Source: Candidatus Aldehydirespirator sp. (GTDB lineage Bacteria > Actinomycetota > Acidimicrobiia > Acidimicrobiales > Aldehydirespiratoraceae). From it: DNA of 64,000 nucleotides. How positions within the stretch are numbered: the stretch's first letter is position 1; each line of letters starts with the position of its first letter. Under the pieces are notes generated by a model, which searched no databases, was not told where the DNA came from, and saw nothing but the letters and a program-made list of their open reading frames with translations. Shown here in pieces: positions 1-64,000 of the stretch. Both the position numbers and the translations under genes were made by a program. Location of the stretch: positions 907,601 through 971,600 of the forward strand of contig OZ244872.1 of the NCBI GenBank assembly GCA_965221215.1, read 5' to 3'.

Positions 1-899
1 AAGTTTGCGACATCGCGCTGGGTCTCCAGCGGTTCGTAGATCTGATTGAATCGGCAGTGAGTCCTTTCCTTCGCGTACCACAAGAGATACGAAGCGCTCT
101 CGGGCAATGTCCGCGCTGATGATCCACCTGTCGGGCGCCAGGTGATGGTGGCTACTCGGTTCTCGGGGCCGAATACCTCGTCTAGCACCAGTGCCAGGCG
201 GTGGACGTTTAGGTCGCCGATCTGCACGAACAGTGAGCCGCTGTCGGTGAGGAGCTCTCGGGCCAGCACCGCTCGCTCGTGGATGCCGTCGAGGTAGGAG
301 TGGATGCCGTTGCGGTAACTGTCCCGGAAGGCTCGCAGCGGCGCCGTGTCGCCCACCGGCACACCGTCGAGCTTCTCGGGCGTCTCCAGCTTGGTTGTGT
401 CGGTCTGGAAGTTCGACTTGAAGTTCTGGCCATAGGGCGGGTCGAAGTAGATCATCTGCACGCGTCCGCGCAGGCCGTCCTTGGCGATAAGCGACTGCAT
501 CACCGCGGAGGAGTCGCCGTGGATCAGCCGGTTCTGCCAATGCCCCGAATGCTGGTACCACTCGAGTTCGGCGCCGTCGGCGTCCAGCCCGTCGAAATCG
601 AGTTGCAGGCTCTCGGCTCCGCCGTTGCGGCGAAGTTGCTCCACCAGCAGCGAGGGGGCCACCTTCTCGCGGGTGTACAGCGGCGCGCCCGCGAAGTCGT
701 GTCCCGCGTCGGCTTGCGAGTCGCCGTTCAGCCTCGAGGTAGCGCCCTGGCGGTCCCAGGCCAGCACCGGATGAACGCAGAGATCTCGGTCAAGATCCAC
801 TTCGGACCGCTCGGCGGCCAACTCATAGGCACTCGCCACCGTTTCAGGCAGACGCCTCGGTGCCGTGAATCGTTCCGGTGCCCGGTCGTCGTCGCCCAT
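1..899 (-). CDS. mod: Site-specific DNA methyltransferase, type III Mod-like amino-methyltransferase; 3' end cut by window edge
   Basis: Absent from the ORF track because it runs off the left edge. My own minus-strand translation gives ...WQNRLIHGDSSAVMQSLIAKDGLRGRVQMIYFDPPYGQNFKSNFQTDTT...LRAFRDSYRNGIHSYLDGIHERAVLARELLTDSGSLFVQIGDLNVHRLALVLDEVFGPENRVATITW... The DPPY catalytic motif lies at plus 432-446, and the flanking blocks are typical of Mod-type MTases. ATG at 899 is the first plausible start; an in-frame GTG at 989 is an alternative. Confidence 0.8.
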   Translation of the reverse strand, partial: MGDDDRAPERFTAPRRLPETVASAYELAAERSEVDLDRDLCVHPVLAWDRQGATSRLNGDSQADAGHDFAGAPLYTREKVAPSLLVEQLRRNGGAESLQLDFDGLDADGAELEWYQHSGHWQNRLIHGDSSAVMQSLIAKDGLRGRVQMIYFDPPYGQNFKSNFQTDTTKLETPEKLDGVPVGDTAPLRAFRDSYRNGIHSYLDGIHERAVLARELLTDSGSLFVQIGDLNVHRLALVLDEVFGPENRVATITWRPTGGSSARTLPESASYLLWYAKERTHCRFNQIYEPLETQRDVAN

Positions 900-1152
900 C
901 AGCGGCGCCGTCTCAGCGGTGGGCTGGTTGGACCGCGACGCTGAAGCGTGCTCGTATGAGCGAGGCTCAGACGGTGCCGGTGAGTTCACTGCCGCCCTCC
1001 GGTGCGGTGCGCGAAGTGTGCCAGGCCTCGGGCTGAGGGCCTTCCGGCGGCGAGCGGGCGCGGCCATCTCCCGACACCGCGTGAGAAGCGTGTCGGTGGC
1101 GTTGGGGGTGTTGCTGGAGGGACGGATGAACCGCGCCCCCTCGACTGGCGCG

Positions 1153-4100
1153 TCATTGCCGGCTTTCCAGCAGGCCGGGATTGGGCGAGGTCTGGGCCAG
1201 ATCGGCGAGGCGGCCGGGCAGGTGGTCGGCTTCGGTGATCACCTCGTAGGCCCAGCACCGCATCTCATCGGGCAGCTGCGACGTGCCTGACACCGCCGGG
1301 ATCCAGTGGTCTCGGGTCCAGGCTTCCGTGGCGAGTGCCTTGTCGTCGACCACGCCCTTGCACTCGACCACCACGTTCAGCCCGTTCTTCAGCCGGGCCA
1401 CGAAGTCAGGCTCGTAGAGCCTCCATGCGCCGTCGAAGTGGTAGGGGAGTGACCAGCCGAGCCCGAAGTTGCGGGCCCAGGCCGCTACCGCGGGGTGGTT
1501 GTCGAGGATTCGTGCACAGTCAAGTTCGAGACGCGAGTGGCAGGCGGCATGCGAAAGCTCGCTGTTCGCAGCCTCGTGAACATGGCGCAGCGTGGTCTCG
1601 AAGCGCACTGCCGCGGTGTCGCCCAACGGCGGGGAGCCCAGGGTGGCAATCTTGCGGGGGGGGGGTCCGGGCGCGAAACGACAGGCGGCGATCAAGTCAT
1701 TGTAATGGTCGCGCTTGTTGCGGTGCCGCAGCAGCACCGAGGCCCGCTCGCAGTCGACGCCTGGATGGGCGAGCCAGTCGCCCACGGCCCGGTACGCCGA
1801 CGTGAACATGATGGCGCGGCCCACCGCCCCGAGGTCGGGAACGGACTCTTCGGCGCTGGGCTGAACGGTCGAGTCAGCACTGTCGGTTAGGAGGTTGGCG
1901 ATCTCGGCCGCGCATCGCATCCGGGCCGCCTTCTCACGCTGATCCTCGTCGGCCGACATCAGATGAATCTCCCCCGACACTCCGGCCACCTCCACGATCT
2001 CTGCTTCGGCGTCCGCGCTCAACCGGGCGGGCTGCACGCGTTCTGGGTCGAGCCGGAAGCCCGTTGAACCCGCCACCGTCAGATATTCGACGATTTGGGG
2101 CCAGCCGATTCTCAGCGCGGCCCGGTCCGCCACGGTGTGGACCACGGTCCGCGGCGGCGGATCGACACCACCACGCGACTCGCGTGCAGGCATGAACTCG
2201 AACGGGATGCCCAGCACTTCGGCGTACTCGGGCGACAGCAGGTCGGTCTTGCCCGGCTCCTCGCGGAACGACTGATATGACGTGCGCCGCAGCGCCCTTC
2301 CCGTCACCTGCTCGCAGAGCAGCTGCGAGGAGAAGGCACGGTAGCCCAGAATCTGGGTGACGGTTCGGGCGTCCCAGCCTTCGGTGAGCATCGACACCGA
2401 CACCACACAGCGCACCTTCTCGCCGAGACGCCCCTCCTTCCCGACCGTATTGAGGGCCTCGCGCACCGCGTCGGCGGGCATCTCGTCGCCCATCCGTCGC
2501 GCCTGGTCGCGTAGCAGCTTGGCGAAGCGTGCGCTCACGGCATCGTCGTCATCGAGGCGTGAATGCACCAGCAGCGTGCGAGGCTCGGCCCGCCAGGCGG
2601 CCGGTGAGCCCTCGCTGTCGGCCACCACGTTGGAGAACTCCTCGAAGCTGCCCTCGATCAGCCGACCGTCGGGGGTGTCGCAGCCGGCGATGTGCTCGTA
2701 CAGCGCCACTGCGTTGTCCACGGTGTTGGCCACCACGATCATCACCGGCGGCGTGGGCTGGCGCCCCTGTGTGCGCTCGAAGGTGCTGCGCCACTCTTGC
2801 GCCGATGCCTTCAACGCTCCGGCCAGGGGCTCGGGCAGCGCAGCGGCCGGGTGTGTGCTGCGCTTGGGGAGCTTCTTGTGGGCTACCGCGTCGTAGAGCC
2901 GCCGCCACGCCGTGCGCCCCTCGGAGGTGTCGTCGTCGACGGGCACTCGCGGCACCTTCACCAGCCCCGACTCGATGGCGTCCATCAGACCGAAGTCCGA
3001 CGTGACCCATTCGAACATGGGCGACTCGCCCCGGCCGGCCTTCGCAATCCACATGGGCGTCGCCGAGAAGTCATACACCGGCGACGCCTGAGCGCCGCTG
3101 GGATCGGATTCACCGAGGGCACCCAAGTCCCGCAGCGTCCGAACCGCGTTGAACCAAACCGCGGCGATCTTGTCGGACTCCTTCTCCTCAGCGGACTGGC
3201 CCTTGGATGCGTCAGGTGGCAGGTAGCAGTGGTGGGCCTCGTCGTTGATCACCACCAGGTCGCCGTGTGCGCCCCGGGCTTGAAGCAGTCCGCCGACGAT
3301 GCGACGCACCATCGCCGCTGGCGATTCGGTCTGATCGACGCGGCCCGTGCCGAGCAGCGACTTTTGAGCGCCGGTCGCCTCGCTGGGATCGCGCCGGCGG
3401 AACGCCTGGAAGTTGACGACCTCCACCCGGGCCGCGTTCAAGTCGGTCGCCAGGCTCGACGGAACCAAGCTGAGTTCCTTGTAGACGCTGTCAGGATGAG
3501 AGGGCGCAAGCACTGCCAGCCGGTCGCGGACGGTGAGACCCGGCGCCAGCACCAGAAAGCGCGACGAGTGCTGAAGATTGCGCTGCCGCCGGGTGCGCAC
3601 CGCGTTGAGTGTCTGCCACGCGATCAGCATGCCCATCACCGCGGTCTTGCCGGTGCCGGTGGCCATCTTGGCGCAGTAGCGGACGATGCCGTCGTTCAGG
3701 GTTCGGGAGTGTTCCTCGATGCGACGGCGTTCGGGTGTGTCGCGGCGGGCTACCTCGCGCAGCCAGATGAGCGTCTCGATCGCTTCGCGCTGAGCGAAGA
3801 ACGGCCGGAGTTGGCGGTGTGCGTCGTCGTCGGCCCAGTGTCGCAGCAGCGTGCGCGTCACCGAGGTGGTGTTGGGGTATCCGTCTTGGCGCCACTGCCT
3901 CACCCGGCGGCGGATGGCCATGACGTCCTCGTTGCCGACGATGGTCTGCATGTCCATCGAGAGCTGAGCATTCTTGTGGTCATCGGGGACGGGCCGCAGC
4001 AGCGCCGACGGGCGCCTGCCGTTCTTCGGCTCGACCCCGGCCATGGCCCGGCCCGCGCTGTCGAGCTCCCAGTGAAGGTCGGGCTCGGCATAGGGCGAGC

Positions 4101-4173
4101 AAAGGATCGGGTCGACGGCTGGATCGAAGCTCTGTCCCGTCACGACGGTAGAAGGGTAGTTGGCATCGGCCAC
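1153..4173 (-). CDS. res: Type III-like restriction enzyme Res subunit (SF2 helicase plus C-terminal PD-(D/E)xK-like nuclease)
   Basis: C-terminal ~1006 aa of track ORF 1153..5745. Walker A is KMATGTGKTAVMG, the DEAH box is VINDEAHHCY, and helicase motif VI is LTEGWDARTVTQILGYRAFSSQLLCEQVTGRALRR. The C-terminal EPDFVARLKNGLNVVVECKG gives a D...ExK pattern. Start set at GTG 4173 (VADANYPSTVV...), 21 nt after the stop of the upstream hydrolase. The 5' part of the track ORF is an out-of-frame run-through of that gene. Confidence 0.85.
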   Translation of the reverse strand: MADANYPSTVVTGQSFDPAVDPILCSPYAEPDLHWELDSAGRAMAGVEPKNGRRPSALLRPVPDDHKNAQLSMDMQTIVGNEDVMAIRRRVRQWRQDGYPNTTSVTRTLLRHWADDDAHRQLRPFFAQREAIETLIWLREVARRDTPERRRIEEHSRTLNDGIVRYCAKMATGTGKTAVMGMLIAWQTLNAVRTRRQRNLQHSSRFLVLAPGLTVRDRLAVLAPSHPDSVYKELSLVPSSLATDLNAARVEVVNFQAFRRRDPSEATGAQKSLLGTGRVDQTESPAAMVRRIVGGLLQARGAHGDLVVINDEAHHCYLPPDASKGQSAEEKESDKIAAVWFNAVRTLRDLGALGESDPSGAQASPVYDFSATPMWIAKAGRGESPMFEWVTSDFGLMDAIESGLVKVPRVPVDDDTSEGRTAWRRLYDAVAHKKLPKRSTHPAAALPEPLAGALKASAQEWRSTFERTQGRQPTPPVMIVVANTVDNAVALYEHIAGCDTPDGRLIEGSFEEFSNVVADSEGSPAAWRAEPRTLLVHSRLDDDDAVSARFAKLLRDQARRMGDEMPADAVREALNTVGKEGRLGEKVRCVVSVSMLTEGWDARTVTQILGYRAFSSQLLCEQVTGRALRRTSYQSFREEPGKTDLLSPEYAEVLGIPFEFMPARESRGGVDPPPRTVVHTVADRAALRIGWPQIVEYLTVAGSTGFRLDPERVQPARLSADAEAEIVEVAGVSGEIHLMSADEDQREKAARMRCAAEIANLLTDSADSTVQPSAEESVPDLGAVGRAIMFTSAYRAVGDWLAHPGVDCERASVLLRHRNKRDHYNDLIAACRFAPGPPPRKIATLGSPPLGDTAAVRFETTLRHVHEAANSELSHAACHSRLELDCARILDNHPAVAAWARNFGLGWSLPYHFDGAWRLYEPDFVARLKNGLNVVVECKGVVDDKALATEAWTRDHWIPAVSGTSQLPDEMRCWAYEVITEADHLPGRLADLAQTSPNPGLLESRQ

Positions 4174-4193
4174 TGTCGAATGACTGTCTGCGG

Positions 4194-5942
4194 TTAGTTG
4201 GTGATGGGTGGGGGTTGGCGGATGGGGAGGGTGATCTTGGTTGGGTGGTGGGTGTTGTGCAGGATCGTCTGGGTGGCGGGCGCGGCTGCTAGGGCGCTCT
4301 CGGTTAGGGGGGTTCCGCCGGTGTTGAGGTTGCGGTCCCATTGCGGGAAGTCCGAGCTGGAGATGTCGAGTCGCAGCCGGCTTCCGGCTGCGATGTGGGC
4401 GCCCACCGGCCCCAGGTCGATGCGCAGCTCGTACACCTCGCCCGGCGTCAGCGGCTCGGGATCGCTCAGCGAGTGGCGGTAGCGGGCCCTCAGGATGCCC
4501 TCCTGGAGGTTGACGCTGCGGCCGTCGGGATCGACCACGCACAGCCGGGCGGTGAAGTCGGTGTCGGTGGCGGTGCTGGCCGCGTGCAGCGTCACCGACA
4601 CGTCTCCGAGCAGCTCGATATCGGCGCTCAGCGGCTCCGACGTGTACACGAGGATCATGCGCGACACCTCGGCCTGATGCTGGTCGGCGGGACCCATCGG
4701 CGTGATCGTGTCGAAGCAGCACGAATGGCCGCCCAGGCTGGGGATGGGCACGCCCGGGTCGTAGACGAAGACGTCGGGCGGCTCGTCGCCGGCCGGCACC
4801 CGGTCGAGGGTGCCGTCGCCGAACTTGGAGTTGGCCCGCCCCCGCGAATGGACGTGCCAGTCCTCGGCGGCGGTGTCCGACGGCGGCCAGTCGTCGAGGT
4901 CGCGCCAGCCGCCGTCGAGGGTGAACACCGTCACCGGATGGTCGAGCACGCCGGTGTCGACGCCCCGCAGCGTGTGGTCGAACCAGCGAAGCTGCCAGTC
5001 GTCGATCTCGTTGGTGCTCGGCCCGTCGCCGCTGCAGCGGCTCACCGGCGTCCACGGCATGTGCGTCCACGGACCCACCAGCAGCTTCTGGGCCCCGCGG
5101 GCCGCCTCCGTGCCCGCCGAGGCTCGCAGCCCGGTGAAGTTCTTCACCGTCCCGGTCAAGAACACGTCCCACCAGCCCCCGAAGTGCAGCGCCGGCACCT
5201 CGATGCGGCTGTAGTCGGCGTCGATGCTCCACTGCTTCCAGTAGTCGTCGTAGGTGCAGTGCTCCACCCAGTCGTAGAAGTAGGGGGCATAGCCGCCCTG
5301 CAGCGGCGGGAACTCCGACATGGGCAGCGACCAGAACCAGCCCGCGGCTCCGCCCAGCGCCGCCCCGAGAGCATCGACCGCGGCCCGGTCCTCGGCCCGC
5401 ACCGCCGAGCCCTGGGCCAGCAGGGTGGCCCAATAGCACACGAAGGCGGTGGCCAGCGCTCCGCCGTTGTAGGTCCAGCCGTCGTAGTACTGCGAGGAGG
5501 TGAAGCCCGGCGCGATGGAGCGCAGCGACGGCGGCCTCGTCACCGCGGCCAGCAGCTGGGTGGCCCCCACATATGAGAACCCGAACATGCCCACATCGCC
5601 GTTGGAGCCGGGCAGGGCTGCGGCCCACTCGACCGTGTCGTAGCCGTCGTCCATCTCGTGGGCGAACGGGTAGAAGTCCCCCTCGGAGGTGTAGCGGCCC
5701 CTGGTGTCCTGGATCACCACCATGTAGCCGTGCGACGCATACCACCCCGGGTGGGCGTTGCCGAAGGTGGAGACGTTGACCCGCTTGTCGTAGGGGCTGC
5801 GAGACAGCAGCACGGGCACGCCGTCGGGCGACGGGTCCTCGGGGCGATACACGTCGGCTCTCAGCACGGTGCCGTCGCGCATGGTGGCCGCGACGTCGCG
5901 CTCGACGGTCACCGCCATTCCGGGAAGTTTCTCGATGGTCAT
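4194..5942 (-). CDS. CocE/NonD family hydrolase (S15 X-Pro dipeptidyl-peptidase-like alpha/beta hydrolase)
   Basis: 582-aa ORF. The N-terminus DGTVLRADVYRP...VPVLLSRSPYDKR...GYMVVIQDTRGRYTSEG and the nucleophile elbow MFGFSYVGATQ match the CocE/NonD pattern. Confidence 0.85.
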   Translation of the reverse strand: MTIEKLPGMAVTVERDVAATMRDGTVLRADVYRPEDPSPDGVPVLLSRSPYDKRVNVSTFGNAHPGWYASHGYMVVIQDTRGRYTSEGDFYPFAHEMDDGYDTVEWAAALPGSNGDVGMFGFSYVGATQLLAAVTRPPSLRSIAPGFTSSQYYDGWTYNGGALATAFVCYWATLLAQGSAVRAEDRAAVDALGAALGGAAGWFWSLPMSEFPPLQGGYAPYFYDWVEHCTYDDYWKQWSIDADYSRIEVPALHFGGWWDVFLTGTVKNFTGLRASAGTEAARGAQKLLVGPWTHMPWTPVSRCSGDGPSTNEIDDWQLRWFDHTLRGVDTGVLDHPVTVFTLDGGWRDLDDWPPSDTAAEDWHVHSRGRANSKFGDGTLDRVPAGDEPPDVFVYDPGVPIPSLGGHSCCFDTITPMGPADQHQAEVSRMILVYTSEPLSADIELLGDVSVTLHAASTATDTDFTARLCVVDPDGRSVNLQEGILRARYRHSLSDPEPLTPGEVYELRIDLGPVGAHIAAGSRLRLDISSSDFPQWDRNLNTGGTPLTESALAAAPATQTILHNTHHPTKITLPIRQPPPITN

Positions 5943-6087
5943 GTCAGGTCAGGACTCCGGGTTGTGGGCTGGAGGGTGGGGTTCGCCTGTTGGTCGAAGG
6001 GTTCTCGATTGTCGTGTCGCGGCTGCGGTGTGCCAGTATCGGCGGGTTGCGCCGTGAGCGAACGCGGCCGACTAGAGGGATGTGATT

Positions 6088-6645
6088 ATGGGCGAATTCA
6101 AGCAGGAGCGGTACTACGAGGAGGACTCCGGCGCGGGCGGCATCCCCGCGGCCCAGGTTGCCGACTTCCTGGCCAGTGCCGACAGCACCTGGCTGCTGAA
6201 GCTGGCCCACCTCAAGGCCGACGGCTGGCCCATGGTGGTGCCGCTTTGGTACCAGTGGGACGGCGAGGCCTTCCTGGTGGTGGGCCGCAAGCGCTCCGAA
6301 TGGGTGGCCGACCTGGAGCGCGATCCCCGCTGCGCGGTGTGCATCGAGGAGCTGGCCCACCCCCGCATCCGCAAGGTGCTGGCCCAGTGCACGGCCGAGA
6401 TCGTGGAGGGGCCCGCGGTGGGGGAGGGCTCGCAGTGGGTGCCGGTGGCCGAGGAGATGGCCGTCCGCTACACCGGGCCGGACGGACCCGAGCAGCTCAA
6501 GATGTCGTGGGAATGGGAGCGATACCTGGTGCGGCTCGTGCCCCGCGATGGTCGCCTCGTTACCTGGCAGGGCGCCGACTGGGCGCTGCGCTACTTCGAT
6601 CCCGGCCAGCGCCCCGACCTCGAAGTGAAGGCCGCGGCCCAGTGA
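6088..6645 (+). CDS. Pyridoxamine 5'-phosphate oxidase-like (PPOX/F420-class split-barrel) family protein
   Basis: ORF 6082..6645. The segment LAHLKADGWPMVVPLWYQWDGEAFLVVGRKRSEWVADLERDPRCAV resembles the PPOX-class flavin/deazaflavin-binding fold. ATG 6088 is preferred over GTG 6082 because of its spacing from GAGGGA at 6075-6080. Confidence 0.65.
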   Translation: MGEFKQERYYEEDSGAGGIPAAQVADFLASADSTWLLKLAHLKADGWPMVVPLWYQWDGEAFLVVGRKRSEWVADLERDPRCAVCIEELAHPRIRKVLAQCTAEIVEGPAVGEGSQWVPVAEEMAVRYTGPDGPEQLKMSWEWERYLVRLVPRDGRLVTWQGADWALRYFDPGQRPDLEVKAAAQ

Positions 6646-7814
6646 GGACGCCCGCGGCGAGGGCCGCAGCGTTGCGCCGGTCCGAGATCCGGGTCCTGTT
6701 CGACACCGCGGCCCGCATCGGCGGCGACGTGATCCGCCTCGAGGTGGGCGAGCCCAGCTTCACCACCCCCGCCCACGTCATCGACGCCGCGGCCCGGGCC
6801 GCCCACGATGGCCACACCGCCTACGGGCCCAACGGCGGCCTGGCCAGCCTGCGCGGGCTGCTGGCCGACAAGCTGCGCCGGGTCAACGGCATCGAGGCCT
6901 CCATCGACGAGATTGTGGTCACCCCCGGCGGCATGAACGCGCTGTACTCGGTGTACCTGGCGCTGCTGGAGCCCGGAGACGAGGTGCTGCTGCCCACGCC
7001 GGGATTCCCCAACATGGACGAGACGGTCGCCTTGCTGGGGGGCAGGCCGGTGTTCTACCGGCTGGCCGCCGACGAGGGGTTCCTGCCCGACATCGACGCC
7101 TTGGAGGCGCTGGTCACCGAGCGCACCAAGATCCTGTTCGTCAATACGCCCGCCAACCCGACCGGCGCGGTCTACCCGGCGCCGCTCATGCGCGAGCTGG
7201 TGGATTTCGCCGCCCGCCACGACCTGTGGCTGCTGTGCGACGAGGTGTATGACGAGATGATCCTGTCCGATGGCTGCACCCACACCGCCGCCGCGCCCCT
7301 CGACTCCGACGGTCGGGTGATAACGGTGTGCAGCTTCTCGAAGGTCTACGCCATGACCGGCTGGCGAGTCGGCTATGCGGCTGCGCCGGCCTCGCTGGCC
7401 GATCTGCTGCGCAAGCTGCAGGAGCCGCTGGTGTCATGCCCGAGCACCATCTCTCAGAAGGCGGCCGAGGCTGCGCTCACCGGGCCCCGCGCCCCCTACG
7501 AGCAGATGCTGGCCGCCTACCGCAGTCGCCGCGAGACGGCCCTCGACGTGGCGGCCTCGGCGGGGGTGCGGGCGGTGGCGTCCGACGGCACCCTCTACAT
7601 GCTGCTGGACGTGTCCGCCGCGGGCCTCGACGACTTCGACTTCGCCATGAGGCTGCTCGACTCGCATTCGGTGAGCGTGGCGCCGGGCTCGGTGTTCGGG
7701 CCCGCGGGCCGGGGCTGGGCCCGGATCTCGCTGGCGGCCGAAGAAGAGGCGATTGCCGAGGGCCTGCGCCGGCTGGCCAAGGCCCTCCACGAACACGGAG
7801 CTGAGAGATCATGA
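6642..7814 (+). CDS. Class I/II PLP-dependent aminotransferase
   Basis: 3' part of track ORF 5658..7814. GTG 6642 overlaps the upstream stop (GTGA). Motifs: NTPANPTGAVY and the PLP-lysine block [16 protein letters not shown]. Confidence 0.85.
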   Translation: MRTPAARAAALRRSEIRVLFDTAARIGGDVIRLEVGEPSFTTPAHVIDAAARAAHDGHTAYGPNGGLASLRGLLADKLRRVNGIEASIDEIVVTPGGMNALYSVYLALLEPGDEVLLPTPGFPNMDETVALLGGRPVFYRLAADEGFLPDIDALEALVTERTKILFVNTPANPTGAVYPAPLMRELVDFAARHDLWLLCDEVYDEMILSDGCTHTAAAPLDSDGRVITVCSFSKVYAMTGWRVGYAAAPASLADLLRKLQEPLVSCPSTISQKAAEAALTGPRAPYEQMLAAYRSRRETALDVAASAGVRAVASDGTLYMLLDVSAAGLDDFDFAMRLLDSHSVSVAPGSVFGPAGRGWARISLAAEEEAIAEGLRRLAKALHEHGAERS

Positions 7815-9085
7815 GTTCTACGCAGAAATCAGCCATGGCCGAGCGGGTGCGGGCCTACCTCGACGGGCGTGACGGCGAGGTGCTCGAGCTGGCCCGAGAG
7901 CTGATCCGCACCCCGTCTCCCAACCCTCCCGGCGACGAGCGGGCCGTGGCCGACCTGGTGATCGACAGGCTCCGGCAGTTCGGCATCGACGACATCGACC
8001 GGGTTGGCGCCGAAGAGGAGCGCCCCAACGTGCTGGCCCGTGTCAAGGGAGCGGCGCCGGGGCCGACTCTGATCCTGTCGGGCCACCTCGACACCAAGCC
8101 GGCCGGCGACATGGACGCCTGGGAGACCGACCCGTGGGATCCGGTGCTGAGCGACGGCCACCTGATCGGGCTGGGCTCCGGCGACATGAAGGCCGCCGTG
8201 GCTGGAATGATGTACGCCGCTGCCGCCCTGCACCACGCCCAGGAGGCCTGCGGAGCCGGCGGGGGATTCGCGGGCGAGCTGGTGCTGGTGTTCACCGCGG
8301 ACGAGGAGGCCGGCGCCCGGTTCGGATCCAAGTGGCTGGCCGACAACGGCCACCTGAGCGCCGACGCCGCGGTGATCGGCGAGCCCAGCGGCATCACCTC
8401 CGAATGGGAGTCGGTTCACCTGGTGTCGAGGGGCGCGGCACTGTTCAAGGTGGCCATCACCGGAACGCAGATGCACTCGTCCATCTCGGACCGGCTTCCG
8501 TGCGTCAACGCCACCGTGAAGATGGCCCGCCTGATCGACCGCATGGACCGCGAGCTCAAGTCCTACCTCACCTACGACGAACATCCCCTCTGCCCCGTTG
8601 GTCCGACCGTCAACGTGGGGGTAATGGCTGAGGCCGGGGTGTTCTATGGCGTCTATCCGGGCAACGGCGAGTTCGCCTGCGACGTGCGGACCCTGCCGGG
8701 AATGACCGAGGAGTCGCTGCAGGCCGATGTGGGACGCTTCCTTGAAGACGCCATGGCCGACGATCCCGATCTGCGGGCCGAGCTGAACTGGTTCCTGACC
8801 GTCCCCCCGGTGGAGATCGACGCCGACCACCCGGTGGTGGACGCCCTCGTCGAGGCGGGCCGAGAGGTGCTGGGATTCTCTCCCGAGCTCGATGCTTTCC
8901 CCGGCGCCACCGACGCGCCCTACTTCCAGCTCACCGCGGGCATCCCCACCGTGGCCGCCTTCGGGCCGGGCATGTTGCCGCGGGCCCACAGCCCCAACGA
9001 GTACATGGACGCCGACGGAGCGGCCCTGTCGGCCGGCATCTACGCCCTGGCCGCGCTGCGCTATCTCGGCGAGGCCCCGGGTTAG
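7811..9085 (+). CDS. M20 family metallopeptidase (ArgE/DapE/CPG2-like)
   Basis: 424-aa ORF with an ATGA overlap onto the upstream gene. Metal-binding motifs: LILSGHLDTKP, GLGSGDMKAAVA and FTADEEAG. Confidence 0.85.
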   Translation: MSSTQKSAMAERVRAYLDGRDGEVLELARELIRTPSPNPPGDERAVADLVIDRLRQFGIDDIDRVGAEEERPNVLARVKGAAPGPTLILSGHLDTKPAGDMDAWETDPWDPVLSDGHLIGLGSGDMKAAVAGMMYAAAALHHAQEACGAGGGFAGELVLVFTADEEAGARFGSKWLADNGHLSADAAVIGEPSGITSEWESVHLVSRGAALFKVAITGTQMHSSISDRLPCVNATVKMARLIDRMDRELKSYLTYDEHPLCPVGPTVNVGVMAEAGVFYGVYPGNGEFACDVRTLPGMTEESLQADVGRFLEDAMADDPDLRAELNWFLTVPPVEIDADHPVVDALVEAGREVLGFSPELDAFPGATDAPYFQLTAGIPTVAAFGPGMLPRAHSPNEYMDADGAALSAGIYALAALRYLGEAPG

Positions 9086-9094
9086 GGGAGGGCT

Positions 9095-9766
9095 GTGGCC
9101 GTCCCGATTGCTGAGCTCTGCGAGCGCTATCGGCGCCTCAGCGTTTCGGTGGTGTGCGACGCCCTCTACGAGCTGGGCCTGCCCGAGCGGGTACTGCCCA
9201 GCGATCTGCGCCCCCTTCTGCCCGACAACCCGATGGCGGGAATCGCCTACACGCTGCGGGGTCGGGCCATCAGCCCCCCGGTGGGTTGGGACCCGGGCAT
9301 CGAGCGCATCGAGTCGTACCTGCGGATGTTCGACGAGCTGACGGCGCACTCGGTGCTGGTGTCGTCCAACCCCGGCAGCGAGGTGGGCCACTTCGGCGAG
9401 CTGACCGGCAACGCGGCCCAGCAGCGGGGCTGTGCCGGAGTGGTGCTCGACGGCAACCTGCGAGACCTCGACGGCCTGCTCGACATCGGACTTCAGGTGT
9501 TTTACCGCGACCTGTCCCCGCTCAACGCCATCGGCCGCTGGGAGATGGCCGAGTCGCAGGTGCAGGTCACCATCGGGAACGTCACGGTGGTGCCGGGCGA
9601 CCTGATCTTGGCCGGCCGCGACGGCGTGCTGGCCGTCGCTGGCGACGAGAAGGAGCGAGTGTTGGAGCGGGCCGAGTCGATCGACGGCGCCGAGGCGCGG
9701 GTGCGGGCCGACATGCGCGACGGCGCCTCGCCCTGGCAGGGCCTGGAGCGACATGGCCATATCTAG
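9095..9766 (+). CDS. RraA family protein (RraA / HMG-CHA aldolase fold)
   Basis: 223-aa ORF with a GTG start. The segment FGELTGNAAQQRGCAGVVLDGNLRDLDGL...VVPGDLILAGRDGVLAV is typical of the RraA/demethylmenaquinone-methyltransferase-like family. Confidence 0.75.
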   Translation: MAVPIAELCERYRRLSVSVVCDALYELGLPERVLPSDLRPLLPDNPMAGIAYTLRGRAISPPVGWDPGIERIESYLRMFDELTAHSVLVSSNPGSEVGHFGELTGNAAQQRGCAGVVLDGNLRDLDGLLDIGLQVFYRDLSPLNAIGRWEMAESQVQVTIGNVTVVPGDLILAGRDGVLAVAGDEKERVLERAESIDGAEARVRADMRDGASPWQGLERHGHI

Positions 9767-9877
9767 AGGCCGAGCGCATTGGCGAGCGAATCCGGCTCAC
9801 ACGGGCGAGGCCGTTGGCTGTGTTGGCGGGGTGTGGGTAGCCCGTGAACGCGGCGAACAAGAGCGGGAGATGCACCG

Positions 9878-10159
9878 TTGCGACAAAACGCGGTCGCTGG
9901 GATTGGAGGCAGGCTGTTGAGCTGTGAGGTGGTGGTGCCCCAGATGGGGGTGGTGGAACAGGTGCTGGTGGTGGAATGGCTTGTCGATGACGGCTCGGCG
10001 GTGGCGGCCGGCGATCCGGTGGTGGTGATCGACACCGACAAGGCCGAGACCGAGCTGGAGGCCCCGGCATCGGGCCGACTGACCGTCCTAGTGGCCGCCA
10101 GCGACGAGGACGAGGTAGCCGTCGGCACTGTCCTGGCCACCATCGCACCGCCGGGGTGA
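9878..10159 (+). CDS. Stand-alone lipoyl/biotinyl attachment domain protein
   Basis: 93-aa ORF. VVVPQMGV...GDPVVVIDTDKAETELEAPASG contains the (E/D)TDKA lipoyl-lysine motif. An in-frame TTG at 9917 is an alternative start. Confidence 0.7.
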   Translation: MRQNAVAGIGGRLLSCEVVVPQMGVVEQVLVVEWLVDDGSAVAAGDPVVVIDTDKAETELEAPASGRLTVLVAASDEDEVAVGTVLATIAPPG

Positions 10160-10258
10160 AAGGCCTGGCTTCGCCACCGATGTCGGATCTGGGCCTGAGC
10201 AAAGCGAACAAGGGCGTGTCGTCGCGAGGCGGCTGCCACCGGTGACGGGACTGCCTCA

Positions 10259-11020
10259 ATGAGCGACATCTTCTCGTTTCAGGGTCGGGTGGCGGTGGTG
10301 ACCGGCGCGGCCGGCGGGCTCGGCACCGCCATCGTCGAAGCGCTGGCCGGGGCGGGCGCCTTCGTGGTGTGCGCCGACTCGGCGGCCGAGCCCAACCGGG
10401 AGCTGGCCCGCCGCCTCGGCGCCGACCGGGCCGAGGCCGTGACCGTGGACGTGTGCGACGAGCAGTCGGTGCAGGCCCTGAGCGAGCGGGCCGCGGCGAT
10501 CTCGGGCACCGTTGACGTGCTGGTCACCTGCGCAGGGATCGGCGGACGGGGCGCGGCGGCCACCTACGACGCCGATCTCTGGGACCGGGTGATCGACGTC
10601 AACTTGACCGGCCTCTTCCGCACCTGCCGGGCCGTCGGTAGCCGCATGATCGCGCAGCCCAACGGGGGCGCCGTCGTCAACATCGCCTCCGTGGTGGGGG
10701 CGGTGGGGCTGGCAGGCAGCGTCGGCTACCAGGCCTCCAAGGGCGGCGTGATTCAGCTCACCCGCACCCTGGCGGTGGAATGGGCGCCGCACGGCGTGCG
10801 GGTCAACGCGGTCTCGCCCGGCCATGTGGCCACCCCGCTGGTGCGCCGCCAATGGGAGACCGAGCCCGAGCTCAAGGACTACTTCGAGAGCCGCACCCCG
10901 CTGGGCCGGCTGGCCGAGCCCGACGATGTGGCCGGCGCGGTGCTGTTCCTCGCCTCGGGCACCGCCGCCATGGTGACCGGACAGATCATCGCCGTCGACG
11001 GCGGCTACATCGCGCAATAG
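10259..11020 (+). CDS. SDR family oxidoreductase
   Basis: 253 aa. It has the TGAAGGLG Rossmann motif, the YQASK catalytic block and a PGHVATP tail. Confidence 0.9.
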   Translation: MSDIFSFQGRVAVVTGAAGGLGTAIVEALAGAGAFVVCADSAAEPNRELARRLGADRAEAVTVDVCDEQSVQALSERAAAISGTVDVLVTCAGIGGRGAAATYDADLWDRVIDVNLTGLFRTCRAVGSRMIAQPNGGAVVNIASVVGAVGLAGSVGYQASKGGVIQLTRTLAVEWAPHGVRVNAVSPGHVATPLVRRQWETEPELKDYFESRTPLGRLAEPDDVAGAVLFLASGTAAMVTGQIIAVDGGYIAQ

Positions 11021-11035
11021 GGGGTCGGCGACGCA

Positions 11036-13267
11036 ATGGCCACTGAATCTGAGTCCTCACGCCCGGTGGGCGACCTCACCGGCGACTCGGCGAGCCAGGG
11101 CGACGCCATGGCTGCCCGATCTGAGCCCTCACGCCCGGGCGGTCACGCCCAGGTGCCGATCAGCGAGGCCGAGGCTCGAGCCATGCACGCCGACATGGTG
11201 CTGATCCGGGTGTTCGAGAGCCGGGTAGCCGAGCTGTTCGCGGCGGGCAAGCTGCCCGGCTTCGTCCACACCTACCTGGGCGAGGAGGCCATTGCCGTCG
11301 GGGTGTGCTCGCAGCTCTCACCCGACGACTACCTCACGTCCACCCACCGCGGCCACGGCCACGCCCTGGCCAAGGGAATGGACCCGGCGGCGCTGATGGC
11401 CGAGCTGTACGGCCGGGCCGACGGGGTCTGCCGGGGCCGGGGCGGCTCGATGCATGTGGCCGACTTCTCGCTGGGAATGCTGGGCGCCAACGGCATTGTC
11501 GGCGGCGGGTTCGGGATAGCGGCCGGCGCGGCGCTGGCCGCCCGCCACCGGGGCAGCGATCAGGTCGCGGTGTGCTTCTTCGGCGACGGCGGCATCAACA
11601 AGGGCACCTTCCACGAAGCGCTCAACTTCGCGTCGGTGCACCGCCTCGGCGTGGTGTACGTGTGCGAGAACAACCAGTACGCCCAGTTCACGGCCCGGCA
11701 GCGCACCACCTCGGTCGACGACTTGGCCGTGCGGGCCGGCGCCTACGCCATGGCCGGCGAGACGGTGGACGGCAACGACGTGGCCGCGGTGGCCGCCGCC
11801 GCGGCCCGGGCGGTCGAGCGGGCCCGCAACGGCGGTGGGCCGACCCTGCTCAACATGGAGACCTACCGTTTCGGCGGCCACTACGTGGGCGATGCCGAGG
11901 TCTACCGCGACGACGCCGAGGTGGAGGAGCACCGCCGCCGCGATCCGATCCAGCGCTGGGAGGCGGTCCTGGCCTCTAGGGGCTGGTTCGTCGACGATGA
12001 GCCCGCCGCAGTTTGGGAAGCCGCCGCCGCGGTGGTGGACGACGCCGAGGAATTGGCCGAGGCTGCCCCCTTCCCCGACCCGCAGACCGCCCTCGACAAC
12101 GTGTTCACTCCGCCGCCGTCGATACGGGTATCGCCGCCACACCTCGACCCGACGGACGGCGGTCCTCCACGGGAATCTGCTGGCCAGAGCGGCGAAGACT
12201 CAGACGACAGTCCGCCACGAGAATCTGCGGGCGACACCGGCGAAGCTCCGGCTCGGCCCGTGCCGAGCCAGGCGGGCGAGGATGTCGGCGGCGAGACACG
12301 GCGCATGACCTTCGGGCAGGCCACCGTCGATGCCATGGCTGCGGCCATGCGCTCCGACGACCGCGTGGTCGTGCTGGGCGAGGACATCTCCTGGGGCGGC
12401 AACTTCGGCCAGTTCCGGGGCCTGGTCGACGAGTTCGGGTCGGACCGTGTGATCGACATGCCCATCTCGGAGGCGATCATCGTGGCCGCCGCGGTGGGCG
12501 CGGCCACCGCGGGGCTGCGTCCGGTGGCGTCCATGAGCTTCGTGGAGTTCACGCTGGGAGCCATGGACGAGATCGTCAACCAGGCCTCCAAGTTCCGCTA
12601 CATGTTCGGCGGACAGGTTTCGGTGCCGCTGGTGCTGCGGGCCTCCGACGGGGTGCTGCGCTCCTCGGCGTCGCAGCACTCCTCCAGCCTGGAGGGCCTG
12701 TTCACCCATCTGCCCGGCCTGAAGGTGGTGGCGCCGTCCAACCCGGCCGATGCCAAGGGCCTGCTGCGCACCGCCATCGACGACCCCGACCCGGTCATCT
12801 ACCTTGAGCACAAGAAGATCACCGCCCAGCGGGGCACGGTCCCTACCGGCGACCATCGGGTGCCGCTGGGCTCAGCCGCCGTCGCCCGCCCCGGCGCCGA
12901 CGCAACCGTGGTGGCCTATTCGGCCATGGCGGCGAACGCGCTGACCGCGGCGGAGCAGCTAGCCGCCGACGGCATCGACGTAGAGGTGATCGACCTGCGC
13001 TCGCTGGTGCCGCTCGACATCGACACTGTGCTGGAGTCGGTGGCCCGCACCCGCCGGGCAGTAGTGGCCCACGAAGCGTGGCGCTTCGGAGGCTTCGGCG
13101 CCGAGCTGGCGGCCCAACTGCACGCCGAACTGTTCGGCGAGTTGGAGGCGCCAGTGGCCCGCATCGGCGCAGCCTCGGCGCCGATCCCGTTCAGCCCGCC
13201 ACTGGAGTCCGCAGTGGTCCCAGGCCCCGAAGCAGTGTCAGCCGCAGTGCACTCCATCCTGCCCTAG
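11036..13267 (+). CDS. Fused 2-oxoacid dehydrogenase E1 component, alpha (TPP-binding) plus beta (transketolase-like) in one polypeptide
   Basis: 743 aa. The N-terminal half has YLGEEAIAVG...THRGHGHALAKG...GGSMH...FFGDGGINKG (E1 alpha). The C-terminal half has MTFGQATVDAM...VLGEDI...DMPISEA (E1 beta). They are joined by an acidic Ser/Pro linker with a duplicated SPPRESAG unit. Confidence 0.85.
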   Translation: MATESESSRPVGDLTGDSASQGDAMAARSEPSRPGGHAQVPISEAEARAMHADMVLIRVFESRVAELFAAGKLPGFVHTYLGEEAIAVGVCSQLSPDDYLTSTHRGHGHALAKGMDPAALMAELYGRADGVCRGRGGSMHVADFSLGMLGANGIVGGGFGIAAGAALAARHRGSDQVAVCFFGDGGINKGTFHEALNFASVHRLGVVYVCENNQYAQFTARQRTTSVDDLAVRAGAYAMAGETVDGNDVAAVAAAAARAVERARNGGGPTLLNMETYRFGGHYVGDAEVYRDDAEVEEHRRRDPIQRWEAVLASRGWFVDDEPAAVWEAAAAVVDDAEELAEAAPFPDPQTALDNVFTPPPSIRVSPPHLDPTDGGPPRESAGQSGEDSDDSPPRESAGDTGEAPARPVPSQAGEDVGGETRRMTFGQATVDAMAAAMRSDDRVVVLGEDISWGGNFGQFRGLVDEFGSDRVIDMPISEAIIVAAAVGAATAGLRPVASMSFVEFTLGAMDEIVNQASKFRYMFGGQVSVPLVLRASDGVLRSSASQHSSSLEGLFTHLPGLKVVAPSNPADAKGLLRTAIDDPDPVIYLEHKKITAQRGTVPTGDHRVPLGSAAVARPGADATVVAYSAMAANALTAAEQLAADGIDVEVIDLRSLVPLDIDTVLESVARTRRAVVAHEAWRFGGFGAELAAQLHAELFGELEAPVARIGAASAPIPFSPPLESAVVPGPEAVSAAVHSILP
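12154..12249 (+). repeat. 48-bp (16-aa) direct duplication in the E1 alpha-beta linker
   Basis: tcctccacgggaatctgctggccagagcggcgaag at 12154 matches tccgccacgagaatctgcgggcgacaccggcgaag at 12202, an offset of 48 nt. The units encode SPPRESAGQSGEDSDD and SPPRESAGDTGEAPAR. Confidence 0.7.
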
Positions 13268-14035
13268 CTCGTTCCCCTGACCCGGCTCGCTGCTGTCGGC
13301 CCATTGGGTGGTCATGGTTCCGAAGGCTCGGTGGAAGGCGAGCATGGTTTCTTCGCAGTGGGATCCGGGGCCGCAGTGGGGGATGCCTGCTGGGCGGAAG
13401 AAGTAGGTGCCCGGCCCGGCCGTGACCATCTTGTCGGCCTCTTGCATGACGATCTCGCCTTCTATCACGAAGCATTCTTCGTGGTACCGGTGCTGGTGCG
13501 GGCTGTGGTCGCCGTGGTTCCAGCCTCGGGCGCCGCTTAGCCACACGTCGCCGACCGGGCCTCGGCCCAGGGGCTTGATGTGGCGGCCCGGCATCTCTGG
13601 GACGGGGATCCACTCCGTCTCTGCGGCCCGGCCCGGTGCCAGCTCGGCTGGCGGACCGGCAAACGTCGGGTCGTATCGCACCGGCGCCGATGTCATCAGC
13701 AGGGCCGCGCCGTCGGCGGCGACCTGCAGCGGGGGGACGTTCCGGCCCATGGGCAGATGCACGTAGTCGCCGGCCTCCAGGGTGTGCGGTCCGGCCTCGA
13801 CCGAGCCCTGGATCACGAACAGCTCCACCTCGGCGTCGAACGCGCCCCGCGCCCTCGGCCCCCAGCCTGCCCGAAGGCGCACAAGCCGGGTGCTCGAACC
13901 CTTCAGGTCGGTCGACAGGATGCGGGCCTCGAGGGCGCCGTCGATGCCGGGGATGGTCATCGATCGCACCGGCAGGGAGGCGTCGTGGATCCCGGCCAGA
14001 TGGGTGATCGTGCGATCGACTAGCGCCGGATCCAT
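13238..14035 (-). CDS. Cupin domain-containing protein (bicupin-like)
   Basis: 265 aa. It has two cupin-like segments, including HQHRYHEECFVIEGEI...GTYFFRPAGIPHGP-type motifs. It has a 30-nt convergent overlap with the E1 gene end. Confidence 0.7.
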   Translation of the reverse strand: MDPALVDRTITHLAGIHDASLPVRSMTIPGIDGALEARILSTDLKGSSTRLVRLRAGWGPRARGAFDAEVELFVIQGSVEAGPHTLEAGDYVHLPMGRNVPPLQVAADGAALLMTSAPVRYDPTFAGPPAELAPGRAAETEWIPVPEMPGRHIKPLGRGPVGDVWLSGARGWNHGDHSPHQHRYHEECFVIEGEIVMQEADKMVTAGPGTYFFRPAGIPHCGPGSHCEETMLAFHRAFGTMTTQWADSSEPGQGNELGQDGVHCG

Positions 14036-14136
14036 TGCCTCAGCCCGGCTCGCGGCGGCAGGTCGATCCCGGCGAGTCCACGGCCCTCAGTCCGGACCCC
14101 GAGCGTGGTCGGGCGCAGCGGACACTGGACTGGCGC

Positions 14137-14649
14137 TCAGGCGTCGAGCACCTGGAAGCCGGCTTCGGCCAGGTCCACCACCGGCGGCAGGGTGGACCAC
14201 GGGAAGTTGATCCACAGGTCGGTGCGCCTCCACACGTAGTCGCATTTGACCAGCGAGTGCGACTTCTCATACAGCACCGCCGAGCGCACCTCGGCCACCT
14301 CGTCGAGGCAGTAGTCGCGCACCAGCTTGAGGGTGTGGCCGGTGTCGGCCACGTCGTCGGCGATCAGGATGTTGGACTTGCGGTGGTCGACCAGGTCGAG
14401 TTGGGGGGGCAGCACCACCGGCACCTCCAACCGCTCGCCGACGCCGGTGTAGTACTCGCAGTTCATCACGTACACGTTCTTCACCGACAGCGCGTAGCCA
14501 AGCGACCCGGCGCAGAACAGCCCGCCCCGGGCGATGGCCAGGATCATGTCGGGCCGGTATCCGTCGTCGGCCACCATCTGGGCCAGCTCGCGGACACCGG
14601 TCCCGTAGAGCGCCCAGTCCATCTCCTCCCGCGCCGTGCTGTCGCCCAT
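14137..14649 (-). CDS. Phosphoribosyltransferase (purine PRT-like)
   Basis: Homology starts at ATG 14649 (MGDSTAREEMDW...), inside track ORF 14137..14919. The PRPP-binding motif is NILIADDVADTGHTL. Confidence 0.8.
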   Translation of the reverse strand: MGDSTAREEMDWALYGTGVRELAQMVADDGYRPDMILAIARGGLFCAGSLGYALSVKNVYVMNCEYYTGVGERLEVPVVLPPQLDLVDHRKSNILIADDVADTGHTLKLVRDYCLDEVAEVRSAVLYEKSHSLVKCDYVWRRTDLWINFPWSTLPPVVDLAEAGFQVLDA

Positions 14650-14804
14650 GTTTCTGCCGTCCCCTCTGGTCGTGGCCTGCGCCGTAGTTACTACTAGGTC
14701 GCGCCAACCCCCGGTGGGATGTCCTGCGAGTAGGGTGGCGGCTGGCAGATCACTCTGAGTGGCACCGGTGCCGCCCACCTCGCACCCTGGCCATGCTGGG
14801 GTGG

Positions 14805-15824
14805 TCAGAGTTCCCAGCTGGCGAAGGCGTCGATCATCATCTCGGCGTCGGGGCCCAGCGGATACAGGATGGGCGTGGTGCAGCCGTTCTCGATGTAGTG
14901 GCGCACCTTTGCCCGGCACTCATCAGCGGTGCCGGCCGCGCACAGCAACTGCACCACATCGTCGGGCACGAGATTCGACGCCTCCTTCACCTGCTCGAGG
15001 GTGGCGGGCCAGGTCAGCACCGACCCGACCTCGTCGAGCAGCGACTGCGACACCCCCGAGGCCTTCATGATGTGGGGCTGCTGGCCCAGATACTGGGTGA
15101 TCAGCATGCGACCGCCGTCTAGAGCCTCGGTGCGCTCGGCCTCGGAATCGCCAGACGCCATCGAGCACACGATGAGCTGGGGCCGGTCGAGGTCGTCGAC
15201 AGTGCGACCCACCCGGGCCGCGCCCTCGGCCAAGTGCTCCATGGCCTGGGCGTTGTACTGGGGCGACACCAGGTAGTTGAACACCACGCCGTCGGCGATC
15301 TCACCGGTGAGGGCCATCATCTTGGCTCCGGTCGCCCCGATGTAGATGGGCACGTCCTTGGGTCGGCGCTCCTGCTGCACATAGTCGAGCTCCACCCCGT
15401 CGAACTGCACGAACTCGCCGTCGAAGGTGACGCTCTGGTCGCCGAGCAGGCCGCGGCACGCCTCCACGATCTCGCGCATCGCCTTCAGCGGGCGCACCCG
15501 GCGCACTCCCACCTTCGAGGCCAGCGGCTCCCACCAGGCGCCGATGCCGAGCAGGATCCGGCCCGGGGCCAGGTCGTCGAGGGTGGAGAAGGTGGAGGCC
15601 AGCCGGGCCGGGTTGCGGGTCCAGCAGTCCACCACGCCGCTGCCGACCTTGATGGTGTCGGTCACCGCGGCGATGGCGGCCATGGGCACCACCGCGTCGC
15701 GCACCAGCCGGGAGTCGGCTTGCCACACCGCGTCGAATCCCCTGGACTCGGCGTAGCGCGACAACTCCATCGACTCGGCGAGGGTGTGGGCGTCCTGGAT
15801 GTAGAGGGCTACGGGCTGGGCCAT
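14805..15824 (-). CDS. LLM-class (luciferase-like) flavin/F420-dependent oxidoreductase
   Basis: Homology starts at ATG 15824, preceded by GAAGGAGA. The sequence [11 protein letters not shown]...[16 protein letters not shown]...ILLGIGAWW...[22 protein letters not shown] fits the LLM pattern. The upstream 78 aa of the track ORF are Arg/Gly junk. Confidence 0.85.
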
Positions 15825-15892
15825 GGTGTCTCCTTCGTGGGGTGCTTCGGTCGGGTGATTCGGTCTGCGGTCCTTCGGCCTGGTTCCTGGGC

Positions 15893-16987
15893 TCAGGGCA
15901 TTTCTTCTAGCTTGGCGAACAGTCTGGCGGCGGCTTCGGCCGCCTTGGCCCTGATCTCGTCGGCGTCCACCCTCACGGCCCGCCCGTCGCGCAGCACCGT
16001 CTCGCCGTCCACCGTTGCCTCCAGCGCCCGCACTCCGGTGGTGAAGGCCAGCGACCACGGGTCCATGCGGTCATACGACCAGACCACGGTGTCTTCGAGC
16101 GCCTCGGGGAACAGCCGCCAGCCGGCCTCCAGCCAACTCCAGGCCGTCTCGGGGGTGGCGGTCACGTCGTCGGAGCGGTGGCACACGTAGGCCAGCCGGA
16201 ACTCGTCGAGCATGGCCGCGCCGATGCCGTCGGTGCCCAGCGCGACCGGGTTGGGCCGGCCCGCGGGCCGGGCGTAGCCCACCGCGTTGTTCATGTTGGA
16301 GCGGGGGTTGTGCACGATCATGCCCGGCAGGTCGCGGTCGAGGTGCACGGCGTGGATGATGAGCCAGTCGTTCCGGGCCAGCGACTCCAGCCGGGCTCCG
16401 GCGGCGGCATCGGCGGTGCCCTCGGCCACATGGATGTGGACCCCGGCGCCGTGGTCGGCGGCCAGGCCCGCGGCGGCTTCCAGCGTGTCCTCCGAGCAGG
16501 TGAAAGCGGCGTGGACCCCTACGTGGCCCCGGCCCCCGGCCCGCAGGAACCGGTCGTTCTCGACCAGCCCCGCTCGGGCGCCGTCCGGTCCGTGGCGGTC
16601 GGTTACCCCGTAGCAGCAGTCCACCCTCACGCCCACCTCGGCGCAGGCCGCCGCGATCACGTCGAGCGAGCCCTCGATGGCGTTGGGCGACTCGTGGTGG
16701 TCGACGATGGCGGTGGTGCCCGACTCCAGGGCCTCCAGCGCCCCGAGCTTGGCCGACCACTCGATGATGTCGAGGTCGAGGGCCCGGTCGAGGCGCCACC
16801 ACACCAGCTCGAGGATCTCGGTGAACTCGGTCGGGGTTCGCGGCGGCGCCGGCATCCCTCGGGCCAGCGCCGAGTACAGGTGATGGTGCGCGCACACCAT
16901 GCCGGGGGTGGTCCGCTCAGGGTGCGGCCCGTTGACGGCCTGCGGGGGCGCGGCACCGCTCCGGGAATCGGCGGGGCTGCCGGTCAC
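15893..16987 (-). CDS. ssnA: SsnA-like amidohydrolase (aminohydrolase superfamily), short N-terminus
   Basis: [18 protein letters not shown]...[12 protein letters not shown]...[16 protein letters not shown]...HIHVAEG...[14 protein letters not shown]...LGTDGIG aligns block-for-block, from memory, with E. coli SsnA. GTG 16987 overlaps the stop of the upstream Mo-enzyme (GTGA). ATG 16900 is an alternative start. Confidence 0.8.
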
Positions 16988-19647
16988 GGCCGGGGGGTTA
17001 CAGGCTGGTGCGTGTTGATGGGCAGGCGGTTGCGCCACTGGCCGTCCACCTGGCGCATGGCCTCGGCCACCGCGCCCGCGGTGGGCACCAGGCCGATCTC
17101 GCCCACGCCCTTGATGCCGTAGGGCGAGTCGGGCTGGGGCGCCTCCACCAGGATCACGTCCACCGGCGGCATGTCCTTGGGCCGGATGATGTCGAGCCCC
17201 CGGAGGGTGTCGAAGCGGGGCCGACCGTCGGCATCGCACGGGAAGTCCTCGCTCAGCGCATAGCCGAGGCCCATGTGGACGCTGCCCTCGATCTGGCCCT
17301 CGCACAGCAGCGGGTTGACGGCCCGCCCCACGTCGTGGGCGGCCACCACCTTCTCCACCTGGCCGGTCTGCGGATCGGCGATCACCATCTGGGCCGCGTA
17401 GCCGAAGGTGGAGTGGATCACCGGGTTCTCCAGGCCGTCGCTGAGCTTGTTGGTCCAGTCCACCCGGTACTCGCCCTCGTAGTCGACCCCGGTGAGGCAG
17501 CCGCCGGCCATCGCCGCCCGGCAGGCGTCGGCAACCGACCCGGCGCCCATCAGCGTTCCCCGCGAGCCGGTGGTCTGGCCCGCGCCCAGCTCTCGGCTGG
17601 TGTCGACATAGACCCTCACCTGGTCGGGCCGCACCCCGAGCTCCTCCACGGCCACCTGCAGGGCCACGGTGTGGACCCCCTGGCCCATCTCGGTCCAGCA
17701 GTGGCGCACCTCGACGATGGTGTCGGGCCCGGCCGGGGTGCCCGCCGGGTGGGCCGCGTCGGCCACGAAATGCACTGCGGCCCGGCTGATCTCCTTGAAG
17801 CCGTTGCCGAGCCCGGAGTTCTTGAGGCCCAGTCCGAGCCCCACGGCCTTGCCGGCCACCACCGCCTCGTCGTAGGCGCCCTTGATGGCCTGCAGGCACT
17901 CCATGGCGCCGAGGCTGCCGTCGTCCATGATCTGGCCCGGACCCCACACCGCGCCGGGGTGCACCGCGTTGCGGCGGCGGATCTCCCAGCCGCTGATCCC
18001 GGTCGCGTCGGCCAGCCGGTCGAGTGCCCCCTCCATGGCGAACTGGGCCTGGTTGGCGCCGAATCCCCTAAAGGCGCCGCACACGCTGTTGTTGGTGCGG
18101 GCCGCCACCGCCTCCACGTCCACCACCGGCACCACGTAGGGGCCGCAGGCGTGGCCGGCGGCGCGCTCGAGCACCTTCATCCCCACCGAGGCGTAGGGGC
18201 CGGAGTCGCCCAGCATCCGGGCTCGCAGGGCGGTGAGGCGACCCTCGGCGTCGCACCCCGCAGCCAGCTCGATGCGCACCGGATGCCGCTTGGGATGCAC
18301 CAGCAGCGACTCCTCACGGGAGAAGGTCGTCTTCACGGGACGGTCCAGCAGCCACGCCGCCAGCGCGGTCTGGGTCTGGTTGGAGCAGTCCTCCTTGCCT
18401 CCGAAGGCGCCGCCGTTGGCGACCTGCTCCACCCAGACGCGGCTGTGGTCGATCCCCAGCACGGCCGCCACCTGGTCTCGGTCGTCCCACACGCCCTGGC
18501 CGCCGGAGTACACGTTGAGGCCGCGCTCGCCGTCGACCACGGTGGGAACGGCCAGCGTCGACTCGGGCTCCAGGAAGGCCTGCTCCACCCGCTGGGTCTG
18601 GAAGGTCTCGCGCACGGTGTGGGCCGACCCGGCCAGTGCCTCCTCCACATCGCCGCCACGCGTGTACGAAGACACCGACAGCACGTTGCCGTCCAGCCCC
18701 CACACTGCGTCCTCGGCGCCGTCGGCCACGGCCGCGGCCGGGTCGGTGATCGGCGCCAGCGGCTGGTAGGTCACGTCGACCAGTTCCGCGGCCCGGCGGG
18801 CCGTGTCTCGGCTGTCGGCCACCACCAGGGCCATGATGTCGCCCAGGTACGAGGTGCGGCCCCCGACCGGGATGAACACCGGCCAGTCCTTGTGGATCAG
18901 CCCGATGCGCAGGTCGCCGGGCACGTCGGCCCCGGTGAACACGGCCGCCACGCCGGGCACCGCCTCGGCCCGGCTGGTGTCGATCGACACGATGTCGGCT
19001 CGGGCGTGCTCGGCCAGATGGACCGCGCCGTGGAGCATGCCGGGCGCGGTCATGTCGTCGATGTAGAGCTTGTCGCCCAGTGCCAGGTCGGCCGACTGGT
19101 AGCGGGCAGCCCGCGATCCCACGCCCCGGGCGATCTCCACCGCGGTTCCGTCGGCGCCGATCCCGTCGGCCCCAGTGGCCAGCATCTCCACCGCGTCGAG
19201 GATCTTGAGGTAGCCGGTGCAGCGGCACAGGTGGGCGCCGAGATGGCGCGAGGCCTGGTCGCGGGTGAGGTTGGCGCCGTTGCGGTCGATCAGCGCCTTG
19301 ACCCGCATGACGATGCCCGGCGTGCAGAAGCCGCACTGCACCGCGCCGGCTGCGCCGAAGGCGGCCGCGTAGCGGTGGCGCTCCTCGTCGCTGAGGCCCT
19401 CGGGGGTGACGATCTGCGCGCCCCGGGCCTTCTCGAGGGGGATCTGGCACGCCACCCGGGCCTTGCCGTTGAGCAGCACCGTGCAGCAGCCGCACTGTCC
19501 CGACGGCGAGCAGCCGTCCTTGGCCGCCACCAGGCCGAGCTCCTCCCGCAGGGCTGCCAGCAGGTGGGGGTGCTCGCCGACCCGCACCGTGGCGCCGTTG
19601 CAGACGAACTCCGTCGCCTGACCGGTGCGGTCCTGCAGGTCAGTCAT
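16984..19647 (-). CDS. Xanthine dehydrogenase family molybdo-hydroxylase with fused N-terminal 2x[2Fe-2S] domain (MOP/XdhD architecture, no FAD subunit in window)
   Basis: 887 aa. The first ferredoxin-like cluster is CSPSGQCGCCTV and the second is CGFCTPG...CRCTGY. A large MoCo-binding body follows, ending in the active-site block KGVGEIGLVPTAGAVAEA. Confidence 0.9.
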   Translation of the reverse strand: MTDLQDRTGQATEFVCNGATVRVGEHPHLLAALREELGLVAAKDGCSPSGQCGCCTVLLNGKARVACQIPLEKARGAQIVTPEGLSDEERHRYAAAFGAAGAVQCGFCTPGIVMRVKALIDRNGANLTRDQASRHLGAHLCRCTGYLKILDAVEMLATGADGIGADGTAVEIARGVGSRAARYQSADLALGDKLYIDDMTAPGMLHGAVHLAEHARADIVSIDTSRAEAVPGVAAVFTGADVPGDLRIGLIHKDWPVFIPVGGRTSYLGDIMALVVADSRDTARRAAELVDVTYQPLAPITDPAAAVADGAEDAVWGLDGNVLSVSSYTRGGDVEEALAGSAHTVRETFQTQRVEQAFLEPESTLAVPTVVDGERGLNVYSGGQGVWDDRDQVAAVLGIDHSRVWVEQVANGGAFGGKEDCSNQTQTALAAWLLDRPVKTTFSREESLLVHPKRHPVRIELAAGCDAEGRLTALRARMLGDSGPYASVGMKVLERAAGHACGPYVVPVVDVEAVAARTNNSVCGAFRGFGANQAQFAMEGALDRLADATGISGWEIRRRNAVHPGAVWGPGQIMDDGSLGAMECLQAIKGAYDEAVVAGKAVGLGLGLKNSGLGNGFKEISRAAVHFVADAAHPAGTPAGPDTIVEVRHCWTEMGQGVHTVALQVAVEELGVRPDQVRVYVDTSRELGAGQTTGSRGTLMGAGSVADACRAAMAGGCLTGVDYEGEYRVDWTNKLSDGLENPVIHSTFGYAAQMVIADPQTGQVEKVVAAHDVGRAVNPLLCEGQIEGSVHMGLGYALSEDFPCDADGRPRFDTLRGLDIIRPKDMPPVDVILVEAPQPDSPYGIKGVGEIGLVPTAGAVAEAMRQVDGQWRNRLPINTHQPVTPRP

Positions 19648-19781
19648 GGCTGCGCTCCGACATCAAGTCCGCACAATACACACATTCAAGCCCCGATCTC
19701 ACGAAAATTCTGTTGCGCTCGCTCTTGGGCCGCTCCTGGCGGCTTGTGGCGAGAGGGGAGCGCCCGGCCCGGCGCCGCCGG

Positions 19782-21548
19782 TCAGGCGTCCACGTTGACG
19801 GTGATGGTGTGCCAGCCCTCGGCGCCGTTGGGGGCGGGATCGACTGGCGTGGAGCCCTGGGTGACGCCGTCGCCGTCGGTGGCCCGCACCTGGATCTGGT
19901 GCCGGCCACCGGTGGGCGTCCACTCCCGGTGCCACTGCACCCAGGTCTCGTCGCCGAGGGCCTCGCCCAGCTCGCACTGCACCCAGTCCTCGTCGTCGAC
20001 CCTGGCCTCGACCCGCTCGATGCCCCGGGTCGGCGCCCAGGCGATGCCGGCGATGGGTGTGGTCTGGCCGGCGGTGAGCCCGCGGCCCGCGGCGGGCACG
20101 TCGATGCGGCTCTGGGTCTTCATCGGACCCTCTTTGGACCATCCCCGCGGCACCCAGTAGCCGTCGAAGCCGTCCCAGGTGGTGAGGTGGATCTCGTCGA
20201 TCCACTTCACCGCCGACACGTAGCCGTAGAGGCCGGCCACCACCAGCCGGGCCGGGAAGCCGTGGTCGGTGGGCAGAAACTCGTCGTTCATGCCGATGGC
20301 CAGGACGGCATTGCGCCCGTCGTACACCACCGGGGTGGGGAAGCCGGCCGTCCAGTCGTCCACGGAGCGCCCCACCACCTGGTCGGCGCCGGGCTGCACC
20401 CCGGCCCGGTCCAGCAGCACCGACAGCGGCACGCCGGTCCAGACCGCGTTGCCGACGAGGTTGCCGCCCACCCGGTTCGATACACACGACAGGGTAATCA
20501 CATGGTCGGACAGGTCCATGGCCTGGATCTCGTCGAAGCTGATCTCGTAGGGGTTGTCGACCATGCCGGTGAACCGCAGCCGCCAGGTGGCCGGGTCGAT
20601 TTGGGGCACCTGGCCGAAGGCAGTGTCGATCCGGTAGAAGTCGTCGTTGGGCGTGATGTAGGAGGCGATGCCGGCCACATCGTCGTCGAGGGTGTCGAGC
20701 GCGGCCACCTGCTCCTGCACCGACGGGCCGGCCGGCTCGGGCGCGGTGGTGCTGGTTGTTGCCTCGGCCGCCGGGGCGGATCCGGTGGTGGCAGGTTCCG
20801 GCGCCTCGGCGGCAGTGGTGGTCGGCGGGGGAGAGGTGGTGGTGGCGGCTGACCGGAGCGTGTTGGTCTCCAGGAACTGCTCGGCGGCCGACTGCCCCCG
20901 CAGCGCCCGGCCCAGGCCGACCATGGCCAGCGCGGCCGCCCCCGCGCCGGCGGCATAGGCGAAGAAGGCTCTCCGTGTCGCCGGAGCAGAGCCGGCCGGC
21001 TCAGGGTCCTCGGCAGGGCCCGACCGTTCGGAATCCACCGGCGGGGAGGCGGGACGAGGGGCGGCTCGTGCCGCGATGCGGCTGGCCAGCAGCAGGGTGG
21101 TGCCCGCGGCCAGCCCGGCCGCGATCAGGCCCACCACCCAGGATTCCGCGGCCGGGCTCAACGGGTTGCGGGCCGCGGCCCACCCGCCTAGCAGGCCGAA
21201 CAGCGCGAACCCGGCCATCGTTGCCCGCGGCCGCCCCTGCGCCGCGAAGCGCCCGAGCACCCCGCCGAGCACCAGCGACCCGATGACGATGCCCACCGTC
21301 AGCAGCGTCTTCTGGCTGGCCCCGAAGTTGTCGATGCTGAACCGCACCACATCGCCGGGCGTGTAGTCGCTGAGCAGCTCGCTGACCGCCACCACCAGCG
21401 ACGGGATCGACTCCGACGCGCCCTCGACGAACTCGCCGAACCCCAGGCCCACAGCCGCCCCCGCCGCTCCTGCCAGCGCCCCCATCAGCGGCGCTGCCGC
21501 GCCCCGCCGGGAGTCCGGTCGATCCTCGCTGGTCGCTTCGTCTGTCAC
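19782..21548 (-). CDS. Membrane-anchored molybdopterin-dependent oxidoreductase (sulfite oxidase / YedY-MsrP fold), paralog 1
   Basis: The C-terminal half FYRIDTAF...LSCVSNRVGGNLVGNAVWTGVPL...HGFPARLVVAGLYGYVSAVKW is the SUOX-fold Moco domain followed by an Ig-like dimerisation-type domain. The N-terminal ~190 aa are polytopic and hydrophobic. They are followed by an internal TRRAFFAYAAGAGAAAL twin-arginine-like motif and a Thr/Pro linker. Start set at GTG 21548 by alignment with paralog 2; ATG 21485 is an alternative. Confidence 0.8.
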   Translation of the reverse strand: MTDEATSEDRPDSRRGAAAPLMGALAGAAGAAVGLGFGEFVEGASESIPSLVVAVSELLSDYTPGDVVRFSIDNFGASQKTLLTVGIVIGSLVLGGVLGRFAAQGRPRATMAGFALFGLLGGWAAARNPLSPAAESWVVGLIAAGLAAGTTLLLASRIAARAAPRPASPPVDSERSGPAEDPEPAGSAPATRRAFFAYAAGAGAAALAMVGLGRALRGQSAAEQFLETNTLRSAATTTSPPPTTTAAEAPEPATTGSAPAAEATTSTTAPEPAGPSVQEQVAALDTLDDDVAGIASYITPNDDFYRIDTAFGQVPQIDPATWRLRFTGMVDNPYEISFDEIQAMDLSDHVITLSCVSNRVGGNLVGNAVWTGVPLSVLLDRAGVQPGADQVVGRSVDDWTAGFPTPVVYDGRNAVLAIGMNDEFLPTDHGFPARLVVAGLYGYVSAVKWIDEIHLTTWDGFDGYWVPRGWSKEGPMKTQSRIDVPAAGRGLTAGQTTPIAGIAWAPTRGIERVEARVDDEDWVQCELGEALGDETWVQWHREWTPTGGRHQIQVRATDGDGVTQGSTPVDPAPNGAEGWHTITVNVDA

Positions 21549-21877
21549 CGCTGTCGCCTCGCCGTCTCGGTAGGGCCATTTGCTCACCGGGATCGTACGC
21601 CCTTGCTGTGACAGAGGGCGCGAGCCCGTCGGATTCACCGACAGGCAATGAGCGCGGCCAATGGGCCGGGGTGGTCCAGTTCGCAAGCGAACAGGAGCGG
21701 CAGGGCGAGACCCAGCGGCCAGCGAGAGCGGCGAGTGGGAGCGGGCACAGGAGGCCGATAGGTCATAGTGAACGGGTGTGTGTGCGCAACAAGGGGAGCG
21801 TGCTGCGCGGCGCGACGATTGGGCGCTATGGGATAGTGAGCGGATGGAGACGGAGCGGCCCTACCCATGAGGCGCCA

Positions 21878-22876
21878 GTGACCGGCGGCGTCGGCGAGTT
21901 GCGCCGGTGGGGCTACGACGGCCGCGTCGCTGATGCCGTCGAGCCCGGAGCGCGGGTGGCCCGGGTGGTGCAGGTGGACCGGGGTGAGTGCGACGTGGTG
22001 ACCGCGCAGGGCATGGCGAGGGCCGGTTCGGACTCGGTGCGGGCCCAGGCCGAGACCGCTCCGGTCACCGGCGACTGGGTGCAGCTGGCGACCAGCCACG
22101 GATTGCTGCTGATCGACCGGGTGCTGCCCCGGCACACCGCGCTGACCCGCCGGGATCCGGCCGAGCGAGACACAGATCAGGTGCTGGCGGCCAACTTCGA
22201 CGTCGTGGGCATCGTCGCCGGCCTCGACCGGCCCCTGCCCCCCGGCCGTTTCGAGCGCCTGCTGGTGATGGCACGCGACAGCGGCGCCGCCATAGCGATA
22301 CTGCTCACCAAGGCTGATCGCGCCCCCGATGCGGCCTCGGCGTCGGCCACGGTGAGGGCGGTGGCCGGCGATGTCGACGTGTTGACGCTGAGCGCTTGCC
22401 GCGGCGAGGGCCTCGACGATCTCAGGTCGAGGCTCGGCGCAGGCCGCACACTGGCGCTCGTGGGTGCCAGCGGATCGGGCAAGTCAACCCTGGTGAACGC
22501 CCTGGCCGGAGCCGAGATCGCGGCCACGGCGCGGGTCCGTCCGTCCGACCGCAGAGGCCGGCACACCACCGTCGCCCGCCGTCTGCTGCTGCTGCCCGGC
22601 GACGGCGGGATGGTGCTCGACACCCCCGGAGTGCGAGCCCTCGGTCTCACCGATGCCCAGGAGGCGCTCAGCCGGGTGTTCAGCGACATAGAGGACCACA
22701 GCCGCGCCTGCCGGTTCGCGGACTGCGCCCACGGCACCGAGCCCGACTGTGCCGTCACCGCCGCGGTACAGAGCGGCGAGATGGACCCCCGCCGTGTAGA
22801 GCGCTACACCGCCCTACAAGAAGAAGTCAAGAAGCAAAGGCTCAGAGAAGAGCGCCGCCCCAGACCCCGCCGCTGA
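21878..22876 (+). CDS. rsgA: Ribosome small-subunit-dependent GTPase A
   Basis: The circularly permuted GTPase order is present: LTKADR (G4), then GASGSGKSTLVNAL (G1), then DTPG (G3). The C-terminal zinc knuckle is CRFADCAHGTEPDCAV. Start GTG 21878 is approximate; the 5' 90 codons of the track ORF look non-coding. Confidence 0.85.
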   Translation: MTGGVGELRRWGYDGRVADAVEPGARVARVVQVDRGECDVVTAQGMARAGSDSVRAQAETAPVTGDWVQLATSHGLLLIDRVLPRHTALTRRDPAERDTDQVLAANFDVVGIVAGLDRPLPPGRFERLLVMARDSGAAIAILLTKADRAPDAASASATVRAVAGDVDVLTLSACRGEGLDDLRSRLGAGRTLALVGASGSGKSTLVNALAGAEIAATARVRPSDRRGRHTTVARRLLLLPGDGGMVLDTPGVRALGLTDAQEALSRVFSDIEDHSRACRFADCAHGTEPDCAVTAAVQSGEMDPRRVERYTALQEEVKKQRLREERRPRPRR

Positions 22877-22920
22877 CTCACCCGTATGGGCCGGAATCGC
22901 TCGCCTATTCGCTCGGCCTC

Positions 22921-23307
22921 TTACGCGGCAAAGACGGTGACATCCTGAGCGTAGGCGGCAAGGGCGCGCAGATCCTTTACGTCGCCGGTTACAACCGCGC
23001 CGCCCGGCTCGGCCATGGCGACAACCACTGCGTCTACGGCCGAGCCCCGCCCTGCCCGCGCCCTCAGAGCACCGGCTCGCCGCGCCAGGCTCTCGTGGGG
23101 AGCGTCGACGATCCGGCATCTCTTGAGGAAGCGATTGACCAACGCATCATTGTGCTGCCGCCCCGACAGACACTCCACGAGCACGATCGACGGCACGACG
23201 GTGGACCACGAGTCCCGGTCCAGGGCTTTGCGCAGGCTCGCTGCGGCTGTCCTTCCTCGGTGCGCGAGGTTGGTAACCGCGCCAGAGTCGAGGATCAGCA
23301 CCTTCAC
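22921..23307 (-). CDS. vapC: PIN-domain toxin (VapC-like, type II TA)
   Basis: 128 aa. The acidic quartet context is MKVLILDSGA, VLVEC, SAVDAVVVA and TGDVKD. It has a 4-nt ATGA overlap with the upstream small ORF. Confidence 0.8.
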   Translation of the reverse strand: MKVLILDSGAVTNLAHRGRTAAASLRKALDRDSWSTVVPSIVLVECLSGRQHNDALVNRFLKRCRIVDAPHESLARRAGALRARAGRGSAVDAVVVAMAEPGGAVVTGDVKDLRALAAYAQDVTVFAA

Positions 23308-23654
23308 TCGCCGGATTCCTTCATGAGGTGCTGCTCAATTGGTCGCCACCAGGCCTCGGCCCGGGCCATCTCCTCGGCCGTGGGCTCGCCGACCTCCTCG
23401 ATGAGCTCTGCGAGATACCGCTCTTGTTCCCGCCTGAGTTCTTGCCTGCGCTCCTCAGAGATGAAGATGCCCTCAGGCTCGTAGTCGTCAATGTAGTCGA
23501 TATCGGCCAAATCGTAGGGAGCAGGCACCTCGCCGCTGCCGGGTTCCGACACCACCGGCGAGGGACGCTCGTCGTTGGTGCTCATCTCGAGCCCGCCTTC
23601 GCTCGGGCTCAACTCGGCCCGTTCACTCGCGGGTCGCTTCTCATGCTTCAACAC
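23304..23654 (-). CDS. Putative cognate antitoxin of the PIN toxin; acidic, with no recognisable DNA-binding fold
   Basis: Assigned by position: it lies directly upstream and is translationally coupled to vapC. The sequence is very acidic (DLADIDYIDDYEPEG...EERRQELRREQERYLAELIEEVGEPTAEEMARAE). Internal ATG 23585 (MSTNDERP...) is an alternative start. Confidence 0.55.
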   Translation of the reverse strand: MLKHEKRPASERAELSPSEGGLEMSTNDERPSPVVSEPGSGEVPAPYDLADIDYIDDYEPEGIFISEERRQELRREQERYLAELIEEVGEPTAEEMARAEAWWRPIEQHLMKESGE

Positions 23655-23846
23655 ATTGCCATGCTTATCAGATGATCCTGACTATGCCAACCAACTTTTG
23701 CGCCGACCGAGCGGTGTCGCGAGTTCAATAGCCCATGGGGAAATATAGCGGCTGTTGTGGGCCAATTTTGGGACTGGAATAGCCCATGCGCCCACTTGCG
23801 CGTGTGGAGTGTGATGGTCGTGTTGGGCGGCGGAGGGCCTTGACGC

Positions 23847-25996
23847 TCAGGATCGGACGTTGACGCTTATGGTGTGCCAGCCTTCGGCGCCGTTGGGGCG
23901 GGGCCTCACCGTCTTCTCGCTCTGGGTGTAGCCGGAGCCGTCGGTGGCCCGCACCTGGATCCACTGCCGGCCGGTGGCCGAGGGGGTCCACTCGTGATGC
24001 CATTGCACCCAGCTCTCGTTGCCCACAGCCTCGCCCAGGCGGCACGGCGCCCAGTCGCCGTTGCCGATCTTCACCTCCACCCGCTGAATGCCCCTCGTGG
24101 GCGCCCAGGCGATGCCCGCCACCGCCAGCTTCTCGCCGGGCTTGACCCGGTCGCCGTCTTTGGGGACGTCGATGCGGCTCTGGGTCTTGATCGGCCCCAG
24201 CTTCGACCACCCTCTCGGCACCCAGTAGCCGTCGAAGCCGTCCCAGGTGGTGAGGTGGATCTCCTCCAGCCACTTCACCGCCGACACGTAGCCGTACAGC
24301 CCCGCCACCACGATCCGGGCCGGGAACCCGTGGCGCAGCGGCAGCGGCTCGTTGTTCATGCCGATGGCCAGGATGGCGTTGCGCCCGTCGTAGGCCGCGG
24401 TGGTGGGGAACCCGGCGGTGAAGTCGTCCACCGAGCGCCCCACGATCTGCTGGGCGCCGGGCTGGACCCCAGCCTGCTGGAGCAGCACGTTGAGGGGGAT
24501 CCCGGTCCACACCGCGTTGCCGACCAGCCGCCCGCCCACGATGTTGGACACGCACGACAGGGTGATCACGTAGTCGGAGAGGCGCATGGCCCGAATGTCC
24601 TGGTAGGTGAGCTCGTAGGGGTTGTCCACCAGCCCGGTGATGCGCAGGCGCCAGTTGTCTGGATCAACCTGGGGAACGGTCAGAGCGGTGTCGATGCGGT
24701 AGAACTCGTTGGTGGGCGAGATCGGGGTGATGTAGGGCGAGATGCCCGCCACCTCGTCGTCGAGGGTGTCGAGGTGAGCCACCTGCGGATGGGGCGACGA
24801 CTGCCGAGGCTTGGCTGTAGTAGTGGTTGAGGGTTGCGGGGGCTCGGTGGTGGTTGTCGTCGTGGTCGGTTCAGGCTGTGTGGTGGTGGTCGAGGGTTCG
24901 GGAGGCTGGGTGGTCGTGGTGGCGGCCGGTTCCTGAGGCGGCTGGGTGGTGGCAGGGGCCGGCTGTTCGGTAGCGGCGACGGACTCTGGTGGCTCGGTAG
25001 TGGTGGTGGCCGGTTGAGGCTGTGTGGTGGTGGTTGAGGGTTCCTCCGACTGCTGGACTGCGGACTGTTGAGTAGTGGTTGAGGGTTGCTGGGTGGTGGT
25101 AGTGGCGGGCTGAGTGGTGGTGGCGGGCTCCAGAGGCGGCAGTTCTTCGAGGCCCTCGATCTCTATGCCCTCGGGAATGTCGATCTCTAGGCCCTCGATC
25201 TCGATGCCCTTTGGAATGTCGATCTCGATGCCCTCGGGAGCCTCAATGGCGGTGTCGGCGCCCGAGGTCGTGCCGCCCGTCGCGGGCCGCCGGGCGCAGG
25301 GTCGGGATCCCTGGGCGGGAGCGTGTAGAGCTCTCGGGCCTGCTCCGCGGCCGACGGTCCCCGCAGGCCCCGGCCCAGTCCCACCAGGCTGAGAGCGGTC
25401 ACCGCCGCGCCGGCTGCGTAGCCGAAGAAGGATCGGCGGGGGCCGGAACGCTCGCGCCGGCCGTCGGGATCGCCCGCCTCCGCCGGGTCGACGTGTTGCC
25501 CGTCAACCTCCACCCGTCGCGGCGCGCCAGCTGCCCGCACTGCCCGGCTCACCAGGAACATCGTGGTAGCGACGGCCAGCACGGCGGCGGCCACCGCCAC
25601 CAGCCACGACGCCGCGGCCGGGCTCAGCGGGTTGCGGGCCGCGGCCCAGCCGCCCACCAGCCCGAACGCCGCGAACCCTCCCAGGGCCACGCCGCGGTCG
25701 CCCCGAACTGCGGAACGCCCCAGCAGCCCGCCAAGCACAAGTGTCAGCACCACGATCCCGGCGGTGAGCACCGTCTTTTGGCTGGCCCCGAGGTTGGCGA
25801 TGCTGAAAGCCACCACATCGCCGGGCGTGTAGTCGGTGACCACCTCGCCCACCGCGATCACCAGCGATGGAATGGTCTCGCTGACGCCTGCGACCAGCTC
25901 TCCGAAGCCCAGCGCCACCCCAGCGCCCGCAGCCCCCGCGATCAGCCCGGCCAGCCCCCTCGCCTTGCCGGTCGGAACCTCGTCGGAGTGGGCCAC
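23847..25996 (-). pseudogene. Paralog 2 of the membrane-anchored Moco oxidoreductase, reading frame broken between membrane domain and linker
   Basis: Track ORF 25187..25996 holds the membrane domain plus the GPRRSFFGYAAG motif, and track ORF 23847..24782 holds the Moco and Ig-like domains. They lie in different frames. My translation shows the frame of the 3' ORF stays open upstream to 25502 and encodes a TTTTQPEP / EGIEIDIP linker, but has no ATG, GTG or TTG before 24782. A net -1 shift somewhere in about 25190-25335 would restore one protein colinear with paralog 1. Confidence 0.7.
25150..25245 (-). repeat. 39-bp (13-aa) tandem repeat, two full units plus a partial, inside the paralog-2 linker
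   Basis: Plus-strand units aggccctcgatctctatgccctcgggaatgtcgatctct (25150-25188) and aggccctcgatctcgatgccctttggaatgtcgatctcg (25189-25227), then the partial atgccctcggga. On the minus strand they encode EIDIP(E/K)GIEIEGL. Confidence 0.85.
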
Positions 25997-26080
25997 GGCT
26001 GCGATTGTACGCGCATATTGATTCGGGTCTTTCCCGGTTGTTTCTCCTCGTCGAGGCCGCAGCCCGCGCGATTGCTGCGC

Positions 26081-26311
26081 CTACCTTGATCCCAGCCACT
26101 CGTCTCGCGAGATGTCCGCCTGCTTGAGGATCCGGGCGAGTTGCTCGACTCCGATGTCGCCTTCGTGGGGGTTGGGGACGCGCACTTGGTGAGCACCTTT
26201 GACCATTTATGCATGTCTGGTGCCCGCGTGCGGTCCCCCAAAGCCGAGACCCTTGAGCCGCTTGATGAACTTGCGACGCGAGATCGGAAGAAGCCGGTCA
26301 CCCGCAATCAG
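26081..26311 (-). pseudogene. hicA: hicA-like toxin gene with an in-frame TAA and no canonical start codon
   Basis: My translation gives (CTG)IAGDRLLPISRRKFIKRLKGLGFGGPHAGTRHA*MVKGAHQVRVPNPHEGDIGVEQLARILKQADISRDEWLGSR. This fits the HicA pattern (G-S/T-x-H ... vtvP.pH ... ILkqAgis) in one frame, interrupted by TAA at 26207-26209. The only start-like codon overlapping the hicB stop is CTG (CTGA at 26311-26308). Confidence 0.6.
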
Positions 26312-26661
26312 GGTGCGATGGCACCGCTGGCAAGTTCCGGCAGGTCGTAGCCACGGGCGACTCTGAGGTTGGCCCAGTCAGTCAGCGCTGAGCGCATCTC
26401 GTCTCGTGCTTCTTGTTCGCTGCGGCCAACGGTTATGGCGCCCGGGGCCACAACACAGTCAGCGAGAAACCCCGGAGGAGAGTCGATCCTCTCCACAACG
26501 GTGCGCGTGAACGCCTCAGCGACCCACTCGTCGACTCGGGGACGGTCAACCCGAGTCGTCGACTTCTCGGCGAGCACCCCGCGGCTGTCATTCTTCTTTG
26601 AGACAGAACCGCCTGCCGAAAGGCGGTGCGTCTGGTGAATGTCATGGCCGTGTGCAGACAC
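26308..26661 (-). CDS. hicB: HicB-like antitoxin (UPF0150-type N-terminal domain only)
   Basis: The C-terminal ~65 aa, FTRTVVERIDSPPGFLADCVVAPGAITVGRSEQEARDEMRSALTDWANLRVARGYDLPE, fit the HicB antitoxin fold pattern (PG..t.G.t.eEA....eAl..w). The start is uncertain and the N-terminal ~45 aa may not be translated. Confidence 0.6.
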   Translation of the reverse strand: MSAHGHDIHQTHRLSAGGSVSKKNDSRGVLAEKSTTRVDRPRVDEWVAEAFTRTVVERIDSPPGFLADCVVAPGAITVGRSEQEARDEMRSALTDWANLRVARGYDLPELASGAIAP

Positions 26662-26923
26662 TCGCGATCATCCTTGAGCGGACCCGGATCTGTTGCTGTT
26701 GCAACGGTATCACAGCGAGTCCTCGCTGATGTTCGGCTGATCCCGCGCGCACGGGCTTTGGGGCTGTCTCCCGCAGGCGCACCGGCAGCGTTCGGCATGG
26801 CCGTGCCTCATCTAGCCGAGATCGGCACCACCCTCGATGGCCTCCCCGAACGTAACCGTGTAACAACTCACAGCGGGCCGTTACCCTGCCGAGCGGGCTG
26901 GGGGAAGAGCGAAAGGAGCAGCG

Positions 26924-27751
26924 ATGGGACGCATCAGCAACACCTGGCAATTGGCCAAGATCTCGTGGGGGGTGCTGCGCAGAGACCGGGAGTTGCTGTG
27001 GATCCCGGTGCTGTCATTCCTGGTGTCGGCCGCGGTGCTGGCCGTGGTGGTGGCCCTCGTGCTGGTCACGACCTCGGTCGGCGACGGCGGCGAGGAGGCG
27101 CTCGAGCCGGCTCTGGTGGTGTTGTTCGTAGCGACGGCGCTGCTGCTGGGCGTGGTGGCGGTGTTCTTCAACGGCGCGCTGGTGGCCGGGGCCCACGAGC
27201 GCATGAGCGGGGGCGACCCCACCGTGCGCAGCGCAGTGGGCCACGCCTTCGTCCGCATCGGCGGGCTGGTGCCCTGGGCGCTGATCACCACCACGGTGGG
27301 CCTCATCATCAGGTCGCTGCGCGACCGGGCCGGCTGGCTGGGACGGGCCATGCTCAGCGTGGTGGACATGGCCTGGGAGGTGGTCACCTTCCTGGTGGTG
27401 CCCGCCATAGTGATCGACGATCTCGGCCCGATCGAGGGCTTCAAGCGGTCGGCGTCGCTGCTGCGCCGCACCTGGGGCGAGAACCTGGCCGCGAGGGTCG
27501 GGTTCGGGCTGCTGGGGCTGGTTCTGGTGGTTCCGGCCATGGTGGTGGCCGGCGTGCTGGTGGCGTCGGGATCGAGCGTGCTGGCGGTGGTGGGCATAGT
27601 GGCCGGACTTGCCTGGCTGGCGGTGGTGATGGTGGTGCTGACCGCCCTCAACGCGGTGTTTCAGACCGCGCTGTACATGTACGCCACCACCGGCGTGTTG
27701 CCCACCGGCTTCGAGCAGGCCCCACTGGCCCAAACCTTCGCCCACAAGTAG
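26924..27751 (+). CDS. Polytopic membrane protein (DUF6159-like)
   Basis: 275 aa preceded by GAAAGGAGC. It has about 6 hydrophobic helices, and the N-terminus MGRISNTWQLAKISWGVLRRDRELLWIPVLS resembles that family. Confidence 0.7.
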   Translation: MGRISNTWQLAKISWGVLRRDRELLWIPVLSFLVSAAVLAVVVALVLVTTSVGDGGEEALEPALVVLFVATALLLGVVAVFFNGALVAGAHERMSGGDPTVRSAVGHAFVRIGGLVPWALITTTVGLIIRSLRDRAGWLGRAMLSVVDMAWEVVTFLVVPAIVIDDLGPIEGFKRSASLLRRTWGENLAARVGFGLLGLVLVVPAMVVAGVLVASGSSVLAVVGIVAGLAWLAVVMVVLTALNAVFQTALYMYATTGVLPTGFEQAPLAQTFAHK

Positions 27752-27766
27752 CCGGGTTTCCGGTGC

Positions 27767-29269
27767 CTATGGCAGGGCGGGATGGGTGCTGTAGCGCTCC
27801 CGCAGCTTGCGGCGCAGCAGCTTTCCGGTGTCGTTGTAGGGCAGTTCGTCCACGAACTCCACCCGGGCCGGCACCCGGCTTGATCGCAGCCGATCCCGCA
27901 CCAGTTGCCGGAGGTCGTCGGCGGCTGGGGCGGGGGAGCGGGCCACCACGCACACCGCCACCTCCTCGCCCCACTCGCGGCTGGGCACCCCGAAGGCGGC
28001 CGCGTCGGCCACGCCGGGATGGGCCAGCAGCGCGTCCTCGATCTCGCCGGGCGACAGGTTCTCGCCGCCCCGCACAATGATGTCGTCGCTGCGCCCGTGG
28101 ATCCACAGGTAGCCGGCGTCGTCGCGGTGGCCGCGGTCGCGGGTGCAGAACCAGCCGCTGTCGTCTAGCTGCGACCCTTCCCCGGCGTATTCGCCCGACA
28201 CCTGCTCGCCCCGCACCCAGATCTCGCCGGCCGTGCCCGTCGGCGCCTCGGCGCCGTCGTCGCCGCGCACCGCCACCTCCACTGTCGGCAGGGGCCGCCC
28301 CGCGGAGGCGAGCCTGGCTCGCTCGTCGGGATCGTCGGAGGCGGCGCAGCGGCGGTGGTCGTCGCCGCCCAACACGCTCACCGTCGAGCAGGCCTCGGTG
28401 AGGCCGTAGGCGTGAGAGAAGCCCGCCGCCGGCAACAGCTCCAGCGCCCGCTGCACCACGGCCCGGTGCGACCTGCCGCCCCCGTAGGCCACATAGCGCA
28501 CCGATTCGAGGGTCTCGTCCCGGCGGTCGAGGGTGTCGACGATGCGGGTCAGCATGGTGGGCACGAGCATGGCGTGGGTGATGCCCTCGGCTCGGACCAG
28601 GTCGATCCAGGCATCGGGATCGAACCGTGGCAGAGGCACGATCCGCCGCCCCGAGTACACCTGCGACAGTTGCGCCGCCACCGAGGCGATGTGGTAGGGC
28701 GGCACGGCCATGAGGTGAGCTTCATCCTCGCCGGCAGAAGCGAACTCCACCGTGCCCAGCACGTAGGCCACCAGGTGCCGGTGCCGCAGCATCGCAGCCT
28801 TGGGTGCGCCGGTGGTGCCGCTGGTGTAAAGCAGCACGGCTACAGCGTCGGGGTCGGTGGCCCAGTCGCCGGCTTCGGCGGGCTCGGCGCCCCCGGCAGG
28901 GTCGTCGAGCAGCGCGTCCCGCTCGATGATCTCCAGCCCGTCCACCCCGGCCAGCCGCTCGGCGCCGGAGGCGTCGGCCACCGCCAACCCGGGCCCGGCC
29001 CGCTCGGCCAGCCGGCGCAGGCGGTCGTCGGCGAGCCGGTAGTTGATCGGCACATAAGGCACGCCGGCCCAGGCCGCTCCGAACAGGGCGACGGGCAGCA
29101 CCGCTCCAGGCTCGTCGCACAGCACCAGGTGCTCGGCCCCAGAGGCTCGCAGGCGACCCGCCAGCCCGGCGGCGGCATCCATCAGACCGCCGCAGGTGAT
29201 CGCGTCGCCGCGGCTTCCCACCGCCACCCGCTCGGCCATGGCGCTGGCCGCCGCATCAAGCAGCGTCAT
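27767..29269 (-). CDS. AMP-dependent synthetase/ligase (acyl-CoA synthetase family)
   Basis: It has the AMP-binding motif LLYTSGTTGAPKAAML, plus YGLTE, TRDRG and the C-terminal GKLLRRKLRE. Start set at ATG 29269 (MTLLDAA...); GTG 29278 is also possible. Confidence 0.85.
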   Translation of the reverse strand: MTLLDAAASAMAERVAVGSRGDAITCGGLMDAAAGLAGRLRASGAEHLVLCDEPGAVLPVALFGAAWAGVPYVPINYRLADDRLRRLAERAGPGLAVADASGAERLAGVDGLEIIERDALLDDPAGGAEPAEAGDWATDPDAVAVLLYTSGTTGAPKAAMLRHRHLVAYVLGTVEFASAGEDEAHLMAVPPYHIASVAAQLSQVYSGRRIVPLPRFDPDAWIDLVRAEGITHAMLVPTMLTRIVDTLDRRDETLESVRYVAYGGGRSHRAVVQRALELLPAAGFSHAYGLTEACSTVSVLGGDDHRRCAASDDPDERARLASAGRPLPTVEVAVRGDDGAEAPTGTAGEIWVRGEQVSGEYAGEGSQLDDSGWFCTRDRGHRDDAGYLWIHGRSDDIIVRGGENLSPGEIEDALLAHPGVADAAAFGVPSREWGEEVAVCVVARSPAPAADDLRQLVRDRLRSSRVPARVEFVDELPYNDTGKLLRRKLRERYSTHPALP

Positions 29270-29368
29270 GAGGTTCACCGGCGCCGCCCCAGGTGGGTGG
29301 CGAGGGTGGGGGAGTGCTGGTTCACCGGCGCGGATCACCACCATCACCTGCGCCGGAGGGGTCGACGG

Positions 29369-30376
29369 TCAGGCCGCGGCCTGGCGGCGGGGACGGAGAC
29401 CGGCGCCACCCTCGCTTCGCCACCGCCGCCAGCGAGCGCGCAGCTCGGGTCGCCCGATCAGCAGCTCGATCACCACCGCCACGATCAATACCACCCCGGT
29501 GGCCAGGGTCAGGATGTAGAAGGGCGCGCCACCGAGGCTGAGCCCGCTGTTGATGAAGCGCAGGGTCAGGGCGCCGATGGCGATCCCGAACACCGAACCC
29601 CTTCCGCCCAGCAGGCTGACCCCGCCGATCAAAGCCGCGGTGGCCGCCGGGAGCAGCAGCGTCTCGAAGGCGGCCGGCCCCGCGCTGCCCGACTTGATGG
29701 ATGTGAGCGCCCCGGTCAGCGCGGCCATCGCGCCCGACAGCGCGAAGGCCAGCACCAGCGGCCGCACCAGCGGCACACCGGCCGCGGCGGCCTCGTCGCG
29801 CCCGCCGCCGACGGCGTAGACCTCCCGCCCGAAGCGGGTGTGCACCAGCAGAAGGGCCACGGCCACGAAACAGCCTACGGTGACCAGGCTGAACGGCGAG
29901 AAGATCCAGAGCTGGCGGCGCACCGACTGGGCGACGCTCAGGTCGCCCATCACCACGGTGTTCTCGCCCGAGATCATGAAGGCCAGACCGCGCAGCCCGA
30001 TCAACGTGCCCAGCGTGAACACCAGCGACTGGATCCTCAGCCGATAGATCAGGTAGCCCTGCACGCCTCCGTAGGCGGTGCCGATCAGCATGGCGACGAT
30101 CACGGTGGGAACCAGCCCCAGCTCGTCCACCAGCGACACCGAGATGATTCCGGCCACGGCCGCGGCCGATCCCACCGACAGGTCGAGTTCGCCGGCGATG
30201 ATGGTCACGCCGACGGCGAGAGCGGCCAGGCCCAGGAATGCGAAGCCCTCGAAGATGGTGAAGACGTTGTTGGTGGTGAAGAACCGGTCGTCGCGCCAGG
30301 AGAACACCACGAACACCGCCACGAACAGCACGAGCCGGGCCCAGGCCGTCGGCTCCACTCGCTGGATCGCCCTCAT
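29369..30376 (-). CDS. ABC transporter permease (ribose/monosaccharide-type)
   Basis: This is the MRAIQRVEPTAWARLVLFVAV... portion of track ORF 29369..31375. It has about 9 hydrophobic segments. The start at 30376 has an ATGA overlap with the upstream permease. Confidence 0.8.
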   Translation of the reverse strand: MRAIQRVEPTAWARLVLFVAVFVVFSWRDDRFFTTNNVFTIFEGFAFLGLAALAVGVTIIAGELDLSVGSAAAVAGIISVSLVDELGLVPTVIVAMLIGTAYGGVQGYLIYRLRIQSLVFTLGTLIGLRGLAFMISGENTVVMGDLSVAQSVRRQLWIFSPFSLVTVGCFVAVALLLVHTRFGREVYAVGGGRDEAAAAGVPLVRPLVLAFALSGAMAALTGALTSIKSGSAGPAAFETLLLPAATAALIGGVSLLGGRGSVFGIAIGALTLRFINSGLSLGGAPFYILTLATGVVLIVAVVIELLIGRPELRARWRRWRSEGGAGLRPRRQAAA

Positions 30377-31362
30377 GTCAGCCGTCTCCGGGCCCGAAGC
30401 AGGGTGAAGGCGCTGACGCTGACCAGGATGGCGGCGCCGACGAGCAGGATTCGAACCCCGTAGCTGAACCCGCGCAGCACCATCAGGTTCTGCAGGCCGG
30501 CGATGAACACCGCACCCACCGCGGTTCTCGACGCCGAGCCCTCTCCTCCCTGGATGGCGGCACCGCCCACCAGGATGGCGGCGATGGAGTCGATGTCGGC
30601 GCCGTCGAACTGGTCGAGCCTTCCCTGGCCGAACTGCGATGCAGTGAAGACTCCGGCCAGGGCCGCGCCCAGCGAAGACACCGTGAACACGTAGACGGTG
30701 ATCTTGCCGGGTCGAAGCCCCGAAGCCGCCGCCGCCAGCCGGTTGGCGCCCACCAGGGTCAGCTCCCGGCCGAAGCGGGTGCGGGCCAGGATCGTGGCGG
30801 CGACAACGGTGATGGCCACAAACGCCCACGTCTGGGTGGGGATTCCCAGCGGACGGGATGTGCCGATCCAGTCGGACGCGTCGGTGCCCGTCCGCACCGT
30901 CTTGTTGTCGGTCAGCCAGGCGCCGGTGCCGAACAGCACTGCGCCCACGGCCAGCGTCACCACGATCGGGTTGCCGCCGAGGGCCACCGCGCCGCCCTGA
31001 GCGGCGCCGGACGCGGCCGCGATGGCGAAGGTGACGAGCAGCGCGGCCCACACCGGCCATCCCCAGCTCATGAAGGCGGCGAAACCGATGGCCGCCATCG
31101 CCGCGGTCTGCGACACCGACAGCGAGAAGAAGCTGCCGGCGATGGTGATGCCGGTCATGGTCACTGCGATTATTCCGATGAGGGCGGCCGAGCGCACGAT
31201 GCTCTGCATGTTGCGGTAGGTGACGAACTCGGGTGTGGTGAGCCATCCCACCACCGCCAGGCCCACCACCGCGCCAACCACCGCCAGCGGCACCGACGCT
31301 CGCCGCCATGACCAGTCCGGCCGCACGGCTCGGGTCTCGGTGCGGACCTCGGCGCTGGTCAC
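30373..31362 (-). CDS. ABC transporter permease (ribose/monosaccharide-type)
   Basis: 329-aa hydrophobic ORF that overlaps the ATPase stop by 4 nt. Confidence 0.8.
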   Translation of the reverse strand: MTSAEVRTETRAVRPDWSWRRASVPLAVVGAVVGLAVVGWLTTPEFVTYRNMQSIVRSAALIGIIAVTMTGITIAGSFFSLSVSQTAAMAAIGFAAFMSWGWPVWAALLVTFAIAAASGAAQGGAVALGGNPIVVTLAVGAVLFGTGAWLTDNKTVRTGTDASDWIGTSRPLGIPTQTWAFVAITVVAATILARTRFGRELTLVGANRLAAAASGLRPGKITVYVFTVSSLGAALAGVFTASQFGQGRLDQFDGADIDSIAAILVGGAAIQGGEGSASRTAVGAVFIAGLQNLMVLRGFSYGVRILLVGAAILVSVSAFTLLRARRRLT

Positions 31363-32864
31363 CGAACGGCCTCATGGGGATGGGTGATCTCCCGGGTGAG
31401 CAGCCGCGAGTCGGTGTCGTCGCGGCGGCGGACGCTGACCTGCGCCCCCTTGAAGTAGGCGGCCACGGTGTCGGCGAGGCCCAGGATCTCCTGGCTGTCG
31501 GAGCTGGCGATGACGATGGCGGTGCCCTGATCGGCGATGGTGCGCAGGTGGCGGTAGATCTCGGCCCTGGCCCCCACGTCCACGCCGCGGGTCGGCTCGT
31601 CGATCAGCAGAACCTGCAGCGGATGCCCGGTCCATTTCCCCACCGCGATCTTCTGCTGGTTGCCGCCGCTCAGCGCGCCGGCCGCTGATCCCAGGCGTTG
31701 CCGGTCGATGGTGAAGGTCTCGGCGATCCGCTTGCTGAGCGACCGCTCGGCCCGCGGTCTCAGCCACCCGGCAGTCGTCACATGTCCGAGGCTGGGGGAG
31801 GTGAGGTTCTCGACCACGCTGCGCTGCAGGAACAAGCCGTCGCGCTTGCGGTCCGACGAGCTATAGCCGATGCCGCAGCGAATCGCGCCAGCCGGCGAGT
31901 TGGCCGCAACGGAGCGGCCGGCCACGGCCACCGTGCCCGAGACTGTGGGCTGGTGACCGGCCACTGCTCTCAGGATGTCGCTGGCGCCGCTGCCGAGTTG
32001 GCCGGCCAGCCCGACGATCTCGCCCCCGCGGACCGTGAGGCTGACCGGTTCGGTCACGTTGTCGGTCAGGAGGTTCTCGATCTCGAGCACCGGCGGCCCA
32101 GCGTCGGCGGCCCGAGGCGGGAACAGGCCCTCCAGCGAACCGCCGAGCATCATGGAGATGAGTTGGTCGAGGGTGAGGTCGCCGGTGGGGATCGGAGCGC
32201 TCGAGCGGCCATCGCGAAAAACCGTCACCCGATCGGCCAAGTCGAACACCTCATCGAGGCGATGGGTGACGTAGATGATGGAGCGGCGCTGCTCCCGCAG
32301 CGAGCGGACCACCGTCTTGACTCGCTGGATCTCTCGGTCTGCGAGCGCCGCGGTCGGCTCGTCGAAGATCACCACCCTGGCGTCGCGGGCCAGCAGGCGG
32401 GCCACTTCGATCAACTGCCGCTCCGCCACCGAGAGATGCTCGACCGGGGCGCGGGGATCCAGGCCTGCGAGACCCACCTGCTCCAGATAGGGCCCGGCCG
32501 CCCGGGCCAGAGCCCGCGGCGAAGTTCGCCACCCCCGTCTGGTGTCGCCCAGGAACACGTTGTCGGCCACCGACAGGCTCAGAACCAGCGACAGTTCCTG
32601 CTGGACCACGGCGATGCCGGCATGCTCGGACCCGGTGGCGCCCCCGAAATAGACCTCCTTGCCGTCTAGGCGGATCCGGCCCTCGTCGGGCGGATGCATC
32701 CCGGCCAGGACCTTGACCAGGGTGCTCTTGCCCGCGCCGTTCTCGCCGACGAGGGCCATCACCTCGCCCCGGCCGACCTCGAAGTCGGCCTTGTGCAGCG
32801 CCCGAATCGAACCGAACGTCTTCGAGAGAGCGTCGACTCGCAGGTACGGCTCAGACGAGTCCAC
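31359..32864 (-). CDS. Sugar-type ABC transporter ATP-binding protein (duplicated ATPase domains)
   Basis: 501 aa with a GTG start. The first domain has GENGAGKSTL ... LSVAERQ ... VIFDEPT. The second has LSGGNQQK ... LLIDEPTRGVD. Confidence 0.9.
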   Translation of the reverse strand: MDSSEPYLRVDALSKTFGSIRALHKADFEVGRGEVMALVGENGAGKSTLVKVLAGMHPPDEGRIRLDGKEVYFGGATGSEHAGIAVVQQELSLVLSLSVADNVFLGDTRRGWRTSPRALARAAGPYLEQVGLAGLDPRAPVEHLSVAERQLIEVARLLARDARVVIFDEPTAALADREIQRVKTVVRSLREQRRSIIYVTHRLDEVFDLADRVTVFRDGRSSAPIPTGDLTLDQLISMMLGGSLEGLFPPRAADAGPPVLEIENLLTDNVTEPVSLTVRGGEIVGLAGQLGSGASDILRAVAGHQPTVSGTVAVAGRSVAANSPAGAIRCGIGYSSSDRKRDGLFLQRSVVENLTSPSLGHVTTAGWLRPRAERSLSKRIAETFTIDRQRLGSAAGALSGGNQQKIAVGKWTGHPLQVLLIDEPTRGVDVGARAEIYRHLRTIADQGTAIVIASSDSQEILGLADTVAAYFKGAQVSVRRRDDTDSRLLTREITHPHEAVR

Positions 32865-32882
32865 GGCTACCCGCGCCCGCTC

Positions 32883-33353
32883 TCAGTCTTGCCACGCCTT
32901 TCCGGCGATCCAAGCCTCCATCCCCTCCTTGCGGGACGACTCGATGAACTCCAGGCGGGCCCCGTGCATGTCGTCGGGCGCAGTGTAGGTGGCCAATATC
33001 CGGTCCTCGGGCGTGTACTGGGTGGCCTCCTTGCCGATGCCCATTGCCCGCAAACGCTCAACTAGAGCTTCAGGGTCGTCCTCCCACAGGCCGATGTGGT
33101 GCAGCCCCTCCTGTGCCCGGCCGTAGATGCCCTCGTTGTCCTGCGACTCGAGCAGCTCGAGGTACGGGGGACCCTCGACCGACCAGGTGATCCGCAGATC
33201 GAGCGCCTCAACGATCTCGCCCTGCTCGAAGCGGTCCACATGGGCGATCTCGGGATCCTTGAATGTCAGTCCGAGCACCTGCGAGAAGCGGACCATGGCC
33301 TCTTCGATGTTCTCGACGAGGATGCCCACATGGCACAGGTCGCTGGCGGTCAT
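32883..33353 (-). CDS. VOC family protein (glyoxalase/bleomycin-resistance/dioxygenase fold)
   Basis: 156 aa. CHVGILVENIEEA...GLHHIGLWEDD fits the VOC pattern. Confidence 0.75.
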   Translation of the reverse strand: MTASDLCHVGILVENIEEAMVRFSQVLGLTFKDPEIAHVDRFEQGEIVEALDLRITWSVEGPPYLELLESQDNEGIYGRAQEGLHHIGLWEDDPEALVERLRAMGIGKEATQYTPEDRILATYTAPDDMHGARLEFIESSRKEGMEAWIAGKAWQD

Positions 33354-33476
33354 GGATGCGGTCCTTTCGTGGCTGTCGCGTCAGCCCGGCGGTCCGTGGA
33401 CCGGAGCGGCGGGCCGGCTCGGAACCGGCCCGCCGCCCGATCGTCGAATCAGCTGGTGACTATCGTCGCCGACCGG

Positions 33477-34589
33477 TCAGTACACGCAGAGTTCGGCCAC
33501 GCCGAGTCCCTGCACGGTTACCGACTCGATCTCGTTGTCGTCGGTGAAGGCGGGACTGCGCACCGGCGGATTGGGAATGAAGTTGTTGAAGCTGGCCAGA
33601 GAGCCGCTGGTGAGGTACTCGTCCAGCGTGTTGATGCTGAAGACGCCCTCGAGCCGGGCCGCCTGCAAGCCGGTGGCGAACTCCTTGCCGTTCTCGAGGA
33701 ACTCGAGGTTGCCGTGGCAGGTGCCCCCGACCACCATGATGTCGGCGCCGGGCGTGTAGCCCTCTTCCTCGAGAGCGTGGACCACGCCCTCGGCCAGCGC
33801 CGAGTTGTGGGCATAGACAAGGTCGATCCCGTCGCTGCGGTGAGCGGCCACGAGCTGCTTGGTGGCGTCGTAGCCCTCCGCCGGTCCGAAGCCGGCCTCG
33901 ACCTCGCCCAGCACGCTGATGCCGGCCGCCTCGAGGATTGGCCGGGCCGCGCCCGTGCGGTCGATTCCGGCCTGGTATCCGGCCACGAATCCGATGATGA
34001 TGGCGTTGCCGCCGTCGCTGTGGAGCTCGGCGCCGCCGGCCGACATCACATCGCGGGCCTCGACCACCAGCTCGGCCGCCACCTCGCCGTTCAGCTTGTC
34101 GTCGACGCCGGCGTAGCCGACCACGTACGACTCCGACCCCTGGAAGGGAAGCTGGTTGGTCTGGATCACCGGAACCCCGGTGTCGGCCAGGGCCTGCAAC
34201 GAGGCCACGCCCGCCTCGTTGTCGGAGGGCCACCAGGCGTAGGCCACCACGCCGGAGTCGGCGGCCCCGATCTGCTGCTGCACCTGGGTGTCCTGCTCGG
34301 CCTGGTCGAAGTTGTTCTCGATGATGATCAGCTCATATCCCAGCGAGGCCGCGGTCTCCTCGGCGCCCCGACCCCATTCCGCGATGTAGGTGTTGGTGGT
34401 GGTCGGAATGAAGGCGACGATGGTGTTGCCCATCTCCTCCACCGCCTCGGTCGTGGTCGGCGCGGCGGTGGTGGCCGGCGCCGCGGTGGTGGCCGGCGCG
34501 GCCTCCGGCTCGTCGTCGTCTCCGCAGGCGACGGCCACCAGGGCCAGCGCCAAGAATGTGCCCAATATGGGCACGAGACGTCGTCTCAT
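33477..34589 (-). CDS. Sugar ABC transporter substrate-binding lipoprotein (PBP type I)
   Basis: Start ATG 34589 is preceded by AAGGGGGAA. The signal and lipobox are MRRRLVPILGTFLALALVAVAC, followed by a Thr/Ala/Pro tether. The body resembles the periplasmic-binding/LacI-like fold. Confidence 0.8.
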   Translation of the reverse strand: MRRRLVPILGTFLALALVAVACGDDDEPEAAPATTAAPATTAAPTTTEAVEEMGNTIVAFIPTTTNTYIAEWGRGAEETAASLGYELIIIENNFDQAEQDTQVQQQIGAADSGVVAYAWWPSDNEAGVASLQALADTGVPVIQTNQLPFQGSESYVVGYAGVDDKLNGEVAAELVVEARDVMSAGGAELHSDGGNAIIIGFVAGYQAGIDRTGAARPILEAAGISVLGEVEAGFGPAEGYDATKQLVAAHRSDGIDLVYAHNSALAEGVVHALEEEGYTPGADIMVVGGTCHGNLEFLENGKEFATGLQAARLEGVFSINTLDEYLTSGSLASFNNFIPNPPVRSPAFTDDNEIESVTVQGLGVAELCVY

Positions 34590-34678
34590 GATTGTTCCCC
34601 CTTGATTGAACGCCACCGGAGAGTTGGACCCCGGTGGGTGCCAGCGACGCTACTTCGGAGCGTCCGAGGCGTACAAGC

Positions 34679-35644
34679 TCAAGACGGCGACCCCGAAGGA
34701 CTGCTGCGCAGGTGCTGGGCCACGGCCGACATGTCGTGCTCCCCGAAGCCCGCCTCGATGGCCGCGGCGATCACGCTGCGGTTCAGCTCGCCCTGCGGCA
34801 GGCTCGCGCCGACGGTGGCGGCCAGCTCCAGGGCCAGGTCCAGATCCTTGCGGGCCAACACCATCCGGAAGGCGACCGGCACCTCGCCCGGCTTGAGGAA
34901 GGCCTCCTGGCGGTAGTGCACGAACGGGGCCGCGATGGCGCTGTTGGCGAAGACCTCGTAGGCGCGGTCGCGCCCGATCCCGGCCGCCTCGGCCAGCACC
35001 AACGCCTCCGATACCGCTTGGCCCAGCCCGTACACGATCGAGTTGACGGCCAGTTTGATGGTGGCGCCCGAGCCCACCGGCCCCATGTGGTAGATCCGGG
35101 CGCTCATGGCCTCCAACACCGGCCGCACCGCTTCGACGTCGCGGGCCTCCCCGCCGGCCATGACAGTGAGGGTTCCGGCCTCGGCGAGGGCCACGCTCCC
35201 CGACACCGGGGCATCGATGAAGCTGCACCCCGCGGCGCCCACCGCAGCCGACACTGCCGCGGCCTGGCCCGGGCTGATCGTGCTCATGTCCACGCAAACG
35301 GTTCCGGCCCGAAGCGACCGGGCCATCGCGCCAGAGCCCGAATACAGGTCGAGCAGCACGTCGCCGTCGGCCACCATGGTGATCACGACGTCGGCCGCGG
35401 CGGCGAGGGCCGAGGGCGTATCCGCCACCCGGGCTCCGGTGCGAGCGGCCAGCGCCTCGGACTTGGATGCGGTGCGGTTCCACACCACCAGCGGGAACCC
35501 CGCCGCCGCCACGTTGGCCGCCATGGGCAGTCCCATGCTGCCCAGCCCGACGAAACCGACAGTGGCGCCCCGCGAAGGCCTGGTGCCGCTCGGCTGGCTG
35601 GCGCCGCTCGGCCGCCCGGCGCCCCCCTCAGTACTCGTTGGCAA
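34679..35644 (-). CDS. NAD(P)-dependent beta-hydroxyacid dehydrogenase (3-hydroxyisobutyrate/6PGDH-like)
   Basis: VGFVGLGSMGLPMA Rossmann motif plus GSGATIKLAVN. The only start upstream of the Rossmann motif is TTG 35644, which overlaps the upstream gene by 17 nt. Confidence 0.8.
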   Translation of the reverse strand: MPTSTEGGAGRPSGASQPSGTRPSRGATVGFVGLGSMGLPMAANVAAAGFPLVVWNRTASKSEALAARTGARVADTPSALAAAADVVITMVADGDVLLDLYSGSGAMARSLRAGTVCVDMSTISPGQAAAVSAAVGAAGCSFIDAPVSGSVALAEAGTLTVMAGGEARDVEAVRPVLEAMSARIYHMGPVGSGATIKLAVNSIVYGLGQAVSEALVLAEAAGIGRDRAYEVFANSAIAAPFVHYRQEAFLKPGEVPVAFRMVLARKDLDLALELAATVGASLPQGELNRSVIAAAIEAGFGEHDMSAVAQHLRSSPSGSPS

Positions 35645-36896
35645 CTTGGAGCTCCTCGGCGGGGAACAGGGTCACAACCTTGGGCCCCTCGGCGGAGCAG
35701 ACAACCATCTCCTCGATGCGGGCCGCCGAGCGGCCGTCGGAGGCCGGACAGAAGGTCTCCAGCGCGAAGTACATCCCCTCCTTGAGCTCAAACGGGTTCT
35801 TGATCGAGTTGAGCCTGCTGATCACGGGGCGCTCATGCACCGACAGCCCCACGCCGTGGCCGAACTGGAGACCGAACGCCTCCATCTCGTCGGGGAACCC
35901 GAACTCCTGGCACTCGGGCCATGACTGCGCGATCGCGTCGGTGGTGGTTCCGGGCTTCACCAGGGCGATGGCGGCGTCGATCCACTCGCGGGCCCGCTTG
36001 TAGGCGTCGCGCTGGGCCGGGGTGGCCCTCCCCACCACGAAGGTCCGGTAGTAGCAGGTGCGGTAGCCGTTGTGGGCCTGGATGATGTCGAAGTAGGCGG
36101 TGTCGCCGGGCCGGATCAGACGGTCGGAGAAGACGTGGGGATGGGGGCTGCAGCGCTCTCCCGCGATGGAGTTGATCGCCTCGACGTGCTCCGAGCCCAT
36201 CTCGTAGAGCCGCTTGTTGGCCAAAGCCACGATGTCGGACTCGCGCACGCCGGGCTTGAGCGCCTCGAAGATGTCGTGGTACACGCCGTCCACCATCGCT
36301 GAGGCCTGGGTGAGCAGCATGATCTCGTCGGGGCTCTTGATCTCGCGGGCCTCGAGCATGACCTGCTGCCCGTTGCGCACGTCGACGCCGGCCTTGACCA
36401 GCTCCAGGTACATCTCCGCCTCGGCCATGTCGATGCCGAGCGGCATGTCGGCCACACCCTCGTCGCGCAGCACGTCGCAGATCTCGCCCACGGCCCGGGT
36501 GAACAGCCCCGCCTCGGGGCCGATGGATCCGGCCAAGCCCGTGTTGCCGCCCACCGAATGGCCCGGCTCCAGCCACGGCGAGTGCAGGGTGTGAACCCGG
36601 GCCGCGGAGCCGAAGTCCCAGATCCAAGGCTCGCCGGTTCGGGTGAGCAGCGCCCAGCGCTCCATCTTGTTGAAGGCCCAGTAGCCGATGTGGGTGGCGG
36701 TCAGGTAGCGGATGTTGGCGGTGTCGAACACCAGAAGCGCCCCCAGGTCCGAGCCCTCGAGCGCGGCCTTCGCCCTGTCGAGCCGGTAGCGCCGCAGCCG
36801 GTCGTAGTCCACGCGCTCTTCCCAGTCGACCGACATCACGCCCGGCGAGGGCGTGGTCGCCACCGGGAAGTCGGCGGGTTGGTTCTCAGTGCCCAC
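35628..36896 (-). CDS. M24 family metallopeptidase-fold protein (creatinase/prolidase-like)
   Basis: 422 aa; the GTG start is preceded by AAGGGGGA. It has a creatinase-type N-domain, then the pita-bread motifs DIIQAHNGY, FGHGVGLSVHE and ALE...IEE. Confidence 0.8.
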   Translation of the reverse strand: MGTENQPADFPVATTPSPGVMSVDWEERVDYDRLRRYRLDRAKAALEGSDLGALLVFDTANIRYLTATHIGYWAFNKMERWALLTRTGEPWIWDFGSAARVHTLHSPWLEPGHSVGGNTGLAGSIGPEAGLFTRAVGEICDVLRDEGVADMPLGIDMAEAEMYLELVKAGVDVRNGQQVMLEAREIKSPDEIMLLTQASAMVDGVYHDIFEALKPGVRESDIVALANKRLYEMGSEHVEAINSIAGERCSPHPHVFSDRLIRPGDTAYFDIIQAHNGYRTCYYRTFVVGRATPAQRDAYKRAREWIDAAIALVKPGTTTDAIAQSWPECQEFGFPDEMEAFGLQFGHGVGLSVHERPVISRLNSIKNPFELKEGMYFALETFCPASDGRSAARIEEMVVCSAEGPKVVTLFPAEELQVANEY

Positions 36897-36926
36897 TGTT
36901 GGTCCCCCTTGTGAGCCCGTCGCTCG

Positions 36927-38036
36927 CTATGGCGTCGAGTCGGCCGCCCATCCGCCGGTGCGACGCAATTCTGTTGCCCACGGATCGATAAGCGTCTTGA
37001 TGCGTTGGGCCCTGCCATCGACCATTGGCCGCAGCCCGCCCTGCACCAGCTCGCCGAGCGGCAGGGCCACCGGCGCCACATCGCCCCATCCGCCCGGTCG
37101 GCGTCCGACCAGACGGGCCGCCTCCGCGAAGTCGGCGCCGAACACGTGGGCGTTGGTTCCCACCAGCGACACTTCTCGCAGCGTCAGCGTGCGGACGTCG
37201 ACTGTGACGGGCTTCGCGCCCAGCCCGACGGCCACCACCGTGCCCCGCGGCTCCACCACGGCCAGTGCGGCCCCGAGCGCGGCAGCCACACCGGTCACCT
37301 CGTAGGCCACCGAGGCGGGCGCGTCGAGCGCCGACCGGAGCTGCGGGGCGAGTTCCTGGTCCCGGTCCACTTCCACGGTGCCCGCCGCCCCCAGTTCCTC
37401 GGCGATCGCGAGCCTCTCGGCTGCGAGGTCGGCGGCCAGCACTCGCAGCCCCATCTCCGCGGCGGCGTACACCAGGAAGGCGCCCACGCCCCCGACTCCG
37501 ATGACCACGACGGGGTCGCCCGGGCGCGGCGACCCTTGGCGCAGGGCGTGCACGGCCACCGACATGGGCTGGACGAGGGCGGCGGCGTCGTCTCCGAGCC
37601 CGTGCTGGTCGACCTGCAGGCAGATCGACGCCGGCACGGTCACATACTGCGCGAGGGCGCCGTTTCGCTGGAGGCCGACGGTGTGGTACCGCTCGCAGAA
37701 GTTGGTTAGACCTCTAGTGCAGGTTGAGCATGCGCCGCACGAGATGCCGGCGCCGCTGGCCACGACTGCGCCGTCGGGGAAGCCCACGACCCCGCGTCCG
37801 CGTGCCGCCACCCGGCCGCCGAACTCGTGGCCGGGGACCATGGGCCCGAGATGGCCCGACCGCTTGTTGCGGGAGGAGATGGGGATCATGGTCGGCCCGT
37901 GGCTCCACTCCGAGGCGTCGGTTCCGCAGATGCCGGCGGAGTGGACCTCGATGAGCAGCTCGCCCGGTGCAGGGTCGGGCACTTCGAGCTTCTCGACTCG
38001 GATGTCGCGGGAGCCGTGGTACACGGCCGCCCGCAT
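36927..38036 (-). CDS. Zinc-dependent alcohol/polyol dehydrogenase (MDR family)
   Basis: Start ATG 38036 (MRAAVYHG...). Motifs: GICGTDASEW, GHEFGG, the structural-zinc CGACSTCTRGLTNFC, and GVGGVG. Confidence 0.85.
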   Translation of the reverse strand: MRAAVYHGSRDIRVEKLEVPDPAPGELLIEVHSAGICGTDASEWSHGPTMIPISSRNKRSGHLGPMVPGHEFGGRVAARGRGVVGFPDGAVVASGAGISCGACSTCTRGLTNFCERYHTVGLQRNGALAQYVTVPASICLQVDQHGLGDDAAALVQPMSVAVHALRQGSPRPGDPVVVIGVGGVGAFLVYAAAEMGLRVLAADLAAERLAIAEELGAAGTVEVDRDQELAPQLRSALDAPASVAYEVTGVAAALGAALAVVEPRGTVVAVGLGAKPVTVDVRTLTLREVSLVGTNAHVFGADFAEAARLVGRRPGGWGDVAPVALPLGELVQGGLRPMVDGRAQRIKTLIDPWATELRRTGGWAADSTP

Positions 38037-38106
38037 GCTCACGACGCTCCCCGCGGTCCGCCGCCCGGCGGTGGGCTGTCCGGCCCTGCCACTGCGTGGA
38101 CTCCGA

Positions 38107-38892
38107 TCAGAAGAAGACCTGCTCGCCGCCGGTGAGGTTGAGGCTGGCACCGGTCGTGTAGCAGGCGTCGTCGGAGGCGAGGAACGCAGCCATGGCGCCG
38201 ATGTCGGTGGCCGTCCCGAGCCGCTTCAGGGGGATGGTCTCGATGTGCTCGGCCAGCAACTCGTCACGGTCGCGGTCCGCCGAGGCCGCGGCGGCGCCGA
38301 ATCCGGTCTTGGTCATGTTGGTGAACATGGTGCCGGGGCAGATGGCGTTGACGGTGATGTTGTGCTCAGCCAGTTCCTTGGCCAGCACCTGGGTGAGCCC
38401 GACCACCGCGAACTTGGAGGCCGAGTAGATCCCCCATCCCTGCCAGGCCACCTTGCCCGTCTGCGACGCTGTGTTGATGATCCGCCCCCAGCTGTGCCGC
38501 TTCATGATGTGGGCGGCGGCACGCGAGCAGGCCAGCACGCCCCGGACGTTCACCGTGAAGACCTTCTCGTACACCTCGTCGGGGGTGTCGATGACTGCGC
38601 CTATGGGCTGGGCGACGCCGGCGTTGTTGGCCAGGATGTCAAGCCGGCCGTAGGCGTCGGCCACCGCGCGCATCTGCTCTTCGACCTGGGCCGTGTCGGT
38701 CACGTCGAGGTGTATGGCCATGGGCTGGGCCCCCGACGGCGCGGCGGGCAGCGACGCGGCCACTTCGGAGGAGTCGAGCACGTCGGCGCACACCACCGCG
38801 GCCCCCTCGTCGGCGAACCGCCGAGCGATGCCCTCGCCCAGTCCTCGGGACGCGCCGGTCACCAGTGCGATCTTGTCGTCTAGCCGACCCAT
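38107..38892 (-). CDS. SDR family oxidoreductase
   Basis: Start ATG 38892 is preceded by AAGGGGGA. Motifs: TGASRGLG, NNAG and YSASK. The track ORF's extra 48 N-terminal codons cross the intergenic repeats and are rejected. Confidence 0.9.
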   Translation of the reverse strand: MGRLDDKIALVTGASRGLGEGIARRFADEGAAVVCADVLDSSEVAASLPAAPSGAQPMAIHLDVTDTAQVEEQMRAVADAYGRLDILANNAGVAQPIGAVIDTPDEVYEKVFTVNVRGVLACSRAAAHIMKRHSWGRIINTASQTGKVAWQGWGIYSASKFAVVGLTQVLAKELAEHNITVNAICPGTMFTNMTKTGFGAAAASADRDRDELLAEHIETIPLKRLGTATDIGAMAAFLASDDACYTTGASLNLTGGEQVFF

Positions 38893-38968
38893 TCCCGGTC
38901 CCCCTTGCTTGCAGCGAAGCGGACCGCACACTACATCACGGTGCCGATCCGGCAAATTGCCGAGCTTC

Positions 38969-39057
38969 GATGTGCAAATGAGGCAGCCACAAGGGTGTGA
39001 ACGAGATAGTCGAGCATGTGGAAATGAGATGGTCACAGATGTGAAAACGAGATGGGG
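38969..39057 (+). repeat. Four imperfect direct repeats, about 16 bp each at 21-25 bp spacing (iteron/operator-like)
   Basis: TGTGCAAATGAGGCAG (38971), TGTGAACGAGATAG (38996), TGTGGAAATGAGATGG (39017) and TGTGAAAACGAGATGG (39040). All four are in the same orientation in the intergenic region. Confidence 0.75.
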
Positions 39058-39078
39058 ACGCCCGATTTGCGGCCTGAC

Positions 39079-39103
39079 GGGGGGGGGGGGGGGGGGGGGG
39101 GGG
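39079..39103 (+). repeat. Uninterrupted homopolymer G25 (C25 on the minus strand)
   Basis: Counted directly: g at 39079-39103, flanked by ...cctgac and caaaact... Confidence 0.95.
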
Positions 39104-39173
39104 CAAAACTGCGAAGAAACTAAAAATAACGAAAAAGCACTCTAAGGTATTGAGATGAACTAGAATCGGAGGA
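39104..39173 (+). promoter_or_regulatory. AT-rich island with a candidate -10 (TAGAAT 39161-39166) immediately upstream of the ATPase start
   Basis: Hand count gives 25 G+C in 70 nt. TAGAAT ends 7 nt before the A of ATG 39174, geometry compatible with a leaderless or near-leaderless transcript. GGAGG at 39168-39172 is only 1 nt from the ATG. Confidence 0.4.
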
Positions 39174-40277
39174 ATGCCGAAACACCCCTCGGTGAATCCG
39201 TTCTCCCCCACGTTCGGTGCCACGCCCCCTCTGCTGGCGGGGCGTGACCGGATTCTCGACCGCTTCTCCGAGGCGTTGGACACCGGCCCCAACCACCCGG
39301 ACTACACGCTGCTGCTCATCGGCGACGGCGGCACCGGCAAGACGGCTCTGCTCAACGTGCTCGAGGAGCAGGCCGCCGACCGCGGCTGGGCAGTGATCAC
39401 CGCGGCGGCGTCGGCAGAGCCCGTGGCCAAGCGGATCACCGCCGAAGCCCTCAGGCATCTCGATCAGGCCGACGGCGACCGCGCCGAGCGCATCGGTGAG
39501 ACCGAGGACCTCGCATCGTCGGAGTCGTGCTCGCCGTGCAGCCTGCTGACTGCTCTGGGCGAGCTCGGTGCGGTCATGGCCGACAGCGGCAAGGGGCTGC
39601 TGGTGACCGTCGACGAACTCCACGCCACCGATCGCGACGACGTCCGCAACATCGAGGCTGCGATCCAGATCGTCACCCGCCGCCGGCAGATGCCGGTGGC
39701 GTTCGTGGCGGCGGCGCTTCCGGTGGTGGAGGACACCCACCTCGATGACTCCCACGCGACGTTCCTCGAGCGCTGCTCCCGCTTTCGCCTGGGCCCGCTC
39801 GACCCCGATGAGACTCGGCGGGCCCTGCGAGAGCCGATCATCAAGTGCGGCAGCGCCATCGACGACGACGCGCTCGACGCGGCCGCCGACGTCACCCGCG
39901 GGCATCCGTACATGGTGCAACTCGTCGGCTTCCACTCCTGGCAGATGCGCGAAGACCCCGGCACGCCGATCAGCGTCACCCACGCCAGCGCCGGGGCCCT
40001 CGAAGCCGAGGCGGCCATGGTGGACCAGATAGCCAGGCCGATCTGGAAGCGGCTCTCTCCGATGGACCGGCGCTTCCTGGTGGCGATGCTGCCCGGCAAC
40101 CCCGACTCGTCGCTGGCCGACGTGGCCACGAGGTTGGGGCGCTCGGTGCAGTACGCCCGCGTCTACCGGCGCCGGCTGGTGGCCGCGGGCGCGATCAGCC
40201 CGTCGGAGAACGGCCGGGTTCGTTTCTTGCACCAGGCGGTGCGGGTGCGGGCCGAGGCGGCCCAGAGGCAGCAGTGA
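39174..40277 (+). CDS. Orphan AAA+ ATPase with C-terminal winged-helix (ORC/Cdc6- or Arch_ATPase-like, STAND-type)
   Basis: 367 aa. The N-terminus is NPFSPTFGATPPLLAGRDRILDRF, Walker A is LLLIGDGGTGKTALL, and Walker B is GLLVTVDELH. The C-terminal LSPMDRRFLVAMLPGNPDSSLADVATRLGRSVQYARVYRRRLVAAGAI is a wHTH-like pattern. Confidence 0.8.
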   Translation: MPKHPSVNPFSPTFGATPPLLAGRDRILDRFSEALDTGPNHPDYTLLLIGDGGTGKTALLNVLEEQAADRGWAVITAAASAEPVAKRITAEALRHLDQADGDRAERIGETEDLASSESCSPCSLLTALGELGAVMADSGKGLLVTVDELHATDRDDVRNIEAAIQIVTRRRQMPVAFVAAALPVVEDTHLDDSHATFLERCSRFRLGPLDPDETRRALREPIIKCGSAIDDDALDAAADVTRGHPYMVQLVGFHSWQMREDPGTPISVTHASAGALEAEAAMVDQIARPIWKRLSPMDRRFLVAMLPGNPDSSLADVATRLGRSVQYARVYRRRLVAAGAISPSENGRVRFLHQAVRVRAEAAQRQQ

Positions 40278-40332
40278 TGGCAGAGACAGCAGTGCTGAAT
40301 GGTCGGAAGTGCTTGATGCATGCAAAGGAGGA

Positions 40333-43300
40333 ATGGTCTTGCAGTTCTTGAGACGGCGTACAAGTGGGTGGCTCTGCGCCCTGCGGCGCGACGGCGGGCC
40401 CGACTGTTTGCAGAGCCCCCCAAACGTTCGCAGGCTGGTGGCGGTGCTGACCGTGGCGCTGGTCGCGTCGCTGCTGGCGGCGGCGCCGGTGCCGTTGTTG
40501 TCGGATGCGGGAGCGCCGCTAGCGCCGGCTGAGGCTGAGGCGCAGCAGGTCACCTCGCCGGCGGTTCTCAACAGGGTCTCGATCATCGAGGGCCAGACAC
40601 GCATCTTTCGGATCTCCAACGTGACGTCGCGCCCCAGCTATTACGTGCATGCCAGCGTCGCGGGCTCCTTCAGCGCCGAGGCGAGCGACGTCACGATCAC
40701 CACGGACAACCTGCGCGGCCAGGCACAGACGATCACCCCCGACACCGACGCGCCGCGCGCCTACCGAGACTCCATCCACAGCACCATCGGCTTCGAGGTC
40801 ACCGCGAACGAGGACAGCGACGGCACCGGCGAAGAGACGTTCGGGGTGCGGCTGTGCACCACCGCTGACTGTCAGAGCGGCACGGTCCTCGGCGAGTGGG
40901 AGGTGGCCATCACCGAGCCCGGTTCGGACACCGTGCTCACCGGCACGGGCGCGACCGTCACCATCCCTGGCGGCAGCGCGCTCAGCGTCATGGAGGACTC
41001 CCGCAACGGCGACGGCCGCGACCGGCGCGCCACGTTCACCATCGCTCTTGACTCGGCGCCGACCGAGGACATCGTGATCGTCGGCCAGGTGGACACCACG
41101 GCTGCCAACGGAGACGGCGTTGCCACATCGATTGCGCGCATCAACGCGGCGCGCTCTCCCGACGAGGAACCGTCGACCACGGCGCGCTATGTGGCTGCCA
41201 GGTTCTCCAACATGGTCACGGTCACCGACCCCGGGAACCCGAATGCCGATCCGCCCGTGCCCCCGTCCCAGACGACTCGGGCACCGACGGCTGACGAGCT
41301 CGCCACACAGGTCAGCGTTGTCGCGTTCGACAACGCGGTCGACACCGCAGGCGGGACGCTGAGCGGCGATCTCACGTTCACCGTCTACAAGGACAACGAT
41401 CGCTTCCGCGGCACCGGCGCCGACGTCGACGGGAACGGCGATCCCATTCTTGGCAACGCCGAGACGTACCCCGGCATTGTCATCCCCAGCGTGCCGATCA
41501 GGGTCACCGATGACGACGAGCCGACGAGGATCCGGCTGCTGCCCACCAGTCCCGCGGACAACACCGCGACGGAGGGCAACACCGACAAGGCCACGGTCCT
41601 GGTGAAGCTCGACCGTGCGCTGGCCGCGGGCGAGGAGGTCACCGCGACGCTGTTCTTCAGCGGCGCCACGTTGGGCACGCACTTCTCGATGGCGGCGGCG
41701 AGCGGGCAGACCGGCGTGACCTACGCCGACTCCGACGACGGAACAAAGGGGCTCGTCACCCTCACCGGTGCGGGCGTTCAGCAGGGTGTGATCGAGGTCA
41801 CCGCGCTCACCGACAGCGACTCTGACAACCAGGCGCTGCAGATCGGGATGCCGCCGACTGACCAACCCTGGCAGAGGAACTATCACCGCTCGAGCCTCGC
41901 CGGCGGGGTCTGCGCCGCGCACGGCTGCCCGAACCGTCCACAGGGCGACCCCGGCCAGCGCTTCCAGTCGGTCACCCTCGCCGAGTCGGCGGCGGGCCTC
42001 ACAATCATCGAGTCCGATGACCCCGACGCCCGCTGGGTGGTCGAGGGCAACGACTACAGCTACAGCGTCCGGTTGAAGGCGCAGCCGTCGATCGATGTGA
42101 CCGTGGCCACATCGATCGCGTCGGGCGGATCGGTGCAGGCCGGGGCGACGCTCACGTTCACCAACAGCGACTGGGCGATGCCGCAGACGGTGACGGTGCG
42201 TCCCACCGACAACGATCTGGACGAGACGCGGCGGACGCTGACGGTGACCCACGCCTTCAGCGGCGACGCCACGTATGCCGCCCTCGCGGATGTCGCGCAC
42301 GAAATCGGCGTGCTCGATGACGACCCGACCACCATCAACATGGCTGGCGCGGGCGTGAACACCGACGGAACCTCTACCAACATGTCGAAGATCATGGTGG
42401 AGGGCGACGCCAGCCGCGTTGACCGCAGCCTCACTATCGAATTGGGCCGCGCTCTGGTTGAGGACGAGTATGTGCGCGTCCCGCTGCGGGTTGAGGCCGT
42501 CGCCAACGGCAACAATCCGGAGCTCCCGGACGATCCGCCCGACCAAGACGAAGATGACGACCCGCTGCCGAGCGACCTCGACCCGCGGCGCACGGTGGTG
42601 GACAGCTTCCGCGGGCCGCGCGCCAGCGCCAATGTGGCCTGGCCGCCGTATCACAACGATGTCGTGATGACTGCCACCGGCACCGGTGTGACCTATGAGC
42701 ACTCCAACCGCCACACCCCCAATCACATCGGTTTCCGCTATATCGAGTTCCGCGGCGCGGGCGCGCAGACCGCGACGATCGTGGTGCACGCCCGCGGCGG
42801 CTTCGACGACGGCGAGAGCTACGACGAGGCGTTCGCGGTCACCTTCCCCAACGACTTCTACGTCTTCGATGAGGACACCGGCCAGCCGGTCAGCAGCACG
42901 CCGGTGCAGGGCAACCTCGGCGGCGGCCTCGAAGCGCAACCGACCGGCTTGGAGGCCTGGTACGGCATCGCCGACGACGACAAGATCGCAGCGGCGCAGA
43001 CCACCGAGGTGGCCAACAGCTGGTCGGCGAAGCCTCCCAGCTTGAGCGACGGCGCCGAGTTCCGGCTGCTGTATGTCACCAGCGGAACCAGAAACGCCAG
43101 CGAGGACGGCTACGCCACCTACAACAATTTTGTGCGTGCCGAGATCACCGGCAACCAGCTCACACAGGGCGGAGTGCCGGACCTGGTGCCGTACGCCACC
43201 AAATTCGCCGCGGTGATCAGCACCAACTCCTCTCAGGGCGTCCGTGGAGGCAACGCCTCCCTCAACGCCAACCTGGAAGACCCGAGCAACGACGCTGCCA

Positions 43301-46300
43301 TCTACTGGGTGGGCGGAACCAAAGTCGCCGACAACACCGCCGACTTCCTCGACGGCACCTGGGACGACGAGGCCAACCCCACCCGCGCCGACGGCACCGC
43401 GGCCACGATCAGCACGGCCGGCTACTGGACCGGCTCGGAGGCCGACGGCCAGCGCGCCGACAGCTGCAGCGGCCTGACGGGATCTGATCGGCATCTGCGA
43501 GCGGGCGCGACCAATGTCGGCTACGGGCTGCTCAACGACAACGGACGCGGGCCGCTGGGCCAAGCCGTGGACGAGACGAGCTGCCAACCCGCGCCCAACA
43601 GCGAGCGGCGGCCGCTGTATGCGCTGTCCACCGAAGCGTTCACCATCTCCGGCGGCGCCGCCATCGAGCCCGCCGCCACCGCCGCGGAGGGCAGCGCCGT
43701 CACCTTCGCCGTCACCATCACCACAGCCGCGCCCTCCGGCGGGATCACCATCCCCTACACCCTCGCCGACGGACGCGGCTACGACAACGACCCCGCCAAC
43801 ATCATCGCCACCAGCACCGACTACACCGACGCCGCCAGTGGCAGCATCGTGATCGCCCAGGGCGACACGACCGGCACCATCACCGTCAACACCACACAAG
43901 ACAGCACATACGAGAGCGACCACTACTTCACCGTCACCCTCGGTACGCCCACAGGCACCGACGCGCCCCAGGTGCAAGCCCTCAAGGGCACCGCCATCGG
44001 CACGATCACCGACGCCGACGACGCGCCCACCATCGAGTTCGCCCCCGCAACAGCTACAGCCGCCGAAGGCGACGGCACCGTGGATGTCACCGTCACCAAG
44101 ACCGGTGCCACGCTGCTGCCCGCGTCGGTGTACTGGACCACCGCCGACGACACCGCGTCACACCCCGACGACTACACCGCCAACGCCGGCTACCTCCAAT
44201 TCGCCCCCGGCGAAACATCCAAGACCATCACCATCGGCATCGTGGCGGACGGCGCCTCCGAGAGCGCCGAGACATTCAAGGTGCAACTCGACGCGCAGCA
44301 GATCGTCGACGCCCAGATCGGCAGTGCATCTGAGGCGACGGTCACGGTGAACGACGACGGGACCAGCGTCTCGGTGCCGAATGTGCAGTTCACCTCGGCG
44401 ACGCAGGCGGTGACCGAGGCCGCTACCACGCTCACCGTCACGGTCGAGGCGGACGCTGCGGCGCCGGCCAACACGGATGTGGCCTTCACGGTGGGCGGCG
44501 ACGCCACAGCCAGCTCGGACTACACCGCTCCCAGCAGCCCGGTCACCATCCTCGCTGGTCAACGCCGCACCACCATCAGCGTCCCGATCCTGCAGGACAG
44601 CGCAAGCGAGAGCCCCGAGACCATCGTGCTGACGCTGATCGACGGCACGGACTACAACCTCGGCTCGCAGACCACCCACACCATCACCATCAACGACGAC
44701 GATTCGTCGCCGATTGTGGAGTTCGCCTCCGCCGCCTCCAAGGGCAGCGAGGGCAACTCCGCCGTGGTCACCGTCGAGGCTTCCCGCCCGGTGGCACAGA
44801 ACACGGCCGTGACCTACACCAGCACCGGGGGGACGGCGACATCCGGCGACGACTACACCGCGCCCGGCGGCACCGTCACCATCCCGAGCGGCCAGAGCAC
44901 CGCTGCCATCACCATTCCCCTGACCGCGGACAGCATGGACGACTCCGGCGAGACCATCGTGCTGACTCTGACCGACGGCACGGACTACGACCTCGGCTCG
45001 CAGACCACCCACACCGTCACCATCTCGGAGGTGGGGTTCATCTTCACGCAGGAGCGCGTCTTCGTGACCGAGGGCGGTTCGGCGGTGCGCTACGGCATCT
45101 CTCTCACCGACGACCCCTCCGGCCTCAATACGGCGCTGCCCGCGTGCGACTACATTCTCGGCACCGACGAGGACAATCCGGTCGACCTGCCGCGCTGCAC
45201 CCCCGACCAGGATCCCGTCTTCGCCCGGGTCATCGTCACCTCGCCGGTCGCGCCCGCTCCGCCGGCGGCCAACCCCAACCCGTTCGAGGTGCTGACCAGC
45301 GGCAACGACCTGCTCCCCACGCTGCGATTCACCCGCCGCAACTTCCACATCCCGCAGTACTTCACCGTCTACCCGCTACAGGACGACGACCCCGACAGCG
45401 AGCAGAACGTGCGCATCACCCACGAGGTCCGCGGCGCTACGGACGATTCCGCCGACTTCCGCGACGACTCGCCCTATGCCACCGGCGGCAGCGTCAATGG
45501 CGTCGACACCGGCCTCGCAGTGCCCGACATGCCCGCCTACGTCTCCGACGACGACGCCGGTCACAAGGAGGGGCTGACGCTGCGACTTCTTGACAAAGAC
45601 CCCGACCTCCCGATCGTCATCCAGGAGGGCAACAAGACCGGCAGGTTCAATCTGGAGTGGCGCGGCCCCACCCTGGGCGGGGATGACGAAGTGGCGGCGC
45701 GTCTGCGTATCACCGGCGGCACGTACGGCAAGGACTACATCGTCGATGCGGAGAGCACCTCTAGTCCAAGGGTCACCTTCGAGCTGCCTATCGACGACGA
45801 ATCCACAATGGATGTGGACGAGTCACACGTCGAGAACGCGGAGATCATCATTCGATGGTTGGCCCCGTTCGGGCGTGTTCCTAGTGCCCAATTCAGAGTC
45901 GTGTCTCTCAGTGACGGCAAGGCGAAGAGCGGTGAACGCCACCTGGGTGTCCATCTTCTGAATGCATGGTCGCCAGACGATTCCGCCAACAAAGACAACG
46001 ACACCCCCGACGGTGTCCGCTTGGAGAACGGTCCCCAGACCAAGCGCATCCATGTCCTCTCCCGTGACCGGATAGTCGTTCGACAGACCGGTACGGAGGA
46101 TGGCTTGAAGTTCGAAGGTTTGGAGACCTCCGGCAGCGATGCCGAGCTCACGACCAACGGCGCGTGGGCGGCCGTTGATGAGGACGGGAGCACGGAACAC
46201 AAGCTCGCATTTGAGATGAGCAGTTGTGTCTTGCCCCGTACTAGCGCCGTGGTGACCGTCAGCACGAGCGACAGCTCCAAGCTGCGCGTCCATGCCAGCG

Positions 46301-49300
46301 ACGACATTGATGGCGTCGTCGACACGCTTACGTGGGGGCCGAACAACAACCCAGAAGGCCGCTGCGGTGAGGTTCACACCGTCAGCTTCATCGCGGATGA
46401 GGACGACGACTCCGACGACGAGGTGGTGGAGGTCTACGTCACCCTAACGAGCGGATATGGGAACGCTTACGTTGACGGCACTGTTGTGCGGACGTTCGAG
46501 GTGCGCATCACCGACGACGACGTGCCCGCAGGCGTGACGGTCTTCCCCACGGCCATTACGGTGCGCGAGGGCGCGAAGAAGGGCGCGAAAGTGGGCGAAG
46601 GCGACCCGCGTGAACGCACCAACCAGGTCGCCTTCAAACTGAACACCGACCCGGGCAGCGGCAACACGGTGCTGATCAACACCCGCGGCGGCGGAATGGC
46701 TGTCCAGAGGGACAAGAGCCAGCACCCCATGGAGTTCACCGGCGGCGAGTCCGGCACCTGGGACACATGGCAGTTTGTTGACATCACCGCGATGGACGAC
46801 AATGACAACGCCGACGACGCAGAAACCGTCAAATGGAGCGTGACAGGCACAGGCGATTACGGGAGCGTGCGCGACCTCAGTGTGGAGGTCACCATCATCG
46901 ACGATGATCCCGCCGTGCGCATCTCCAGGGAAACCATCACGATGGCTGAGCCCCATGTCGAGTCCAGCAGGGCGACAGGGTGGACTTATGAGGTTGTGCT
47001 CAACGTGAAGCCCCACAATGGGATCGTCCATGTTGTGCCCGCCACCGGCGATACCACGGCCGTGAGCTTCGGCAAAAATGACGATGGTCCGATCCTCACC
47101 CACAGGGGCCTGGACTTCACCCCCGAGAACTGGGACGCGCCGCAGACCGTAACCATCTTCCCGTTGGCTGACGGCGACTCCGACGACGAGACCGTCACCA
47201 TCACGCACTCCATCTCCAGCCAGGTCACCCGCACCATCACGAACGAGGATGGAACACCAGCGCAAGTTGGAGCGGCGCGCAACTACCGGCGTGTGTCTGT
47301 GCCGTCTATCGAGGTGAGCGTGCTGGACTCCGACCGCGCCGAGGGGATCGTGGTCGAGCCGGATGCGTTCGTGTCAGAGGGGGGCAGCGGCGGGTTCCCT
47401 GTGCGGCTGGCCGCGCCCGATGCCGTCAGTTTGGTTGTGACGGGCACCCACAGCGGTGTCGTCGTCGACACCGATCCCAGCCTCGACGGAGAGCAGCGGA
47501 CGCTGGTGTTCACTGAGGAGAACTGGTATGAGCCCCAGGCTGTCTTTTTGACGGCCGAGCAGGAGAGCGATAGCAGCGACACCGACGACGGCGTGTTCGA
47601 TTTGACTTTGACCGCCTGGACCGCTGGCGCGCCCGCCGAGGTGGGTCAACCGCCGAATCCTCCGGTGCTTGCCTCGGCCTATGGGACGGCGCCGGTGCGG
47701 GTGCATGTGTACGACGACGAGTTCGCGGGCGGGTCGACGTTCACCGTGACTGGGTCGAGCACGGTTACTGAGGGTGCCGCTCCCGCCATCTTCACCGTGC
47801 AAGCAGACACCGCGTCGTCCGTCGCGGTCGATGTGACGCTGCACATCTCAGAGACCGGCGATTTCGTCGCCGGCGGCGATGAGGGAGACCAGACCGTCGC
47901 CTTCAGCGGCGGCTCCGCCGTCCAGAACCACCAGGTCCCCATCGTCGACGACAATCTGCAGGAGTCTGACGGGACGATCATTGCGGAGCTCAAGCCGGGC
48001 AGCGGCTACCGGATCGGATCGCCGTCGCGGGCGTCTGTCGGCGTCACCGACGACGGCGACACCGGCACCGCGGCGCCGGTACGCATCACGATGGCGGTGG
48101 CCGACGGCGACACGTCCACGGGCGATGTAGTTGAGGGCGCGGGCGACTCCACGGGCTACAAGACGGTCACGTTGACGCTGGATCGGGCCCTGACCAGCGG
48201 CGAGACGGTCACCGTGCCCCTGACGGTCTCGGGCGCAGCGGTGACAACGGATTACACCTTCGGCCTGCACGGCTCCGGGAACACTGGCGTCACGCTGGCC
48301 ACGAGCGGGTCGTATAGCGCACAGAACCCGGCGGTGCAGTTCGCCAGCGGTGCGAGGGTCGCGACGCTGCGGTTCACGCCTGTAAACAACGACGACCGCA
48401 CGCAGCCCGCGATCGATATCCGCATCGGGACGGTCGAGGCGTCGGCCGGCATCACCCACACGACGGCCGGTTCGCCCGTCGGCTTCTTGATCCGCGACGA
48501 CGAGATGGGCGTGATCGAGGTGCCCCGCACCTGGGCGCTCAAGCCCTCGGGGGTGGGCGCCGGCGGGGAGTTCCGGCTGCTGTTCATCACGTCGGAGACG
48601 AGGACGGCCGAGTCGACCGACATCGAGGCATACAACGATTGGGCGCAGGGCGTGGCGGCGCGCAACGGGCATGTCTCCCTGAAGCCCTACGGCGGTTTGC
48701 TCAAGGTGGTCGGCAGCACCGAGTCGGTGAACGCCCGCGTGAACACGGGCATGTGGGATCCGAACACGAGCGGGTTCGTGGACGGCTCCACGGGCAGGTC
48801 CTCTTCTGGCGTTCGGGTCTATTGGCTGGCTCCGGCGTCAGCGGCGAAGGTGGCCGACAGCTACTTCGAGTTCTTCAGCCATCCCTGGGACGGCGGCACC
48901 CATCAGGACACTCGCGACACGCTTGAGTCCGGCATCGCGCGGGACAGCGGCAGCGCGATCTGGACCGGTTCGAACACGAACGGCACGGCTCACTCGGCGC
49001 CGCTCGGAGGCAACGCGCAGAACTGGGTGCGCACGGGCCATGCAATGACCGCGGGCGGTGCTACTACCAACTTGTCTCGAGACAGGGCCACCAAGACCGG
49101 CACCCTGCCCCTCTATGTGATGTCGCCGGTGTTCCGGGTGGAGGGCGCCGAGGCCGAGTTGAGCATCTCTGGCGGGACGGTGGCAGAGGGCGGCACGCTG
49201 ACGGTGACTGTTGATCTCAGCGCGGCGGCGCCGTCGGTGCTGAACATCCCAGTGCAGATGCGCACGAGCGGCAACCCGACTGCGTCGTCAGCCGATTTCT

Positions 49301-52300
49301 CGCTGTCGAACAGCGGCAATGTGGCTATCGCTATGGGCGCCACATCGGGCACCCTGACGTTCACCGCTGAAGACGACATGATCGATGAGGACTCCGAGAC
49401 GCTGACTCTGGAGTTCGGGACGCTGCCCGACGGCGTGATCGCGGGCACGACCTCCAGCGTCGGTGTGACGATCACCGACAACGACACTGCGGGTGTGACC
49501 GTTGCTGAGACGTCGGGCGGTACGACAGTGTCGGAGGACGGCTCGACTACGACTGACACGTACACGGTGGTGTTGGATACTGAGCCGTTGAACAATGTGG
49601 TGGTGACGGTTACTGCGCCGGCGGGGACGCAGGTCAGCACCGACAGCGGCTCGACATGGCACTCGTCGCGAAACCTCACGTTCAACCCGTCGGGGTCGGG
49701 GATCTGGTCGTCGCCGCAGACGGTGACGGTGCGCGGCCAGAACGACGACATCGACAATGCCGGCGATGAGCGCACGATCAGTGTCACGCATGCGATCACC
49801 GATGGTGACGGCAGCAAGTACACCACGTCGACGCCGAGCATCGCGGCGGTGTCGGTGACGGTGACCGACAATGACACGGCCGGAGTGACGGTGGTGCAGT
49901 CGGGAGGGAACACGGTTGTCGCTGAGAACGGCGGCACGGACACGTACACGGTGGCGTTGGACACGCAGCCGCTCTCGAACGTGGTGGTCACGCTCACGAG
50001 CGGCGCGTCGACGGCGGCGTTGTTGAGCGGGGGAGGGCAGACGAATCAGGGCACGGTGACGCTGACCTTCACGCCGACCAGTTGGGGCGCGCAGACGGTG
50101 ACCGTGCGGGGCGTGAACGACGCCATCGACAACGCCAACGACCGCCGAACGGTGACGATCACCCAGTCGGTCACGACGGGCGACACGAACGGCAAGTACA
50201 CCACCAGCACCAACGTGGCGAACGTGAGCGTGAGGGTCAACGACGACGGCGACACGGCGGCGGTGACTGTCACTCCGAGCGGCGGCACAACGACCGTGAC
50301 CGAGGACGGCAGCGACACCGACGATTACACGGTAGTGCTGGACACGCAGCCGCTGAGCAGTGTGACGATCACGGCCACGGCGCCGGCGGGGGCGCAGGTC
50401 AGCGACGACGGCGGCACGTCGTGGGGGTCGTCGGTGGATCTGACGTTCACGTCGGGCACGTCGGGCAACTGGGGCACGGCCCAGACGGTGACCGTGCGGG
50501 GCACGCAGGACATCATTGACAATCCGGGCGACCAGCGCAGCATCACCATCACCCACGCGATCACTTCTGGCAACGGCGACGGGAGCCGCTACACGCCGTC
50601 GACGCCGTCGAAGCCGAGCGTGGCGGTGAGGGTGAACGACGACGACCCGAAGCCGACACAGATCACCTTGACCACGAACCGCAACACTGCGGTGTCGGAG
50701 GGCACGGCGTCGACCATGGTGACGGTTACCGCGACAGTGCAGGGCCCGACGCGCTTCGGCGCCGACAAGACGGTGGCGGTGAGCGTCGACGCCAGCGCCG
50801 ACGTTAATGGCGGCGCCAACTATGTGGACATGACCGCGGTGGCTGATTTCAACATCACGATCCCGGCGGGCGATCGGACTGCGACAGGGATGTTCACCAT
50901 CACGCCGGACAACGACATGGTGGACGAGTCCGACAACAGCATTGCGGTGACCGGCAGCGTGTCGGGGGACTCGGCGGTGACGGTGAACCCGGCGACGCCG
51001 ATCATGCTGAGGGACAACGACAATGCGCCGACAGTGGTGAATCTGAGTGTGACGCCGAACTCGATCAGCGAGAACGGCGGCGCTCGGAGCATCTCGGTGA
51101 CCGCGACAGTGCAGGGCTCGACCCGGTTCGGGACAGACAAGACGGTGGCGGTGTCGGTGGCGGGCCACAACGCGGCGGGCGCGGTGGGGTTCACCCAGGT
51201 GTCGACGTTCAGTGTGGTGATCTCCGCGGAGCAGCAGACGTCGTCGGGCAGCGACAGTTTCACGCTGACTCCCGACAACAACATCTGGAACGAACAGGAC
51301 GGCTCGGCGGTGCTCAGCGGCACGTTGTCGGGGGTGACGGTCAACGGTGCGAGCGTGACGTTGACCAACGACGATGCCGAGCCGCCGGGGGTGACCCTGT
51401 CGGTGAGCGACGAGATGATCGGCGAGGCCGACGGGGCTCAGACGATAACGGTGACCGCGACGGTGCAGGGCGCGACGCGCTATGGCACGGCGCGCACGGT
51501 GAACGTGAGCGTGGCAGCTTCAGGCAACGCGGATGCGGTGGACTTCACCGCTTCGACGCCGATGGCGATCATGCTGGCGCCGGGTGACCGCACCGCAACG
51601 ACGACGTTCACGCTGACGCCGACCGCCGACAGTGTGGACGAGTTCGACGAGACGATCACGGTGTCGGGCACGGGAGCGGACATCGCGGCGTTCACCGATG
51701 CGTCGATCACGCTGGCCGACGACGACGCGACCACCCTCACGATGACTGCGCCCGCGGGTGCGGTGGCTGAGAGCGGCGGCACCACCGACGTGACGCTGAC
51801 GCTGAGCCGGGCGCTGGTGGACGGCGAGTCGGTGACGGTGCCGCTGGATGTGGTGGGAGCGGCGGCAAGATCCGATTACACGCTGGGGTTGCAGCCGTCG
51901 TCGCAGACTGGTGTGGCGCTGTCTGTATCGGGCTCTGACAGCGTCCAGGCGCCCAAGGTGACTCTGACCACCGGCGCTGAGACCGCGGTGATGCGGTTCA
52001 CCGCGGTTGATGACAGCACCCGCACCCAGCCGTATGTGCTGGTGCGCTACGGCACCGGGGCCCGGGCGCCGTCGGGCGCGGGCGTGGATTTCGCGGCGCC
52101 GGCGGATGGGCCGGTGGGCTGGGTGATCACCGACAACGAGACCGGCGACATTGTGGTGCCGCAGTCTTGGGCGCTGTCGCCCAGCGGTGTGCAGAATCAG
52201 GGCGAGCCGAGGTTCCGGCTGGTGTTCGTGTCGTCGGCGAAGCGCGACGCCTCCTCCACAGACATCGCCGAATATGACGCGTTCATCCGCGGCCTGCTCG

Positions 52301-55300
52301 CGCAGGGGCACACTGCGGTTGTTCCCTATGCGGGGTTCTTCACCGTTGTGGGGTCCACCTCGGGCGTGCATCTGAGGGACCACGCGAACGTGGCGGGATC
52401 TGCGACGATGCCGTTCTATTGGCTGGGCGAGACCGGAGACACCACCAAGCGGGTCGCGGTGGACAACAGCCAGTTCCGCGGCGAGTGGATCGACACCGAG
52501 ACGCCGTCTTCGCAGAGCGTGCCCCGCAACGAGTCCGGCGCCGTGGTGTCGGTCGACAGCAACGGCTATTTCACCGGATCCACCGCCGCGGGGGCGCGGT
52601 CGGCCAATCCGCTGGGCTCGACGAACGTCACGGTCGGCTATCTCAACGACAGCGGCAGCGGCCGGGCGCCGCTGGGCAGCGGCCAGACGGTCGCCAACAC
52701 CGCCACGCGCAGCTTCTACGGGCTGTCGCCGGTGTTCGTGAGGGCCAGCGACCCTGTCGTCTCGGTGACCACATCGCAGACGTCGGTGGCTGAGGGCACC
52801 GCTTTGAGCTTCACCGTGAGCGCCGACCCCGCGCCGCCCAACGCGATAACAGTGCGGTTGTGGGTCTCGCAGAACTCCGGGCGCGACATGGTGCCCGTCG
52901 TCGGGGAGCAGATGGTGGCGTTCGCGGCGGGCGACACCTCCAAGACGCTCACGGTGGCCACTGCCGGCGACAACAGCGACGAGGCCGACGCCGAGGTGTC
53001 GGCGAGAGTGTTGAACAACGCCGGCTACACGGTGAGCGCCACCGCCGCCGAGGCGTCGGTGACAGTCACCGACAACGACGCCATGACCGTGTCGGTGTCT
53101 GGCGGCGGCGGAAGCGTGAGCGAGGGATCGAGCCGCGACTACACCGTCGATCCGGGCCGCAGCCTGTTGTCGGGTGAGACGGTGACGGTGAACTTCGCTC
53201 CGGCGGGCAGCGCCACCCGGGGCTCGGACTACACGATCACCTGCCACGGCACAGGCGTGACCTGCGCGGGCCTGGGCGGCACCACACCGAGCTTGACCAT
53301 CACTGGCGGCAGCGGCGTGCGCAACGCCACCATCCGCATCAACGCCCAGAACGACATGGTGCATCCCGAGTCCGGCGAGACCGCCGGGATCAGCCTGCGC
53401 TCAGGGCATGCCAGCACAGGCTCGGGCGGCACGTTCTCGGTGAGCGGCTCACCGTCGACGTTCACCATTGCGAGCACCGCCCCCGCCGCGATCACCGCGT
53501 CGTTCGATTTGGCCGCCTACGGGGTGGGGGAGGCGGCGGGTGCCCGCTCGGTGCCGGTGACGCTCTCGCGGGTTGCGCCCTCGGGTGGGCTGGTTGTGTC
53601 CTACACCACCGGCGGAGATGCGGTCTCGGGCGACGACTACAGCGGCGCGGGCGGCACGGTGACCGTCGCGGCGGGCCAGACCTCAGCGAGCATCTCTTTC
53701 ACGGTCATCGACGATGTATTGGCTGAGGGCGCTGAGACCTTGACGTTCACCCTCACCGACGGCGCGAACTACGACCTGGGGTCGCCGAGCCAGACCACGA
53801 TCACGATCAACGACAACGACATCGCCCCCTCCAGCATCACTTTGGGCGTTGACGACAACAGTGTGAACGAGGCCGACGGCGCGACGACGGTCACCGTGAC
53901 TGCCACCGTCAGCGGTTCGACACGCTTCGCGGAGTCCAAGACGGTGGCGGTGACGGTGGCGGGGTCGGGTGCCGCCAACACGGTGGGGTTCACTGCGAAC
54001 CCGTCGATGTTCAACATCACCATCGCCGCTGGCGCGCAGACCGGGACCGGCATGTTCACGCTGACCCCCACCGACAACAGCGTCGACGAGAACAACGAGA
54101 CGGTCACAGTGTCGGGAGCGCTGTCGGGGGTCACGGTGAACTCTGCGACGATCACCCTCATAGACGACGACACGACCGTGGCGACGCCGGTCACGGTCAC
54201 CTTGTCGGCGCCGGCGGGCGACGTCACCGAGGGCGCTAGCGGCGCCGCCGGACGCAAGGACGTCACGATCACCCTGGGTCGAGCGCTGGCCGGCACTGAG
54301 ACAATCACGGTGCCGCTGGAGGTGTTCGGCGCCACCGTCGCCACCGACTACAGCTTCGGGCTGCAGCCCGCCACCCAGGCCGGGGTGGCGCTTCTCACTT
54401 CGAACCCGTACAGCGCTCAGCATCCGGCGGTGCGCCTGTCGGCGGGAGCGTCGAGCGCGGTGCTGCGGTTCATGCCGGTGAACAACAGCGTGCGCACCCA
54501 GCCTCTTGTGACGATCAACAGGAACTCCAGTCATCAGACCACCGGTGGGGGCGGCGCGACGTTGGGGGCGGTGTCGGGCGGCCCGTTCAAGTTCTTGGTC
54601 ATCGACGACGAGACCGGCGATATCACCGTGCCGAGCAGTTGGGCGCTGGCCCCGTCGGGGCTGTCGGCGGGCGACGACTTCCGGCTGCTGTTCCGCTCCT
54701 CGACGACCCGCGACGCCACATCGTCGAACATCGCGGACTACGACTTCTTTGTGCGCGACGTGGTGGCGTTGGGCGGCCATAGCGCGGCGCTGCCCTATGC
54801 GGGGTTCTTCAAGGCGTTCGCGTCGACCCGCAGCGCCTCGGGCTCGACGGGCACCACCGCCCGGGTGCACAACAACATGGCCTCGGGCCACACCGGTCAC
54901 TTCAGCGGCGCGAACGACGTGTGGGCCGACGGATCCACCGTCCCCAACGCAGGCAACACGACGGGGACGCCGATCTATTGGCTAAACGGCGCCAAGCTCG
55001 CCAACAACTACGCCGACCTGTGCGACCAAGCCTTGAAGTCGGGCAGCGGGGTCACCACCGGCTGGGATCTCGACGACCCCCGCAGCGAGGACGGAAACCG
55101 CAACATTGCGGCGGGAACGAACCCCGGTCAGACCCATCAGGCATGGACCGGCACCGGCAACGCCTGCGAGGCCTACAACCACCCCCTCGGCGGCGACAAC
55201 AACGGCGACGTCTCGCGTGCCGCCAGCCACGACACGACCTGGGCGTTCATGCACCAGGCCCAAAACGCTCGATCACAGCAGCGGCCCCTCTATGGCATGT

Positions 55301-56748
55301 CGCCAGTGTTCAAGATCGCCGGCGCATCCCCGCCGCCACCGCCTCCGCCGCCGACGCCGGTCGCGTCGTTCGCGGCGGCCTCGTCCACCGTGGGGGAGGC
55401 GTCGGGCAGTCGCAACCTCCGGTTGGATCTCAACCCGGCGCCCGCCGCGGCCATCACCGTCAACTACACGCTGTCGGGCTCGGCGGTCCGCGGCAGCGAT
55501 TACACCATCGCAGGAGTCTCGTCCAACAACGGCACCGTCTCTGTCAATGCCAACCAGAGCATCGTGAACATCCCCATAGTGATCACAGACGACAACGCCG
55601 TAGAGAGTTCTGAGGCGATTGTTGTGACCCTCAACACCGGCTCGGGATACACGCTCACCGGCGCTGCCCATCGTGTGCACACCCGCACCATCACCGACAA
55701 CGACACCACCCCGACCACCCCGGTCGCGTCGTTCGCGGCGGGCGCATCGACCGTCAGTGAGGCGTCGGGCACCACGAACATCCGGCTGAACCTCACCCCG
55801 GCACCCACAGTCGGTATCACCGTGAGATACACCCTGTCTGGCTCGGCGGTTCGCGGCAGCGACTACACCATCTCAGGCGTCTCCTCCAACAACGCCACTG
55901 TTGCGGTCTCGGCCAATCAGGGGTTCGTGAACATCGGTGTGCGCATCGTCGATGACAGCACCCGGGAATCCGCCGAGACCATCCGCCTGACGCTCAACAC
56001 CGGCTCGGGCTACACGCTCACGGGTGCCACGAACCGGGTCCATACCCGCACGATCACCGACAACGACACCACCAGCCCACCGCCGCCTCCTCCACCGCCG
56101 CCTCCTCCACCGCCTCCGCCGCCGCCGCCTCCACCACCACCGCCTCCTCCCGCGCAGGATGAGTCGGAGACGGTTTTGGAGCCCGAGACCTTCGACGACA
56201 TCGACGAGGTCCACGAGGTGCACGCCTCCGATGTGGCCCAGGCCAACGAGATGGGCTGGCTCACCGGCGTCGGCTGCGACACCGGGGCGTTCTGCGGCCG
56301 CGAGGCCATGAACCGCTGGCAGCTCGCGGTCATGATCGTGCGAGCCCTGGACGGCGCCAATCCCGACGCCGATCCCGCCGCGCCCCGCTTCCGCGACGTG
56401 TCGCCTGCGGCCTGGTGGTCGGTCCATGTGCGGCGCCTCGCCCAGCTCGGCATCACACTGGGCTGCGACGCCAGACGGTTCTGCCCCGACCGGCCGGTGA
56501 CGCGCGCCGAGGCCGCGTCGCTGCTGGCACGCGCCTACGGGCTCACCACCGACGCGGAGACGAGCTTCACCGACCTCGACGAAGGCGACGTCCACGCCGA
56601 TGCGGTCGCCGCGCTCTACCGCTCCGGCATCACCAACGGCTGCGACGACGGACGGTTCTGCCCCTATCAGCCCCTTACCCGCCAGCAAGCCGCCAGCCTG
56701 CTGATACGGGCCCAGAACGCCGCCCAAGAAACCGACAACGACTCCTGA
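40333..56748 (+). CDS. Giant (about 5470 aa) secreted, SLH-anchored, Calx-beta-rich surface protein
   Basis: A single uninterrupted ORF (track 40309..56748). The signal-like N-terminus is NVRRLVAVLTVALVASLLAAAPVPLL...APAEAEA. It has dozens of beta-sandwich repeats, many with the Calx-beta signature (GTA..gDDY...GT.tF..G...k.i.i....D...E..E.F.v.L). It also has 4 lectin-like modules, a Pro25 spacer and 3 SLH repeats. The start is ambiguous among ATG 40309, ATG 40333 and TTG 40339. Confidence 0.9.
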   Translation: MVLQFLRRRTSGWLCALRRDGGPDCLQSPPNVRRLVAVLTVALVASLLAAAPVPLLSDAGAPLAPAEAEAQQVTSPAVLNRVSIIEGQTRIFRISNVTSRPSYYVHASVAGSFSAEASDVTITTDNLRGQAQTITPDTDAPRAYRDSIHSTIGFEVTANEDSDGTGEETFGVRLCTTADCQSGTVLGEWEVAITEPGSDTVLTGTGATVTIPGGSALSVMEDSRNGDGRDRRATFTIALDSAPTEDIVIVGQVDTTAANGDGVATSIARINAARSPDEEPSTTARYVAARFSNMVTVTDPGNPNADPPVPPSQTTRAPTADELATQVSVVAFDNAVDTAGGTLSGDLTFTVYKDNDRFRGTGADVDGNGDPILGNAETYPGIVIPSVPIRVTDDDEPTRIRLLPTSPADNTATEGNTDKATVLVKLDRALAAGEEVTATLFFSGATLGTHFSMAAASGQTGVTYADSDDGTKGLVTLTGAGVQQGVIEVTALTDSDSDNQALQIGMPPTDQPWQRNYHRSSLAGGVCAAHGCPNRPQGDPGQRFQSVTLAESAAGLTIIESDDPDARWVVEGNDYSYSVRLKAQPSIDVTVATSIASGGSVQAGATLTFTNSDWAMPQTVTVRPTDNDLDETRRTLTVTHAFSGDATYAALADVAHEIGVLDDDPTTINMAGAGVNTDGTSTNMSKIMVEGDASRVDRSLTIELGRALVEDEYVRVPLRVEAVANGNNPELPDDPPDQDEDDDPLPSDLDPRRTVVDSFRGPRASANVAWPPYHNDVVMTATGTGVTYEHSNRHTPNHIGFRYIEFRGAGAQTATIVVHARGGFDDGESYDEAFAVTFPNDFYVFDEDTGQPVSSTPVQGNLGGGLEAQPTGLEAWYGIADDDKIAAAQTTEVANSWSAKPPSLSDGAEFRLLYVTSGTRNASEDGYATYNNFVRAEITGNQLTQGGVPDLVPYATKFAAVISTNSSQGVRGGNASLNANLEDPSNDAAIYWVGGTKVADNTADFLDGTWDDEANPTRADGTAATISTAGYWTGSEADGQRADSCSGLTGSDRHLRAGATNVGYGLLNDNGRGPLGQAVDETSCQPAPNSERRPLYALSTEAFTISGGAAIEPAATAAEGSAVTFAVTITTAAPSGGITIPYTLADGRGYDNDPANIIATSTDYTDAASGSIVIAQGDTTGTITVNTTQDSTYESDHYFTVTLGTPTGTDAPQVQALKGTAIGTITDADDAPTIEFAPATATAAEGDGTVDVTVTKTGATLLPASVYWTTADDTASHPDDYTANAGYLQFAPGETSKTITIGIVADGASESAETFKVQLDAQQIVDAQIGSASEATVTVNDDGTSVSVPNVQFTSATQAVTEAATTLTVTVEADAAAPANTDVAFTVGGDATASSDYTAPSSPVTILAGQRRTTISVPILQDSASESPETIVLTLIDGTDYNLGSQTTHTITINDDDSSPIVEFASAASKGSEGNSAVVTVEASRPVAQNTAVTYTSTGGTATSGDDYTAPGGTVTIPSGQSTAAITIPLTADSMDDSGETIVLTLTDGTDYDLGSQTTHTVTISEVGFIFTQERVFVTEGGSAVRYGISLTDDPSGLNTALPACDYILGTDEDNPVDLPRCTPDQDPVFARVIVTSPVAPAPPAANPNPFEVLTSGNDLLPTLRFTRRNFHIPQYFTVYPLQDDDPDSEQNVRITHEVRGATDDSADFRDDSPYATGGSVNGVDTGLAVPDMPAYVSDDDAGHKEGLTLRLLDKDPDLPIVIQEGNKTGRFNLEWRGPTLGGDDEVAARLRITGGTYGKDYIVDAESTSSPRVTFELPIDDESTMDVDESHVENAEIIIRWLAPFGRVPSAQFRVVSLSDGKAKSGERHLGVHLLNAWSPDDSANKDNDTPDGVRLENGPQTKRIHVLSRDRIVVRQTGTEDGLKFEGLETSGSDAELTTNGAWAAVDEDGSTEHKLAFEMSSCVLPRTSAVVTVSTSDSSKLRVHASDDIDGVVDTLTWGPNNNPEGRCGEVHTVSFIADEDDDSDDEVVEVYVTLTSGYGNAYVDGTVVRTFEVRITDDDVPAGVTVFPTAITVREGAKKGAKVGEGDPRERTNQVAFKLNTDPGSGNTVLINTRGGGMAVQRDKSQHPMEFTGGESGTWDTWQFVDITAMDDNDNADDAETVKWSVTGTGDYGSVRDLSVEVTIIDDDPAVRISRETITMAEPHVESSRATGWTYEVVLNVKPHNGIVHVVPATGDTTAVSFGKNDDGPILTHRGLDFTPENWDAPQTVTIFPLADGDSDDETVTITHSISSQVTRTITNEDGTPAQVGAARNYRRVSVPSIEVSVLDSDRAEGIVVEPDAFVSEGGSGGFPVRLAAPDAVSLVVTGTHSGVVVDTDPSLDGEQRTLVFTEENWYEPQAVFLTAEQESDSSDTDDGVFDLTLTAWTAGAPAEVGQPPNPPVLASAYGTAPVRVHVYDDEFAGGSTFTVTGSSTVTEGAAPAIFTVQADTASSVAVDVTLHISETGDFVAGGDEGDQTVAFSGGSAVQNHQVPIVDDNLQESDGTIIAELKPGSGYRIGSPSRASVGVTDDGDTGTAAPVRITMAVADGDTSTGDVVEGAGDSTGYKTVTLTLDRALTSGETVTVPLTVSGAAVTTDYTFGLHGSGNTGVTLATSGSYSAQNPAVQFASGARVATLRFTPVNNDDRTQPAIDIRIGTVEASAGITHTTAGSPVGFLIRDDEMGVIEVPRTWALKPSGVGAGGEFRLLFITSETRTAESTDIEAYNDWAQGVAARNGHVSLKPYGGLLKVVGSTESVNARVNTGMWDPNTSGFVDGSTGRSSSGVRVYWLAPASAAKVADSYFEFFSHPWDGGTHQDTRDTLESGIARDSGSAIWTGSNTNGTAHSAPLGGNAQNWVRTGHAMTAGGATTNLSRDRATKTGTLPLYVMSPVFRVEGAEAELSISGGTVAEGGTLTVTVDLSAAAPSVLNIPVQMRTSGNPTASSADFSLSNSGNVAIAMGATSGTLTFTAEDDMIDEDSETLTLEFGTLPDGVIAGTTSSVGVTITDNDTAGVTVAETSGGTTVSEDGSTTTDTYTVVLDTEPLNNVVVTVTAPAGTQVSTDSGSTWHSSRNLTFNPSGSGIWSSPQTVTVRGQNDDIDNAGDERTISVTHAITDGDGSKYTTSTPSIAAVSVTVTDNDTAGVTVVQSGGNTVVAENGGTDTYTVALDTQPLSNVVVTLTSGASTAALLSGGGQTNQGTVTLTFTPTSWGAQTVTVRGVNDAIDNANDRRTVTITQSVTTGDTNGKYTTSTNVANVSVRVNDDGDTAAVTVTPSGGTTTVTEDGSDTDDYTVVLDTQPLSSVTITATAPAGAQVSDDGGTSWGSSVDLTFTSGTSGNWGTAQTVTVRGTQDIIDNPGDQRSITITHAITSGNGDGSRYTPSTPSKPSVAVRVNDDDPKPTQITLTTNRNTAVSEGTASTMVTVTATVQGPTRFGADKTVAVSVDASADVNGGANYVDMTAVADFNITIPAGDRTATGMFTITPDNDMVDESDNSIAVTGSVSGDSAVTVNPATPIMLRDNDNAPTVVNLSVTPNSISENGGARSISVTATVQGSTRFGTDKTVAVSVAGHNAAGAVGFTQVSTFSVVISAEQQTSSGSDSFTLTPDNNIWNEQDGSAVLSGTLSGVTVNGASVTLTNDDAEPPGVTLSVSDEMIGEADGAQTITVTATVQGATRYGTARTVNVSVAASGNADAVDFTASTPMAIMLAPGDRTATTTFTLTPTADSVDEFDETITVSGTGADIAAFTDASITLADDDATTLTMTAPAGAVAESGGTTDVTLTLSRALVDGESVTVPLDVVGAAARSDYTLGLQPSSQTGVALSVSGSDSVQAPKVTLTTGAETAVMRFTAVDDSTRTQPYVLVRYGTGARAPSGAGVDFAAPADGPVGWVITDNETGDIVVPQSWALSPSGVQNQGEPRFRLVFVSSAKRDASSTDIAEYDAFIRGLLAQGHTAVVPYAGFFTVVGSTSGVHLRDHANVAGSATMPFYWLGETGDTTKRVAVDNSQFRGEWIDTETPSSQSVPRNESGAVVSVDSNGYFTGSTAAGARSANPLGSTNVTVGYLNDSGSGRAPLGSGQTVANTATRSFYGLSPVFVRASDPVVSVTTSQTSVAEGTALSFTVSADPAPPNAITVRLWVSQNSGRDMVPVVGEQMVAFAAGDTSKTLTVATAGDNSDEADAEVSARVLNNAGYTVSATAAEASVTVTDNDAMTVSVSGGGGSVSEGSSRDYTVDPGRSLLSGETVTVNFAPAGSATRGSDYTITCHGTGVTCAGLGGTTPSLTITGGSGVRNATIRINAQNDMVHPESGETAGISLRSGHASTGSGGTFSVSGSPSTFTIASTAPAAITASFDLAAYGVGEAAGARSVPVTLSRVAPSGGLVVSYTTGGDAVSGDDYSGAGGTVTVAAGQTSASISFTVIDDVLAEGAETLTFTLTDGANYDLGSPSQTTITINDNDIAPSSITLGVDDNSVNEADGATTVTVTATVSGSTRFAESKTVAVTVAGSGAANTVGFTANPSMFNITIAAGAQTGTGMFTLTPTDNSVDENNETVTVSGALSGVTVNSATITLIDDDTTVATPVTVTLSAPAGDVTEGASGAAGRKDVTITLGRALAGTETITVPLEVFGATVATDYSFGLQPATQAGVALLTSNPYSAQHPAVRLSAGASSAVLRFMPVNNSVRTQPLVTINRNSSHQTTGGGGATLGAVSGGPFKFLVIDDETGDITVPSSWALAPSGLSAGDDFRLLFRSSTTRDATSSNIADYDFFVRDVVALGGHSAALPYAGFFKAFASTRSASGSTGTTARVHNNMASGHTGHFSGANDVWADGSTVPNAGNTTGTPIYWLNGAKLANNYADLCDQALKSGSGVTTGWDLDDPRSEDGNRNIAAGTNPGQTHQAWTGTGNACEAYNHPLGGDNNGDVSRAASHDTTWAFMHQAQNARSQQRPLYGMSPVFKIAGASPPPPPPPPTPVASFAAASSTVGEASGSRNLRLDLNPAPAAAITVNYTLSGSAVRGSDYTIAGVSSNNGTVSVNANQSIVNIPIVITDDNAVESSEAIVVTLNTGSGYTLTGAAHRVHTRTITDNDTTPTTPVASFAAGASTVSEASGTTNIRLNLTPAPTVGITVRYTLSGSAVRGSDYTISGVSSNNATVAVSANQGFVNIGVRIVDDSTRESAETIRLTLNTGSGYTLTGATNRVHTRTITDNDTTSPPPPPPPPPPPPPPPPPPPPPPPPPAQDESETVLEPETFDDIDEVHEVHASDVAQANEMGWLTGVGCDTGAFCGREAMNRWQLAVMIVRALDGANPDADPAAPRFRDVSPAAWWSVHVRRLAQLGITLGCDARRFCPDRPVTRAEAASLLARAYGLTTDAETSFTDLDEGDVHADAVAALYRSGITNGCDDGRFCPYQPLTRQQAASLLIRAQNAAQETDNDS
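43009..43653 (+). other. Lectin-like module copy 1 (about 200 aa, unassigned family)
   Basis: VANSWSAKPPSLSDGAEFRLLYVTSGTRNASEDGYATYNNFV...AIYWVGGTKVADNTADFLDGTWD...YWTGSEADG...RRPLYALSTEAF. Confidence 0.6.
44020..45030 (+). other. Block of three canonical Calx-beta domains (example region)
   Basis: Examples: EGDGTVDVTVTKTG...WTTADDTASHPDDYTANAGYLQFAPGETSKTITIGIVADGASESAETFKVQL and EGNSAVVTVEASR...TSTGGTATSGDDYTAPGGTVTIPSGQSTAAITIPLTADSMDDSGETIVLTL. Confidence 0.75.
48520..49146 (+). other. Lectin-like module copy 2
   Basis: VPRTWALKPSGVGAGGEFRLLFITSETRTAESTDIEAYNDWA...RVYWLAPASAAKVADSYFEFF...IWTGSNTNG...LPLYVMSPVFRV. Confidence 0.6.
49478..50645 (+). repeat. Three tandem ~125-130-aa domain repeats inside the giant gene
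   Basis: The units start DNDTAGVTVAETSGG..., DNDTAGVTVVQSGGN... and DDGDTAAVTVTPSGG... Each contains DTYTV.LDT.PL..V...., W...QTVTVRG..D.IDN and a (V/R)V.D(N/D)D boundary. Confidence 0.8.
52156..52746 (+). other. Lectin-like module copy 3
   Basis: VPQSWALSPSGVQNQGEPRFRLVFVSSAKRDASSTDIAEYDAFI...PFYWLGETGD...YFTGSTAAG...RSFYGLSPVFVR. Confidence 0.6.
54628..55323 (+). other. Lectin-like module copy 4
   Basis: VPSSWALAPSGLSAGDDFRLLFRSSTTRDATSSNIADYDFFV...PIYWLNGAKLANNYADLCD...AWTGTGNAC...RPLYGMSPVFKI. Confidence 0.6.
55351..56073 (+). repeat. Two tandem ~120-aa domain repeats (360 + 363 bp) just upstream of the Pro25 spacer
   Basis: One unit is PVASFAAASSTVGEASGSRNLRLDLNPAPAAAITVNYTLSGSAVRGSDYTIAGVSSNNGTVSV...HTRTITDNDTT. 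The other is PVASFAAGASTVSEASGTTNIRLNLTPAPTVGITVRYTLSGSAVRGSDYTISGVSSNNATVAV...HTRTITDNDTT. The DNA copies are clearly alignable by eye with many substitutions. Confidence 0.85.
56077..56151 (+). repeat. 25 consecutive proline codons (CCN) forming a Pro25 spacer
   Basis: Counted from cca at 56077 to ccc at 56149-56151. Mixed cca/ccg/cct/ccc codons are used. A shorter Pro run (SPPPPPPPPTP) lies at about 55327-55356. Confidence 0.9.
56191..56718 (+). other. Three S-layer homology (SLH) repeats, a cell-wall anchoring module
   Basis: FDDIDEVHEVHASDVAQANEMGWLTGVGCDTGAFCGREAMNRWQLAVMIVRAL; FRDVSPAAWWSVHVRRLAQLGITLGCDARRFCPDRPVTRAEAASLLARA; FTDLDEGDVHADAVAALYRSGITNGCDDGRFCPYQPLTRQQAASLLIRA. All three fit the SLH pattern F.DV...W....V..L...GI..G....F.P...vTRaeaA.ll.R. 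Confidence 0.8.
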
Positions 56749-56791
56749 GGCCGGGTGGCGCGGGGCTGCGGCGCTGCCAGACTTCCCGGCG

Positions 56792-57922
56792 ATGCCCGAA
56801 CCCCACACCATCACCATCCCCGCCGACCTGCTGCCCTCCGACGGGCGCTTCGGATCGGGTCCGTCGAAGTTCCGCCCCGAAGCGGCCCGGGCGCTGGCCG
56901 AGCGGGCGGTGGACTATCTGGGCACCAGCCACCGCCGGGCGGGCGTGCGCCGGGTGGTAGCCGAGCTGCGCACCGGGATCGCCGAGCTGCTGGGCGCGCC
57001 CGAGGGCTACGAGGTGGTGCTCGGCAACGGCGGCGCCACCGCCTTCTGGGACGCGGCCAGCTTCGGACTGATCGAGCGGCGCAGCCACCACCTGTCGCTG
57101 GGCGAGTTCAGCTCCAAGTTCGTGGCCGTGACCGCTGCCGCCCCCCACCTCGACGATCCGTCGGTTCGCACCGGCGACTTCGGGACGTGCCCGCCGCTGG
57201 AGGCGGTGGACGGCACCGACGCCTACTGCTATCCCCACAACGAGACCTCCACCGGCGTGCAGGTTCCGGTGCGCCGCCCGGAAGGCGACGACGACGCGGT
57301 GGTGCTGGTGGACGCCACCTCGGCCGCCGGGGGCCTGCGGTTCGATCCGGCTGAGTGCGACGCCTACTACTTCGCCCCCCAGAAGGCGCTGTCGAGCGAC
57401 GGCGGGCTGTGGATCGCCCTGATGTCGCCCGCAGCCATCGAGCGGATCGAGCGCCTGGGGGCCTCCGGGCGCTGGACGCCCGCCTTCCTCGACTTGAGGC
57501 TGGCGGTGGACAACTCCCGCAAGGACCAGACCTACAACACCCCCGCGCTGGCCACCGTGTTCCTCACCGCCCAGCAGGTCGGCTGGATCAACGGCAACGG
57601 CGGCCTGGAATGGGCCGCGTCCCGCAGCGACCGCTCCGCGGCCATCCTCTACGGCTGGGCCGAGGCCTCCGACATCGCCTCGCCCTTCGTGGCCGACCCC
57701 GCGGTGCGCAGCCCGGTGGTGGGCACCATCGACTTCGACGACCGGGTGGACGCCGACGCCATCAGCGCGGTGCTGAGAGCCAACGGCATCGTCGACACCG
57801 AGGGCTACCGCAAGCTGGGACGCAACCAGCTCCGCATCGGCATCTTCCCCGCAGTGGACCCCGCCGACGTGGAGGCCCTAACCGCCTGCCTCGACCACAT
57901 CTGCGAGCGCCTCATCGGCTAA
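56792..57922 (+). CDS. serC: Phosphoserine aminotransferase (actinobacterial-type)
   Basis: 376 aa. [22 protein letters not shown]...[11 protein letters not shown]...[23 protein letters not shown]...YFAPQKAL matches the short actinobacterial SerC pattern. Confidence 0.85.
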
Positions 57923-57956
57923 CAGCGAACTGCGTGCGCGGGGTACGCTCCCGGCC

Positions 57957-59156
57957 ATGAGCAGAGAGCGGATATCACGGCGCGTCGGGGCCATCGCGCC
58001 TTCGGCCACCCTGGCGGTGACGGCCAAGGCCCGAGCCTTGCGGGCCGCGGGGGAGCGGGTCATCAGCTTCGGGGCGGGCGAGCCCGACTTCCCCACCCCC
58101 GACCACATCGTGGAGGCGGCCGCGGCGGCCTGCCGCGACCCCCAGCACCACAAGTACACGCCGGTGGGCGGCCTCGAGGACCTGCGCGAGGCAGTGGCGG
58201 CCAAGACCCGGCGCGACTCGGGCCTGGAGGTCGACCCGGCCGACGTGCTCATCACCAACGGCGGCAAGCACGCCGTGTACAACGCAGTGGCCGCGGTGGT
58301 GGACGCGGGCGACGAGGTGCTGCTGCCCGCCCCGTACTGGACCACCTACCCCGAGCCCATCGCCCTGTGCGGCGGGGTGACCGTGCCGGTGGAGGCCACT
58401 GCGGCCAGCGGCTTCCGGGTGAGCGTCGAGCAGCTCGAGGCGGCCCGAACCCCCCGCACCAAGGCGCTGATATTCGTGTCGCCGTCCAACCCGACTGGCG
58501 CCGTCTACCCCCGGGCCGAGATCGTCGAGATCGGCCGCTGGGCCGCCGAGCACGGCGTCTGGGTGCTCACCGACGAGATCTACGAGCATCTCACCTACGG
58601 CGGCGCCGAGCACCACTCCATGCCGGTGGCCGTGCCCGAGCTGCGCGACCGCTGCATCGTGCTCAACGGCGTGGCCAAGACCTACGCCATGACCGGCTGG
58701 CGGGTGGGCTGGATGATCGGGCCGTCCGACGCCATGGCCGCGGCCCGCAACCTGCAGAGCCACTGCACCTCCAACGTGTGCAACGTGGCCCAGGCCGCGG
58801 CGCTGGCCGCGGTGTCGGGCCCGCTCGACGCAGTGGTGGAGATGCGCGGCCACTTCGACCGCCGCCGCCGGAGGATGCACCGCCTGCTCAGCGGGATCGA
58901 CGGGCTGGTGTGCCCCGAGCCCGAGGGCGCCTTCTACGCCTATCCCGACGCCGGCGGCCTGCTGGGCCGCGACTTCGGCGGCGTCCGGCCCGCCACCACC
59001 CTGGAGCTGGCCGACCTGCTGCTGGAGCGGGCCAAGGTGGCCGTCGTGCCCGGCGAGGCCTTCGGCGCGGGCGGCGGGCTGCGGCTGTCGTTCGCCCTGG
59101 GTGACGACGACCTGGCCGAGGGCGTAGGTCGGATGGTCGAACTGTTCGGTGCCTGA
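57957..59156 (+). CDS. Class I PLP aminotransferase (aspartate aminotransferase-like)
   Basis: 399 aa. Motifs: [30 protein letters not shown] and [16 protein letters not shown]. Confidence 0.85.
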
Positions 59157-59292
59157 GGCCCGGGCACGCCGTTGAAGCCGACGGTGACCCTCGACGGGCT
59201 GTCGCCCCATCGATTGATGCTGACGTTATGACTCGGCGGGCTGTCTCGCCATCGAGTCCGAAAGATTCCGAGCGGGTAGGGATCTGTAAGCC

Positions 59293-61422
59293 GTGAACGG
59301 TCCGGCAGTGCTGCGGTACGGGGAGTGGCCGTCGCCTGTGGCCGCCGATTGCCTGGCGCAGGGGGCGGCCGGCATCTCCGAGGTGATCGCCGATCCGGTG
59401 CAGCCCTGGCTGCTGTGGTGGGCCGAGAGCCGCCCAGACGAGGGTGGGCGCACCGTGGTGGTGTGCCGCGACCGGCGCGGTGGCGGGCCCCAGGAGGTAA
59501 CCCCGCCCGACGCCAACGTGCGCACTCTGGTCCACGAGTACGGCGGCGGCGCCTGGTGGCCCTGCGACGGGTCGCTCACCTACGCAGAGTTCACCGACCA
59601 GCGGCTCCGCCGGATCGACCGTCCCGGCGCCGAGCCGCAACTGCTCACCGCCGAGCCGCCCGAGCCCAGGGGGTGGCGCTACGCCGACGGGCGGGTCACA
59701 CCAGACGGCTGCTGGAGCGTGTGCGTGCGTGAGCGCCACGACACCGGCGGCGAGCCGGCCAATGAGTTGGTGGCCGTGGCCTGCGACGGCTCGCAGCAAG
59801 TGGTTCCGCTGTGGTCGGGAGCGGACTTCGTGATGGCGCCCCGGGTGTCGCCCGACGGCTCGATGCTGGCCTGGATCTCCTGGGACCACCCCAACATGGG
59901 TTGGGACGCCACCCGGCTGCATGTCCACGAGTTCGCCGACGCCCGGCTGGGAGCGGAGCTGCTGGTGCTGGGCCGCGACGGCGACCGCAGCCTGTGCGAG
60001 CCCGGCTGGGTGGCCGGATCGCGGCCGAGGCTGCTGGTGTGCAGCGACCACGAAAACTGGTGGGGCCTCTACGAGGCAGACCTCGACGGCGGGCCGCTGC
60101 GGCCGGTGGTGACCGGCGAATTCGATGTGGCCACCCCGCCCTGGGTATTCGGAATGCAGCGCTGGGCCGCAACTGGCGCCAACGTCGCCGCGGCTCCGAC
60201 CTCATCCGAGGGTCAAGTCGCGGTGGGCGAAGCTCAGACCAGATCATGCGGTGAAGTCGCGGTGGGCGAGGCTCAGACCAGATCATGCGGTGAAGTCGCG
60301 GTGGGCGAGGCTCAGGCCGGATCTGACGACCAAGTCACGGTGGCTGTGGCGGCTCAGATGGGATCGGGCGATCGGATCCTGGTCGACGGCCGGCCGGTGG
60401 CGGTGGCCGACTCGTCGGTGTCGTCGCTGACCATCGGCCGCGACGCAGACGGCGCGGCGGTGCTGGCCTACGCGGGCGCCGGCTACCGCCATGAGCCTGT
60501 GGTCGCCGCAGTGCGCATCGGCCGCGACGGCCGAGCCGACCGGCGCGCCGTGCGGCCCGCTCGGGAGCTGGGCTTCGGCGAGGGCCTGCTGATGGAGCCC
60601 GAGGCCATCACCTTCCCGACCGGCGACGGCACCGCGGTGGCCCACGCCCTGTACTACCCGCCCGCCAATCCGGCCTGCACCGGCCCGGCCGGTGAGCGGC
60701 CCCCGCTGCTGGTCACTGCCCACGGAGGACCCACCGCCGCGGCCCGCCGCCAGCTCCAACTGGGCCTGGTGTACTGGACCTCCAGAGGCATCGCGGTAGT
60801 GGACGTCGACTACCGGGGCTCCACCGGCTACGGCCGCAGCTACCGCCGGGCCCTCGATGGCGCCTGGGGGGTGGCCGATGTGGAGGACTGCGTGGCCGCG
60901 GCCCGATACCTGGCCGACCGGGGCGACGTCGACGCTGAGCGGCTGATCATCCGGGGCGGCAGCGCCGGCGGCTTCACCGTGCTGGCCGCCCTGGCCGGCC
61001 ACGACACATTCGCGGCCGGGGCCAGCCGCTACGGCATCGCCGATTTGGAGGCCCTGGCCGCTGACACCCACAAGTTCGAGTCGCGCTACCTCGACCGTCT
61101 CGTCGGCCCCTACCCCGAAGCCGCAGACATCTATCGATCCCGCTCGCCCATCCATCACATCGACGGCTTCGACGCGCCCATGATCGTGTTGCAGGGCAGC
61201 GAGGACGAGATCGTGCCCCCCGCCCAGTCCGAGATGATCGTGGACGCGCTCAAGGCCAAGGGCGTGCCGGTGGCCTATCTGCTGTTCGAGGGAGAGCAGC
61301 ACGGCTTCCGCCGCGCCGACAACATCGTGGCCGCCCTGGAGGCCGAGTTGGCCTTCTTCGGCCGGATCCTCGGATTCACCCCCGCCGACCCGCTCCCCGA
61401 CCTGGAGATCTTCGGCCTATAG
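59293..61422 (+). CDS. S9 family serine peptidase (prolyl oligopeptidase/dipeptidyl aminopeptidase-like)
   Basis: 709 aa with a GTG start. The N-terminal part is propeller-like. The C-terminal alpha/beta hydrolase has the nucleophile GGSAGGF, then D in QGSEDEIVP and H in GEQHGF. Confidence 0.85.
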   Translation: MNGPAVLRYGEWPSPVAADCLAQGAAGISEVIADPVQPWLLWWAESRPDEGGRTVVVCRDRRGGGPQEVTPPDANVRTLVHEYGGGAWWPCDGSLTYAEFTDQRLRRIDRPGAEPQLLTAEPPEPRGWRYADGRVTPDGCWSVCVRERHDTGGEPANELVAVACDGSQQVVPLWSGADFVMAPRVSPDGSMLAWISWDHPNMGWDATRLHVHEFADARLGAELLVLGRDGDRSLCEPGWVAGSRPRLLVCSDHENWWGLYEADLDGGPLRPVVTGEFDVATPPWVFGMQRWAATGANVAAAPTSSEGQVAVGEAQTRSCGEVAVGEAQTRSCGEVAVGEAQAGSDDQVTVAVAAQMGSGDRILVDGRPVAVADSSVSSLTIGRDADGAAVLAYAGAGYRHEPVVAAVRIGRDGRADRRAVRPARELGFGEGLLMEPEAITFPTGDGTAVAHALYYPPANPACTGPAGERPPLLVTAHGGPTAAARRQLQLGLVYWTSRGIAVVDVDYRGSTGYGRSYRRALDGAWGVADVEDCVAAARYLADRGDVDAERLIIRGGSAGGFTVLAALAGHDTFAAGASRYGIADLEALAADTHKFESRYLDRLVGPYPEAADIYRSRSPIHHIDGFDAPMIVLQGSEDEIVPPAQSEMIVDALKAKGVPVAYLLFEGEQHGFRRADNIVAALEAELAFFGRILGFTPADPLPDLEIFGL
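60214..60330 (+). repeat. 39-bp (13-aa) in-frame tandem repeat, about 3 units plus a degenerate 4th, inside the S9 peptidase propeller region
   Basis: caagtcgcggtgggcgaagctcagaccagatcatgcggt (60214-60252); gaagtcgcggtgggcgaggctcagaccagatcatgcggt (60253-60291); gaagtcgcggtgggcgaggctcaggccggatctgacgac (60292-60330). Together they encode (Q/E)VAVGEAQTRSCG. Confidence 0.9.
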
Positions 61423-61425
61423 GGG

Positions 61426-61689
61426 TTAGGACTCGTCCTCGGTGTCGCCGTCGTCGCTGGCATCGTCGCCGTCGGCATCGCCGCTGCTGGCATCGGCTCC
61501 ATCGGTGTCGGCGTCTTCGTCGACCGGCTGGCCGTTCTGGGCGGCGGTGTGAGCGATGGTGGGCCATGACGACTCGTCCATCTCGGCCTGGCGCCGACGC
61601 TTCATCACCAGTCGGCCCACACCGACCAGAGCACCGGCAACGGCGCCGAACTTGAGCAGACGGACGGCACGGGTCACTAGACGAGGCAT
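61426..61689 (-). CDS. Small hypothetical protein: one hydrophobic helix plus a poly-acidic tail
   Basis: 87 aa: MPRLVTRAVRLLKFGAVAGALVGVGRLVMKRRRQ... then DEDADTDGADASSGDADGDDASDDGDTEDES. It is convergent with the S9 gene, 3 nt apart. I recognise no family. Confidence 0.5.
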   Translation of the reverse strand: MPRLVTRAVRLLKFGAVAGALVGVGRLVMKRRRQAEMDESSWPTIAHTAAQNGQPVDEDADTDGADASSGDADGDDASDDGDTEDES

Positions 61690-61722
61690 GGGCCGAACTC
61701 TACGCCCCCGTTGTGGCGGTTG

Positions 61723-64000
61723 CTACAGATCCACAACCGCCAGCCGCACGAGGCTCCGCAGGTCGTGGACGTGCAGATTGGCCTTGCTGGCACCATCGAA
61801 ATGGCCCCATCCCTTGAAGCCGAGAGTCCACAGGTCGTCGCCGATCACGATGCTGCGCACGATCACGTTCGGTGCGTCGGCGGGCCAGCAGATCGAGATC
61901 GACTCGTTGCTGCGAAGCAGACCCAGGCCCTGGCCCTCATCGGTGAACATGTCCATCCACGGGTCGATCGGGCATTCAAAGCCGGTCATGCCCGCCTCGT
62001 CGGGATCACAGGCCAGCACCGCGTTGTAGTCGTCGGAGATCATGTACTCCAACTCGGTCGAGAAGTTGTCCCAATCGGCGGACGGGAGATCGGCCGGGGT
62101 GAGCCGGCGGCAGTCGGTCTGTCCCGGCGCCTCGCCCTCGACGTCGTGGTCGACCCGGCCCACCTCGGTGATGGTTCCGTCGGCCACCCGCAGCACCACC
62201 GCACCGGACCACTCGTCCCACACCGTGACCGGGATGATCGCCAGCTCCTCGGGCGCCCACCACAGGAAGGCCCGATGGTCCCAGCCGATGTCGTTCCAGC
62301 CGTCGGGGGCGGTCCACACCGCCACCTCCCGGGGCGAGGACAGGTCGCTCACATCGAACAGCGACACCTTGGCCCCGGTCACCCGGCCGCTGGAATCGGT
62401 GTCTGAGCCCACCCCCAGCACCAGCGTGTCGCTGATGGGGTGCAGGTAGCTGGAGAAGCCGGGGATCTTGAGCTCGCCCAGGATCTGGGGGCTGGTCGGG
62501 TCGGAGAGGTCGATGGTGTAGAAGGGATCGATCTGGCGGAACGTCACCACGTAGCCGATGTCGCCCACGAAGCGCACCGACTGCACCTGCTCGCCCCGGC
62601 CGATGTCGCCCACGCTGCCCACCTCGGTGAGCACGTCGCCGTCGGTGCTCAGCACCCGCACCCAGCTCTCGGACTCCTCGCCCCACGGATCGCCCACCGT
62701 GGTGACGATCCGCAGGTGGCCGTTGTGCTCCGACAGCGAGAACTGGTTGCGGATCACGCCCAGAACCTCGCCCGAGGACGCATAGGCGGCCGCCTCGCCG
62801 GTGATGTCGAAGCGGTGGATGCTGGTGCGGCGCTCGCTCCAGGCTCGCCGCCAGACGTCCTCCTCGCCGTCGAACTCGTCGGAGTCGATCCAGCGGGTGG
62901 TGGCGGCGTACAGCGACTCGGTGGACGCGTAGACGGTGTCGCCGGGCGCCATCACCGCAGTGGACTGCGACGGCTCGAAGCCGCCGCCGATGGGCACGCT
63001 CAGCACGGCGGTGACCCCGAAGCCCGAGAACACCGACGGGGCGTGAACGGCCGAGCACGGCACCAACAGCGACTCCGTCAACCGGTCGGCGGACCCGAAC
63101 GCGTAGTGGGGCAGCCAGTCGTCGAGGGTCGAGTTGAGCACCGCGGTCCGGTTGGCCGCCTCGGCCACGTCGTGCGCATCCTCGTTCTGGGGGAACACGA
63201 ACGGGAAGTTCCGGTGGGGGTCGTAGCGCAGGATCACCCGGGCGGTGCCGCCCACGCTGCGGGCGCTGATGTAGTCGCCATCGACGCTGACGGTCTCGAC
63301 GATCTCGGGGGTGTCGCCGCTCACATCGATGCGCTGGAGCACCGTCTGGCTGCCCCGGCTGCCCTCGGGCGAATATCCGTGGGAGCGGGTGATCAGCAGC
63401 AGGCTGTCGCCGTCGATGAACAGCTCCCGGCCCCAGCCCTCGGCCACCGCCACCGAGCCCAGCGCGCTGCGACCGGCTGCGTCGACCACCGTCAGCCGAC
63501 CCTGCGACAGCGTGAAGATCCGGCTGCCGTCGGTCTTGACGATGTCGGCCTCGTCCACCCCGGCCTCCTGCACGTTGGTGCCCGAGAAGTCGACGCCCTC
63601 CACCAGGCTGCTGGCAGCCGTCGTCGTCGCGGTTGGTGCCGCCGCGGAGTCGTCGGCCATCGCCGCCTCTTCCATTACTTCCATATCGGCCAGCCCCTCG
63701 CGCAGGGGCATGGGGCCGAACCAGCCGCCCTCGTTGAAGCCCCACGGCCCGACCCGGGCCCCGTACTCGGTCCGCAGGTGGTCGAGCAGCGTGTCGCAGT
63801 CGTCGAAGCGCACCAGCCCGGCAGTCAGCACCACGTCGCCGGGACCGAGAGCGATGACCTCGCCGCCGGGGTCTGCGCCGTTGCCGCCGCTGCCGGTAGC
63901 GGCGCCGCTGTCGTTGCCGTTGCCGTCGGCTGACTCAGCCGGCTGGTCGGACCCGTTGGGATCAGCGGTGCCGGAGATTCCCGGATCGCCGCTCGGGCTG
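61723..64000 (-). CDS. Secreted beta-propeller domain protein (COG4880-like); 5' end beyond the window
   Basis: Track ORF 61723..63834. My translation shows the frame stays open upstream to position 64000 (…GNGNDSGAATGSGGNGADPGGEVIALGPGDV-VLTAG…). The family-typical blocks are NVQEAGVDEADIVKTDG, VRFVGDIGYVVTFRQIDPFYTIDLSDPTSP...GELKIPGFSSYLHP and KVSLFDVSD. Confidence 0.75.
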   Translation of the reverse strand, partial: SPSGDPGISGTADPNGSDQPAESADGNGNDSGAATGSGGNGADPGGEVIALGPGDVVLTAGLVRFDDCDTLLDHLRTEYGARVGPWGFNEGGWFGPMPLREGLADMEVMEEAAMADDSAAAPTATTTAASSLVEGVDFSGTNVQEAGVDEADIVKTDGSRIFTLSQGRLTVVDAAGRSALGSVAVAEGWGRELFIDGDSLLLITRSHGYSPEGSRGSQTVLQRIDVSGDTPEIVETVSVDGDYISARSVGGTARVILRYDPHRNFPFVFPQNEDAHDVAEAANRTAVLNSTLDDWLPHYAFGSADRLTESLLVPCSAVHAPSVFSGFGVTAVLSVPIGGGFEPSQSTAVMAPGDTVYASTESLYAATTRWIDSDEFDGEEDVWRRAWSERRTSIHRFDITGEAAAYASSGEVLGVIRNQFSLSEHNGHLRIVTTVGDPWGEESESWVRVLSTDGDVLTEVGSVGDIGRGEQVQSVRFVGDIGYVVTFRQIDPFYTIDLSDPTSPQILGELKIPGFSSYLHPISDTLVLGVGSDTDSSGRVTGAKVSLFDVSDLSSPREVAVWTAPDGWNDIGWDHRAFLWWAPEELAIIPVTVWDEWSGAVVLRVADGTITEVGRVDHDVEGEAPGQTDCRRLTPADLPSADWDNFSTELEYMISDDYNAVLACDPDEAGMTGFECPIDPWMDMFTDEGQGLGLLRSNESISICWPADAPNVIVRSIVIGDDLWTLGFKGWGHFDGASKANLHVHDLRSLVRLAVVDL

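Follow-up and report, generated by a model that had tools for sequence, protein, structure and literature searches.

A 16.4-kb gene in an acidimicrobial genome encodes a giant surface protein with a predicted SLH wall anchor and four endostatin-like modules

The window analysed here, a 64-kb stretch of DNA from Candidatus Aldehydirespirator sp., carries on its forward strand an uninterrupted reading frame that runs from a GTG at 40309 to position 56748 (5479 codons) and holds the 16.4-kb coding sequence of a giant surface protein (40333-56748). Counted from the ATG at 40333, the start chosen in an earlier reading of the sequence alone, the frame has 5471 codons, in agreement with the single open frame of about 5470 codons described there; a GTG at 40309 and a TTG at 40339 are the alternative starts. 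A Shine-Dalgarno-like sequence read directly upstream of the candidate starts, AAAGGAGGA (40324-40332, + strand), contains a GGAGG (40327-40331) that ends 1 nt 5' of the ATG and 7 nt 5' of the TTG, and this spacing places the true start at 40333 or 40339. GC3 is 0.87 across the whole 16 kb, which is coding-like and comparable to the adjacent genes. The mature protein has a computed length of ~5400 aa, a mass of 556 kDa and a pI of 4.2, being very acidic and rich in Thr, Ser and Asp. Scans of the 64-kb window for tRNAs, Rfam families, promoters and terminators yielded nothing further.

This gene is real and intact. The alternative, that the frame is an assembly artefact or a decaying gene, either a repeat region that is collapsed or chimeric, or a pseudogene left open by chance, draws on the observation that homologous genes in two long-read assemblies (L001 and L003) are split into many same-strand ORFs. 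However, a collapsed tandem repeat was rejected because the internal repeats are too divergent, with DNA identities of at most 86% over less than 230 nt and protein identities of 30-74%. Moreover, an independent short-read metagenome-assembled genome (MAG) of the Acidimicrobiia (JAJEDD010000044.1, hereafter L002) contains, in a matching gene neighbourhood, an intact and collinear ortholog (5497 aa), which argues against misassembly, and dN/dS between the two orthologs is 0.15-0.7. In addition, the complete long-read chromosome of Ca. Poriferisodalis has an intact homologous ORF that spans at least 6275 aa and encodes four copies of the endostatin-like module described below. Together with the GC3 profile, these findings leave the artefact reading, which the sequence-only reading had named as a possible refutation, close to refuted.

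The N-terminus looks like a Sec-type signal, as had been proposed by eye. A signal-peptide-like segment at aa 41-79 (40429-40545, + strand), recognised by eye and from hydropathy and conserved in L002, consists of two arginines (aa 41-42), an h-region of 22 residues (aa 43-64) and the sequence AEA/QQ. The h-region reaches a mean Kyte-Doolittle value of up to 2.5 and is the sole strongly hydrophobic segment of the protein. Domain searches of the protein revealed no enzymatic domain, and the by-eye impression that there is none thus extends to profile searches. About 1000 aa match nothing: aa 80-411, aa 673-897 and parts of aa 1578-2470 gave no family match in Pfam, NCBIfam or hhalign, and no Pfam match above threshold lies N-terminal of the Calx-beta block that begins at aa ~1118. 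Because of these ~1000 aa, the protein may harbour an unrecognised activity.

Much of the protein body is built from beta-sandwich repeats. Only seven domains exceed the Pfam gathering score for Calx-beta (PF03160), all encoded on the + strand: four at aa ~1118-1574 (43660-45030; 170.9 bits, E 1e-50 in four stretches, with a match to the NCX1 Calx-beta domain 3us9 at E 6e-12), one at aa 4397-4504 (53497-53820; 47.7 bits) and a pair at aa 5019-5253 (55363-56067; 43.1 bits) whose members are 69-74% identical to one another. Some 20 other sandwich repeats fall below the Pfam threshold, 12 of them tied to Calx-beta by hhalign alone. These 12 copies belong to three additional repeat types (hhalign probability 52-79%), which appear from the profile comparisons to be distant Calx-beta relatives. 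Three copies of a 'type Y' sandwich (48106-48504, 51736-52140 and 54196-54612; 52%, E 1.4e-4 to the Calx copies) stand one before each of endostatin-like modules 2-4. 'Type B' repeats (~125 aa) occur three times in tandem at aa 3065-3446 (49501-50646; 79%, E 1.6e-5), and a tandem of three 'type C' repeats (~118 aa) follows at aa 3452-3806 (50662-51726; 68%, E 4.8e-5), with a fourth 'type C' copy at aa 4510-4621. A transitive HMM gathers 27 domains. The original description of dozens of repeats, many with the Calx-beta signature, was therefore somewhat generous but not wrong. The strict D/N-D...E..E Calx acidic motif occurs in six of the 27 domains, and domain ends of the form D-[DN]-[DEGT] (V-x-V-x-D-[DN]-x) occur 20 times in the protein. 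Judged by these motifs, the rod probably binds Ca2+ and would be stiffened by the Ca2+ of seawater.

The same chain contains four copies of a module of ~200 aa (up to ~240 aa) that had been noted as lectin-like. Module 1 (aa 898-1119; 43000-43665; profile E 3e-39) is the most divergent copy, module 2 (aa 2735-2953; 48511-49167) is the copy that was modelled, module 3 (aa 3947-4154; 52147-52770) was detected at a profile E of 3e-56, and module 4 (aa 4771-5011; 54619-55341), likewise found with the profile, is followed by a linker of eight prolines (aa 5008-5015; 55330-55353), all on the + strand. Sequence searches of Pfam, NCBIfam and PDB gave no match to the module, and the PDB search with the module profile was empty even at E=10. 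The AlphaFold model of module 2 (pLDDT 91.3) has as its only significant PDB matches the endostatin (NC1) domains of collagens XV and XVIII (1dy1, 1koe, 1dy2 and 1bnl), which account for all of the top five (probability 1.00, E 6e-5 to 1.5e-3, target-normalised TM 0.64-0.66). The likeness is moderate, with query-normalised TM values of 0.53-0.56 and 9-14% identity. C-type lectins come next, at E>2; there is no Pfam match to the C-type lectin family (PF00059), and its EPN/QPD and WND motifs were not seen in the module consensus. The best match for the predicted fold is therefore the compact, C-type-lectin-like fold of the endostatin type, so that the lectin-like modules of the sequence-only reading are present but are more precisely called endostatin-like. 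As C-type-lectin folds are classic targets of diversity-generating retroelements, we also considered such an element and rejected it, having found neither a reverse transcriptase in the scanned ORFs of the window nor a near-identical template/variable repeat pair.

At the sequence level, an hhalign comparison of the module with a human endostatin sequence entered by hand gave a weak match (10% probability), so the case for homology rests mainly on the fold. In the same alignment, read by eye, module and endostatin share an order of motifs: FRLLF and LHLVAL, YNxFVQ and FQCFQQ, FxVVGST and FRAFLSS, VPIYWL and VPIVNL, and VWTGSNxNG and VWHGSDPNG, respectively. The bacterial module differs in its extra loops (~200-240 aa against ~180 aa) and in its presence in several copies per protein. 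In mammalian endostatin, two disulfides are conserved and a His/Asp site near the N-terminus binds zinc. The module lacks conserved Cys as well as an N-terminal His cluster that could bind Zn: among the columns that are invariant or nearly so in an alignment of 25 module copies, none is Cys or His. Neither the endostatin family (PF06482) nor DUF1554 (PF07588) matches any of the 25 module copies at E<=1 or any of ten further family members, and neither accession is present in the Pfam annotations precomputed for the relatives that were listed.

The module profile recovers 6560 protein clusters (at 50% identity) from public data, and single proteins hold as many as 14 copies. Wherever the context is visible these proteins are extracellular, combining the module with fn3, cadherin or Calx-beta domains or with PEP-CTERM anchors. 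The family also occurs in bacteria without an obvious host, such as Schlesneria and a Deltaproteobacteria MAG, which argues against a sponge-specific ligand. A bolder proposal is that the modules form a large bacterial domain family, yet to be named, that is truly homologous to collagen XV/XVIII endostatin, and that sponge symbionts display multiple copies of it on giant wall-anchored fibres to engage host matrix or receptors. We consider this speculative and rather unlikely as a whole; if true, it would amount to matrix mimicry in one of the earliest-branching animal groups and might hint at the origin of the endostatin fold.

The C-terminus carries a spacer of exactly 25 prolines (aa 5257-5281; 56077-56151, + strand), encoded by mixed CCN codons, ahead of a triple SLH cell-wall-binding domain at aa ~5300-5479 (56206-56745, + strand), both as originally described. 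Pfam SLH (PF00395) scores 68.4 bits against a cut-off of 20.8 (E 5e-19), with two repeats scoring and the first divergent, and phmmer matches the SLH domain of Sap (3pyw) at E 4e-15. The full three-repeat fold is apparent in the AlphaFold model of the region (pLDDT 91.4), which has three helix-loop-helix units and aligns in Foldseek with 3pyw, 6bt4 and SpaA-SLH at target-normalised TM values of 0.77-0.84 over ~172-182 columns. The SLH motifs of the successive repeats are NRWQ, TRAE and TRQQ, and R51, R114 and R173 together with G37, G100 and G159 are invariant or nearly so in an alignment of 34 sequences. In the SpaA and Sap complexes, the Arg of each repeat (TRAE-type) and a Gly contact pyruvylated ManNAc. 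Every SLH repeat also bears a GC-x4/5-FC Cys pair, which in repeats 2 and 3 has a Pro after it. Similar SLH triplets are found on small CAP, SLT, Rpf-like transglycosylase and Excalibur proteins, and one of these proteins is labelled Acidimicrobiia. The combination of an SLH anchor with lectin-like modules had been called unusual; the SLH domain itself is not exotic in the lineage. No gene for the pyruvyl transferase CsaB (PF04230) or for a cell-wall polymer was found in the 64-kb window or beside two related SLH genes.

The genome had been judged actinobacterial in type, and this proved right. The closest genome is the Acidimicrobiia MAG L002, whose syntenic flanks are 92-96% identical and whose name fits the naming scheme of MAGs from Caribbean Ircinia sponges; the source organism is related to sponge-associated Acidimicrobiia lineages. 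The L002 ortholog likewise has a Pro-rich spacer, an SLH end and four modules. In the Ca. Poriferisodalis homolog a Pfam scan found no SLH end, which indicates that the anchor is no fixed part of the family. Proteins with Calx-beta, cadherin and fn3 domains have been reported as significantly enriched in Poriferisodalaceae/TK06, a sponge-symbiotic family of the Acidimicrobiia, and Calx-beta as enriched in Ircinia microbiomes.

Divergence from the L002 ortholog is uneven along the protein. The N-terminal, distal third (aa 80-1357; 40546-44379, + strand), which contains endostatin-like module 1, stands out in sliding identity and dN/dS and diverges far faster than the remainder of the gene or its flanks, with 42-69% identity against 73-94% in the remaining protein. 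The proximal modules are the best-conserved parts of the protein (89-94%), and the SLH triplet is 89.5% identical. This replacement or rapid divergence of the distal third, module 1 included, would fit a tip that faces variable partners such as the host, phages or neighbouring cells.

We favour, with a probability of about 0.6, a model in which the protein is a Sec-exported, SLH-tethered and probably Ca2+-stiffened giant fibre that presents its endostatin-like modules to sponge matrix or polysaccharide. The N-terminal signal would direct export via Sec, and the C-terminal triple SLH domain would bind non-covalently to a secondary cell-wall polymer, probably pyruvylated. The 25 prolines would act as a stiff spacer of ~8 nm through the wall, and the ~30 beta-sandwich domains (seven canonical and ~12 distant Calx-beta), many with D-D/N-D/E boundaries, could form a rod of ~100-150 nm. 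Along this rod the four endostatin-like modules would serve as ligand-binding units, attaching the cell either to extracellular polysaccharide or to the glycans and the collagen- or fibronectin-like constituents of the sponge mesohyl matrix. Partial precedents exist for both, since leptospiral Len proteins bind host matrix and the PEP-CTERM protein PepA keeps exopolysaccharide cell-bound. The structural elements of the cell-wall-tethered fibre first envisaged, namely the signal, the SLH fold, the polyproline, the Calx-beta chain and the lack of a catalytic domain, all held, and we infer the wall tether and the adhesive role from sequence and predicted structure.

Other functions were weighed against this fibre model. 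The modules might organise a matrix or aggregate rather than adhere to the host, binding exopolysaccharide of the cell itself or of its neighbours and so building up, within the sponge, a capsule-like matrix or a microcolony. Relatives of the module with a single domain bear PEP-CTERM sorting signals, and several match the NCBIfam model NF033554 (floc_PepA) weakly but near full length (E 3e-8 to 1e-3); overexpression of PepA turns soluble exopolysaccharide into bound exopolysaccharide, and the occurrence of the module family beyond host-associated bacteria points the same way. Set against this, the PepA matches reach 12-34 bits where the cut-off is 80 and derive partly from the shared PEP-CTERM tail, the modules of the giant protein have no NCBIfam match, and no exopolysaccharide genes lie nearby in the 64-kb window; the giant protein itself has no PEP-CTERM signal. 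We regard such an organising role as possible but improbable.

Less probable still is a protective coat, a dense brush or S-layer-like canopy against sponge phagocytes or phages that would need no specific ligand. SLH anchors are the classic S-layer attachment device, the composition of the protein would suit such a coat, and fast divergence of the tip is likewise expected under phage or immune pressure. Yet S-layer proteins are usually lattice formers of 40-200 kDa and not 556-kDa modular chains, and a coat without binding would hardly account for four conserved copies of a lectin-type fold. The proximal modules are, in addition, more strongly conserved than any other part of the protein. There is, last, very little to recommend a released effector or toxin-like exoprotein for which the SLH domain gives only transient wall contact and which acts on distant host cells. 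Endostatin itself is a released, bioactive fragment, and the Ca. Poriferisodalis homolog would accommodate release through its missing SLH end, but the searches revealed neither a toxin, protease or RTX signature nor a signal for type I secretion, and the well-conserved SLH triplet keeps the ligand-contacting Arg and Gly pattern.

How symbionts are retained in the sponge mesohyl and escape being eaten is an open question that is usually approached by counting 'eukaryotic-like' Pfam domains. The fibre model offers a concrete candidate, a 556-kDa, putatively wall-anchored fibre conserved in a sponge-associated lineage of the Acidimicrobiia. Among the eukaryotic-like repeat proteins of sponge symbionts (Calx-beta, cadherin, fn3, LRR) it is an extreme example of the class, and in the literature on such proteins we found no mention of SLH anchoring or endostatin-like domains. 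Its module appears to be a domain of the binding type that escapes present-day domain libraries, although it is abundant in public metagenomes and confidently folded; having no Pfam model, it is missed by enrichment surveys, which count Pfam domains. Since the module folds confidently and the solved structures related to it are solely a matrix domain from animal collagens and, by an analogy in the literature, matrix adhesins from Leptospira, its ligand is directly testable with recombinant modules.

In function, the closest analogues of the four modules are the Len proteins (LenA-F; DUF1554, PF07588) of the leptospiral outer surface, whose domain resembles mammalian endostatin (1koe) and which reportedly bind fibronectin, laminin and factor H of the host (Stevenson et al. 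2007). Len proteins are small, single-domain spirochaete lipoproteins, whereas here four modules are set in a 5400-aa, SLH-anchored actinobacterial chain. The giant adhesins of Gram-negative bacteria (LapA, SiiE, MpIBP and FrhA) are likewise acidic, long chains of Ca2+-binding beta-sandwiches with inserted ligand-binding modules; a LapA domain scored below threshold in the giant protein (E 0.008), and FrhA was among the non-significant fold matches of the module. These adhesins are all secreted by the type I route through a signal at the C-terminus, and those of the LapA type also carry at the N-terminus a retention module that sits in the outer membrane. In contrast, the protein described here begins with a Sec-type signal and ends in an SLH domain, in a presumably monoderm cell, and its modules are distributed along the rod and not at the tip alone. 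A type I-secreted RTX/LapA-type adhesin was therefore rejected, given the nature of both termini and the lack of any RTX or retention-module family.

Finally, the triple SLH fold with an Arg and a Gly per repeat is common to this protein and to Sap and EA1 of Bacillus anthracis, SpaA of Paenibacillus alvei and SbsB of Geobacillus. The SLH domain is C-terminal here but N-terminal in the matched Sap and SbsB chains, and its passenger is a modular fibre of 5200 aa in place of the lattice-forming domain of S-layer proteins. We found no literature on SLH-type wall anchoring in the Acidimicrobiia. The present sequence documents this predicted mode of anchoring for the class, in a variant with a Cys pair in each repeat that is absent from the aligned Sap sequence.

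Our analysis shows that the giant ORF is intact and conserved, that its SLH, Calx-beta and module folds hold, that its domain order is set and that its distal end diverges faster. The open frame runs on the forward strand from a GTG codon at window position 40309 to 56748 (5479 codons, or 5471 from the ATG at 40333). Because a GGAGG box (40327-40331) lies 1 nt 5' of ATG 40333 and 7 nt 5' of a TTG at 40339, we place the start at one of these two codons. The GC3 of the gene (0.87) equals that of its neighbours, and the antisense ORFs that overlap it are an ordinary consequence of a GC content of about 69%. The repeats within the gene are old and divergent, with pairwise identities of 30-74% at the protein level, best DNA repeats of 75-86% identity over <370 nt, and mixed CCN codons in the Pro25 run. 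Given this divergence, collapse of identical repeats, which the sequence-only reading had named as a risk to its single uninterrupted frame, is no concern.

The frame is also preserved in another genome. We scanned GTDB, with one genome for each species, using aa 2590-3045 as the query, and obtained three loci. The metagenome-assembled genome "Acidimicrobiia bacterium jk18xAbins.52" (JAJEDD010000044.1) carries an intact, collinear ORF of 5497 aa that shares the signal region, the four modules and the SLH end and also has a long polyproline spacer, and the DNA flanking the two genes is syntenic and 92-96% identical. Its name fits the 'jk18x…bins' scheme used for genomes recovered from Ircinia sponges in the Caribbean (Kelly et al. 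2022, PMC9531527). In Candidatus Poriferisodalis sp. (Actinomycetota; Acidimicrobiia; Ca. Poriferisodalaceae; locus L004, 32-18859), a complete chromosome encodes four endostatin-like modules within one ORF of at least 6275 aa. The N-terminus of this homologue lies beyond the locus, and it has no SLH C-terminus. At two further loci, L001 (3805-17957) and L003 (whole locus), both from long-read metagenome assemblies, the homologues are split into many consecutive same-strand ORFs, which could reflect homopolymer sequencing error or genuine pseudogenisation. The earlier assignment to an actinobacterial-type genome is thus confirmed and can be narrowed to Acidimicrobiia, the closest relatives found in this analysis being the ortholog with sponge-derived naming and a member of a sponge-symbiont family.

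The main interest of this protein lies in its module family, rather than in the size of the gene. Four copies are present, at aa 898-1119, 2735-2953, 3947-4154 and 4771-5011, and each of the last three follows a type-Y sandwich. They share the consensus VPxDWxLxPxG…FRLLFxTS…YNxFVQ…GH…FxVVGST…ARDNT…GVPIYWLNGxKVAD…DFYDGSWD…ESG…WTGSNxNGT…LG…YxLSPVF. Pfam gave no match at E<=1 for any of 25 module copies, NCBIfam none for the modules of the giant protein, and a PDB sequence search nothing at E<=10. An AlphaFold model built from the 25-copy alignment (pLDDT 91.3, pTM 0.89) had five Foldseek matches in the PDB at E <=1.5e-3, all of them endostatin (collagen XVIII 1dy1, 1koe, 1dy0 and 1bnl; collagen XV 1dy2), with probability 1.00 and target-normalised TM scores of 0.64-0.66. 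C-type lectins followed only at E>2; endostatin is the fold match of the modules described earlier as 'lectin-like'. Aligning the module with a human endostatin sequence gave a weak hhalign score (E 0.003, 10% probability), with the same conserved motifs aligned. The predicted structure indicates that the module has the endostatin fold, but it lacks the disulfides and the zinc site of endostatin and falls outside the Pfam endostatin and DUF1554 families.

Searched against 1.84 billion representatives at 50% identity, the module profile matched 6560 proteins at E<=1e-3, of which 1892 reached E<=1e-30. A single protein can have up to 14 copies, and many of the carriers are 2000-7600 aa long. A Pfam scan of ten carriers found only fn3 and cadherin beside the unannotated module, and a word-indexed search added He_PIG, Cadherin-like and SWM_repeat as partners. 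Small single-domain relatives (P0291, P0302, P0316, P0323 and others) bear PEP-CTERM or VPLPA-CTERM sorting signals; of those with PEP-CTERM anchors, one is named Schlesneria sp. and another comes from a Deltaproteobacteria MAG. Several of the PEP-CTERM relatives gave weak, sub-threshold, partly full-length matches to NCBIfam floc_PepA, the family of PepA, a flocculation-associated protein needed in floc formers for cell-bound exopolysaccharide (PMC9850573). We treat this possible link as a lead and not as family membership.

The mature protein, of about 556 kDa and pI 4.2, is rich in Thr, Ala, Gly, Val, Ser and Asp. The many Calx-beta repeats reported previously were borne out in part: Pfam recognised the domain at seven places only (four at aa ~1118-1574, one at 4397-4504 and two at 5019-5253), and hhalign linked 12 of the repeats that fell below Pfam significance. 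For the block at aa ~1118-1574, a PDB search also gave matches to the Ca2+-binding domains of NCX1. The 12 linked repeats comprise type B (n=5, three in tandem at aa 3065-3446; 79% probability), type C (n=4; 68%) and type Y (n=3; 52%), compared with 0.1% for an unrelated control. A transitive HMM seeded with canonical Calx-beta converged at 27 domains, part of them supported by this HMM alone, and V-x-V-x-D-[DN]-x terminates 20 domains of the protein. Scans with Pfam, NCBIfam and hhalign gave no family match for aa 80-411, 673-897 and much of 1578-2470, and family scans of the whole protein found no catalytic family, in line with the absence of an enzymatic domain noted by eye.

Module 4 is followed by a Pro8 run, two Calx-beta domains, exactly 25 prolines (aa 5257-5281) and the triple SLH, confirming the Pro25 spacer and three SLH repeats recognised before. 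The SLH region matches Pfam at E 5e-19 and resembles the SLH domains of Sap and SbsB in sequence. Its AlphaFold model (pLDDT 91.4) gave 15 significant Foldseek matches, all to Sap or SpaA SLH and spanning all three repeats (target-normalised TM 0.77-0.84), several of which are complexes with pyruvylated ManNAc ligands. Every repeat has an Arg and a Gly that are invariant, or nearly so, among 34 relatives. The closest SLH triplets occur in small proteins with CAP, SLT, Rpf-like transglycosylase, lysyl-oxidase or Excalibur domains as fusion partners, one of them named Acidimicrobiia. This lineage therefore appears to use SLH anchoring routinely, although our literature search found no paper on it. 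Each repeat also carries a Cys pair (aa 5323/5329, 5386/5392 and 5445/5451; window 56206-56745) in a GC-x4/5-FC arrangement, with Pro as the next residue in repeats 2 and 3. In the 34-sequence alignment of this subfamily, the consensus of every repeat includes the pair, which is absent from the aligned Sap sequence and may form a disulfide-stapled loop.

At the N-terminus, a long basic region leads to RR at aa 41-42, then to a 22-residue core, the sole strongly hydrophobic segment of the protein, and then to AEA|QQ. By inspection, we read this as a probable Sec-type signal, in keeping with the signal-like character first ascribed to it. From established knowledge of these families, the protein would be exported by Sec and its SLH repeats would bind pyruvylated secondary cell-wall polymer non-covalently. 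The prolines would form a polyproline-II spacer of about 8 nm (25 residues x 0.31 nm), and about 30 sandwich domains a Ca2+-stiffened rod on the order of 100-150 nm. By analogy with the leptospiral endostatin-like Len surface proteins, C-type-lectin-like folds and PepA, the four modules may bind sponge-mesohyl matrix glycans or proteins, or exopolysaccharide.

Divergence from the ortholog is uneven along the fibre. The distal third (aa 1-1357; window 40546-44379 from aa 80) shows 42-69% identity, dS 0.5-0.84 and dN 0.2-0.6, compared to 73-94%, dS 0.14-0.64 (<=0.37 except in one gap-rich block) and dN 0.03-0.2 for the rest, and 97%, dS 0.12 and dN 0.015 for the downstream aminotransferase. Since distal dS is this high while flanking genes are ~97% identical, the comparison suggests recombinational replacement of alleles or cassettes, and not point mutation alone. 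For a surface fibre under partner pressure, one would expect an exposed tip that varies while stalk and anchor are conserved.

A published survey found Calx-beta-rich 'eukaryotic-like' surface proteins enriched in sponge-symbiotic Acidimicrobiia, and the giant protein is an extreme example of these. Unlike known types, it combines Sec with C-terminal SLH anchoring where they use type I secretion, has a Cys pair in each SLH repeat, and contains an unnamed domain, present four times, that has solved structural relatives only among animal endostatin domains. Our literature search found no paper linking endostatin-like domains to sponge symbionts.

The neighbouring genes are ordinary metabolic ones (dehydrogenases, an M24 peptidase, aminotransferases, an S9 peptidase), and genes for secretion, sortase, cell-wall polymer or pyruvyl-transferase functions are absent from the window ORFs scanned near the giant gene. 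No tRNA or Rfam match occurs in the window, and no ORF passed the GC3-based coding filter at 1-4193, 21861-23846, 25503-26863 and 29369-30372. Paralogous genes at 19785-21860 (-) and 23850-25502 (-) encode a C-terminal Oxidored_molyb domain behind long unannotated N-terminal extensions, with no ORF past the coding filter in the ~2 kb between them. A short AAA_16/STAND-type NTPase gene (367 aa, 39174-40277, +) ends about 30-60 nt 5' of the giant gene on the same strand, within flanking DNA that is ~94% identical in the ortholog's genome. About 5 kb 3' of the giant gene, at 61726-63834 (-), lies a gene for a large Beta_propel protein (PF09826, E 9e-129); members of this family are typically secreted or located at the cell surface.
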